A stretch of 64,000 nt of DNA from Pristiophorus japonicus (taxonomy: Eukaryota), in assembly GCF_044704955.1 (NCBI RefSeq), contig NW_027253674.1:434001-498000 (forward strand). Reading direction: 5' to 3'. The notes under the pieces are model-generated. The model was given only the letters and a program-made list of their open reading frames with translations, did no database searches and was not told the DNA's origin. A program made the translations under genes and the position numbers. Each line of letters begins with the position of its first letter. Position 1 is the stretch's first letter. Positions 1-64,000 of this stretch are shown piece by piece.

Positions 1-1381
1 AGACCAGTTAGCCTGACATCAGTGGTGGGGAAAATGTTGGAATCAATTACTAAAGATGACATAGCAGCACATTTGGAAAGCACTAACAGGATCGGTCCAA
101 ATCAGCATGGATTTATGAAAAGGAAATCATGCTTGACAAATATTTGAGAATTTTTTGAGGATGTAACTAGTAGAGTGGACAAGGGAGAACCAATGGATGT
201 GGTGTAGTGGGGCTTTCAAAAGACTTTTGACAAGGTCCCACACAAGAGGTTGGTGTGCAAAATTAAAGCACATGGCATTGGAGGTAATATATTGATGTGG
301 ATAGAGAACTGGTTGGCAGAGTCGGGATAAACGGATACTTTTCACAATGGCAGGCAGTGACTAGTTGGGTGCCGCAGGGCTCAGTGCTGGGACCCCAGCA
401 ATTTGCAATATACATCAATGACTTAGATGAAGTAATTGTGTATAATATCTCCAATTTTACAGATGACATTATGCTGGACGGTGGTGTGATATGTGAGGAG
501 AATGCTAAGAGGCTGCAGGGTGACTTGGAAAGGTCAGGTGAGTGGGCAATTGCGTGGCAGATGTCGTGTAATAACGATAAATGTGAGGTTATGCACTTTG
601 GTGGCAAAAACACGAAGGCAGAATATTATCTAAATGGCGCCAGATTAGGCAAAGGGGAAGTGCAACGAGATTCGGATGTCATGGTACATCAGTCATTGAA
701 GGTTGGCATGCAGGTGCAGCAGAAAGAAAGAAGGCAAATAGCATATTGGCCCATATCTTGGGGATTTGAATATAGCAGCAGGGCGGTCTTGCTGCAGCTG
801 TACAGGGCCTTGGTGAGGCCTCACCTGGAATACTGTGTTCAGTTTTGTTCTAATCTGAGGAAGGAAATTCTTGTTATTGCGGGAGTGCAGCGAAGGTTCA
901 GCAGAATGATTTCCGGGATGGCAGGACTGACATATGAGGAGAGATAGGATCATCTGGGTCTGTATTCACTGGAGTTTAGAAGAATGAGAGGGGACCTCAG
1001 AAACATTCTGATGGGACTGGGCAAGTTAGATGCAGGAAGAATGTTCCCGATGTTGGGGAAGTCCAGAACCAGTGGTCACAGTCTAAGGACAACGAATAAG
1101 CCATTAGGACCGAGATGAGGAGAAACCTCTTCACTCAGAGAGTTGTTAACCTGTGGAATTCTTTTCCGCAGAACGTTGTTGATGCCAATTCATCAGATAT
1201 ATTCAAGAGGGTGTTGGATATGGCCTTTAAGTTAAAGGGATCAAGGGGTATTGAGCGAAAGCGGGAAATGGGTACTGAGGTGAATGATCAGCCATGATCT
1301 TATTGAATGTTGGTGCAGGCTTGAAGGGGTGAATGGCCTATTCCTCCAACCTTTTTCTATGTTTCTATGTTTCTATGTTTC
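1..1381 (+). mobile_element. CR1-clade LINE, 3' portion (degenerate reverse transcriptase, 3' UTR and microsatellite tail)
   Basis: ORF 297-947 has RT motifs VPQGSVLGP, YINDL, FTDD and LYRALVRPHLEYCVQF. QHGFMK..SCLT lies upstream. The element ends in a (TTTCTATG)n tail at ~1354-1381. Confidence 0.93.
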
Positions 1382-4300
1382 AGGGTGCATGCATCTAATG
1401 GCCCAATGTGCTGTGCCATTTCTTTCAACTGGGTACTATTTATTGAACCTGTAACTCGCCCGGATTCTATCTGATCCATATTGTGTCTCACCTGACCAAT
1501 CATCCATCTCCCATAGGCATGACATGTGTCTCTTTTCCTGTCCTCGGCATCGTCCTCTCAATTCCTGCTTATTTTGCTCGTTAATTGTTCGTGCATGGTC
1601 TTCCAATACGGATACACCCTCTAGCATTTTTTTGGATATTTTAGATCCTAACTCTGAAGATTCTATCCTAATCCTGGACTGTTTCCTGATTAGTACCTCC
1701 GTCGTTCCCCTCAAACTATCTACACCTGCCTGGATCGCCTGTATATCTGGTACATCTACTAGAGATGTCCCTGTAAAGTTAATACGTCATTCGCTGTAAA
1801 TCTCTTCTGTCTTCCTTCTTTGTGTCTCAGCTTCTTGTGTTACTCCCTTGCTCCTGATGTGTCACTAGCTATTCTCAGGATTGTGTCTAGCAATCGTATT
1901 TACAAAGCTTTAGTCTTGTGGCTAATTTTTTTCTGGCAGGTATAGGGCTGATTAATTTATGCTCACAGGTAACATTTCATGCTGCACATTGTCAAATAAC
2001 AACATTACTTCTGTTCCAGGTTTAACTACCACGCAATTTCCCAAGGTTAATTCCCCTGGTTTACAATATTCAGGTAACATTTTTTACACACTTATCTTAT
2101 GGCTTCAAGACAAACGCTCCGGACACTTAGATGCTGCCATCTAGAGGCTGCTTTACGTAGTTATTGTAACCTCCGCTGTGGTTAAATGCTTCTGCGCCCC
2201 CTAGGGGCGGTCTTGTAGCTTGTCCTTGTAGAATCGGAAGGACGGTGATGATCACGTTTACATTCTGTTGATAAAACACATCCTGAATATTCCAGGTTTT
2301 AGTTAGAGTCTTACCATTTCCATTTCAACCGGATTTTCCTTTCACTAGCCACTGTATTGGTTCTGCAATTGCTGTGGTTAGGTACAAAATTCCGACAATA
2401 GCTAAAGAACCCCAGTACCTTACAAACCCCTCAGACTGGTTTTGGTCGGGGCATAATCCTAATGTCCTCCTTCCTGTCATTGGACATGGTCCGAGTTCCT
2501 TGGGATATTTCGTGTCCCAGGTACTGTACCACAGGTTGTCCGATGTGTGCCTTTTTGGATTTACTTTAAATCCTGCTTTCCGTTATCTCAAATATATTTT
2601 TCATAACTAGAACAGAGTCTAGCACGAAGGCTTTGATAGCTGCTTTCTGTTATCTCACATGTTCCAGTTTCAAAGCCTTTACGTCTCAGTTTCTATGGTT
2701 TTTCAACCACTGTATCTTAAGTCACAAGTTCAACTTATATTTTCCTTTGTTCTAAACTGTTAAGCCTGCCGTTTTAACATTTAATTTTTTTCAAAATTCA
2801 TTTTACACTTTCGCAGATAGCTCCCCATTGGCCAGGAGTTTGACCTGATCCCTGAAGGTATTTCTACATTGTTTCCAAACATGATAGTTTTATTTTTTTT
2901 TAAGTGATCAGATTTAACTTTTTATTTTAAATGTATCTCATTTTGTTGTGTATTTTCTGAAAGAGTGGTACTTGAAATCTTCACAACAAAATTAACTCTT
3001 CACTGCTCCCATCCTAATTTCTGCTCCCCTTTTGTAGTATTTGTATTTATTGTTGGATTATGAAATGTTAAATATGGTAATACTGTTTTTTAATCGAACT
3101 TATCATTTATGCTTATAGTGATTCACAGATCACAGAATGCAAAGTACTTGTTTTATAATTATGTGCCTAACTTCTGTTTTAGAAGCTGAACATCAAAAAC
3201 TCTAATCTTTTGCGCTGTAAATTCAATTTTGTGATACAGTGTCTCATAAATTTAATCTTTTTAAGCTTCAGCTTCTGACGCAGTATGTTTACTTTTATTA
3301 AAAGTCTTCCAAACCCAAGATTTTCCAATACAACCAAAATATTTATCAAGGAGAATCAACAGAAATATCTCAAATTCCCAATTCAAATATGCCAATCTTT
3401 TATTTAATTTTTTTTTTTAAACTGAGCTCGAAGCTTTTGCATCAATATTTTACACAAAGAAATATGGGGGCGTACTTCCCAAGCCCGCAGCCTTGAGACA
3501 CCGACGCAGGATTCTTTTTTAAAGGCATTACAATTTCCCTTCTCCGTTCTTTATCTCATTCCTGGACTAAATGTATTGTCTTTCAAACAAGTGAGCGTGT
3601 CGAAATTCTTTTTTTGAAACCAGCGGGATCACACATTTTTTATCTTTTGCTCAACAAACCTATCCTTTGTGCATTTCCTAGCACCATAACATATCATCTG
3701 AATAAATCCACACCTGCGTTTCTAAATTAAAATGTAATTCAATTCTAGGTTCACACTTTCTTAAAACTTCCTTCATACTGGACAGCACTACAAAGGGTTA
3801 AAAAAAATTCACTCCGTCTGAAAAAGTGGGTGGGGCCATAACAACAGGCAGCTCTACCACTTTCTGAAGCAGGCTTTCAGACACCTGAAAAATTCATTAA
3901 TTACCACATCAAGTATTCCGCAGTCAAAATCACACAAGCACTTTCATTCAAAGACAGACATTCACAAAAATCTCTCTTCATTCAACAAGGCTTATTGTTT
4001 GGCCGGCTCTATTTTTGTATCCATACTTCACTTAAGATAGTCACTAACAGTTTTTGTTATGGACTTCCGAAAAATATCTACTAAGCTAGTCTTCTGTCAA
4101 CCAATCAATACTTTATTTTCATCAGGTCCTAATCATAACCCTGTTAGTGGGGGATACAAATTTGGGCCAAATTCCTCTGTCCATTCCCTTCAGTCATCTA
4201 TATCTATTTTTATACTTACATCCTGTTGTCTTGTGTCACTTTCTCTGTCCATCTCACCTTCGGGTATCTTTCTATTCATCTTTCCGGCTGTTAAAATTAT

Positions 4301-5269
4301 CTTTTTCCCTTCATCATATCCTGCCTTAACCATCTTCATGACCTTTTCAGATTTATCTCTCAGAAACTCTTCTGGTAGTTTATACCTCAGCCCTCCAAGG
4401 GCCTTGGCAGATTCCTTTGCCATTTCAGACATTGGGGCTTTTTCTCCAGTTCCTGTTTTACCATCTTTATCAAGCAGAACTTTTTAAACCAAGGCTTTTT
4501 ATCTAGTGCTGTTTTTTCGCCTTTACTTATGCGGAACTATTTACACTGAGGCTTTTTCCCCGATATCCCGTATACGTACTTATTGTCCCAACACTTACAG
4601 TACTTATTTACATTGTCCTGACGCACCTTTCAACTGGATTTACTGGCTGCATGGACTCTACCTCAGATTCGTTGAATCTCTGGTTACTTTGCGAGGAGAA
4701 TTTCTCAAGGTAACTCTCTACTCACTCATTATTCGGTTGGTTTGGCTTTTTGAGTACAATCTGCCCGTCCCGTAGATCCTGCTGACTGCGCCAAGTTGTT
4801 AGAGTTAACTTCAAACCACCACTCGGAGATACAAGCTGGTAGGTGAGCTACCCTTGAATGAATGCTCAGAGAAACTGCCAGAGACATCATATTTTATACA
4901 GTTTCAGATTATCGTCTTACTTAATTATGCAAATTACAATTAATATGTGCTGATTAATTAATACATGATTATCTGGGAGTTTGCTTCCTCCAATCTGGCC
5001 TCTATATACTTTAATTAGTAATTCAGGATACATGTTGTTCTGATTCCTTTTATTTAACTTGTATCTTATTACAGAATTCAAATTCTATGTTATCTGTGTC
5101 TGTGCCCAGCTCCCAAGGCCTTTGGTCTATGAATTGGAACATCTGACCCTCTGCGGAAGGCATCCCACACATGCTTCCCACATTCTGAAAAACAGGCTGC
5201 GGGATCTATTTTAAAAATCTGCTAACTCCATTTAAAAAATCACAATTATTATTATTAATTGTAATTACA
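1382..5269 (-). mobile_element. Heavily deleted endogenous retrovirus ERV-C, copy 1 (5' LTR 4797-5269, PBS, leader ORF, pol and env remnants)
   Basis: A tRNA-Ser-like PBS adjoins a TG...CA bounded LTR. A pol thumb-like remnant (LGFFSYCRNFVP) lies at ~2380-2420 and an env-like heptad remnant at 1436-1714. Confidence 0.72.
4776..4793 (-). promoter_or_regulatory. Primer binding site of ERV-C copy 1 (tRNA-Ser-like)
   Basis: Plus strand ATCCTGCTGACTGCGCCA resembles the 3' 18 nt of tRNA-Ser plus CCA and sits 3 nt from the LTR end. Confidence 0.72.
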
Positions 5270-5289
5270 ATTTGTGATGTGCCCTTTCA

Positions 5290-6210
5290 GTCGATTATGG
5301 GGTATCTTATCGAAGGCCTTTGGAAATCTAGATAAATTACATCTACTACATTACGTTAGTTAACGCTATCTGTTACTTCTTCGAAAAATTCAAAGAATTT
5401 GGTCAATTCAAGACTTTCCCACTTATAATCCATGCTGACTATTCATTTTTGGTTTCTAGTTGTTCTTCCACTTTCTCCTTTAGTAGGGAATCCATTATTT
5501 TTCCTCCCAACGATGTTAAGTTGACTGGACTATAGTTCCTCAGACACGTTCTACCTCACTTCTTAAAAATAGGTATTATATTAGGTATCTGCCAATCCTC
5601 TGGCACTGCACTTTATTCGAACGAAATATTAAATATGTTTATTAATGCCTCTGCTATCTCTTCCCTCGATGTAATTTGTCCGAAGCCGGCATTTTATCCA
5701 TTTTCGGTTTGATTAGTTTATATAATATTTTCTCTTGTTTTTTCAAATGCAGTTATTTCATTTCTAATATCATCCAATGTCATGTCCACCTGTGTTGACT
5801 CCCTGATAAATATTGATGCAAAGTAATTGTTTAATATTTCTTCCTATCTCTGCCTGTGGGCAACCTTCTGAGCCACGTACCTTGGTATGTATTGTGGATG
5901 TCCTCCACGCAATCATTATCCTTATCGTTGGGCAGGAGCAGTGTCTCATTCTCAGCCTCTTCTCATTTCTCGCTTCACGGCACCCAATCAGCCACGGACT
6001 TTCCTGAACCTGCGCTTTTCTGTGGGATGTGACTGATTTCTGGATTAAATCACTTATCCTGTGTGTTTCAGAGTGTGTCGAACTCGCACTCCAGCCCAAT
6101 TACCCTGAGCCAGAGCGAATAAAGCAGAGACATTTCCTGCAGATGTGGGAATGTGGGACAGATTTGATGTCCACAAACTCACACACATTACAGTCTCGAC
6201 TCATTGCCTA
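5290..6210 (-). mobile_element. Old CR1 LINE fragments (paralog ~45200-46110)
   Basis: The reverse complement of gcctttggaaatctagataaattacatctac matches the VDVIYLDF.KAFD RT motif. An NYSPVNLT-like motif lies at ~5520-5535. Confidence 0.7.
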
Positions 6211-7962
6211 ACCTGCTATCTTTAGTTATTTTTTATAAATGTATTTGCTTATTTACACACTGAATTAATTTAATTACTTAGTTTTTATTCAATGGTTATT
6301 TATAATGATATTAATTAATTAGTAATTATAGTTAAATTATTAATTGAATAAAGTATTGTTATTGCTCCCAGGTCTTAGTGTGGACCAAGCTTCGAGAAAA
6401 AAGGTAATACTCACCAAACGTTCATCTACCTGCTTTATTTTGGAGGCCAAAGCAACACCTCCTTCAACCACTGTTCCCATTCAAACTCTCACCACATTCC
6501 GTTTAATATCACTGTGCAGAACACACTGTGAATCAGCAGTTCGTGTTTAGTTTTATACCATTGGAGCCACACACAAGTTACAAGTGCTGTCTCAGCTCCA
6601 TGCCCATTGCTCGCAGTAATTAGCACATATTTAAGACTAACACTTACAGCTGACTGATAGTTAACTATCACTAACAGGCAGTTTCTGCTAACTTCTGTAT
6701 TTAAAGTTCTAAGTTCAATTCAAAACGTTAATCTAAATGTCCCTTTTTACAGCTAATACTCAGCCAGACTCACCCCGGACTTACCACTGAATCTCACTTT
6801 CTCTACGTTCCCAAGTTTACCACTCTCTTTGTGCACTCTGTTTAAGATCAGGATGTGGTGATAGAGTAAACTATCGCATGCTCTGCTGGGCTGAAAGAGT
6901 CGGGGTGGGGAAGGTCGCTCTGTAAATTTGCAGTCCACAGGCAGACGGGCTGCTAACTCCCAGCACCCCCAGGGAAACCTCAGGGGAACGCCTCAGACCA
7001 GTTTGCAGCCGCGAGCATCGAATGGCCTATTTCTGTGCTGCAGACATTAAGTAACTCTATGTAAAGTGAGGTGTGAAGGAGAAGGGATGTCTGAAATGCG
7101 ACTCTGGGTCAACCACAGACCAGGGCGTGGTCAGAAGGGCAGGTCTGTGATGTCACAATACTCAGGCACAGTGTCATGCAAGTCTTCCGGCTTTATTACA
7201 TCACACATACTGCAATACCTAGCAACAAAGCTCGTTACCACCCTCCCTGAATGTTGCATATTATGGGCTATGTTTAGCACGGAGATTATTGAGAGAGTGA
7301 GGAGGAGCTGAGTTTAATGTGTGTCGAGTGTGTACGGGTAACACTTCATCCTGCAGATCACCGCATTGTTCAGGCAAACTTACAAAGGAACGTTATAATG
7401 GTGAATGTCACTGGGATATACTCCGTCTGCAGGAGACCCTTTAATCCCAAAGGTAGATTATCTGAAACAAGGATACGTCGCTATCACCAGGCGTTGGGGC
7501 TGCTCAGGTTAAACCCCATTGGGAGAAAAACACAAGGAGCCTGCAAAGGGATGAAAGCACTGACCTTTGAGCCTTTGAAACCTTCCCTCCCTGGCTGTTG
7601 TTTGGTCCCAGGCCATTTCCCTCCAGCTTTCCCTGGGAGTGCTGGGGACTGAGCGGCCCGCCCGTGGACTGAAAAGTAACAGAGCCACCTTCCCCGTGCC
7701 GCTCCCTTTGGGTAAACACATCCGACACGAGCCTGGCGGTCGGGAGCTTTATAAACCCGTCCCAGGCCGCAGCAGACGTCTTAGTGGGGATAAAACCTGC
7801 AGGAGTCCAGCGGGACTGATCTCCGTGGACTTCCCCACCTCTATCATTTTTGTTAGTCGCTGAATCCGCGCGGTGAAAGATGAAAACAGGCCTCACTGTG
7901 TGTGTATAACAGAGATGAGGGGATTGGGCAGAACACCCGCCCATAACATTGTGTGATTCTTA

Positions 7963-10945
7963 TTATTTAATACATTTAACAATTACAGTAAAGGGATATT
8001 TCACCACATTCTTCAACTCCTCTCTGAATTTCGACTGGGTCACGGCATAAATACATGTGTTGGTGCAGGAACTCAGGAGCTGAAGCATCAATCCCATTTC
8101 CTGTACATATTCAGGTAGATATACAGGAATAAAGTTTAACGAATACAATCGTTTAACCACAGAATATAACAGAAACACTGCCCATAACAGGATAAAATTG
8201 CCGGATATAACAAACAGTAAAATGATGGATTTCCTTCGCTTCTCCATCTCTGGGTCACTGGGAATCTCCCCACTGCTGTGGGCCCGGAGTCTCCTGCGGG
8301 CTCTGCTCGATACTAAAACGTGTCTGACAGTTAAAGTATTGAGCAGAAGGATCAGAACAAATGGAATAAACGGTGTTATAATATAATGAAGGAATTCAAT
8401 TACTGCCCATGATAGTGAGTCAGAGAATTTCCATGTAACAATACAAAACCAGGGACTATTGGAAATATTATACATACCTCCATACATAAAGTACCAGAAA
8501 GTGTTCTTTACACAGAACAGCGCACTCACTGTTCCCACAACCACAGTCGCCGTTTTCTCGGTGCAATATTTGGTTTTGAGCTTCTGACAACAAATGGCTA
8601 TACATCGATCAAAGGTAAAAGCAACTGTGAACCAGACGGAACAGTCTGTGACTGCGTAAAACAGGATGGCATGGATATTACACACTTTACTCTTCCACAT
8701 GAACTCAAACGCGGTCCAATAAAGAATAGAAATCTGCCTGGATATCAGGTCGAGGATAACGACCAGTAGATCCGCCGCTGCCATTGCCACCAGGTAACGG
8801 CTGACACACTTGGAGAGACCGCACCTTCCTCGAGACAGGATCATTATCGTCACTAAGTTCACTGCAAGAAAGAGAAAAACGGAATTTATATTTCAGATTG
8901 AGAGCAACAACAGCTGTCTCAAAGAATTATGTGTGAAATGTGTCAGGATTAAATGAACCAGCCAATGGGACGTGTGGTGTTTGGGTCAGGACTGATTACA
9001 CCAGCGGATGGGTCGTGTGGTGTTTGGGTCAGGACTGATTACACCAGCGGATGGGTCGTGTGGTGTTTGGCACAGTTACTGAAATAACCAATATATAGGA
9101 CGTGTGGCTGTCGGGATAAGGACTGAATGTACCAATGGATGGGACGTGTGGGTGTCGGGGCAAGGACTGAATGTACCAGTGGATGGGATGTTTGGGTGTT
9201 GTGACAGGGAGTGAGTGAAGCGGTGGATGTGATGTGTGGGTGCTGGGTCATGACTGAAAGAATTAATGTGTTGGACTTTTGCCGGGGTTTTAAAGCGCTG
9301 AATGAGACTAATATATAACGGCATATCCAAGTCAGAGTGAGCAATAATTCAGCACAAGAAGCCGCGAGTTTGTCAACAACCTGTGTCCATTGAGGGGAAT
9401 AGAGTCATTGTCCAGGGATGGGAATGTAGTCTGGGGACAGCGAGGGGAATGGAATCTGTATCCAGGGAGGAGAATGGAGTTGTGGGCCAAGGGAGGAATG
9501 GAGTCTGTGGCCAAGAAAAGGAATGGAGTCTGTACAGGGAGGGGAATGGAGTCTGTGGCCAAGGTGGGGAATGAAATTTGTTGCCAGAGAGGGGAATGGA
9601 GTCTTTGGCGAGATTATGGCGGTTGTGTCAAAGGCTGAAGAAGATGACTTGAATTGCATTATGTATCGAAATCAGAACCTTTCCAACAATTGTATTGAAA
9701 GTACACTTTGTAACTGGCTTAAGCTGACTTTCCAAGAATATTGCAAATAATCTTTAAAGAAGGGACTGTCGCTTTACAATAGACTAATGATGACCCATGT
9801 TGTATGATGTCACAGAGGATTTTCGAACGTGTCTGTTTACAGCTGGAACAATGTCAACCTGCTGCCTTTCACCTGGTATGAGAAAGTTACAGACTTCCAG
9901 TTGACAGAGAGAGTTTGAGACTGGAAATATTAAAATATTTCACAATATAGTGCTACATTTTGAATAGTTGCTACCGTGCGGCCCACACCGAGATCCCCTG
10001 AACTGTGGCTGAACAAGGGAAATAAATCAATTCAAGCACAACTGAATAAACATTTTACTGAGTCCGTATTGCAGTTTTAACCCTGTCCTGACCATCTGGA
10101 ATTAGTGACTGTGAGGCAGAGCGGGAGGCGGTGAAAATTACGACAACTGTCTATAGTGAATCATTAGTGGATAATGTCTCATATCTCAATGTATTTGTGA
10201 AGGGTCTCTCAACGCTGATTTCCACAGAGCAGTGTCATTAACAATAACCAGCGGTCCTTAAAACACGTATTACCGCTGAACACATATTTATTATCCAACA
10301 CTGGGCATCAGTGCAGAAAGCTGACTGCAAGCTGTTCAATAATCTAATCGTTCACTAACATATCTGTGTCAATAAAATCAAATTTCTGTCAAATCCTGTA
10401 AACCACTATTACTGGAAACAAGTTGTGGAAACAACACACTGTTTACTGAACTGGGAGCAGCGAGTCAGCAAATGATCAAACATTATATGACAGAAACTTC
10501 TGTGCATTGCCAGACACAGAACAAGAGGTTTAAATTGTGAAAACAACATACTGTTCATTGAACTGGGATCAGCGAATCAGCAAATTATCAAACATTACAT
10601 GACAGAAACTTCCGTGCATTGCCAGACACAGAAAACAGGTTTAAATTGTGAAAACAACATACTGTTCATTGAACTGGGAGCAGCAAATTAACAAATGATC
10701 AAACATTACATGACAGAAACCTCTTTTCATTGCCAGACTCAGAACAAGAGGTTGAAATTGAATACAATTAATAAGTAGAACTAAAGGACAAGGACAGAAA
10801 ATACAGAGAAACATGGGTTACATAATTAATTGCAGATGAAGGACTCACCAGGAACACCAACAGCAGCGAGGAGCGGGTAATAAATACGTTCCACTTTAAA
10901 AAATGCCCACAGGATCCAAAGCTCAGTTGGAATCTCCCAGAACAT
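7963..10945 (-). CDS. GPR139/GPR142-like class A GPCR, copy 1; exon 1 10849-10945, exon 2 7963-8861; 331 aa, intact
   Basis: Exon 1 encodes MFWEIPTELWILWAFFKVERIYYPLLAAVGVP and ends at a GTGAG donor. Exon 2 follows a pyrimidine tract and CAG acceptor, and the phases match. The protein is 7TM with MAAADLLV, FTFDRC (DRY variant) and NTCIY (NPxxY variant). Confidence 0.9.
8960..9250. repeat. Degenerate ~43-bp tandem repeat in the GPCR intron (paralog ~48860-49100 has one unit fewer)
   Basis: Unit ggactgattacaccagcggatgggtcgtgtggtgtttgggtca is repeated and then decays. Confidence 0.75.
9385..9620. repeat. Short degenerate tandem repeat with core GGAATGGAGTCTGTGGCCA (paralog ~49240-49470)
   Basis: The core recurs roughly every 25 bp. 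Confidence 0.7.
10430..10765. repeat. ~111-bp tandem repeat, 3 copies, in the GPCR intron (paralog ~50290-50620)
   Basis: acaaca.actgtt.a.tgaactggga...cagacacaga recurs at ~10431, ~10543 and ~10654. Confidence 0.85.
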
Positions 10946-11037
10946 GATTTGACTTTCTGTGACCTCCAATGAGCGCTGTTCGTTTTAGACAACAACTTCA
11001 GTCAAACATTGCTATACAGGCTGAAAGAAAATCCCTA

Positions 11038-11043
11038 TTTATA
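11038..11043 (-). promoter_or_regulatory. Putative TATA box of GPCR copy 1 (paralog 50895-50900)
   Basis: GGCTATAAATAGGG on the minus strand lies ~95 bp upstream of the ATG and is conserved in both copies. Confidence 0.55.
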
Positions 11044-11399
11044 GCCTGAGTGAACTCTCCAGTGAGACAATTAAACTGCACACTGAAGGATATTATTCAC
11101 AGTCACTGAATAAACAAGTTGTCCGAACCTTTTCTTTGCATCACTTTCAATTGCAAAATATCTTAAAAGCAACGTGGCTTTGAGATCAAATAACTTTATC
11201 CAAATCCAAGCACTATTTGTAAAAGCAGAAATAGTTAATTCCACAGAATCACAGCATGCATATGAAGGGAGCAACTTTCATTTAGGGAGTTTCTATTATT
11301 ACTGAGATGTAAAATAACTCTGTAATTTCAGATTTTCAATTCACTTCTCGGGGTAACACAAGTGAAATAAAACAAATGGAAGGATAGATGCAGGCTAAG

Positions 11400-12330
11400 T
11401 AAAGGTCAGTAACATGCATGGGGACTGACAGTACAGTGCTAATTAAGGATACATGGGCACTGATAAAACAATGGTCAGTAAAGATATATGACGACTGATC
11501 ATACAATGATCAGTAAGGATACATGGGGACTGATAATACAATGGTCAGTAAGGGTACATGGGGACTGATAATACAATGGTCAGTAAGGATACATGGGGAC
11601 TGATAATACAGTAGTCAGTAAAGATATATGACTACTGATCACACAATGATCAGTAAGGATACATGGGGACTGATAATACAATGGTCAGTAAGGGTACATG
11701 GGGACTGATAATACAATGGTCAGTAAGGGTACATGGGGAGGATAATACAGTGGTCAGTGAAGGTACATGAGCACTGATAATACAATGGTCAGTAAGGGTA
11801 CATGAGGAGGATAATACAGTGGTCAGTGAAGGTACATGAGCACTGATAATACAGTGGTCAGTAAGGGTACATGGGGACTGATAATACAATGGTCAGTAAG
11901 GGTACATGGTGACTGTTAATATAATGGCGAGTAAGGATACATGGGACTGATAATACAGTGGTCACTAAGTGTACATGCGGATGGATAATACAGTCGTCAA
12001 TTCGGATACATGGGGACAGATAATACAATGGTCAGTAAGGGTACATTGGGAAGGATAATAAAATGGTCAGTAAGGGTACATGGTGACTGTTAATATAATG
12101 GTGAGTAAGGATACATGGGGACAGATAATACAGTGGTCAGTAAGGGGATATGGGGCATATAATATATTGGTCAGTAAGGGTTCATGTGGACAGATAATAC
12201 AGTGGTCCGTAAGGGCATATGGGGGCAGATAACATATTGGTCAGTAAGGGTACATGGGGACAGATAATACAATGGTCAGTAAGGATACATGTGTGCTGTT
12301 AATACAATGGTCAGTAAGGATTCATGGCGA
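11400..12330. repeat. 35-bp minisatellite, ~26 copies (paralog ~51260-52150)
   Basis: Consensus gggactgataatacaatggtcagtaagggtacatg, arranged head to tail with no spacers. Confidence 0.95.
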
Positions 12331-12379
12331 CCTATGCCATACAGATAGTCACACGCCATGCTATTGTTTATTTTCCTCA

Positions 12380-14451
12380 GAGCAGGGAATGTAGAGACTG
12401 GAGGTGAGGAAAGGCGATGAAAGGAGCAGAGAGGTGAGGAGGGGAGAAGAGAGAGGACAGGAGGCGGGAGGGGAGTAGGCGAGAGGAGATGAATGTGGAG
12501 GAGAGGAGAGGAGGGGAATAGGAGAGCAGAGGTGAGGGGAGGAGATGCGTTGAGTGGAGAAGACAGCAGAGCAGAGTAGAGGATAGGAGGTGAGAGGAGA
12601 GGTTGGAGGAGGAAAGAGAGAAGATGAGCAGGAAGGGGAGGAGGGTTTAGTGGAGGAGAGGATAGAGGAGAGGGGAAGTAGAGAGGAGAGCAGAGCAGAG
12701 ATGAGTAGAGGAATGGAGAGGAGAGTTGATAAGAGGTAAGGAGAGGACAAGAGAGGAGAAAAGAGGGCAGAGGAGAAGATAGGAGAGGGGAAGAGAGGAG
12801 AGGAGGGGAATGGAGATGAGAGTGTAGGGGAGATGGTAGGAGAGGAGAGTGGAATAGAGGTGGGGAGAAGGTAGGGGAGAGAAGAGAGATGAGAGGTGAG
12901 AGGAGGAGAGGAGCGGAACGCAGAAGGGAGGAATGGATGGAAGTGGAGAGGGGAGAGAGGATGCGAGGGAAGGAGAGTAGAGCAGAGGAGAGGGGAAGGG
13001 CGGCGGGAGAGTAGAGGAGAGACCATCAGAGGAGAAGAGAGGAAGAGAGTAGGGAGAGCAGGGGCGAGAAGAGATGAGAAGGGAGGGGAGGAGAGGGGAG
13101 AAGAGAGGGGAAGTGGGGAGGAGAATGGAGGGGAGAAGAGCTGTGGAGAGTCGAGCAACGGAGAGGAGAGTAGAGGAGATGAGAGGAGAGAAGAGAAAAG
13201 AAGAAAAGGAGAGAGGAGGGTAGTAGATTAGAGGAGAGGAGAGGATGAGACATGGGACAAGAGAGGAGAGTAGAAAAGAGGGCAGGAGAGGAAAGAAGAG
13301 TGGGTAGTGGAGAGGTGAGTAGAGGTGAATGGAAAAGAGGGGTGGTGAAGTTAGGGGAGAGGAGAGGAGAGAGAAGACAATGAATGAGAGGAGGAGGTGA
13401 AAAGAGGGTAGAGGAAAGGAGAGCAGATGGGAGGAGAGGGTAGGAGGGCAAGGAGAGGAGTGGAGAAGAGAGGAGTGGAGAGGGTACAGGAAAGCAGAGG
13501 GAACGAGAGGAGCGGGAAGGAGAAGAGAGGGGAGAACATCAGAGGACACAAGTTGAGGAGAGGAGTTAAAATGAAAGGGGAGAAGAGGTGAGACGGAGGG
13601 GAGAGGAGAAGAGGGGAGAATTTAGGGGAGCGGAGTAGAGATGATTGGAGTGGAGAGGAGAGTAGAGATCGAAGCGACTTGAAAACAGGGGGGAGGAGAG
13701 GATAGAGGAGGAGAGGAGATGATTGGACATGAGAGAGCAGAGGAGATGAGAGGAGAATCGAGGAGAGGAAAGGGGAGGAGAAGAGGGTCGGGTGAGGGGA
13801 GAATGGAATAGAGGCATGGAGAAGGTAGGCGAGAGGGGAGAAAATGAAGACATAAGAGAGTTGAGGAGAACAGCTGAAAGGGGAGGAGAGTTGTGTAAAG
13901 GCGGGGAGATGGGAGAGGAGAGAGGAGAGAACGGGAAAACAGGTGAGAGAAGTGGAGAGGAGAGAGGAGGAGATGGGAGAAGGGATGAGCCGAGTGGAGA
14001 GGATAGAGGAGGAGAGGGGAGAGGAGGAGAGAAGATGAAAGGAAAAGGAGGTGAGCAGAGGAGAGAGGAGATGAGAGGAGTGTGGAGGAGAGGGGAGGCG
14101 AGAGGAGGAGAGTTGTGGAGAGGGGAGGATAAGAGGGACGAGCGGAGAGAGGAGGGTAGAGATGAGCAGGGAGGGGACGAGAGTGTAGGGGAGGAGAGGT
14201 GAGAAGAAAGCAGAGCAGGGGAAAGTAGAGGAATGGAGAGTAGATGTGATGAGAGGAGAGGAGAGGAAATTGGAGTGAAGAGGGGAGGGGATTAGAGGAG
14301 AGGACTGGGCAGGGGACAGGAGAGGGTAGGGGCGAGGGTAGGAGAGGAGAATAGAGTAGAGGAGGGGAGAAGGCAGGGGAGAGGAGAGGAGACGAGCATA
14401 GGAGAGATGTGAGGAGAGAGGAGAGGAGAGGGGAGGGGTGAGGAGGGGAGG
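12380..14451. repeat. ~2 kb polypurine (GGAGA-like) low-complexity tract (paralog ~52200-54282)
   Basis: The plus strand is almost purely G/A. The Ser/Pro/Leu-rich ORFs here are artefacts of this composition. Confidence 0.95.
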
Positions 14452-15099
14452 TGTTGGGGTAAAAAGGAGGCTTCTCTCCTTTAAGGTGGACTAACTGATG
14501 TAGTTAAACGACATCTCGCCCAGCTTCCCACTGTATAAAGACCAAGGAAGTAAACAAACGAAACCTCAGGTTTATTGGTTTTATTCCGAGCAATGCACGG
14601 GAAGGTTCAATCTTGGAACCTCTGAAATAGAAGGGTTTTCAAGCATAATTTATACAGGTGTTGGAGAGGAGCTTTCCTCCTGAAAAATCATCGATAGGTC
14701 TATTGCTATTAGCGAAGTTACATTGATTTGTTGACTCTTATCAGACGGGCTGTGAGTGGTACATGCAACTGCCCATCTCTCATCTTTGTTTTGTTCCATT
14801 TTGCCCTCTACCCCAGTCTATCCGATGCCTGGTATGGTTGTCCTGGCTTCTTTATCTCTTCTCAGGGACTTGTAAAGAAAACTGCTGATTTTGGCTAAGG
14901 TTAAGCTATAATATACTGCGTATAAGTGTGTTACACCTTTATAAGCAAGTGTTACATACATAGGTAATTGATAAGTTCACAACCTTCAGCATAATTCTGA
15001 CCCCATATCTACAACCTTATTATTTATCCTTTACAATTCCCCCTAATGGCCCTTGGCTATATGCCCAAGATAGGCCATTTCGCAATTAATTCCACATGG

Positions 15100-17130
15100 G
15101 TGAGCTTCCAGGGGTGACCTTTCACTTGGGTAGTGCTACTTCCCAAGCTCCTGGACCTATCTGTTGGTTTTCCCATCAAGGTTATACTAAGTCCTTTCTG
15201 CCGGACTGTCTGATTTCCCTTTCTTCAATATTTTATCCATAGTACGGACTAGGGCCTGCCTCTTACGTCGGTTACAGCTTTTTAAAGGATAATACTAGCA
15301 AGGTGAGTTCCCTTGCACTACAACCAGTACATTGAGTGCAGCATAGTTCGTGTATAATTCCTTTCTAGCCAATATTTTCTCGGTGTTCGAATTATGCCCC
15401 GCCTGGGGTATCCTCTCTTTCTTCTATTTTTCCTCCACTTGGGGTCTTCTCTATTCTACCGAATTCCTGCCCTGCCTGGCGTATCCTCTATGTTGTCGAA
15501 TGGCGTTCAATTCAGTCCAGTTTGTTTCTCGTTCAGTTGGAGTATTGGTTTTCCTTGTTGTCCGATGGCCTTCACATAACCTCCTCAGGTACTGTCCATC
15601 ATTGCCCCGTCGATCTTTCCTCCTTTAGCTCAGGGGTTGTAATAAACCCATTTATATCTGTCTCGTCAAGTGGAGTAAAGCAGAAGTCAATATCCATAAT
15701 GGTGCATGAGGTGTTCCTTTCTTCATTTCAGTTGCCGTGGTGCTCACACATCAATCTCCATATCCTCGTGAAACAGCGATAATTTTGTAGTCCTGTGTTA
15801 GTGGGGGTGATGCTCAAGGTGCACCCGTCCACTTGGTTATATCCACAGTCATCTTTGATCATTCGTAGTGGATCTCGACATAAAGCAACTTGGTTATTTT
15901 TATAACAATCTATATATGTTGAGACTCTTAGTACTGTTGTTCTCTTCAATTACATTTCTGGTTTGTCATCATACCACACGCGAGTTTGATTCATTTTTAC
16001 TCCTACATTGTTTGATGTAGAGTATCTACCATTGTCACATCATACTGTCATATAGATAATAAAAAATCTATTTAATGTGCGGTAACACAGCTGGCCTTTG
16101 AAACCCAAGCATGACTGTTTCTCTGAACCTCGCAGGCATGAGTCATGTTTTTGTCTAAGGTCCAGTTGGTAAATATATCGAGTGTTATCCAATCCGGCAC
16201 CTTTCCAATCTGAAGCTTTTCAATGTTATGTTGTATTCCATTCAGCAACCATACTCCATATCCTACACATACTAGTTCTGTCTGTATGGTTTTACTTAAG
16301 TTCGTTTCTGCTCTATTCATTTATATTTCTGGCGTGGTCTCGCAATGTGTGGGCCAGTTTAATAATTCCCTTTCTGCGCCATTACCCAGTTGTGTCTGTA
16401 ACTTTTCATGATTCTCATCCCTTTCCAGCAATCGCTGTAAGGTTTGTGTTTGGGCATTAACTCGATCATCTATCGTGTCTGGCTCTATAGGTTGCAACTC
16501 CCGCAACGTATCCCACCGTATACCATTTCTAGCATCCCTCTTTTTCCCCTGTCCCGTTTTTTACCTGACCCTCTTTCGACAATAAACTTCATGGTTTTGG
16601 ATTCAGCGCCTTTAGTGCTCGAAGGATCATGTTTCTATACAGGCTTATACTGTTTAACCCGCAGATGTTGGGGTAGCTTTATTGTTTAATTTTAGGAATA
16701 CAGTAATTATTCGCTGAAGTACCCTGAAGTGTATCTTATCCTTGGTCTACCTTATCAATTTCTCTTTTGCCCCAGTGTTCACAGTTGGACACGTTTGTGG
16801 CGCTGGGGGTGTGATGGTCGAGGCCCTGGTAATGCTCACTGTTGCTAAACTAGTGGATGGGACCGTGTTGGTGGGTCTATCTCTGGAGATATCCCTCCAC
16901 CACCATTCATAGATGTTAGTGAAATCTGCACCCCCTTCCCCTGTTGCAGTATGTTTGTCCCTCCTGATTATAAAACACACCGCGGTCTTATTCCCACTAA
17001 TTATGGTTCTATATTATTGGCTCATCCCCAATGTTGTTTCGTTTCCTTGTAACGTTGTTTTATGCCCGTTATTTAACTCTACTGTTGCTCCGTCCGACAC
17101 CATCAGTGTTTTTGATGTTTTATTAAACTA
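15100..17130 (-). pseudogene. env: ERV-A env remnant (paralog ~54950-56970)
   Basis: It lies between IN and the PPT. A furin site RGKR at 16539-16550 is followed by GMLEMVYGG, a heptad region and Cys-rich segments (CYKNNQVALC..DCGYNQVDGCTL). There are many stops and frameshifts. Confidence 0.75.
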
Positions 17131-17258
17131 ATGTCGCCCAAGTCCCTGTAATACAGGCCTTGCCATCCCTCAGTCTGTTGTCCCTGATATGAGGCTGCGT
17201 TACTCCACGTTATTTCCACGAGCTCTCGAGTCCTGCAAAAAGCAATATTTTCCGGTCG

Positions 17259-19760
17259 TCACTGGTTAGTTAGTGACCATGCTTTTTTAACTGGGTCCAG
17301 AGTTTCCACTTGCCGATACTCCTTATAAGTACCATAACTTACCATGATTACCTGATAGAGACCGATCCATTTGGATGCGATCCCGAACCTCTCTGGGGTA
17401 ATCTCTTGACTGCCTATTTGGGGTGTTTGGTATTTCTGTTTCTTAGTGTCATTCTCTAAATCCATCACCAGCATCTGGACATCAAGCTTATCATGTTGGT
17501 TCTACCTGTATGGACATACCCGTGGTATAAATTTAATAGGCTCCCCTGGATGCATTCCGGGGCCACCACATTCCCATCTTTTCTCCATATCCCGTTGGTC
17601 CCTTGTTTGACCCATCTCTGCTTCCACTCCTCCTGTTCCTGCGGAGTGGCCTCTCCCTGTACCTCAAGCATATTTACTTCCTCAGGCCCAATTTTACATG
17701 CTCTGCCTTGGGCTTCCCCGGCCAGTGTACCTGCCACACGCTTGGCTGCTTCATTTGTCCATGCATTCCCCTGTTCATACTGATCATTATTTTTTACGTG
17801 TACTTTGATCTTTATTATCGCACACTCCTGGGCTAGGAAGGAGGCTTCCACTAGATGTTTCCCAATCTCCTCATGTTTAATCGGTCCTCCTCCTGAGGTT
17901 GTGTATCACCGTCTGCTCCAGGCTATCATATAATCATGCTCTACTCCGAAAGCATATCGACTGTCTGTATAGATATTTACTCATTTTCCCCCAGCAAGCC
18001 TCAGAGCCTCAGTGAGAACCACTAATTCAACCACTTGAGCTGATAGATTCTCTTCTAACCGTCCTTCCCCTTTGACCTGACCGCTGCGATCTACCACGAC
18101 CCATCCTGTCTGTGGTGTCCCATTGATATAGCGCCGAAACTCATCTACATTTCGATCCATGTCTGCCTCCTCAAGCAGGGTTTCACTTGCCTGACTACTT
18201 CCCTCATCTTCTGTTGTGCTACACTGATGCTCCTCTCCCTCTGTAATGATCCACCCTGCAGACGTCTTTTATTATTGTTACCGTCCCGTTGGGTGGGGTG
18301 GGGGGTGGCGGGAGAGGAGGGGGGAGAACATTATTTACCACCTCGCCATTTGTGCATCGAATACATTTTTAGCCTTCCAGTGTTAAGTTATTCTACTAAT
18401 GTACGCTGGGTATGTAGAATAATGCACCCTGACATTATTATTGGTTCGTTAACTCTGATGGCCCAAGCCGCACAGTCGAGGGCAGCAACGCACCTGGACA
18501 GTCCTGCAGCTACAGGTTGCGGTTTATCTGAGTAATATGCCACGGTCTATGCCTGTCGCCATGTAATTGAATCACTACCGCGTTATAATGATGGTTAATA
18601 TGGTAGGTATAGACGTGAAAGGGCCTATTCTGGTCTGGTAGTCCCAGGGCTGGAGCAGTTGTGAGAGTTTGTTTTAACCGCACACATGCAGTTTCTTGAT
18701 CTAGGCCCCAGTTTACTGGCTCTTAGGAGGGTTTCCACCCTTTGACCTGTTTCTGTATAGGTTAGGCCACCTTGGCATATTCGGGAATAACATTTCTGCA
18801 GTAGTTTAATAACCATAGTACCTGCCTGACCCCTTTCACGGTTCCTGGTCTGGGGATTGATTGAATTGTTCCATACTGTCCTCGGGCATCTGTCTCTTCC
18901 CTTCCGATATTATGTATCCCAGATATGTTACTTCGCTCCATCTTTCTCCTAAGTCTACTGGTTCCAAAATCATTGACAATATTCGATGAAATATGCTCCA
19001 GCTGTTATTGAATCCCAGTGGTACCTTCGCCCATGTGTATTGTTATCCATTTACCTTGAAGATAAATTTTCCTTGAGACTCTTTGGCTAAGGGAATGGTC
19101 CAAGTTTCATTCACTATATCCAGCATGGTGAATATCTTATGATCTGGATCCAGGCCATTAAATATTGTGGCTGGACTTGCCACTATTGGGTGTTCTCCGG
19201 AAGTCAACTTATTCAGGGTGGTATAATCGATAGTCAATCGGTAAGACCTGTCGGGTTTCTTCATCAGCCACACAGGTGAATTAATGGAGGCTATTATATG
19301 TTTCAATATACTTTGCTCCTCTAATTCATGCACTATCTGACAGACCGCTACCTCAGCTTCGGGTGTTAATTGGAACTGTCGGTGAGCTTTGTGTTCGGGT
19401 CCAGGAATTTTGATGGGTGATATCTCTGCTAATCCATAATCTTGTTTGCATTGTGCCCACAGAGTCGGGTATAATTGGCACACGCTACCCCATACACCCT
19501 TTGTTTCCCACTCGGGTTGGATTACGGTTGTTCCTACCACTCGTTGCTGCTGGTGTCCCGGGTTTTCGAACTTAATTCGGTTTCGTGCTTATCTCCCAAA
19601 ATTATCCGATTACACTGAAGAGCTATCAGTACCCCTATCTCCCTTAATGTATCGCTGCCTTCTGTATGCCTTCTTTATGTTGCCTTCTGTATTCTGACAG
19701 CACCAAAACTGAACAGGTAGCATAACCCCTGTACTTCGACAACACCATCTCACTTAGGGT
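17259..19760 (-). pseudogene. pol: ERV-A pol remnant (PR-RT-RNaseH-IN) with internal deletions (paralog ~57093-59600)
   Basis: RT motifs NSPVWLMKKP..YRLTIDY..LNK and LDI.N..W.IPL are present, as are the linker LTSAPALGLPD (read from the paralog), RNase H GNAWTNEAAK, the IN HH motif YHGYVHTG and C-terminal KWIGLYQV. Confidence 0.9.
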
Positions 19761-19829
19761 TGCTTTCTGATATCCCCCACTCTCTCCTTGTATGTTGATG
19801 GTCCTATGGGTCAGGGGCAAATCTAAGTT

Positions 19830-21000
19830 GGTTATTGGGTGTTCTCGGGTTGGGGCGGTGGTGGCCGTGGTACTAGTGGTGCTGGTACCTGTCTGAGCAT
19901 GTCCATCAGATCTTCCCTGGTTAATGGTATTCCCTTCTTTGCCTGTTTGTGGTCTCGCCATCCAGCGCCTTCCTCATAACTCCAGCAATCTTTGGCCAAA
20001 TGTCCAAGTTTACCACAATTTTGACATGTCCCTTTAGAATTGCTGTAACGTCTGCTTTTCTGCAGGCAATCCCTACTGAAGTTACCTTCCTGATTGCAGT
20101 GTAAACATATCAGTGGAGCTGCGCGGGAGTCTGTCTCTTCCTCCTTCGTCTCTGCTGCTAACGCTGTTGCTGCTATTTTTGCTCATTTATCCCTTGTTCT
20201 AACTTTAACCACTCTACATGTTCTGCCCATTCCAAAGTTTCATCATAATCATCTCCTGTCTTAAATACTCACTTAATTATCTTTAGATGTGCCTTTCCTA
20301 GTCCATCCTTAAACATTTTCAAGAATGCTGCATCATTTCTGTTGCGGTCATCAGACCCAGAGTGGTTTTTGTATTCAATCCACTTTCGTTCCCCGTACTC
20401 CCCAACCTTTTTCCCTGCCTTTTGAGTCACAGTATTCTACTCCAGTCTTTTGTCAGAGTTCTGTATCTCTACTATTTTGCTTTAGCGGGTGGTAACTTAT
20501 TCAATAGAATTTGTCTCCTGTGGGCTGAGGGGCACCTCCTGTATGGTAATGTGGGCTGCTCTACATCCGCTGGAGCGAATGGTGGTCGTGCGTATCAGTG
20601 CCACTGATAAATAGCCATTATCATGTGCTGGGGCCCCTCTACTCCAAACTCATTATCCCTGTCTGATTGACTGTTGGGTTGGGGTTGTGGACTGCACTTA
20701 CCCACCTTGGGGTACATTATCTCTATTACCGTAGGTGATGGTGCTATGGTTGTGCTCTGCACTATCTATCTGGTCCTGTCTTTTTCTCTGCCAGCTTATT
20801 TATCTTAGCTTCTAACTCTTGAATTTGATGTGTTTAAGTATCTATCTGTCCTCTGTAGCAGGTGAGTCTTATTACATAGGCTTTCTTCGTTTTGTTTTCA
20901 TTCTGAATATCCCCACATTTCTTCTGTCTGTCAGGTGAGTCTTTTTTCTTTTATTAAGAAATCCAAACTAATAATGTCCAGTATAAAATATCTTTCAATG
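19830..21000 (-). pseudogene. gag: ERV-A gag remnant with two zinc knuckles (paralog ~59664-60800)
   Basis: Paralog ORF 59664-60059 reads CLNCNQEGNFSRDC and CQNCGKLGHLAKDC. An N-terminal coiled-coil QIQELEAKINKL is also present. Confidence 0.82.
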
Positions 21001-22221
21001 GAAAGGGTAAACTCCACTACAGGTTTGTAAGAAGGTCTGGCATCATTACGTGACTTCGGGTATCCATCTGAAAATATTACCCCAAGTCTTTGTGCTTTCA
21101 AAACTTGATAAGAAATTAGGAATCCGTTAAAATAGCAGATATTGTTGGTAAAGTTGTCAAAATAAAACTTTCTCAGCGGGAAAGGCAGCATTTTAGATTA
21201 AACTCCAATTTCTCTACACATCCAATTCAAATACGTGCCAACGAGTTTTTCATTGATTTAAAGCGAGACCACACATTTTAATAGCTATTTTGTTTACAGA
21301 AATCCAATTTCCACGCAAGCTATATACATTCCAGCATTTTGTTTTTTTATGGTCCCGTTCACTGAGCAAATCTTGTGTTTTATTTCTCTCGGCACAAAAT
21401 CTAAACTTCGGTGCCGGTCCATCTTTTTAAGAATCCTGTAATTCCCAGTTTTTTCTTTCTGTGCTGAGTTCACATAGCTTAGATCTTTTCCCCCTTTTGA
21501 ATCTGAAATTAATCATTTTTTGATGACCTTACTCCAGTCCATAGTTAAACATCTTTGTTTCTCTTCCTCGGCACAAAGCGTTGTCGGGTTTAACTCATAA
21601 GTTTTTATATTTCAACCAATATCCTTTTCACAGCCAATTTAAATGTCGTTTCTTCAAATTAGGTTTTGTATTTTGATGATCTTCCTCCAGTCCATTTTGC
21701 TCAACATCTTTGTTTCTCTGCAGCTTTCAAGGTCACATTTCTATCTTTTGATAAAAACAAACTGTCCTTTGTAAATTCAATTTGATATCCAACATTTTTC
21801 TTTTCTTTTATTAATTTTCCATTTATCTCAGCGAGCATTTTATCCCACTGGCCAGTTTTCCTAGGATCCTGGGGTCCCACCCCACGGTTTAGGTTGTATT
21901 CCTTCTTGTTTGCACCGCACACGATCAATACCAGCTTCACTGTGTGATTACCACGTCATGCTTCAGGACATACACCTTATATTTCCCATAACGATCGCTG
22001 GGGTCCACTCCCCATGCGGTTGCATTCCTTCTTTCTCAGGCATACACCTATCCCACCCTTGGTTTTCAGCCATCTGTGGTTCGTTATAAGTTGTCCTACA
22101 GCTGACCCCTTCAAATTCTTTATACAAATTAACTCCTTCCCCGTCAATGCTACAGCTGCATGTGGTAAAAAACATGCTCACTACCATTTAGCTGTCACGT
22201 GATCCAGGTCGGAAGGTCTGC

Positions 22222-22239
22222 ATCCGGTTCATGACGCCA
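22222..22239 (-). promoter_or_regulatory. Primer binding site of ERV-A (tRNA-Ser CGA-like)
   Basis: Plus strand ATCCGGTTCATGACGCCA matches 16/18 to the vertebrate tRNA-Ser(CGA) 3' end ATCCTGTTCGTGACGCCA (recalled, not searched). It abuts the LTR. Confidence 0.8.
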
Positions 22240-22840
22240 AATGTTGGGGTTAAAAAGGAGGCTTCTCTTCTTCGACGTGGACTAACTGATATAGTTCATC
22301 GACACCTCACCTTTCTCCCACTGTATAACGACCACGGATGTGAACACACGAAATCCCAGGATCAACTGGCTTTTATTACGAGCAATTGCAAGGGAAGGTT
22401 CAGTCGTGGAACCTCCGAAATACAAGAGTTTTCAAGCATAACTTATACAGGTTTTGGAGAGGAGCTATCCTCCTGCAAAATCATCGATAGGTCTATTGAT
22501 ATCAGCGGAGTTACATTGATTTGTCGACTCTTATCCGACGGTCTCTGAGTGGTAAATGCAACAGTCCATCTCTCCTCATTGTTTTGTTCCATTTTTCCCT
22601 CTACCCCAGTCTATCCGACGGTTAGAGTGGCTGTACTTGCTTATTTATCTCTTCCTCAGGGACGTAAAAAAACTGCTGACCGGCTGTTTAAGTATTACAG
22701 AGGTTCTGGAGTCAGTTCAATGCGTTATACATTTGCACTATACCTACATAAGCAAGTGTTACCTACGTAGCAATTATAAGTTCAAGACCTTCATCGTAAT
22801 TCTGAGCTCCTATTTGCAACCTTATAATTTATCCCTTGAC

Positions 22841-24241
22841 GGGGTCGATGCAAAGCCTCCATCATTGTTCCCCATGAGTCCTCTAATTGTTTGGTGAGAC
22901 GTTTATTCTCTCTGCTTAGATCTTCATTTTAAATCTCAAGATTTCCTAATTGTTTACATTGCAGCCCCTACGTGAATTGCATTGATACTCTGCTGTTGGA
23001 TTACTGCAGTAGCTGAGGCAAATTGACTGCAAATTCACAATTTTCTGTTTAATGTCTGAATCTATTTTCTGCAATTCTTCATTCTTAGCCGAATTTTTTT
23101 TTCCAGTTCTGATATTTTATCCTCTAATTCTTTCTTGACCTTTGATTGACGTCCTGCGAAGTACGAAGCTGCACAGGTGACTAGACTCATCGCCTTACCC
23201 AGCTTCCATTTCTTAGCTTTAATCTGTTCATCAATAAAAGTGACCGTATCCTAAAGGGATACATTCGGATTCTTCCCTCAGCAATTTAGCAACAGTGTCT
23301 GCACTTGCGTTTCGTCACATCTTTTTTCTAACTTTTTCTGATACTCTTCCAAGAGACACTCCTCCGGCATCTGAAAATTAATTATTTTTAAGTAAGCTTC
23401 CTTAATGAAGATAACAGTCACTAGCAGTTGACGTAAATCAACCTTACACAAGATTTGATCTGTCTTGCATCTGCTGGTGACACACAAGAACTTGTTTTCA
23501 AATAGACAGAAAAAATTACAAGAGTTCCCAATTAACTTGATTATTGAGTATATTGCATTTTGTTCAATATCTCTTTGTTTTGTTCCTTCGTGGTCGCCAG
23601 ATGTAGTTTTTAACCAATGAGTAGCTTTTTGCCGCTTTGCTAACTATAGCAATTCAGCTATTTCCAGGGTATATACTTAATTCAAACTGGGAGACTCTTG
23701 TTCACATCATACCAAATACTTTTAATACAGGTATAGTGAGTAAAAACAGTGTTTTATCAAGTAAATTACATTCTGTTACAAAAAGTAATACTTAACAAAT
23801 TATAGTCACAGCCTAATTCTCGATAGCGTCCTCTCGAGCTGACCGTGGTGCCGACTCCTTATCTCCTGTTCGCTTGATTCGCACTGCGTTCTGAGTAGAA
23901 GAGCTGTTACTTTATACCATTTTTCTCCCATTCAAAAGCTGTGAAAAATTACAGCTGTTGTCGCCTTAAAGTAGATCATATTATCTACTGCCTTTGACTT
24001 TCTATGTTATCTCTATCTCCCTCCCTCTCTGTGGCAGGAATCACTTCTCTGAGAACAATTATACAGACCATGGTCACACAGAATTCATTACTGAGCTTGG
24101 CTTTACAAAAATATGACAAGAACTGGTACGCAATGTATACCTTTATGTTATTGATTAATAATTTTGGCCTTGAAGCTTTATCAGCAGTTACAAAAATGGA
24201 TAAAATAATAATGACTCAATTTTAAAATTATGCTTTGTTCA
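22841..24241 (-). mobile_element. Third ERV remnant ERV-B (LTR ~23602-24240, PBS-Arg 23582-23599, coiled-coil gag N-terminus)
   Basis: Plus strand GTTCCTTCGTGGTCGCCA resembles the tRNA-Arg(TCG) 3' end and is followed by the LTR terminus tgtag. A degenerate frame reads KKELEDKISELEKKN. The LTR outer edge is uncertain. Confidence 0.68.
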
Positions 24242-24249
24242 TGTTTGTA

Positions 24250-25230
24250 AATGTATATATGTGGTTATGTCGAAATGTTTGTTTATGTTGAGGTGTATGT
24301 GTGTGTGACTTTTCGTGTAACATTGTGTTCACATGTAAGTGTGTGTGTGTGTGTGTGTTTTGTGTTAGTTTGTGTTTGGATTGAAAGGCATGTCCATGCT
24401 TGTGTAAGTGTGTTGAGGTATGTGTTTTCCTGTAAGTGTATGGTTATGTCTCAATGTTGTTCATGTTTGGTGAGTGTTTGTGTGTGTATGTTTCGTGTAA
24501 GTGTGTGTTTTGATGTGTGTGTATAAGTGCAATAGTGTGTTTGCATGTAAGCATGTGTGTGTTTTGTGTAAATCTGTATTTGATTTGATGCATTTGTTTA
24601 CGAGTGTGTGTGTGTTTTGTGCAAGTCTGTGTGTGGATTGACGTGTGTATTTACCTGTGTGTAAGTCTGTTTTTGTGTTTTGTGTAAGTGTGTGTGTGGA
24701 TTGATGTGTGTGTAAGTGTGTTTTTGCAAGTGTGTGTGTGGGTAGATGTGTGTGTTTATGTGTGTGTAAGTGTGTATAAATGTGTTTTGTGTAAGTGTGT
24801 GTGTGTGGATTGATGTGTGTGTTTATGTGTGTGTAAGTGTGTGTGTGCTTTGTGTAAATGTGTGTGTAGATTGATGTATGTGTTGATATGTGTGCAAATG
24901 TGTGTAAGTGTGTTTTGTGTATGCGTGTCTGGATTGATATGTGTGTCTATGCTTGTGTAAGTGTGTATAAGGTTCCGTTGTGTTAGTGTACGTTTCGATT
25001 GACGTGTATTATTGTTTTGTTCAAAGTTTCAGAGATACCAATAACTGGATTTGACAATGATGGTTTTCATTATATTCTAGTAATGTATAATATTATGTTT
25101 CAGGTTGTTAGTATGTCTTTATATGTAAGTCTTTGTGTGTTCATGTGTAATTGTGCACTTACACAAAAACACAAACTTATACAAAATCATCAAAACACTT
25201 ACATGTGAACACACACAAACTCACTTTCAC
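24250..25230. repeat. TG-rich low-complexity/degenerate satellite with a short inverted CA-rich arm
   Basis: (TG)n-like units such as gtaagtgtgtgtgtggattgatgtg; orientation is reversed at ~25155-25230. Confidence 0.85.
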
Positions 25231-25901
25231 ATGTATTCTCCTCCGCTCTATGTAAATCTGTTCTGTGTGAGGCGCAATGTGATATCAGCCGAACGAATGC
25301 AACAATTCAACCGATGGGCTTCAGCAACATCAGGGACACAACTGTGAGAAACTCGGAGAGGATTCAGTCACCAGTTTAGACATGGCCCATTAGAATTCAA
25401 CATGTTAGTTTACAATTAACATTGACTGTTGCATCCCCAAGCCTATTTAAAAATATTATGTGGAATAAATAATTATTTCAGAATATAATACTCATATGGC
25501 AAGTTTAACATTTTTAGATCATGGATTAGAATGTACGATGGCAACTTAGTGCATTAAAAAGAGAGTGGTTCACTTCCCATCTCCCTGCGGGAGGGGCAGT
25601 GGGGGTTACATGAATTACACGTTTCCCTTTCTCCTCTCGCTGGTGCGTGTGAGAGGTACAGTGAGTTAAAATTACCCTTTACTCCCTCTCAGTTGAAGTT
25701 ACCTTCAGGAATCCTGTAATGAGAGAACTCCACCCAGTTTCTAATTCATGCTGTATCTGAGCTGGGAGCGCTGGCTGTACAAGCCTTGGGACCAAGATCC
25801 GCAAACACCCTACTTCAGATAAACAGCCCTCACATTGGCCAAAATAGGAAACATAATTAATTGAGTGGCTGTGTGTTCAACTCACGATTGAAGAAAAGCC
25901 C

Positions 25902-25959
25902 TTTATTGTTTTTTATTTAAGGACTGAAATGCAATCGAGACATTCTCATTGACAAGAAT
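25902..25959 (-). pseudogene. Displaced end of the IgM secretory tail (N)SCQ-stop plus poly(A) signals
   Basis: The minus strand reads AT TCT TGT CAA TGA at 25946-25959, with AATAAA at 25902-25907 and 25912-25917. This completes the tail ...LMDTF cut at ~32623. Confidence 0.8.
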
Positions 25960-27181
25960 GACTAAGAAAGCAATAAAGGAAGGAAAGATAGATTACAAAG
26001 GTAAACTTGCGCAAAACATGAAAACGGATAGTAAAAGCTTTTACCGATATGTAAAACGGAAAAGAGTGACTAAAGTAAATGTTAGTCCCTTAGAAGATGA
26101 GAAGGGGGATTTAATAATGGGAAATGTGGAAATTGCTGAGAGCTTAAACAATTATTTTGCTTCGGTCTTCACAGTGGAAGACACAAAAACCATGCCAGAA
26201 ATTGCTGGTCAAAGGAATGTGGGAAGGGAGGACCTTGAAACAATCACTATCACTAGGGAGGTAGTGCTGGACAGGCTAATGGGACTCAAGGTAGACAAGT
26301 CCCCCGGTCCTGATGAAATGCATCGCAGGGATAAAGAGATGGCGGAAGTTATAGCAGATGCATTCGTTAAAATCCACCAAAACTCTCTGGACTCTGGGGA
26401 GATACCAGCGGATTGGAAAGCAGCTAATGTAACACCTCTGTTTAAAAAAGAGGGCAGGCAAAAGGCAGGTAACTATAGGCCGGTTAGTTTAACATCTGTA
26501 GTGGGGAAAATGCTTGAAACTATCATTAAGGAAGAAAGAGCGGGACATCTAGATTGGAATAGTGCAATCAAGCAGACGCAGCATGGATTCATGAAGGGGA
26601 AATCATGTTTAACTAATTTACTGGAATTCTTTGAGGATATAACGAGCATGGTGGATAGAGGTGTACCGATGGATGTGGTGTATTTAGATTTTCAAAAGGC
26701 ATTCGATTCGGTGCCACACAAAAGGTTACTGCAGAAGATAAAGGCACGTGGAGTCAGAGGAAAAGTATTAGCATGGATAGAGAATTGGCTGGCTAACAGA
26801 AAGCAGAGAGTCGCGATAAATGGGTCCTTTTTGGGTTGGAAATCGGTGGTTAGTGGTGTGCCACAGGGATCGGGGCTGGGACTACAACTGTTTTCAATAT
26901 ATATAGATGACCTGGAAGAGGGGACAGAGTATAGTGTAACAAAATTTGCAGATGACACAAAGATTAGTGGGAAAACGGGTTGTGCAGAGGACACAGAGAG
27001 GCTGCAAATAAATTTAGGTAGGTTAGAGAATGGGCTAAGATTTGGCAGATGGAATACAATGTCGGAAATTGTGAGGTCATCCACCTTGAGGGAAAAAAAC
27101 AGCAAAAGGGAATATTATTTGAATGGGGAGAAATTATAACATGCTGCGATGCAGAGGGACCTGGGGGTCCTTGTGCATGAA

Positions 27182-30100
27182 ACTCTTTTAGGAGCAAACA
27201 AAAAACATTAAGCCGTGCCCCCCGATCTGGGGGAAACACCAACATTTACAAGGTTTATTTTTGGCACAAAAACATATTTTTTCTCCAAGTGCCCCCTATA
27301 AAAGGGGAGGGGGACAGTAAAAGCACCGGCAATTAAAACAAATTAACTTAAAAATATGAAATCAAGTTAAAATTTGGTTGCCGGGCGTGATGATGCACTC
27401 CAGTCCCTCCGGTGCCCACCTCTTGCGGAAGGCCACGAGCGTACCGGTGGACAATGCATGCTCCATCTCCAGGGACACCCTTCACCGGATGTATGCGCGG
27501 GAGAGAGGCAGCCAGTCTGGCTGAACGACCCCCTCGACCGCCTGCTGCCTGGACCGGCTGAGGGCCCCCTTGGCCGTGCCCAGGAGCAGTCCTACGAGGA
27601 GGCCCTCGGACCTACCCGCTCCCCTCCGCACAGGGTGCCCAAAGATCAGGAGTGTGGGACTGAAGTGCAGCCAGAATTTCAGGAGCAGCCCCTTTAAATA
27701 ACAAAACAGGGGCTGCAACCTCGTGCACTCAATAAAAACATGGAACACGGACTCTTCCAGACCGCAGAAATTGCAGGCGGACTGGGAGCCCGTGAACAGG
27801 CTTAAACATTTATTGCACGGCACTGCTCCGTGCATCACCCTCTAGGCCAAGTCCCCGGCAAATAGTGGGAGGACCCCTGCGTAGAGTGCCCTCCATCGGG
27901 GACCCCCGCCTCCTCTGCACGGCAAGATGGTACACCATGGCGTGTCCGGACGGCCGGCGAGGATGGCAAAGTTGAGTGTGAAGGAGCAGCCCGTACAGGA
28001 AACCCCTCCGCGCGGAACTGAAAGGCACGGAGGGGATTTCCCCGAGGCGGCTGAAGTTGTGAGGCTCCGGCCCCCGAGGGAGGTTCCGGGGTTTGGCGCC
28101 GATGAGGAATTCCGTCCGGACGGGGGTCAGTTCGGATGGGATCTCCCCACGTGCTTGAGCCTCCTCGATGCACCTAACGGCCCAGAGCTGTTTTTAGCGA
28201 CTCGATGGCATCGGCCGCGTGGCGGACGTTGGCAGAATTTAGGCGCCGCGCCAGCGTGTCTGGTGCCATCCAGCCCGCTCCTCCACCATCGAGTAGGTCC
28301 CTGACCCTGGTCACCTCACCAGCCACAGCCCTCTCTTCCGACTGCCACAAAAAACCTTGGTCGTGGAGGTACGGATTCCCGAGCAGCGGCTCCTGCAGGA
28401 CGGCCGCCACTCCAGCCGGTGGAGAGCTGCGCTTAGGGGAGACTTTGTTCCAGACCCTGATGAGTTCCTTGTAAAAGACAGGCAGCTCCCGGCGGGCTGT
28501 CCTGACGCCCCCCACACTCACAAACAGGAGCTGCTTGTCGTAGTTGAGGCCGTGCTGCTGGCGGAAGAAATACCTCGCCAGAGCACACCACCTAGGAGGG
28601 GGCTCGACGTAAAGGTATCTCTGCAGGGTCTGAAGACGGAAAGTCGCGAGCTGGGTGCTGCCGCACACCAACGACTGACCGCCCTCCTCAAGCGGGAGAC
28701 TCAAGACCGCGGCAGAGACCCAGTGCTTCCTGTTGTTCCAGAAGAAGTCCACCAGCTTCTTCTGTATCTTGGCGACAAACGCAGGGGGAGGGGTCAAAGT
28801 GACCAGCCGGTACCACAACATGGCGGCCACCAGCTGGTTTATGACTAGCGCTCGACCCCTGTAGGACAGCACTCGGAGCAGTCCTGTCCAGCGCCCTAGG
28901 CGAGCGGCGACCTTGGCCTCCAGCTCTTGCCAGTTCGCCGGCCAGGCTTCCTCGTCGGGGCCAAGGTAGACTCCCAGATAGAGGAGATAGGTCGTGCTCC
29001 AGGCTAAAGGCCTGAGCTCCTCCGGCAGGGAGTCCACCCGCCACTGACCCACCAGGAGTCCGGAACATTTCTCCCAATTGATTCTGGCGGAGGACGCGGC
29101 CGAGTAAATCTCCTGGCACTCACGCATACTCCGCAGGTCAGCGGGATCCTCCCCCGCGAGGAGCACGTCATCGGCGTAAGCCGAGAGGACGACCTCCACG
29201 CCCGGCCCTTGCAGAGCCAGTCCCGTCAACCTCGTCCGCAAGCGCGCAGGAAAGGCTCCACGCAGATGGCATATAACTGGCCAGACATGGGGCATCCCTG
29301 GCGCACCCCTCTCCTAAAGCGAAGGGGCGCCGTCAAGGACCCGTTAACCTTTATCAGACACTCCGCAGCGGCGTACAAAAGTCGGATCCGGGTGACGAAA
29401 TGCATCCCGAACCCGAAAGCGCGCAGAGTTCCGAGCAGATAGTCGTGATCCACCCTGTCGAACGCCTTCTCTTGGTCGAGGGATAGGAAGGCGACCGACA
29501 GACCAGCCTCTTGGGAACAATGGATGAGGTCCCGGACCAGATGGATGTTATCGTGGATTGTCCGGCCCGGGACCATGTAGGACTGGTCGGGGTGGATCAT
29601 GTGGTCCAGCACGGCACCAAGGCGAGCAGACATCGCCCTGGCGAAGATTTTGTAGTTTGTGCTGAGGAGGGAGACCGGGCGCCAGTTCTTAAGGAGGCGG
29701 AGATCGCCCTTCTTAGGCAGCAGGACGATGACTGACCTGCGCCAAGAGAGGTGCATCTCCCCGGTCGCCAGACTTTCCCCCAGGACCCGCGCGTAGTCGC
29801 TCCCCAGGACGTCCCAGAATGCCTGTGGAACTCCACGGTCAGCCCGTCCAGCCCCGGGGATTTTCCCCTCGAGAGCCAGTCGAGGGCACCGGTCAGCTCC
29901 GCCAGGCTTAGCGGAGCTTCCAGATTTTCGGCGCCTTCCAGGCTGACCTTCGGCAGGTCCTCCCACAAAACTCTACGCGCTTCCTCGCTGGACGGCTCCG
30001 GAGAGACAAGGGCCCGCCCGCGGCCATGGTTTTAACTGCGGCACGGACGGAAGCGACGAGCAGCCCCGGCTCGGACCATCTTTCCAGGGCCAGACGGGCT

Positions 30101-31717
30101 TGGTCGCGGCGACCCCGGCACTGGACCAAAAAGTCCCGGAGTTCCTTTACAGGAATGAGGAGGGTCTCAGCGGCGGCCGCGAGCAGATCCACCGGCTCAC
30201 TGGCGATGGACTCGAGATCTTCACCCGCGTCCCCCACCGAGTCTCCGTCCCCCTCCGGGAGGTCGCCGCCAGCAGCCGGCCCATCGACCGCACGAGGTAC
30301 GGCAAACGGCCCGGCCGCTCCATCCGGCCCTGGCTCTGCCCCGATCCCACCCCCATGATCGTCGGCAGAGGAGTCCCCACTGAGCTCTTTTAAAAGTGGT
30401 GCTGGGTCGGGAAGCGAAAACGGAAGGGGTTCCTCCTCCGCCCCAGGAGCCGGGGAACACGGAGAGACCTGGTTAAGGAAATTCTCCAGGTCCACCAAGT
30501 CCCTCAGCTCCAAAGTAGGGGGCGAGGGTTGTTGTTCTTCCCCCTCCCGCCGCCACCCCCCGGCCCAGCGTGTGGATGTATATTACAGTTGTCTCCAGTG
30601 TCAGCTTCTGCCGAGTCGAGCAAATCCCAGGGGAAGTTGGGTATTGGCTGGGCGGGCTCAGGTTCGGCCTTTTCGGCCTCGCACGCCTTAGTCCCCGGGA
30701 CGCTCGACCCGGCGGCTACGGATTCTTCCGCTGGCCCCACGCCCCTCACGACAGGCAGATCTTCCACGTCATCCCCAGGAGGCAACGGCTGGGCAGCCTC
30801 GACTGCCTCACCCTCCCCGGGGACAGATTCCTCGCGCCTACAGCGCAGCTTGGAGGTGCTGGTGGGGGACGCGGGACACGCAGCGGGCACCGACTCCTCC
30901 GCGGAGGGATGTTGTTCCCCCTCCACCTCATTGGAGCGGCGCCTCCTTTTTTTCCTGGGGGTGCGCGGAGGCAGGGAGACCTCCATGTCTGCCGATGCCT
31001 CCCGCTCCACTCCCCCCTTTTTCTTGTCTTGCCCACGCCCGAACCCCTCTGTGATACTAGTCAAGGGCTCGGGCACGGGCTCAGGGCACCCCGCGCTCGC
31101 CGGTGACGGGGTTTGGCCGAGCGCGGTAAACAGTCTTTGGGGTGATCTTCGGGTGGGGAGAGAAGATGTCTTCACCTGGGGCAGCTGGAGCCACACAGGT
31201 ACACACTCCCAACGATGTTAATTAGGGTGATTGAGTTTCTTCAGCCTGGCAGCTCCAGCTATCCCAGGCTAGGCAATTGGGTGACGGGTGCTTCAGTGGT
31301 GTGTGGGCCTAGCTGTAGGCAAGACCCCCACACACACTTCCACATACACACCCCCCCCCCCCGCGATGTTCTGGCCCTCGATTGGTCTTCTTTCCTCCCC
31401 CCACCGATTTTGGTGAATGCACCAAAACACACCCACCTTTCGCTGAAGAAGTCTTTTCCTCCTTCCACACTGGTAAGTTGTTGTTCTTTTTTCCACCTCT
31501 TTCCAACTCTTTGTTGAAATAATGAAGGTGTTGCTGTCTTCTGCTCTCCTCCTCTCACTCTAGATGAATGGTAATGAAGCCCCTTCCTACCTCCTGTTCC
31601 TGGGCTGGTCTCAGGGCTCACTCCAGGCCTTCCAGACAGAAGCTAAAGCAGGGAGTTCCTTCTCTCACAGCAGCCAGACTCCAAGTGCATAGGCCACGCC
31701 TCCAAAGCTCCATCATT
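27182..31717 (-). mobile_element. Tx1-clade non-LTR retrotransposon, internally deleted, flanked by a 16-bp TSD
   Basis: GC-rich ORF2 pieces read KSPGLDGLTVEF, KNWRPVSLL, LDQEKAFDRV, GVRQGCP, AYADD and C-terminal CNFC..ESVFHVFIEC. An acidic ORF1 C-terminus lies at 30020-31190. The TSD ggtccttgtgcatgaa is at 27166-27181 and 31718-31733. Confidence 0.9.
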
Positions 31718-31733
31718 GGTCCTTGTGCATGAA

Positions 31734-31930
31734 ACTCTTTTTGGGAGTAAATAAAAAACATTAAACCGTACCCCCCCCCCCCCCCCCGATCTGGGGGAAA
31801 CACCAAACATTACAGGCCCTTTTATTTTTTGTGGTATTTTTTGGGGGGTTTTTTTGGGCACAAAAACATATTTTTTCTCCAAGTGTCCCCTATAAAAGGG
31901 GAGGGGGACACTAAAAGCACCGGCAATTAA
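31734..31930 (-). mobile_element. Second, extremely 5'-truncated Tx1 copy (3' UTR only)
   Basis: Diverged paralog of 27182-27336 (cgatctgggggaaacacc; tataaaaggggagggggac; aaagcaccggcaattaa) with the same 3' junction. Confidence 0.88.
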
Positions 31931-32622
31931 TGTTAGTTTGCAGGTGCAACAGGTAATCAGGAAGGCGAATGGAATGTTGGCCTTCATTGCGAGAGGGATG
32001 GAGTACAAAAGCAAGGAATTCCTTCTACAACTGTATAGGGTATTGGTGAGGCCGCACCTGGAGTACTGCGTGCAGTTTTGATCACCTTACTTAAGGAAGG
32101 ATATACTAGCTTTGGAGGGGGTACAGAGACGACTCACGAGGCTGATTCAGGAGATGAGGGTTACCTTATGATGATAGATTGAGTAGACTGGGTCTTTACT
32201 CGTTGGAGTTCAGAAGGATGAGGGGTGATCGATAGAAACATTTAAAACAATGAAAGGCATAGACAAGATAGAGCGGAGAGGCTGTTTCCACTGCTCGGGG
32301 AGACTAGAACTAGGGGGCAAAGCCTCAAAATACAGGGGAGCCAATTTAAAACCGAGTTGAGAAGGAATTTCTTCTCCCACAGAGTTGTGAATCTGTGGAA
32401 TTATCTGCAAAGGGGAGGAATTGAGGATAGCTCATTGAATGTATTCAATTCACAGAAAGATAGATTTTCAACCAATAAGGGAATTAAGGGTTATGGGGAG
32501 CGGGAGGGTAAGTGGAGCTGAGTCCACGGCCAGATCAGCCATGATCTTGTTGAATGGCGGAGCAGGCTCGAGATGCAAGATGGCCTACTCCTGTTCCTAA
32601 TTCTTATGTTCTTATGTTCTTA

Positions 32623-32987
32623 TGAAGGTGTCCATCAGAACAAGGGAAATGCTTTACCACTGGATTTATTGACGGTTCTGTTGGTGATTATCAAGGGGAT
32701 CGCTTCATGTCCCACCACACAGGAGTAAGAAGCGCCGCTGGCCCATACCTCGGCTGCAATGGATAGCAGGCTGTACATGAAGAAGGAGCTGCTGCCGTTC
32801 TCCTCCATCACCTCGGTGTTCTTGTAGTTGCCGGAATCCACCGGCTTGTCATTGACGGTCCATTTGATGAAGATCTCTCGGGGGGAGAAACCTCTCACTA
32901 AACAGGTGAGGCTGACCAACCTCTGAGCGGAGACTTCTTCTGCTGAGGGCAGGAGGACAGACACGGCTGGTTCCCGCGGATCTTTCG
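32623..32987 (-). pseudogene. IGHM: IgM heavy chain Cmu4 exon plus disrupted secretory tail
   Basis: After a CAG acceptor it reads [42 protein letters not shown]...[28 protein letters not shown], closely matching shark Cmu4. A small frameshifting deletion precedes ISLVLMDTF. Confidence 0.95.
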
Positions 32988-33922
32988 CTGTAGAACAGTT
33001 ACAATAAAGACCAATGAACTGGATAGTTCCAGAGACAATGGGGGAATTTCAACCCAATACAGCGGGCGGGTTTTGGGCGTGAAGGTTGTTAAATTGGTAA
33101 AAATTAGAATCCCGACCTCAACTCGCTCACTTCCGGTTGTAATATTATATTTGAGTAATATATTTAAATGAGACTTGAATCCTCTATTTTAACCACCATT
33201 TGGTGTTTAACAGTCGCTGGTCCGGTTTGACACACTGTGTAAATCTCAGCAGTTACAGCAAGGTGGAGATTGCTGCTCCCAGGTGGTAATTGCCCTTACA
33301 CCTACGTCCTGGATCCAGGGTCCCTGCCTAACCCACCCCCCGCGATCCACGACCTCCTCACTCGGCTTCCAATCCTCCCGTTCTCACTGGTGGCCTGTAA
33401 GACCAACGCCCACAACTCGCCTTCCTCATTTAAATTCAGCCAATTTCCGGTGGTTAGATGTGAGAGAAATGGACTCCGCATTGAATTTTGACGCTTTTCC
33501 TTTTCCCCTCTGTTGCCTCTCTGGTTTTCCATCCCTTATCCGATTTTCTATGTTTCTATGTTTCTATGTAATCTTTCTCTCTGAAATCTTGAAGCATTGG
33601 ACTGGAAAATGACAAAGAATTTAATGCACAGAACGAGGAGATTTGGCTAACTGGTCTATGCCGGTGTTTATGATCCAAACAAGCCTCCTCCGAGCCCACT
33701 TCATCTAAACCTAATAATATACCCTTCTATTTCTTTCTCGCTCATGGACTTATCCAGTTTCCCCTAAAATACATAATGTCAGGTCCCAGAGTGCTGAGTT
33801 GGTGGAATTACCAACCTGAATGATCAGAGTAGCCATTAAACACTTTATATAATCAATTGGCCCTTGCACACGCATCGAAATTGTCGCAGTGTCTCACTTA
33901 TTGCAACAATCTCCCCGCTCAC

Positions 33923-34230
33923 CCTTTTCCTTGTGGATGGAATCTCTGAGAGGAGTCGGCATATCCTGATGGCTCACCACGCAGTAGAACTTATCCCCAC
34001 TCAGCCAGTCTTGTGTCGAGATGTTTAAGTTGCTGATCACACTGTTGGGATCCTCTCCGGGTTGGACGGCAATCACTGATTTTAAAGTCTTGTTTTTTCG
34101 GGTCCAGGTCACGGTGAGCCCATAAGGAGCATCAGACACGACGTAGGTTAAGGTCATCGTCGCCTCCAGTAAAACCTGTTCCAGTGACGGTGGGCGAAGA
34201 GTGATTTTTAATCGCTGCATGGGACATCCA
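33923..34230 (-). pseudogene. IGHM: IgM Cmu3 exon (308 bp, frameshifted; first Ig Cys replaced by Tyr)
   Basis: [25 protein letters not shown]...[41 protein letters not shown], with intact AG/GT boundaries. Confidence 0.93.
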
Positions 34231-34937
34231 CTGCGAAACAGGAATGAAAGTCAGGAAAAGCCGCATCTTCAGAATCAGGACACCAATAATTAGCCTTAAC
34301 TCTTTCAAGGGGAATAACTCACTTTTGAGATATCAACCTCTCGCTATTGCTTGAACACCGTCGTTATGGAAGGACAATGAATTGGCAACGATTCCGGGAG
34401 GTCTGTAATATTTCCTGTGTATTTGAGCCAGAGCCACCTGTAATGGGCTGTGAAGCAAATACCTGGCGTAAAATGGGAATACATTGGGACGCAATTGTGA
34501 TGGGCATTGAATATCGCTCTTCCTGAAATCCCTTGCTCCTTTACGCCCGTCTATAGATTCTTGCACCCAAGTGCATCTCCACTGGTTATAATAGCTGAAG
34601 CCCGAATATCCCCAAGTTCAAGAGGTCTACACCAGCATTAAAGTGGTTCAAAACCAGTGTCAAATTAATTTCAGGATTTATGGGACAACAGTAAACAAAG
34701 TTAAGTTTCTAGTCTCTTGCTGCTATTTTTGTTGCGATGAAAATGTGCAGGAACCAGTCACATCCGCCGTCACAGGAGAAGGGCAAGGTCCGGATAATGG
34801 AGTTGCAAGGAATCTTTTGTGGTGGGGCATCATTTGTAATGATGTGAGGTAGTTTGTTAATATCTGTAATTACTGAACATTTATCATGTCTGGTGAGAGA
34901 GATTCAGAAAGCACTATGACCTCAGGGCATTAATAGC

Positions 34938-35460
34938 AACATAGGAACAGGAGAAGGCCATTCAGCCCATCCATCCTGTCCCGCCATCCAGTTAGATCAT
35001 GGCTCATCAACACTGAACACCATCTTCACGCCTTGGTTATGTAACCCATGATAACCTTGCCGAACAAAAATCTATCAATTTCAGTTTTCAACTTTTCAAT
35101 TGAAAGCAAGTGTCAGCAGCTTTTGGGGAGGGAAATCCCGACTTGCACTATTCTTCCTGTGAGAAAATCCTTTCTGACATCACCTCTGCACGGCCTAACT
35201 CTAATGTTAAGGTTCTGCTATTTGTTCTGGACTCTCCCATCAAACTAAATAAATGTTTCTATATCTACTCGATCAATTCCATTTGTCATCTGAAACACCT
35301 CAATTGGATCATCTCTTAACGTACTATACTCGCCACCTGATCATTTTACATTATTAGCCCCGGTATAATTAGGGTAAACCTGCAGTTTAGCACCTCCACG
35401 TATATATTTCCTGAGGTGCGGAGCGCAGAATTGGGCTCAGTACTCTGAATAGGGTAGATG
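34938..35460 (-). mobile_element. Old CR1 3'-end fragment in the Cmu2-Cmu3 intron
   Basis: cataggaacaggagaaggccattcagccc...gatcatggct is the reverse complement of a CR1 3' UTR like those at 1280-1350 and 32530-32600. Confidence 0.7.
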
Positions 35461-35639
35461 CCCATTCTTGCAGTGGGTTCCTGGCCAGTTATCAGTAAAG
35501 GATTCGAGACTCCTAATGCCATTTCGTATATGATCAGCCAACTCAGGATAAACCTGAGACTAAGGACACTTCACTCACTGCCTGACACCAGAGCAAGGGG
35601 AAAGCTTTTTTGGCGAGGTTAATATACCCTGAGCAATGA

Positions 35640-36070
35640 GGAATCCTGAACCAGAAGATCGTGGGTTAAAGTCCCACTCCAGATATTTGATCAAAATATG
35701 TAAGCTGAGTCTCTCAGTGCAGTACTGGGGGCGTGGTGCATTGTCGGAGGTGCCGTCTGTCGGATCATGTGTTAAACCAAGAATCCGTCTAACCTCTCAG
35801 GTGGAGGTAAAAGTTCCCCTGGAATTATTTCAATGGAAAGCAGAGGAGTTCTCCCTGGTAGCCTTGGAATATTAATCCCTCAAGAAATAACACTAAACAA
35901 AACAAATGGTCATTATCACACTGCTGTTTGTGGGAGCTTGCTGTGCACTAACTGACTGCCGCACTTAGTACATTACAACTGTGACCACATTTCACAACTG
36001 AATTCATTGCCTGGCAAGCGCTTTGGTTCAGTCTGTCGTCGCTGAAGGCGCTGTATAAAGGCAAAATTGT
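35640..36070 (+). mobile_element. tRNA-headed DeuSINE (SacSINE1/AmnSINE-like)
   Basis: A box-B-like gtgggttaaagtcccact is followed by the recalled Deu-type core gtcggaggtgccgtct..ttaaacc..ctctcaggtgga, then gctgtttgtgggagcttgctgtgc and a tail gaaggcgctgtataaa. A further fragment lies at ~37660-37740. Confidence 0.72.
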
Positions 36071-36201
36071 ATTGCAAGAATACACAAACTGCATGATTGG
36101 CAATTAAGAATATTCCTCTGCTTTCTACTAATTTCAATAAAAGTACTGACTGAGATCAGCGCTCAGAATGGTCTGGAACCTCCCTGGATTGTGCCTCTTA
36201 C

Positions 36202-36518
36202 CCTGAGATCTGCTGAAGTTACGGCTTTGTGCGCCCCCTTCATGAGTGACCTGGCAGGTGTAGACCGAGCCGGTGAACCATTCCCTGGCGGGGAGTGTCA
36301 GCCGACTGGCCGTCAAAACTTTTCGGTTCATCTCAAAGGTGGGAGAGGTGATGAAGCCCGTATCCAGGAGTTGTCCACTCTTCAGCCAATTCAAGGTCAT
36401 GACTTTGGCCTTAATTCGATGATTGAACACATGGCGCTTGCATATCTGCTGCTGATGATTTGTTCAGTGGAGCTTAGCAAGAGGAGAACAATTGGAGGAA
36501 CGATGATCCGTTCAGGAC
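36202..36518 (-). pseudogene. IGHM: IgM Cmu2 exon (317 bp, 1-bp frameshift near 36400)
   Basis: PPIVLLLLSSTEQIISSRYASAMCSII / MTLNWLKSGQ..SRLTLPAREWFTGSVYTCQVTHEG, with AG/GT boundaries. Confidence 0.92.
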
Positions 36519-36639
36519 CTTCACGAGAAGGCATTTTATTGACATTGCTTGCAAAATAAATGATTAAGAAATGCAAAGTGTCCTTATATTTTAACTAGTT
36601 CTTTGCTGTCTGATTCACACTAACCTGACATTTGCAGAG

Positions 36640-36975
36640 AGCAAAATTGTGCACAGTATACTCAGTGTAATATGCAGACCAGAACTGTGCATAATATTCT
36701 AAGTGCGATATGGGGATCAGAACTATGCACAGTATTCTAAGTGTGATATGGAGAGCAGAGCTGTGCATACTATTCTAAGTATGATAAGGAGACCAGAACT
36801 TTACACCGTATTCTAAGTATGAGATGGAAACCAGAATTGTAAACAATATTCTAAATGTGATAAGGAAACTAGAACTGTGCACAGTATATTCTAAGTATTA
36901 TATGGAGACCAGAACTATGCACAGTACTCTAAGTGTTGTCTAACCAAGTTTCTTTACAAGTTGAACATAACTTCT
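36640..36975. repeat. 38-bp minisatellite (~8 copies) derived from a CR1 fragment, in the Cmu1-Cmu2 intron
   Basis: Unit ggagaccagaactgtgcacagtattctaagtgtgatat, with period 38 (36681, 36719, 36757). Confidence 0.85.
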
Positions 36976-37014
36976 CACCTTATCACAGTTTGCCCTGTAT
37001 CCCACATCATTAAC

Positions 37015-37314
37015 CTGACATTGTGATGTTCCACATCGACCCACCACGTCGAACCTCGCAGCAGATTGTGCTGCTCCCCACCTCGGACTCTGTGATGGTT
37101 AACTGGCTGCTCAGGGTGTAGGTTCCTTTCTTTTAGAGCAATGACGGGTAGGTCTTCAATCCAGTGGTGATCGGCCCTTTATCTTCCTCCCAGAAAAGGC
37201 TGATGATGTCAGGGGAGTAGTCCATCACCAAACAGCCCTACGTGATGGAGCCATCGGTGCTGGGTTGTTCACAGGAGGAGAGCAGTGTGTAGAGGGTGGG
37301 GGGAGACCGTGTTA
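37015..37314 (-). pseudogene. IGHM: IgM Cmu1 exon (300 bp, two in-frame stops at 37238-37240 and 37133-37135)
   Basis: [34 protein letters not shown]...[40 protein letters not shown] matches shark Cmu1. Confidence 0.93.
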
Positions 37315-38049
37315 CTGGGAAGGAATGGCCTATTGAACAAGTTAGACTCTGTAATCCCTGCTTATAAAAGAAATAAATAAATCGAAATTTGACTGCAGAA
37401 TAAACTAATTCCACCGTTTCTCCATCAAAGACTACACAGGCATTTGAGCTTCTGTCAGTTCTATCGTAAGCACCTGTCAATGCGCTGGTCAGGAAAGCAC
37501 CTCTCTATCACCGAGCTCTATCACATTACACAACAAGAACCTTTACACAACTCGCCAATAAAGAAGCCTTCATTGGATCATACAATAGCAGAACAGAGAC
37601 GTGTTCCTGTTATTTCGGCCTGCATTTATTTCTCAATCAGCACCATTTCTTGTCCTTTATTTAATTGCAGTTTGGGGAAATTTGCTCTGTGCACATTGCC
37701 TGAGGTGTATCCCGACAAAACAACAGTGACTACTTCAAAGTAACAGCGGAATTCCTGCTTAGGACGTTAGCAAAAAACCCTCCAAACTTGGCTACCACAT
37801 AATTCAACAGGTAGCATTTCCATAGTCTAGTTTCTAAGATGCAAGTTGCTGATGAACCGCGATTGAATCGAATTTCTCCCTTATTTTCTCAGCATTTGAG
37901 GGAGAGCGATGTCCTTCAGCGCACTGTGACCTGAGCTCTATTCCATCCTATTGAATGCACGTCTCTTGAGTAGCCTGCTTCCTGCCACTCAATTAATAAT
38001 CTGAATAAAATACCATTCCAAAATCCGGTTAATTGGAAGTTACTCCTTA

Positions 38050-38990
38050 AATGGCCCGTTTCAATTCCCATTGTTGTTCTTGTTATATAACAATGACATG
38101 GACTTGGTTACAGGGAATACAATTTCGAAGTTCAAAAATGATGCAAAACCTGGTAACGTAGCCTATAGTGAGCATGAAAGCAGCCGATTCTATGAGGAGA
38201 CAGATGGACCAGTGAAACAGGCTGGGACATGGCAATTGCAATTAAATGCGAATCATTGAGAAGCGATGCACATTAGGTGGAAGTTGGAGAGGCAGTATAA
38301 TCTAAATAGTATTGTTTTGAGGGGATGCACGAATAGAGAGATCTGGATGTACATATTCACACATCTTTGAAGGGGGCAGGGCAAACTGGTAAGGCTGTTA
38401 GGAAAGCGTATGGGATACTTGACTTTGTAAAAGGGGCATTGACTACAAAAACAAGGCGGTTATGCTAAACTTACAGATCACGTGTTAGGCCTCAGCTGGA
38501 CTAGCATACAGTTTTGTCACCACAATGTAGGAAGGATGTCAAGCCCTTGGGGAGTGTAGAGGGGAGGCTTTTACCTGGATGATGCCAGGGATGGGGTCTT
38601 CAGTTATGTGGAGAGATTGGAGAAGCTAGAATATTCTCCTTAGAGCAGAGGTGAAGAGGAGACCTAAGAGAGATATTCAACATTATGTCAGGTTTTGATA
38701 TACTAAGTCGGGAGAAATTGTTCCGCTGGAAAGTAGATGGGTAACCAAATGTCACAGGTTTAAAATAATTGTGAAAAGATCAGAAGGTGAAATTAAGGTG
38801 ATTTTTTTCACACAGAGGGTTGGTAATTTCAGGAATGCTCCAGGCAGTATCTCCTGTACGTCAGGAGGACTCATTTGCACGTTTACAATGAAAACTCTGG
38901 GGAGTTGGACTAAATAGGACAGCTCTTTCAGAGCCGGCACAAGCACGATGCCTGAATGGCCTCTTCCAATGCTGTGAGATGCTATCAGTC
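38050..38990 (+). mobile_element. Old CR1 LINE 3' fragment
   Basis: LFLLYNNDMD..ISKFKNDAK is a decayed RT core, followed by a VRPQL-like motif and the 3' UTR gcctgaatggcctcttcc. Confidence 0.8.
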
Positions 38991-39699
38991 TACACGAGTG
39001 AGAGGGAACAGTTCTTCTAGATTTCATGGAAGGACACACTTCATATTTTGGACACCTCTACCAGATCTATTTTTATTGTTCATTATAATGAAAGAGGATA
39101 TTTAAAATAAAAGGATCTTATAAATATGACGCAAATTAGTCAATCGCTTGCTGTTAGAAAGGCTTAGATTCATTGCGAATGATGACTTATTGCAGGTTGA
39201 CTCTCTCTCTTTAAATGTTTCACAGAATTGCAGCTCAGTGACTGTGTGCCTTGTGTTGTGACCCAGGCCAATAGTGCATCTCGTCACAGTTTGTCCCTGG
39301 CTTTAATCTTCTCAGGAAGAATTGGACAACATAATTTTTCTAAACATGAGCTCCCCATGACGGTTATTTGAAGTGGGAGTCTGGATATTCTCTATTTTAA
39401 TTGTGGAAATTACTTGTAACCTGCCATCAGATCAGAACAGGCGCTGCTTTCTGGAGCGTTATTCACTTCCTGAAACTGTTTGTTCTGAAAGTGAGCTGAG
39501 GATCAGGCCAATCATGTTCATTAGTAATCTGGTGCTGAAAATGTTCAAACATTAATAACTCATTAAAAATTGGGCATTTTTTCAGAAAGAATATAAACAT
39601 CAAAGAATGTGCGCTTTTTAATCTGGGCAATGGGACGAATTATTGTCTATATCTGGCACAAGCAGTTTATCTGCTATCTGTTAGTCGCAGATAACGGTG

Positions 39700-40225
39700 C
39701 CTAGAACACTGCCTGACCAAGCTCTCTCAGGTCAGATACAGCACGGATAAGAGAGCAAAGCTCCCGCTATGCTGCCATGTGGGTCAGGACAGGTATAGCA
39801 AGTGTTGCACACAGAGTAATATGTTATCTATACTATCCCGTCAAACATTCCCAGCTCAAGTACTGCAGAGATGTGCTAGGAAATGTCTCCCCATAAAATG
39901 CGTTATCAAATTGACCGATTAATTAAGCGCAATTATGACGAGTACAATGAAAAGCTTCCAATACACTGTCCCATTAAAGCGCACCACCCCTCCAAAGCTC
40001 TGATTAAATAGAAGATCATTCTATATTGAAGGACCCAATTAAGTTCCACGTCCTTGTAAAGAAAAGGTTAAAGACTGATTAAAGCTATCTCTGCAATGTC
40101 CCATCAAGCACTGCCACATAAGATAACGCACGGGTTAGTTCCAGAGTAAAGCTGTCATATCAAACACTGTCAGAACAGGTACAACCGGGTTAGAAACTGA
40201 TTAAAGCTCCTTCGACTGTCTCCCA
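39700..40225. repeat. Highly degenerate ~60-65 bp tandem repeat
   Basis: Recurring cccatcaaacac..caggtacagcacgggttag..cagagtaaagct motifs. Confidence 0.55.
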
Positions 40226-41630
40226 GTGGTGTTTCGGAACTGCTCCTTCTAACTGTCACAATCTGGGTTATGATCTCATTTCTACGGCGACTCCTCAACC
40301 TTAAAGTCAATCTTTCACGTTTCTCACATATACAAGTTTCTTAAATAACTGAATTAAATGACACTCCCCGCTATACAGGATCACAACCCAGAAGGTTTAC
40401 AACCCGTCAGGAGGACTCCTGATTCTCACACAGTGAGCAGACGCACAGAAACAGAACAGACACAAACGGTACAACAAGGGTGCTCCAGGCAGAGAGAGAC
40501 CAGTTCAATCTGTTAATTTCAATGAAGCTGTTTGATTTCTAGTTTATTTCTTGTCAATTTCCAACCACCTCAACGCTGCAGATTCTTCGAAATTTATCTG
40601 ATATTAATTTGAGAGACTCTTCAACATCCAGCCATTTCCCCATCACTGTCAGCTATCTTGTAAACCGTGTAACAATTAACTTCCCTGAAAGCAAGTATCT
40701 GGAAATAATTCACATTCCACGGGAATTTGCTGCCTGTCACACGGGACTCGGTGACAGAGTAAGAATGTCACCATCCAGGAGACATATCCAGCGATACCTA
40801 ATCACCCACTGATGTTATATGTTTTCATCAGTAAATATAACCTATAAAATCATCGCGGAAAAACAGGAAATTAATTCACTAAAATCTGCTGCGACACCTT
40901 GTCGAACTCAGCACAGCCGAGTTATAAATGTATTGTTTTCTAAATTAATTTATGAATGAATTAAACATTATCTCCAACCCTTGAAATTTTGCAATAATTG
41001 TAATACTGACCAGTATGCAACACAATTGTAAGGGCTCGCTTATCTATTAATGAATTAGCACTGATGTTACATTCTAATTTAATGTTCATGTTAGCTGAAT
41101 ATTGAAAATAATCTGAGTGCCAGTCTGGCCCTTCCTCCTCAGAAGTATACCTACCTGGAACTTTTGAAATTAAATTAACGTGCTTGAATTTCAGCCATAC
41201 AAATACAAATAAATTATTAATAATTTTAAAACCTTTTTCTGGCTGATAACTTGTGATATATTATGGTTTACTTAACTTACCATAACAATTCATCAATATT
41301 AAAATATTAAGCAGCATATTAATGCATAACTACTCAGACAAACACCTTATTTTTACTGAAATGGAATCAAATTTGAATAATTGACAATAATCAAGCAATT
41401 CTACTAATGTCCCGCTCTCGACCGACACCTTTTTAAACTCTGCATGTTTCTAATGTAGCATAAACTGCATCTATTCACAGAGAATATTTCACATGATGGA
41501 ATTGGGGGTGGACTAATTTAAATAGTTCTCTGTCCAGCCGGGGTCACAACTCCGATGGGCTGTAAACCGCTTGTTTAATAATGCTGGAATCTCGAGCTGA
41601 AATATTCTCCTCAATCTTAAACCCCAAAAA

Positions 41631-44600
41631 TGTAAATCTCCTCTGTCTTCCTTCTTTGTGTCTCAGCTTCCTGTCTTACTCCCTTGCTCCTGATGTGTCA
41701 CTAGTTATTCTCAGGATTGTGACTACAAATCTTATTTACAACGCATTAGTCTTGTGGCTAATTTTTTCTGGCAGGTATAGGGCTGATTAATTTATGCTCA
41801 CAGGTAACATTTCATTCTGCACATTGTCAAATAACAACATTACTTTTGTCCCAAGTTTAACTACCACGCAATTTCCCAAGCTAAATTCCCCTGGTTTACA
41901 ATATTCAGGTAACATTTTTTACACACTTATCTTGTGGCTTCAAGACAAATGCTCCTGACACTTAGATGCCGCCCCCTAGAGGCTGCTTTACGTAGTTGTT
42001 GTACCCTCCGCTGTGGTTAAATGCTTCTGGGCCCCCTCGGGGCGGCCTTGTAGCTTGTCCTTGTAGAATCGGAAGGACGGTGATGATCACGATTATATTC
42101 TGTTGATAAAACACATCCTGGATAATCCAGGTTTTAGTTAGAGTCTTACCATTTCCATTTCAACCGGATTTTCCTTTCACTAGCCACTGTATTGGTTCTG
42201 CAATTGCTGTGGTTAGGCACAAAATTCCGACAATAGCTAACGAACTCCAGTACATTACAAACCCCTCAGACTGCTTTTGGTCGGGGCATAATCCTAATGT
42301 CCTCCTTCCTGTCATTGGACATGGTCCGAGTTCCTTGGGATATTTCGTGTCCCAGGTACTGTACCACAGCTTGTCCGATGTGTGCCTTTTTGGGATTTAC
42401 TTTAAATCCTGCTTTCCGTTATCTCAAATATATTTTTCATAACTAGAACAGAGTCTAGCACGGAGGCTTTGATAGCTGCTTTCTGTTATCTCACATGTTC
42501 CAGTTTCAAAGCCTTTCCGTCTCAGTTTCTGTGGTTCTTCAACCACTGTATCTGAAGTCACAAGTTCAACTTATATTTTCCTTTGTGCTTAACTGCTAAA
42601 GCCTGCCGTTTTAACATTTAATTTTTTTTTAAATTCGTTTTACGCTTTCGCAGATAGCTCCCCACTTGCCCAGGAGTTTGACCTGATCCCTGAAGGTATT
42701 TATACATTGTTTTCAAACATTATAGTTTTATTTATTTTTTGTAAGAGAGCAGATTTAACTTTTTATTTTAAATGTATCTCATTTTGTTGTGTATTTACTA
42801 AAACAGTGGTACTTGAAATCTTCACAACAAAATTAACTCTTCACTGCTCCCATCCTAATTTCTGCTCCCCTTTTGTAGTATTTGTATTTATTGTTGAATT
42901 TTGAAATGTCAAATATGGTAATACTGTTTTTTAATCGGACTTATCATTTATGCTTATGGTGATTCACAGATCACAGAATGCAAAGTATTGTTTTGTAATT
43001 ATGTACCTAACTTCTGTTTTAGAAGCTGAACATCAAAAACTCCAATCTTTTGCGCTGTAACTTCAATTTTGTGATACAGTATCTCATAAATTTAATCTTT
43101 TTAAGCTTCAGCTTCTGACGCAATATGTTAACTTTTATTAAAAGTCTTCCAAACCCAAGATTTTCCAATACAACCAAAATGTTTATCAAGGAGAATCACC
43201 AGAAATATCTCAAAATCCCAATTCAAATATGCCAATCTTTTATTTAAAAATCATATTACTGAGCTAGAAGCTTTCGCATCAAGATTTTACACAAAGAAAT
43301 ATGGGGGCGTACTTCCCCAGCCCGCAGCCTTGAGACACCCACGCAGGATTCTTTTTTTAAGGCATTACAATTTCCCTTCTCCATTCTTTATCTCATTCCT
43401 AGACTAAATGTATTGTCTTTCAAACAAATGTAATCAATGATTACATGTTTTCTTTTGACAAGTGAGCGTATCGAAAACATTTTTTTAAAACCATCGGGAC
43501 CACACATTTTTTATCTTTTGCTCAACAAACCTATCCTTTGTGCATTTCCTAGCTCCATAATATATCATCTGAATAAATCCACACCTGGGTTTCTAAATTA
43601 AAATGTAATTCAATTCTATGTTCACACTTTCTTAAAACTTCCTTCATACAGGACAACACTGCAAAGGGCTAAAACAAATTCACTCTGTCTGAAAAAGTAG
43701 GTGGGGCCATAACAACAGACAGCTCTACCACTTTCTGGAGCAGGCTTTCAGACACCTGAAAAATTCATTAATTCCCACCTCAAATATTCCGCATTCAAAA
43801 ATCACACAAGCACTTTCATTCAAAGACAGACATTCACAACAATCTCTCTTCATTCAACAAAGTTTATTGTTTGGCCGGCTCTATTTTTGTATCCATACTT
43901 CACTTAAGATAGTCACTAACAGTTTTTGTTATGGACTTCCGAAAAATATCTACTAAGCTACTCTTCTGGCACCCAATCAATACTTTATTTTCCTCAGATC
44001 CTAATCATAACCCTTTTAATGTGACATACAAATTTGGGCCAAATTCCTCTGTCCATTCCCTTCTGTCATCTATATCTATTTTTATACTTACATCTTGTTG
44101 TCTTGTGTCACTTTCTCTGTCCATCTCACCTTCGGGTATCTTTCTATTCATCTTTCCGGCTGTTAAAATTATCTTTTTCCCTTCATCATATCCTGCCTTA
44201 ACCATCTTCATGACCTTTTCAGATTTATCTCTCAGAAACTCTTCTGGTAGTTTATACCTCAGCCCTCCAAGGGCCTTGGCAGATTCCTTTGCCATTTCAT
44301 ACATTGGGGCTTTTTCTCCAGTTCCTGTTTTACCATCTTTACTTAAGCAGAACTTTTTAAACCAAGGCTTTTTACCGAGTGCTGTTTTTCCGCCTTTACT
44401 TATGTGGAACTATTTACACTGAGGCTTTTTCCCCGATATCCCGTATACGTACTTATTGTACCGACATTTAGTGTATTTATTTACAGTGTCCTGACGCGCC
44501 CCTCAACTGGATTTACTGCTGCATGGACTCAAGCTCAGATTCGTTGGATCTCTGGTTACTTTGCGAGGAGAATTTCTCAAGGTAATTCTCTACTCACTCG

Positions 44601-45183
44601 TTATTCGGTTGGTTTGGCTTTTTGAGTCTAATCTGCCCGTCCAGTAGATCCTGTTGACTGTGCCACGTTGTTAGAGTTAACTTTCAAACCACCACTCGGA
44701 GTCCGTTAGCCTTAAAGTAAATGCAGTTTTAATTAATAAAAGATTCAAGCTGGAAGGGGAGCTATCCTTGAATGAATGCTCAGAGAAACTGCCAGAGACA
44801 TCTTATTTTATACAGTTTCAGATTATAGCATTACGTAATTACGCAAGTTACAATTAATACGTGCTGATTGATTATTACATGATTATCTGGTAGTTTGCTT
44901 CCTCCAATCTGCCCTCTATATGTTTAATTAGTAAGTCAGGATACATGTTGTTATGAATCTTTTTATTTAACTTGTATCTTATTACAGAATTCAAATTCTA
45001 TGTTAGCTGTGTCTGTGCCCAGCTCCCAAGGCCTTTGGTCTATGAATTGGAACATCTGCCCCTCTGCGGAAAGCATCCCACACATGCTTCTCACAGTCTG
45101 AAAAACAGGCTGTGGGATCCATTTTAAAAATCTGTTAACTCCATTTTAAAACATCTCAATTATTATTATTAATTGTAATTACA
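41631..45183 (-). mobile_element. ERV-C copy 2 (PBS 44648-44665, LTR ~44669-45183), truncated at the duplication breakpoint
   Basis: Paralog of 1795-5269. Leader ORF 44005-44304 is nearly identical to 4190-4432. Confidence 0.72.
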
Positions 45184-47857
45184 ATTTGTGATCTGCCCTT
45201 TCAGTCTATTATGCGGTATCTAATCGAAGGCCTTTGGAAATCTAGATAAATTACATCTACTACATTACGTTAGTTTACGCTATCTGTTACTTCTTCGAAA
45301 AATTCAAAGAATTTGGTCAATTCAAGACTTTCCCTTTTCTTATCCATGCTGACTATTCATTTATGGTTTCTAGTTTTTCTTCCAATTTCTCCTTTAGTAG
45401 GGAATCCATTATTTTTCCTCCCAACGACGTTAAGTTGACTGGACTATAGTTCCTCAGACACGTTCTACCTCCCTTCTTAAAAATAGGTATTACATTAGGT
45501 ATCTGCCAATCCTCCGGCACTGCACTTTATTCTACCTAAATATTAAATATGTTTATTAATGCCTCTGCTATCTCTTCCCTCGATGTAATTTGTCCGAATC
45601 CGGCATTTTATCCATTTTCGGTTTGATTAGTTTATATAATATTTTCCTCTTGTTATTTTAAATGCAGTTATTTCATTTCTAATATCATCCAATGTCATGT
45701 CCACCTGTGTTGACTCCCTGATAAATACTGATGCAAAGTAATTGTTTAATATTTCTTCCTATCTCTGCCTGTGGACAACCTTGTGAGCCACGTACCTTGG
45801 TATGTATTGTGGATTCCTCCTCGCAATCTTTATCCTTATCGTTGGGCAGGAGCTGTATCTCATTCTCAGTCTCTCCTCAGTTCTCGCTACACGGCACTCA
45901 ATCAGCCACGGACTTTCCTGAACCTGCGTTTTTCTGTGCGATGTGACTGTTTTCTGGATGAAATCACTTATCATGTGTGTTTCAGAGTGTGTCGAGTTCG
46001 CACTCCAGCCCAATTACCCTGAGCCAGAGAGAATAAAGCAGAGAGAATAAAGCAGAGACAGATTTGATGTCCACAAACTCACACACATTAATGTCTCGAA
46101 TCATTGCCTGCCCTGCCATCTTTAGTTATTTTTTATAAATTTATTTGCTTATTTACACACTGAATTAATTTAATTACTTAGTTTTTATTCAAATGGTTAT
46201 TTATAATTATATTAATTAATTAGTAATTATAGTTAAATTATTAATTTAATAAAGTATTGTTATTGCTCCCAGGTCTTAGTGTGAACCAAGCTTCGAGAAA
46301 AAAGGTAATACTCACCAAACGTTCATCTACCTGCTGTATTTTGGAGGCCAAAGCAGCACCTCCTTCAACCACTGTTATCATACCAACTTTCACCAAATTC
46401 CGTTTAATATCACTGTGCAGAACACACTGTGAATCAGCAGTTAGTGTTTAGTTTTATACCTTTGGAGCCACACACAAGTTACAAGTGCTGTCTCAGCTCC
46501 ATGCACATTGCTCGCAGTAATTAGCACATATTTAAGACTAACACTTACAGCTGACTGATAGTTAACTACCACTAAGAGGCAGTTTCTGCTAACTTCTGTA
46601 TTTAAAGTTCTAAGTTCAATTCAAAACGTTAATCTAAATTTCCCTTCTTACAGCTAATACTCAGCTAGACTCACGTCGGACTTACCACTGAATCTCACTT
46701 TCTCTACGTTCCCAAGTTTACCACTCTCTTTGTGCATTCCGTTTAAGATCTGGATGTGGTGATAGAGTAAGTTTTGACATGTTCTGCTGGGCTGAAAGAG
46801 TCGGGGTGGGGAATGTCGCTCTGTAAATTTGCAGTCCACAGGCAGACGGGCTGCTAACTCCCAGCACCCCCAGGGAAACTTCAGGGGAACGCCTCAGACC
46901 AGTTTGCAGCCGCGAGCACCGAATGGCCTATTTCTGTGCTGCAGACATTAAGTAACTCTATGTAAAGTGATGTGTGAAGGAGAAGGGATGTCTGAAATGC
47001 GATTCTGGGTCAACCACAGACTAGGGCGTTGTCAGAAGGGCAGGTCTGTGATGTCACAATGCTCAGGCACAGTGTCATGCGAGTTTCCCCGCTTTATTAC
47101 ATCACACATACTGCAATACCTAGCAACAAAGCTCGTTACCACCCTCCCTGAACACTGCATATTATGGGCTATGTTTAACTCGGAGATTTTACAGAGAGTG
47201 AGGAGGAGCTGTTGTGTGTGGCGTGTTTGCGGGGATCACTTCATCCTGCAGATCACCGCATTGTTCAGGCAAACTTACAAAGGAACGTTATAGTGGTGAA
47301 TGTCACTGGGGCATACTCCGTCTGCAGGAGACCCTTTAATCCCAAAGGTAGATTATCTGAAACAAGGATACGTCGCTATCACCAGGCGTTGGGGCTGCTC
47401 AGGTTAAACCCCATTGGGAGAAAAACATAAGGAGCCTGGAAAAGGATGAAAGCACTGACCTTTGAGCCTTTGAAACCTTCCCTCCCTGGCTGTTGTTTGG
47501 TCCCAGGCCATTTCCATCCAGCTTTCCCTGGGAGTGCTGGGGACTGAGCGGCCCGCCCGTGGACTGTGCAGTAACAGAGCCACCTTCCCCGTGCTGCTCC
47601 CTTTGGGTAAACACATCCGACACGAGCCTGGCGGTCGGGAGCTTTATAAACCCGTCCCAGGCCGCAGCAGACGTCTTAGCGGGGATAAAACCTGCAGGAG
47701 TCCAGCGGGACTGATCTCCGTGGACTTCCCCACCACTATCATTTTTGTTAGTCGCTGAATCCGCGCGGTGAAAGATGAAAACAGGCCTCACTGTGTGTGT
47801 ATAACAGAGATGAGCGGATTGGGCAGAACACCCGCCCAAAACATTGTGTGATTCTTA

Positions 47858-50802
47858 TTATTTAATACATTTAACAATTACAGTAAAGGGATATTTCACC
47901 ACATTCTTCAACTCCTCTCTGAATTTCGTCTGGGTCACGACATAAATACATGTGTTGGTGCAGCAACTCAGGAGCTGAAGCATAAATCCCATTTCCAGTA
48001 CATATTGAGGTAGATATACAGGAATAAAGTTTAACGAATACAATCGTTTAACCACAGAATATAACAGAAACACTGCCCATAAGAGGATAAAATTGCCGGA
48101 TATAACAAACAGTAAAATGATGGATTTCCTTCGCTTCTCCATCTCTGGGTCACTGGGACTCTCCCCACTGCTGTGGGCCCGGAGTCTCCTGCGGGCTCTG
48201 CTCGACACTAAAACGTGTCTGACAGTTAAAGTATTGAGCAGAAGGATCAGAACAAATGGAATAAACGGTGTTATAATATAATGAAGGAATTCAATTACTG
48301 CCCATGATAGTGACTCAGAGACTTCCCATCTAACAATACAAAACCAGGGACTATTGGAAATATTATACACACCTCCATACATAAAGTACCAGAAAGTGTT
48401 CTTTACACAGAACAGCACACTCACTGTTCCCACAACCACAGTCGCCGTTTTCTCGGTGCAATATTTGGTTTTGAGCTTCTGACAACAAATGGCTATACAT
48501 CGATCAAAGGTAAAAGCAACTGTGAACCAGACGGAACAGTCTGTGACTGCGTAAAGCAGGATGGCATGGATATTACACACTTTACTCTTCCACATGAACT
48601 CAAACGCGGTCCAATAAAGAATAGAAATCTGCCTGGATATCAGGTCGAGGATAACGACCAGTAGATCCGCCGCTGCCATTGCCACCAGGTAACGGCTGAC
48701 ACACTTGGAGAGACCGCACCTTCCTCGAGACAGGACTATTATCGTCACGAAGTTCACTGTAAGAAAGAGAAAAACAGGGAATTTATATTTCAGATTGAGA
48801 GCAACAACAGCTGTCTCAAAGAATTATGTGTGAAATGTGTCAGGATTAAATGAACCAGCCAATGGGACGTGTGGTGTGTGGGTCAGGACTGATTACACCA
48901 GCGGATGGGTCGTGTGGTGTTTGGCACAGTTACTGAAATAACCAATATATGGGACGTGTTGTTGTCGGGACAAGGACTGAATGTACCAATGGATGGGACG
49001 TGTGGGTGTTGGCTCTGGACTGAATGTATTAGTGGATGGGATGTTTGGGTGTTGTGACAGGGAGTGAGTGAAGCGGTGGATGTGATGTGTGGTTGCTGGG
49101 TCATGACTGAAAGAATATATGTGTTGGACTTTTGCCGGGATGTTAAAGCGCTGAATGAGACTAATATATAACGCCATATCCAAGTCAGAGTGAGCAATAA
49201 TTCAGCACAAGAAGCCGCGAGTTTGTCAATAACCTGTGTCCATTGAGGGGAATAGAGTCATTGTCCAGGGATGGGAATGTAGTCTGGGGACAGCGAGGGG
49301 AATGGAATCTGTGTCCAGGGAGGAGAATGGAGTTGTGGGCCAAGGGAGGAATGGAGTCTGTGGCCAAGAAAAGGAATGGAGTCTGTACAGGGAGGGGAAT
49401 GGAGTCTGTGGCCAAGGTGGGGAATGATGAAATTTGTTGCCAGAGAGGGGAATGGAGTCTTTGGCGAGATTATGGCGGTTGTGTCAAAGGCTGAAGAAGA
49501 TGACTTGAATTGCATTATGTATCGAAATCAGAACCTTTCCAACCATTGTATTGAAAGTACACTTTGTAACTGGCTTAAGCTGACTTTCCAAGAATATTGC
49601 AAATAATCTTTAAAGAAGGGACTGTCGCTTTACAATAGACTAATGATGACCCATGTTGTATGATGTCACAGAGGATTTTCGAACGTGTCTGTTTACAGCT
49701 GGAACAATGTCAATCTGCTGCTTTTCACCTGGTGTGAGAAAGTTACAGACTTCCAGTTGACAGAGAAAGTTTGAGACTGGAAATATCAAAATATTTCACA
49801 ATATCGTGCTACATTTTGAATAGTTGCTACCGTGCGGCCCACACCGAGATCTCCTGAACTGTGGCTGAACAAGGGAAATAAATCAATTCAAGCACAACTG
49901 AACAAACATTTTACTGAGTTTGTATTGCAGTTTTAACCCTGTCCTGACCATCTGGAATTAGTGACTGTGAGGCAGAGCGGGAGGCGGTGGAAATTACGAC
50001 AACTGTCTATAGCTGAATCATTAGTGAATAATGTCTCATATCTCAGTGTATTTGTGAAGGATCTCTCAACGCTGATTTCCACAGAGCAGTGTCATTAACA
50101 ATAACCAGCGGTCCTTAAAACACTTATTGCCGCTGAACACATATTTATTATCCAACACTGGGCATCAGTGCAGAAAGCTGACTGCAAGCTGTTCAATAAT
50201 CTAATCGTTCACTAACATATCTTGTGTCAATAAAATCAAATTTCTGTCAAATCCTGTAAACCACGATCACTGGAAACAAGTTGCGGAAACAACACACTGT
50301 TTATTGAACTGGGAGCAGCGAGTCAGCAAATGATCAAACATTACATGACAGAAACTTCCGTGCATTGCCAGACACAGAAAACAGGTTTAAATTGTGAAAA
50401 CAACACACTGTTCATTGAACTGGGATCAGCGAATCAGCAAATTATCAAACATTACATGACAGAAACTTCCGTGCATTGCCAGACACAGAAAACAGGTTTA
50501 AATTGTGAAAACAACATACTGTTCATTGAACTGGGAGCAGCAAATTAACAAATGATCAAACATTACATGACAGAAACCTCTTTTCATTGCCAGACTCAGA
50601 ACAAGAGGTTGAAATTGAATACAATTAATAAGTAGAACTAAAGGACAAGGACAGAAAATACAGAGAAACATGGGTTACATAATTAATTGCAGATGAAGGA
50701 CTCACCAGGAACACCAACAGCAGCGAGGAGCGGGTAATAAATACGTTCCACTTTTAAAAATGCCCACCGGATCCAAAGCTCAGTTGGAATCTCCCAGAAC
50801 AT
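47858..50802 (-). CDS. GPR139/GPR142-like class A GPCR, copy 2; exon 1 50706-50802, exon 2 47858-48756; 331 aa, intact
   Basis: Same exon structure and splice sites as copy 1, with an open frame. Exon 1 encodes MFWEIPTELWIRWAFLKVERIYYPLLAAVGVP. Confidence 0.9.
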
Positions 50803-53800
50803 GATTTGACTTTCTGTGACCTCCAATGAGCGCTGTTCGTTTTAGACAACAACTTCAGTCAAACATTGCTATACAGGCTGAAAAAAAATCCCTATTTATA
50901 GCCTGAGTGAACTCTCCAGTGAGACAATTAAACTGCACACTGAAGGATATTATTCACAGTCACTGAATAAACAAGTTGTCCGAACCTTTTCTTTGCATCA
51001 CTTTCAATTGCAAAATATCTTAAAAGCAACGTGGCTTTGAGATCAAATAACTTTATCCAAATCCAAGCACTATTTGTAAAAGCAGAAATAGTTAATTCCA
51101 CAGAATCACAGCATGCATATGAAGGGAGCAACTTTCATTTAGGGAGTTTATATTATTACTGAGATGTAAAATAACTCTGTAATTTCAGATTTTCAATTCA
51201 CTTCTCGGGGTAACACAAGTGAAATAAAACAAATGGAAGGATAGATGCAGGCTAAGTAAAGGTCAGTAACATGCATGGGGACTGACAGTACAGTGCTAAT
51301 TAAGGATACATGGGCACTGATAAAACAATGGTCAGTAAAGATATATGACGACTGATCACACAATGATCAGTAAGGATACATGGGGACTGATAATACAATG
51401 GTCAGTAAGGATACATGGGGACTGATAAGACAGTGGTCAGTAAAGATATATGACGACTGATCACACAATGATCAGTAAGGATACATGGGGACTGATAATA
51501 CAATGGTCAGTAAGGGTACATGGGGACTGATAATACAATGGTCAGTAAGGGTACATGGGGAGGATAATACAGTGGTCAGTGAAGGTACATGAGCACTGAT
51601 AATACAATGGTCAGTAAGGGTACATGAGGAGGATAATACAGTGGTCAGTGAAGGTACATGAGCACTGATAATACAATGGTCAGTAAGGGTACATGGTGAC
51701 TGTTAATATAATGGCGAGTAAGGATACATGGGACTGATAATACAGTGGTCACTAAGTGTACATGCGGATGGATAATACAGTCGTCAATTAGGATACATGG
51801 GGACAGATAATACAATGGTCAGTAAGGGTACATTGGGAAGGATAATAAAATGGTCAGTAAGGGTACATGGTGACTGTTAATATAATGGTGAGTAAGGATA
51901 TATGTATACAGATAATACAGAGGTCAGTAAGGATACATGGGGACAGATAATACAGTGGTCAGTAAGGGGACATGGGGCATATAATATATTGGTCAGTAAG
52001 GGTTCATGGGGACAGATAATACAGTGGTCCGTAAGGCCATATGGGGGCAGATAACATATTGGTCAGTAAGGGTACATGGGGACAGATAATACAATGGTCA
52101 GTTAGGATACATGTGTGCTGTTAATACAATGGTCAGTAAGGATTCATGGCGACCTATGCCATACAGATAGTCACACGCCATGCTATCGTTTATTTTCCTC
52201 AGAGCAGGGAATGTAGAGACTGGAGGTGAGGAAAGGCGATGAAAGGAGCAGAGAGGTGAGGAGGGGAGAAGAGAGAGGACAGGAGGCGGGAGGGGAGTAG
52301 GCGAGAGGAGATGAGTGTGGAGGAGAGGAGAGGAGGGGAATAGGAGAGCAGAGGGGAGGGGAGGAGATGCGTTGAGTGGATAAGACAGCAGAGCAGAGTA
52401 GAGGATAGGAGGTGAGAGGAGAGGTTGGAGGAGGAAAGAGAGAAGATGAGCAGGAAGGGGAGGAGGGTTTAGTGGAGGAGAGGATAGAGGAGAGGGGAAG
52501 TAGAGAGGAGAGCAGAGCAGAGATGAGTAGAGGAATGGAGAGGAGAGTTGATAAGAGGTAAGGAGAGGACAAGAGAGGAGAAAAGAGGGCAGAGGAGAAG
52601 ATAGGAGATGGGAAGAGAGGAGAGGAGGGGAATGGAGATGAGAGTGTAGGGGAGATGGTAGGAGAGGAGAGTGGAATAGAGGTGGGGAGAAGGTAGGGGA
52701 GAGAAGAGAGATGAGAGGGGAGAGGAGGAGAGGAGCGGAACGCAGAAGGGAGGAATGGAGTGAAGTAGAGAGGGGAGAGAGGATGCGAGGGAAGGAGAGT
52801 AGAGCAGAGGAGAGGGGAAGGGCGGTGGGAGAGTAGAGGAGAGACCATCAGAGGAGAAGAGAGGAAGAGAGTAGGGAGAGCAGGGGCGAGAAGAGATGAG
52901 AAGGGAGGGGAGGAGAGGGGAGAAGAGAGGGGAAGTGGGGAGGAGAATGGAGGGGAGAAGAGCTGTGGAGAGTCGAGCAACGGAGAGGAGAGTAGAGGAG
53001 ATGAGAGGAGAGGAGAGAAAAGAAGAAAAGGAGAGAGGAGGGTAGTAGATTAGAGGAGAGGAGAGGATGAGACATGGGACAAGAGAGGATAGTGGAGAAG
53101 AGGGCAGGAGAGGAAAGAAGAGTGGGTAGTGGAGAGGTGAGTAGAGGTGAATGGAAAAGAGGGGTGGTGAAGTTAGGGGAGAGGAGAGGAGAGAGAAGAC
53201 AATGAATGAGAGGAGGAGGTGAAAAGAGGGTAGAGGAAAGGAGAGCAGATGGGAGGAGAGGGTAGGAGGGCAAGGAGAGGAGTGGAGAAGAGAGGAGTGG
53301 AGAGGGTACAGGAGAGCAGAGGGAACGAGAGGAGCGGGAAGGAGAAGAGAGGGGAGAACATCAGAGGACACAAGTTGAGGAGAGGAGTTAAAATGAAAGG
53401 GGAGAAGAGGTGAGACGGAGGGGAGAGGAGAAGAGGGGAGAATTTAGGGGAGCGGAGTAGAGATGATTGGAGTGGAGAGGAGAGTAGAGATAGAAGCGAC
53501 TTGAAAACAGGGGGGAGGAGATGATAGGGGAGGAGAGGAGATGATTGGAAATGAGAGAGCAGAGGAGAGGAGATGAGAGGAGAATGGAGGAGAGGAAAGG
53601 GGAGGAGAAGAGGGTCGGGGTGAGGGGAGAATGGAATAGAGGCATGGAGAAGGTAGGCGAGAGGGGAGAAAATGAAGACATAAGAGAGTTGAGGAGAACA
53701 GCTGAAAGGGGAGGAGAGTTGTGGAAAGGCGGGGAGATGAGAGAGGAGAGAGGAGAGAACGGGAAAACAGGTGAGGAGAGAAGTGGAGAGGAGAGAGGAG

Positions 53801-54282
53801 GAGATGGGAGAAGGGATGAGCCGACTGGAGAGGATAGAGGAGGAGAGGGGAGAGGAGGAGAGAAGATGAAAGGAAAAGGAGGTGATCAGAGGAGAGAGGA
53901 GATGAGAGGAGTGTGGAGGAGAGGGGAGGCGAGAGTAGGAGAGTTGTGGAGAGGGGAGGAAAAGAGGGACGAGCGGAGAGAGGAGAGTAGAGATGAGCAG
54001 GGAGGGGACGAGAGTGTAGGGGAGGAGAGGTGAGAAGAAAGCAGAGCAGTGGAGAGTAGAGGAATGGAGAGCAGATGTGATGAGAGGAGAGGAGAGGAAA
54101 TTGGAGTGAAGAGGGGAGGGGATTAGAGGAGAGGACTGGGCAGGGGGCAGGAGAGGGTAGGGGCGAGGGTAGGAGAGGAGAATAGAGTAGAGGAGGGGAG
54201 AATGCAGGGGAGAGGAGAGGAGACGAGCATAGGAGAGATGTGAGGAGAGAGGAGAGGAGAGGTGAGGGGTGAGGAGGGGAGG

Positions 54283-57200
54283 TGTTGGGGTAAAAAGGAG
54301 GCTTCTCTCCTTTAGGGTGGACTAACTGATGTACTTAAACGACATCTCGCCCAGCTTCCCACTGTATTACGACCAAGGAAGTAAACAAACGAAACCTCAG
54401 GTTTATTGGTTTTATTACGAGCAATGCACGGGAAGGTTCAATCTTGGATACTCTGAAATAGAAGGGTTTTCAAGCATAATTTTTACAGGTGTTGGAGAGG
54501 AGCTTTCCTCCTGAAAAATCATCGATAGTTCTATTGCTATTAGCGAAGTTACATTGATTTGTTGACTCTTATCAGACGGGCTGTGAGTGGTACATGCAAC
54601 TGCCCATCTCTCATCTTTGTTTTGTTCCATTTTGCCCTCTACCCCAGTCTATCCGATGCCTGGTATGGTTGTCCTGGCTTCTTTATCTCTTCTCAGGGAC
54701 TTGTAAAGAAAACTGCTGATTTTGGCTAAGGTTAAGCTATAATATACTGCGTATAAGTGTGTTACACCTTTATAAGCAAGTGTTTCATACATAGGTAATT
54801 GATAAGTTCACAACCTTCAGCATAATTCTGACCCCATATCTACAACCTTATTATTTATCCTTTACAATTCCCCCTAATGGCCCTTGGCTATATGCCCAAG
54901 ATAGGCCATTTCGCAATTAATTCCACATGGGTGAGCTTCCAGGGGTGACCTTTTACTTGGGTAGTGCTACTTCCCGAGCTCCTGGACCTATCTGTTGGTT
55001 TTCCCATCAAGGTTATACTATGTAAGTCCTTTCTGCCAGACTGTCTGATTTCCCTTTCTTCAATGTTTTATCCATAGTACGGACTAGGGCCTGCCTCTTA
55101 CGTCGGTTACAGCTTTTAAAGGATAATACTAGCAAGGTGAGTTCCCTTGCACTACAACCAGTACATTGAGTCCAGCATAGTTCGTGTATAAGTCCTTTCT
55201 AGCCAATACTTTCTCGGTGTTCGAATAATGCCCCGCCTGGGGTATCCTCTCTTTCTTCTATTTTTCCTCCACTTGGGGTCTTCTCTATTCTACCGAATTC
55301 CTGCCCTGCCTGGGGTATTCTCTATGTTGTCGAATGGCGTCCAATTCAGTCCAGTTTGTTTCTCGTTCAGTTGGAGTATTGGTTTTCCTTGTTGTCCGAT
55401 GGCCTTCGCATAACTTCCTCAGGTAATGTCCATCATTGCCCCGTCGATCTTTCCTCCTTTAGCTCAGGGGTTGTAATAAACCCATTTATATCTGTCTCGT
55501 CAAGTGGAGTAAAGCAGAAGTCAATATCCATAATCGTGCATGAGGTGTTCCTTTCTTCATTTCAGTTGCCGTGATGCTCACACATCAATCTCCATATCCT
55601 CGTGAAACAGCGATAATTTTGTAGTCCTGTGTTAGTGGGGGTGATGCTCAAGGTGCACCCGTCCACTTGGTTATATCCACAGTCATCTTTGATCATTCGT
55701 AGTGGATCTCGACATAAAGCAACTTGGTTATTTTTATAACAATCTATATATGCTGAGACTCTTAGTACTGTTGTTCTCTTCAATTACATTTCTGGTTTGT
55801 CATCATACCACACGCGAGTTTGATTCCTATTTACTCCTACATTGTTTGATGTAGAGTATCTACCATTGTCACATCATACTGTCCTATAGATAATAAAAAA
55901 TCTATTTAATGTGCGGTAACACAGCTGGCCTTTGGGACCCAAGCATGACTGTTTCTCTGCAACTCGCAGGCATGAGTCATGTTTTTGTCTAAGGTCCAGT
56001 TGGTAAATATATCGAGTGTTATCCAATCCGGCACCTTTCCATTCTGAAGCTTTTCAATGTTATGTTGTATTCCATTCAGCAACCATACTCCATATCCTAC
56101 ACATACTAGTTCTGTCTGTATGGTTTTACTTAAGTTCGTTTCTGCTCTATTCATTTATATTTCTGGCGTGGTCTCGCAATGTGTGGGCCAGTTTAATAAT
56201 TCCCTTTCTGCGCCATTACCCAGTTGTGTCTGTAACTTTTCATGATCCTCATCCCTTTCCAGCAATCCCTGTAAGGTTTGTGTTTGGGCATTAACTCGAT
56301 CATCTATCGTGTCTGGCTCTATAGGTTGCAACTCCCGCAACGTATCCCACCGTATACCATTTCTAGTATCCCTCTTTTTCCCCTGTCCCGTTTTTTACCT
56401 GACCCTCTTTCGACAATAAACTTCATGGTTTTGGATTCAGCGCCTTTAGTGCTCGAAGGATCATGTTTCTATACAGGCTTATACTGTTTAACCCGCAGAT
56501 GTTGGGGTAGCTTTATTGTTTAATTTTAGGAATACAGTAATTATTTGCTGACGTACCCTGAAGTGTATCTTATCCTTGGTCTTCCTTATCAATTTCTCTT
56601 TTGCCCCAGTGTTCACAGTTGGACAGGTTTGTGGCGCTATGGGTGTGATGGTCGAGGCCCTGGTAATGCTCACTGTTGCTAAACTAGTGGATGGGGCCGT
56701 GTTGGTGGGTCTATCTCTGGAGATATCCCTCCACCACTATTCATAGATGTTAGTGAAATCTGCACCCCCTTCCCCTGGGGCAGTATGTTTGTCCCTCCTG
56801 ATTATAAAACACACCGCGGTCTTATTCCCACTAATTATGGTTCTATATTATTGACACATCCCCGATGTTGTTTCGTTTCCTTGTAACGTTGTTTTATGCC
56901 CGTTATTTAACTCTACTGTTGCTCCGTCCGACACCATCAGTGTTTTTGATGTTTTATTAAACTAATGTCGCCCAAGTCCCTGTAATACAGGCCTTGCCAT
57001 CCCTCAGTCTGTTGTCCCTAATATGAGGCTGCGTTACTCCACGTTATTTCCACGAGCTCTCGAGTCCTGCAAAAAGCAATATTTTCCAGTCGTCACTGGT
57101 TAGTTAGTGACCATGCTTTTTTAACTGGATCCAGTGTTTCCACTTGCCGATACTCCTTAAAAGTACCATAACTTACCATGATTACCTGATAGAGACCGAT

Positions 57201-60200
57201 CCATTTGGATGTGATGCCGAACCTCTCTGAGGTAATCTCTTGACTGCCTATTTGGGGTGTTTGGTATTTCTGTTTCTTAGTGTCATTCTCTAAATCCATC
57301 ACCAGCATCTGGATATCGAGCTTACCATGTTTGTTCTACCTGTATGGACATACCCGTGGTATAAATTTAATAGGCTCCCCTGGATGCATTCCGGGGCCAC
57401 CACATTCCCATCTTTTCTCCATATCCCTTCGGTCCCTTGTTTGGCCATCTCTGCTTCACTCCTCCTGTTCCTGCGGAGTGGCCTCTCCCTGTACCTCAAG
57501 CATATTTACTTCCTCAGGCCCAATTGTACATGCTCTGCCTTGGGCTTCCCCGGCCAGTGTACCTGCCACTCACTTGGCTGCTTCATTTGTCCATGCATTC
57601 CCCTGTTCATACTGATCATTATTTTTTACGTGTGCTTTGATCTTTATTATCGCACACTCCTGGGGTAGGAAGGAGGCTTCCACTAGATGTTTCCCAATCT
57701 CTTCATGTTTAATCGGTCCTCCTCCTGAGGTCGTGTATCACCGTCTGCTCCAGGCTATCATATAATCATGCTCTACTCCGATAGCATATCGACTGTCTGT
57801 ATAGATATTTACTCATTTTCCCCTCGCAAGCCTCAGAGCCTCAGTGAGAACCACTAATTCAACCACTTGAGCTGATAGATTCTCTTCTAACCGTCCTTAC
57901 CCTTTGACCTGACCGCTGCTATCTACCACGGCCCATCCCGTCTGTGGTGTCCCATTGATATAGCGCCGAAACTCATCTAAATATAGATCCATGTCTGCCT
58001 CCTCAAGCAGGGTTTCACTTGCCTGACTACTTCCCTCATCTTCTGTTGTGCTACAATGATGCTCCTCTCCCTCTGCAATGATCCACCCTGCAGGCGTCTT
58101 TTATTATTGTTACCGTCCCATTGAGTGGGGCGGGGCGGGGGGTGGGGAGTGGCGGGAGAGGAGGGGGGTGAACATTATTTACCACCTCGCCATTTGTGCA
58201 TCGAATACATTTTTAGCCTTCCAGTGTTAAGTAATTCTACTAAGGTACGCTGGGTTTGTAGAATAATGCACCCTGACATTATTATTGGTTCGTTAACTCT
58301 GATGGCCCAAGCCGCACAGTCGAGGGCAGCAACGCACCTGGACCGTCCTGCAGCTGCAGGTTGCGGTTTATCTGAGTAATATGCCACGGTCTATGCCTGT
58401 CTCCATGTAATTGAATCACTACCGCGTTATAATGATGGTTAATATGGTAGGTATAGATGGAAAAGGGCCTATTCTGGTCTGGTAGTCCCAGGGCTGGAGC
58501 ACTTGTGAGAGTTTGTTTTAACCGCACACATGCAGTTTTTTGATCTAGGCCCCAGTTTACTGGCTCTTAGGAGGGTTGCCACCCTTTGACCTGTTTCTGT
58601 ATAGGTTAGGCCACCTTGCCATATTCGGGAATAACATTTCTGCAGCAGTTGAATAGCCCAAGTACCTGCCTGACCCCTTTCACGGTTCCTGGTCTGGGGA
58701 TTGATTGAAATGCTTCCTTACTGTCCTCCGGCATCTGTCTCTTCCTTTACGATATTATGTATCCCAGATATGTTACTTCGCTCCTTCCTTCCCCTACATC
58801 TACTGGATCCAAAATCCCTGACAAATTCGATGAAATATGCTCCGGCTGTTATTGAATCGCTGTGGTACCTTGGCCCATGTGTATTGTTTTCCCTTTACCG
58901 TGAAGACAACATTTCCTTGAGACTCTTTGTCTAAGGGGATGGTCCAAGTTCCATTTGTTATATCCAGCATGGTGAATATCTTATGATCTGGATCCAGGCC
59001 ATTAATAACTGTGGCCGGATTTGCTACTATTGGGTGTTCTCCGGAAGTCACCTTATTCAGAGCGGTATAATCGATCGTCAATCGGTAAGACCTGTTGGGT
59101 TTCTTCATCAGCCACACTGGTGAATTAATGGAGGCTATTACATGTTTCAATACACTTTGCTCCTCTAATTCCTGCACTATCTGACAGACCGCTACCTCAG
59201 CTTCGGGTGTTAATTGGAACTGTCGGTGAGCTTTGTGTTCGGGTGCAGGAATTTTGATGGGTGTTATCTCTGCTAATCCATAATCTTGTTTGCATTGTGC
59301 CCACAGAGTCGGGTATAATTGGCACACGCTACCCCATACACCCTTTGTTTCCCACTCGGGTTGAATTATGGTTGTTCCGACCACTCGTTGCTGCTGGTGT
59401 CCCGGGTGTTCGAACTTAATTCGGTTTTCGTGCTTATCCCCCAAAATTATCCGGTTATGCTGAGGATCTATCAGTACCCCTATCTCCCTTAATGTATCGA
59501 TGCCCAATATGTTGTCTTCTGTATTCTGACAGCACCAAAACTGAGCAGGTAGCATTACCCCTGTACTTCTAACAACAACATCTCACTTAGGGTTGTTTTC
59601 TGATATCCCGCACCCTCTATTTGTAATTGACGGTCCTATGGGTCAGGGGCAAATCTAAGTTGGTTATTGAGTGTTCTCGGGTTGGGGCAGTGGTACCAGT
59701 GGTGCTGGTACCTGTCTGAGCATGTCCATCAGATCTTCCCTGGTTAATGGTGTTCCCTTCTTTGCCTGTTGGTGGCCTCGCCTTCCTACGCCTCTCCCAT
59801 TACTCCAGCAATCTTTGGCCAAATGTCCAAGTTTACCACAATTTTGACATCTCCCTTTAGAATTTCCGTAACTTCTGCTTTTTTGCGGGCAATCCCTACT
59901 GAAGTTGCCTTCCTGATTACAGTTTAAACATATCAGGTGAGCTGCGAGGGAGTGTGTCTCTTCCTCCTTCGTCTCGGCTGCTAGTGCTGTAGCTGCTATT
60001 TTTGCTCTTTTATCCCTTTGTTCGAACTTTAACTCCTCTGCATGTTCTGCCCATTCCAAAGTTTCATCATAATCATCTCCAATGTTAAATACTCACTTAA
60101 TTGTCTATTGATGTGCCTTTCAATGTCTATCCTTAAAAATTTTCAAGAATGCTGCATCGTTTCTGTTCTGGTCATCAGCCCCAGAGTGTTGTTTATATTC

Positions 60201-63200
60201 AATCCACTTTCGTTCCCCATACTCCCCAACCCTTTTCCCTGTCTTTTGCGTCAAAATATTCTACTCCAAACTTTTGTCAGAATTCTGTATTTCAACTATT
60301 TTGCTTTAGTGGTTGGTAACTTATTGAATAGAATTTGTGTCCTGTGGGCTGAGGGGCACCTCCTGTTTGGTAATGTGGGCTGCTCTACATCCGCTGGAGC
60401 GAATGGTGGTGGTGCGTATCGTGTCACTGATAAATAGCCATTATCATGTGCCGGGGCCCCTCGAATCTGCAGTCATTATCCCTGTCTGATTGACTGTTAG
60501 GTTGGGGTTGTTGACTGCACTTACCCACCGTGGGGTACACCATAGGGATAGTACACTGCACTATCCGTCTGGTCCTGTCTTTATCTCTTTCAGCTTATTT
60601 ATCTTAGCTTCTAACTCTTGAATTTGTTATGTTTGAGTATCTATCTGTCCTCTGTAGCAGGCAAGTATTATTGCATAGGCTTTCTTCGTTTTATTTTTAT
60701 TCTGACTATCACACCATGTCCTCTGTCTGTCGGGTGAGTCTTCTTTCTTTTATTAAGAAATCCAAACTAATAATGTCCAGTATAAATAAAACAGCTGTCA
60801 ATGGAATGGGTTAACTCCACTACAGGTTTGTAAGAAGGTCTGACGTCATTACGTGACTTCGGGTATTCATCTGACAATATTTCCCCAAGTCTTTGTGCTT
60901 TCAAAACTTGATAGAAATTAGGAATCCGTTCAAATAGCAGAAATTATTAGTAAAGTTTTCAAAATAAAACCTTCTCAGCTGGAAAGGCAGCATTTTAGAT
61001 TAAACTCCAATTTCTCTACACATCCAATTCAAATACTTGCCAACGAGTTTTTCATTGATTTAAAGCGAGACCACACATTTTTAATAGCTATTCTGTTTAG
61101 TTTACAGAAATCCAATTTCCACGGAATCTATATACATTCCTGCAGTTTGGATTTTTTACGATCCCGTTCACTGAGCAAATCTTATGTTTTATTTCTCTCG
61201 GCACAAAATCTAATCTTCGGTGTTAGTCCATCTTTTTTAAGAATTCTGTAACTCCCAGTTTTTTCATTCTGTGCTGAGTTCGCCTAGCTTACTACTTTTC
61301 TCCCTTTTGAAACCGAACTTAATCATTTTCTGATGACCTTACTCCAGTCCATAGTTAAACATCGTTTTTTCTCTTTCTCAGCACAAAGCTTTGTCGGGTT
61401 TAACTCGTAAGTTTTTAGATTTAAACCAATATCTTTTTCACAGCCAATTTAAATCTCGTTTCTTCAAATTAGGTTTTGTAATTTGATGATCTTCCTCCAG
61501 TCCATTTTACTCAACATCTTTGTTTCTCTTTCAAGCTGCTGCAGCTTTCAAGTTCACATTTGTATCTTTTGGTAAAAACAAACTGTCCTTTGTAAATTCA
61601 ATTTGCTTTTCCAACATTTTTCTTTTCTTTTATTAATTTTCCATTCATTTCAGCTAGCATTTTATCCCACTGGCCAGTTTTCCTAGGATCCTGGGATCCC
61701 ACCCCACTTTTTAGCTTGAATTCCTTCTTGCTTGCACTGCACACAATCAATACCAGCTTCACTGTGTTATTACCATGTCATGCTTCAGGTCATACGCCAT
61801 ATATTTCCTCTAACGATCGCTGGGGTACACTCTCCCTTTAGTTGTAATGCTTCTTTTTCAGGCAATACACCTATCCCACCCTTGGTTTTCAGCCTTCTGT
61901 GGTTCGTTATAACTTGTCCGACAGCTACCCCTTCTAATTCTTTATACAGATTACCTCCTTCCCCGTCAATGCTACAGCCATGTTGCTCCTTTCAGAGTAC
62001 AACACTGCATATCTGGTGCGATCCAAGTTCCTCCCTTCTTAATCAGATATCTTGGATATTCCTCATACTGTTTATGGATCGGACCTAACTCAGTCTTCCA
62101 CCCTTGCGAACAATTCTACCCTATACACCGTCCAAGGTTTCGTTTCATTTCCATTTTTCCTTAGCAAAGGCAAGACCAATCCCACTGGTCTAATATTTTC
62201 ACTTCTTTCTCCTTTCCTAGGGGACAAAATCCCCATTCCTATTGGCTGCATCACATCAAAGCCTATGACTTTATTCCCCTAAACCATTTTCTCAGTTGTC
62301 CTTCATGAATAACCAAAGGGATTTGATTACTCTCTCTCTTGTCTAGTCCCTTCTGTACCACATTCATCATAAATGTCAGAGGCTACACATGATACCACCA
62401 GTAAGCCACATCGTGTTCCCATTCACTTTCTATATCTATTCTGTTTACTCCTGCTAACCTTGCTGTGGCTCCTATTCTGAGCTATCCTGTCAGCTCTCAC
62501 TTTCCGTGCGATTTAAACTGATTCTCCTTGTGTTCCCCATCTTCCTCATCCCTTGGCTCCTGTTTTCTATTCTTTACTAACATATCCTTTACTAATTATC
62601 TTCCAATTTTGTCTATTAACTGTGAATATCTCCCTTCACATAATCTAGTTGATAGATTCAAGCTCATGTTTAAATCTTTTGATTTCAATTCACAATTTAA
62701 AAACACACATTGTTATATAATACATTTCCTGATTCAGTTACTTCTAGTCCATTAAAATGTGGGTTCTTTTACTGGATCGGACAGGTCGAGTTCTTTTTGT
62801 GAGGTGGGATGTCATTTTATTTAAGTCCCACATATGATGATCACCATCAGCATTTGTACTTGGCAAACCAATAGTTAACATTACTGATCAACATACGACA
62901 TTTCTTACTTTAAAATAACCTGCCGTCATTACCTTTTTAGTTTGTATTGAAGTATTTTATAATGGTCTTGAATTACTTATTGTCCTGGTGTGATACTAAT
63001 TCTTTAAGTGAACACTATTAATTTAGTGTTTGGGATCAGGGTGTGTCCCAACCCACCTGGTTCAGGGGAGTCTTCCTGGTCTCCCAATCTTCCCAAGGAG
63101 CACGCTTTAGGGTTCTTTCTCTATTACCACCAAAACTATGCTTTTGAATGTCTCTGCCTCGGTTTATCACGGATTCCAAAACTAACCCATTTGAGTTCCT

Positions 63201-64000
63201 CTGCTTCCTCCTGGAGATTGCCTCTCACTTGGATCCATGTTTTGTTATGGAACCTGTAAGGTCTGGGCTCCTGATCTCCCACCTTCAGCTTGTAGCTGAT
63301 CTGTACACAGCCATGACCACCTTGTCCAGACAGAGACAGGCTGACTGTTTTTGTTTTTAGCCTCTCTACAAGCTTTCTTTGTTCAGTACTTAATGGAGGC
63401 CTTGAAACTGACGACCATTCCAGCTGTAAGGAAATCCTAGTTTGATCAGCATTCTCGCCACTGTTAATTCTAATGCCTCTGACAGGTAGCAGTGTGTTTA
63501 ACTCTATCCGGATTATTTCAAAGTCGCTTTCTCTATGGAGAATGTGTCACGATCTTGATGGTTTAAAAAGTTCTCTCACTCTCCTGAGCCACATTAGCCA
63601 TTTCATGTTGTGCTGTTGTCTATAACTGAGCATGCCTGAGACTCGTTCACACACACACACAGCGGTATCCCAGTATCATGCCACATGGGACATCTGATCC
63701 AAGCCATTTGAGATGATCTTATCAAAAGATCGTGGGGTGTCTGAAGATCTTTGCTCATCTCCCTCTGCACGATCCCGATGTCTCGGGTAGTGGCCAGGCG
63801 ATCAAATTCAGTTTTCTTATTGTTCAGTGTAGGCAATGACACAAACATCTGAGAGAAATCTTAGCAATTTCCTACACTTCCCTGACTTGAACAAGATTTT
63901 ATATTAACACCAGATTGTACCCAGGTGATTTATGACAATTCGCCCAGGAACAATGAGTTAAGAAAAATTGCTATTTGGAGGTGTAACTTTCCTGTTTTCC
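54283..64000 (-). mobile_element. ERV-A copy 2 (3' LTR 54283-54866; env, pol, gag; long pre-gag region apparently running off the window)
   Basis: Paralog of 14452-22157, with RT ORF 58800-59555 and gag 59664-60059. Assignment of 61979-64000 to the provirus is inferred from continuing decayed minus-strand reading frames and the absence of a PBS or LTR. Confidence 0.8.

Follow-up and report, generated by a model that had tools for sequence, protein, structure and literature searches.

Two receptor genes of Pristiophorus japonicus within a recently multiplied class A subfamily with a conserved core and a variable predicted pocket rim: a candidate chemical-sensing repertoire

The window analyzed here, a stretch of 64,000 nucleotides from Pristiophorus japonicus, contains two receptor genes that belong to a large, clustered receptor family in birth-and-death. 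We give about even chances to the reading that the pair are intact members of a recently multiplied class A subfamily with a conserved core and a variable predicted pocket rim, likely a chemical-sensing repertoire and probably one of olfactory-type neurons.

The gene pair and its duplicated cassette

Both receptor genes lie on the minus strand and have two exons, the first (97 nt) starting at the ATG and ending at a GT donor, the second (899 nt) extending from an AG acceptor through TAA, which together give a 996-nt coding sequence (CDS) for 331 amino acids without stops or frameshifts. The genes, their promoters and the duplicated blocks that carry them are located in the window as follows.

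1795..22156, no strand: shared duplication block, first copy; about 94% identity to 41631-61978; within the 34-43-kb receptor cassette
7963..8861, minus strand: copy 1 exon 2, V33-K331 plus stop, second half of TM1 to helix 8; Pfam 7tm_1 E 2.5e-18
8862..10848, minus strand: copy 1 intron, GT..AG, containing 43-, 50- and 112-bp tandem repeats
10849..10945, minus strand: copy 1 exon 1, with the ATG, N-terminus and first half of TM1
11036..11044, minus strand: copy 1 TATA-like box, nearly invariant in 53 intact copies
11056..11073, minus strand: copy 1 homeodomain site TAATTG adjoining a degenerate EBF(O/E)-like site
11108..11116, minus strand: copy 1 upstream TGTTT(A/G)TTC box, kept in distant paralogues
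11404..14436, no strand: 35-bp minisatellite and GAGGA-type satellite upstream of copy 1, cassette cargo; counterpart in copy 2 at 51261-54267
41631..61978, no strand: shared duplication block, second copy; mosaic
47858..48756, minus strand: copy 2 exon 2; Pfam 7tm_1 E 7.3e-18
48757..50705, minus strand: copy 2 intron
50706..50802, minus strand: copy 2 exon 1
50893..50973, minus strand: copy 2 promoter (TATA-like 50893-50901, homeodomain and EBF-like 50913-50930, TGTTT box 50965-50973)

The counts in the first-pass annotation proved exact on recount: the two intact 996-nt sequences differ at 21 single bases, each in a separate codon; 19 of the changes are nonsynonymous and the other two (V216, L257) synonymous, corresponding to a dN of 0.025 and a dS of 0.009. 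The differences it had quoted are present in ECL2 (M/V162; TWKFSD/RWEVSE) and in ECL3/TM7 (EYVQEMGL/QYVLEMGF), but the clustering it had seen there is not significant, since 7 of 17 exon-2 amino acid changes fall in loops extended by 4 residues on either side (24% of codons; p 0.086) and the other two loop definitions give p 0.12 and 0.10. The nonsynonymous excess, for which a rough p of ~0.07 had been offered as suggestive only, is likewise not significant when recalculated (2 of 21 synonymous at 23.7% synonymous sites, p 0.095). The pair diverges by 2.1% in its coding sequence, just as much as in the surrounding introns and upstream DNA (1-4% per 500 bp, ~7.5-18 kb). Because at 14 of the 19 differing exon-2 positions both codons also occur in other paralogues, and because a mosaic tract contains the gene, the pair by itself is little proof of selection, and the earlier use of its differences as such evidence falls away. 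Decayed neighboring open reading frames (ORFs) had also been offered as a contrast to the intact receptors; they are indeed fragmentary, but five of the eight non-receptor ORFs scanned in the window match RVT_1, and as reverse-transcriptase remnants their decay is uninformative about the receptors.

Copy 2 is a mosaic. Relative to copy 1 and a cassette at 33.4 Mb of contig C23, its block shows private differences at densities of 30-51 per kb (3' flank), 4-25 per kb (gene plus upstream tract) and 41-93 per kb (far end). The case for recombination among copies rests mainly on this three-way mosaic; four-gamete incompatibility is 30-39% at all distances, and a PHI-like test gives p 0.018, yet r2 against distance is flat. 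The 34-43-kb cassette, comprising the two-exon gene, promoter, satellites and transposon remnants, has been copied to at least 165 places, mostly across 14-67 Mb of one contig, and dead copies have been multiplied too. Unequal crossover and gene conversion may spread and shuffle it. An assembly artefact, with copies 1 and 2 as two haplotypes of one locus, is very improbable: the window lies on a 655-kb contig, and some small-contig copies are identical to C23 copies (L054 = L053, L047 = L046, L061 = L062), so that some of the 165 counted copies may be haplotypic, but the pair is in tandem, its end points differ, and its flanks are 4-10% different, which sets it apart from such an artefact. Moreover, copy 1 shows 10 differences from a C23 pair and 19 from copy 2, and the 34-43-kb spacings recur along C23. 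The collapsed haplotypes that the earlier annotation had raised as a danger are therefore not the case for this pair.

Receptor class and relation to known families

The pair are class A (rhodopsin-like) G-protein coupled receptors. Both copies score 65-67 bits against Pfam 7tm_1 (gathering cut-off 30.5), the AF2 model has the TM helices and helix 8 (pLDDT 64), and the top Foldseek matches are all class A. N1.50, D2.50, C3.25-C45.50, D-R3.50, P5.50, W6.48 and N7.49/Y7.53 are each kept in 90-92 of 92 copies, while P6.50 is replaced by V and P7.50 by T in the subfamily. Each deep-pocket residue is shared by 104-111 of the 111 distant paralogues. Foldseek and ESM Atlas searches confirmed the class and the machine label and gave no pointer to a ligand.

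Databases call the shark relatives 'probable G-protein coupled receptor 139', and human GPR139 (PDB 7vug, 9m42) is the best, if distant, PDB sequence match of the receptors (E 1e-6, 31.5 bits). Among GPR139/GPR142 features, the shark receptors keep W6.48, the TM5 histidine (H187; H5.43) and N5.58; at the Trp/Phe site, F3.33 is replaced by Y and N7.38 by F, C, L or S. R6.51, which according to PMC8807744 is found only in GPR139/142 and is required for activation, is F in all 92 copies and F, L or Y in all 111 distant paralogues. E3.32 and E3.29 of GPR139 are replaced by L and A, and NPxxY reads NTCIY. GPR139 is single-copy, whereas the shark receptors number in the hundreds. The 31.5-bit score together with the replaced R6.51 and N7.38 argues against treating the shark receptors as GPR139 orthologues, and with R6.51, N7.38 and E3.32 all replaced, the amino-acid sensing once suggested through this link is not borne out.

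The receptors resemble the OR, TAAR, V1R-ORA and V2R-OlfC repertoires in clustered birth-and-death, many pseudogenes, a short N-terminus and a variable extracellular face. They differ from vertebrate chemoreceptor repertoires in matching 7tm_1 only, with no OR-type family-specific domain in the Pfam scan, and in having a coding intron in TM1. OR pockets vary, whereas the deep pocket of the shark receptors is nearly invariant. Formyl-peptide receptors and MRGPRs are class A receptors too, each the product of a lineage-specific expansion that yielded a sensory or immune repertoire; neither is among the four PDB sequence matches.

Family turnover, conserved core and variable outer face

The young subfamily containing the pair comprises at least 165 near-identical copies, most of them carried by a single 68-Mb contig, with the main exon, exon 2, intact in 106 and broken in 59, and yields about 85 distinct proteins; the wider family around it has at least 821 members. 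The expanding repertoire proposed from the pair thus stands at the family level, with variation concentrated on the extracellular face. One frameshifted, dead copy has been multiplied 24 times, so amplification needs no selection.

Noncoding comparisons were made on 78 intact copies, 14 of the 92 having been dropped for non-homologous or truncated flanks and 226 cells masked; a first noncoding baseline (0.074/0.077), inflated by such copies, was rejected. The receptor core is under purifying selection, with a 0-fold diversity of 0.027 against 0.060 in noncoding DNA (ratio 0.46, interval 0.34-0.59). On the outer (extracellular) face, 0-fold diversity is 0.084 against 0.027 elsewhere, a modest excess of 1.41 times noncoding DNA whose confidence interval touches 1 (0.99-1.87), and of 1.24 times against the intron alone. 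Tri-allelic sites number 10 of 145 on the outer face and 15 of 1187 in noncoding DNA (p 1.3e-4), a test that fails in 2 of 12 settings, namely loops without padding (p 0.37 and 0.21). Codon position 269 has 6 recurrent codons and positions 90 and 283 have 5 each; none of 1183 noncoding triplets reaches 5. Common nonsynonymous variants occur at 0.18 per site outside and 0.045 in the core, compared with 0.084 for synonymous variants. Rare core variants are nearly neutral (0.295 vs 0.355 per site) and overall omega is 0.74-0.77, from which many young copies may be drifting; the frameshifted clade has an M0 omega of 0.94. The variable sites of the subfamily also vary among the 111 distant shark paralogues (Spearman 0.45), and the same rim positions, assigned like all residue positions from motifs and the pLDDT 64 model, are hypervariable across four shark genera.

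Codon site models on 92 sequences gave likelihood-ratio statistics of 154 (M1a/M2a), 188 (M7/M8) and 149 (M8a/M8), and 29 with site-rate variation. A pseudo-codon null from intron and 3' flank gave 83, 105 and 49, where the CDS of the 78 matched copies gave 124, and 19.5, 37.0 and 5.9 against 29.4 with rate variation; this null is imperfect, having no true codon structure, FastTree trees and limited optimisation, and it is an analogue of M1a/M2a, not of M7/M8. Because the noncoding DNA of these copies scores similarly, the site models were rejected as proof of selection and the M7/M8 test is unreliable in this family: the comparison that the first-pass annotation had proposed is strongly positive but not discriminating. 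Standard codon site tests thus give false confidence in gene-converting arrays such as this one. For diversifying selection at the ligand face, the count-based tests are positive in most settings.

Passive amplification of an unstable segmental duplication, with the fold conserved, loops drifting neutrally, copies largely redundant and diversifying selection absent, is unlikely but deserves weight, being compatible with the small outer-face ratios (1.24-1.41, interval touching 1), the 24-fold multiplied frameshifted copy, the 59 broken copies among 165 and a site-model signal mimicked by noncoding DNA. Against it, a few rim codons are enriched in multi-allelic and in common nonsynonymous variants, by counts that are uninflated by between-site recombination. 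The outer face also includes invariant residues, and a partly invariant face whose average is nonetheless at or above neutral implies that some sites lie above neutral; hypervariability of the same positions in four genera points the same way. In the chemical-sensing reading that we prefer, selection would preserve the signaling core together with a polar deep pocket that hardly varies (R74, H96, D105, E188, H191, W259, E287), while a few rim sites (269 = 6.58, 283 = 7.32, 90, 77, 79) may diversify somewhat faster than neutral. With such variation, each receptor would be able to recognise a variant of a single ligand class, for which peptides or amino-acid derivatives are a guess.

Promoter and candidate function

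The putative promoter combines a TATA-like box, adjoining homeodomain and EBF-like sites, and a TGTTT(A/G)TTC box that we take to be forkhead-like. Its EBF-like half is degenerate, matching 6 of the 8 defined positions of the EBF (O/E) consensus YCCCNNGGGR (PMC8213819). Of 22 distant loci, four have a match ahead of exon 1 (z 4.6-8.3) and a fifth can be aligned by eye, and one of the four matches led to an exon 1 missed by the HMM; an exon 1 could be placed in no more than 6 of the 22, and in one of these six (L229) the promoter is absent. Matches at L236 and L237 (z 3.6-3.7) were rejected, lying upstream of LINE-like DNA; among control stretches, one of 15 reached z 3.0. A degenerate promoter and TATA pattern gave 136 matches, and among the 100 matches listed all were on C23, distant subfamilies not being reached. 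TAAT sites are common in general. The adjacency of homeodomain and EBF-like sites resembles olfactory (OR) elements (PMC5608512, PMC8213819), and this promoter, common to distant paralogues, hints at olfactory neurons; from the promoter, expression in sensory neurons under homeodomain/EBF control would be expected. Contigs from five presumed-RNA runs of other organisms align to exon 2, mostly below 95% identity, with no joint across the intron and with intron-like acceptors at some loose ends; three runs of uncertain type covered intron and flanks too. PMC10116579 reports that catshark olfactory neurons are all microvillous and OR genes unexpressed, so expression in the nose does not necessarily follow from an OR-like promoter.

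By analogy with formyl-peptide receptors, the variable set might instead sit on leukocytes or on skin, gill or gut cells and detect microbial peptides or metabolites. A conserved polar deep pocket with a variable rim, rapid birth-and-death and gene conversion suit host-pathogen receptors, and EBF factors also act in B cells. This immune or barrier role is nevertheless improbable, as an arms race would lead one to expect stronger diversification, the ORFs scanned in the window included no immune gene, and the homeodomain and EBF-like layout is the one that resembles olfactory elements (PMC5608512, PMC8213819). A sensory or neural role outside the nose, in taste buds, solitary chemosensory cells of the skin, brain neurons, or in sperm or gonad, appears quite improbable too. 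Many neurons use homeodomain and EBF sites, but hundreds of copies with variable rims are atypical for central neuropeptide receptors. The closest relative of solved structure, GPR139, is described in PMC5430874 as brain-expressed, which favors a non-nasal role.

If the preferred olfactory-type reading holds, it bears on a mismatch in cartilaginous fishes: sharks have large noses, and PMC10116579 reports only about 10-50 receptors across their four olfactory families. A receptor family of at least 800 members, some intact and others decaying, that carries an olfactory-like promoter would offer a direct candidate for the shark repertoire that is missing. A bolder possibility, to which we give less than even chances, is that sharks have a fifth olfactory receptor family from the GPR139/142 lineage, with many hundreds of genes, still expanding here through a 35-40-kb cassette, in which a fixed deep anchor and a variable rim would separate variants of one ligand class, such as peptides; its genes would then far outnumber the known 10-50. 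The literature search found no paper describing this receptor family, and the main texts of PMC11979771 (a catshark expression atlas) and PMC10620051 contain no mention of GPR139. The two genes likely form part of an unreported set of chemical sensors, and the young subfamily's roughly 85 distinct proteins, differing at a handful of rim sites, would be a natural panel for deorphanisation.

The receptor pair and its duplicated block

Both receptor genes of the window are intact, stop-free and canonically spliced, each encoding 331 aa in 996 nt, with an exon-2 frame that matches Pfam 7tm_1. The genes and the transposon remnants are located as follows.

Exon 1 10945-10849, exon 2 8861-7963, minus strand: copy 1, two exons
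Exon 1 50802-50706, exon 2 48756-47858, minus strand: copy 2, two exons
19043-19588 and 58800-59582, minus strand: decayed reverse-transcriptase fragment, presumably of LTR/retroviral type, in both block copies (second: RVT_1, E 1.3e-6)
288-947 and 25928-27139, plus strand: LINE-type reverse-transcriptase fragments
28174-31217, minus strand: LINE-type reverse-transcriptase fragment

The GC-rich element at 28-32 kb has a look that we take to be Tx1-like.

Between the two genes there are 21 single-base differences, each in its own codon; 19 change the amino acid and 2 are synonymous, exactly as counted in the first-pass annotation, which had also conceded that the nonsynonymous excess was not significant (p 0.095 here). 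The clustering of changes in loops that it proposed does not reach significance, with 5, 7 or 8 of 17 exon-2 changes placed there (p 0.12, 0.086 and 0.10). Of the 19 exon-2 differences, 14 involve two codons that are both seen elsewhere among the paralogues and 5 are private; the sister locus L002 has the whole K177/F178/D180 patch of copy 1. As a sample of its family, the pair is unremarkable and carries little statistical weight.

Window positions 1795-22156 are repeated at 41631-61978 with ~94% identity. The two copies diverge by ~5% on the 3' side of the gene; the figure falls to 1-4% over the gene itself plus 7 kb of upstream sequence and rises to 6-10% farther out. In a three-way comparison with the cassette (the duplicated unit carrying the gene) at 33.41 Mb of C23, the 68-Mb contig richest in close copies, copy 1 is ~99% similar over the whole block. 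Differences private to copy 2 are densest at the far end (41-93 per kb) and in the 3' flank (30-51 per kb), and thin out to 4-25 per kb within the gene tract. The pair is beyond simple duplication; we infer that copy 2 received a ~10-kb tract from the copy 1 lineage via conversion or unequal crossover.

Size, layout and age of the family

Of 3968 candidates from a six-frame search of the 5.9-Gb genome, 131 were scored: 5 share ~71% identity and the other 126 lie in the 85-100% range. An exact 28-mer matched 131 places, at least 39 of them new among the 100 listed. Of 165 close copies fetched, exon 2 is intact in 106 and broken in 59, the latter including all 39 copies known from the DNA search alone and 24 descendants of one frameshifted ancestor. 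Dropping 4 with exon 1 defects left 102 copies (92 distinct sequences, 85 distinct proteins; exon 1 covered for a minority of L002-L030). Some of those on small contigs, a few at most, may represent haplotypes. Close copies lie mostly at 13.9-66.7 Mb of C23, in both orientations and often spaced 34-43 kb, and most of the cassette is common to distant loci at 94-95% identity. A degenerate TM3 pattern matched 821 places genome-wide (reversed control 0), those among the 100 listed falling on 12 large contigs.

The database holds 2468 relatives, of which the best 120 are all from sharks and nearly all machine-named GPR139; among these 120, identity reaches at most 88-94% in Pristiophorus, and is 83-85% in Heptranchias, 78% in Heterodontus and 66-68% in Scyliorhinus. 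Relatives in several sharks, together with near-identical copies in this genome, indicate a receptor lineage that is old in sharks and a recent burst. Among database gene models of close relatives, P0003, P0004 and P0009 have N-termini that mismatch the 97-nt exon 1 found here, while P0007/P0008 bear the label cysteinyl leukotriene receptor 1-like; name-based family counts are therefore unreliable.

The frameshifted receptor copy has itself multiplied at least 24 times (24 loci within L133-L168 on C23, e.g. 17.38, 26.69 and 52.69 Mb), often with a second frameshifted copy ~17 kb away (the 26.677/26.694 Mb pair, for example, recurs at 140-kb steps), and exon 1 was unmatched within the 3 kb fetched. 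Whole multi-gene arrays have seemingly undergone duplication, inversion or tandem repetition in 140-kb steps, at 25.68-25.76, 29.75-29.83 and 26.59-26.97 Mb of C23, marked by near-identical exon 2 in L024/L025 and by L042 = L043 = L170. On another contig (C19:45.1-45.2 Mb), two family exon-2 matches (L236, L237) lie ~6.8 kb apart within 10 kb, much denser than the 35-40-kb cassette.

Selection on the core and probable diversification at the rim

Our codon-model code reproduced the IQ-TREE M0 omega of 0.77. The M7/M8 comparison suggested in the first-pass annotation gave an LRT of 188 (M1a/M2a 154, M8a/M8 149; 29 with site-rate variation), but in 78 matched copies pseudo-codons read from intron and 3' flank reached 49-105, where the CDS scored 124, or 6-37 against 29 with rate variation. 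Because noncoding pseudo-codons score like the CDS, site models cannot be counted as evidence of selection here. The frameshifted clade, a natural neutral control, behaves neutrally (omega 0.94, LRT 4.9).

Tree-independent counts, with loops defined as AF2 model loops ±4 residues, gave a 0-fold diversity of 0.084 on the outer face and 0.027 elsewhere; 4-fold sites have 0.049 and noncoding sequence 0.060 (0.055 for the flank and 0.068 for the intron). Relative to noncoding sequence, 0-fold diversity stands at 1.41 [0.99-1.87] on the outer face and at 0.46 [0.34-0.59] elsewhere. Tri-allelic sites number 10/145 on the outer face and 15/1187 in noncoding sequence (p 1.3e-4; under 0.05 in 10 of 12 settings, failing in 2), and common nonsynonymous variants per site are depleted in the core (0.045) and enriched outside it (0.18) relative to synonymous ones (0.084; p 0.015), p-values of column counts being optimistic because columns share one genealogy. 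Codons 269, 90 and 283 each carry 5-6 recurrent codons, a number reached by 0 of 1183 noncoding triplets, and rare variants are near neutral throughout the receptor. The core is clearly under purifying selection. Of the proposed diversifying repertoire there stands a modest, probable diversification at a few rim sites; the window pair itself contributes nothing significant. The 4-fold diversity of exon 2 is somewhat below that of the intron, with overlapping intervals; more frequent conversion inside the exon, or constraint acting on synonymous changes, may be the cause.

Pocket, promoter and novelty

With numbering derived from motifs and the alignment to GPR139, the residues R74, H96, D105, E188, H191, W259 and E287 are retained by 82-92 of the 92 close copies and by 104-111 of the 111 distant paralogues; the latter are top hits, which biases their conservation upward. 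Positions 6.58, 7.32 and 7.35 are variable among close and distant copies alike (Spearman 0.45). Codon 119 (3.51) marks the young subfamily, reading D-R-C there and D-R-F in 109 of the 111. Among PDB sequences GPR139 scores highest, though at a weak 31.5 bits. Two of its residues, R6.51 (PMC8807744) and N7.38 (PMC5430874), are replaced in the shark copies, the former by F throughout, and Trp/Phe sensing as in mammalian GPR139/142 is therefore not to be assumed. By sequence, the genes appear to be GPR139-related, not GPR139.

The ATG is preceded, at ~165 to 90 bp, by a TGTTT(A/G)TTC box, by TAATTG running directly into TCTCACTGGAGA, and by TATAAATA. In four distant paralogues (z 4.6-8.3; 47-68% protein identity; contigs C7, C9, C19 and C20) the top match to the 101-bp element sits directly before exon 1, and the element aligns in a fifth in the multiple alignment; it is absent from a sixth with exon 1, and exon 1 was not located within reach at 16 of 22 distant loci. 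Mouse olfactory enhancers are marked by adjacent homeodomain and degenerate Ebf sites (PMC5608512, PMC8213819 and PMC7804114). The shark element bears a resemblance to this arrangement, its Ebf-like site matching 6 of 8 positions. Against an olfactory reading, catshark olfactory neurons are reported to be microvillous and not to express ORs (PMC10116579).

Searches of open literature listings, together with term look-ups in PMC11979771 and PMC10620051, yielded no description of this receptor family. New here are the young cassette-borne subfamily, its mosaicism, an estimate of selection controlled against neutral sequence, and the finding that the site test fails.
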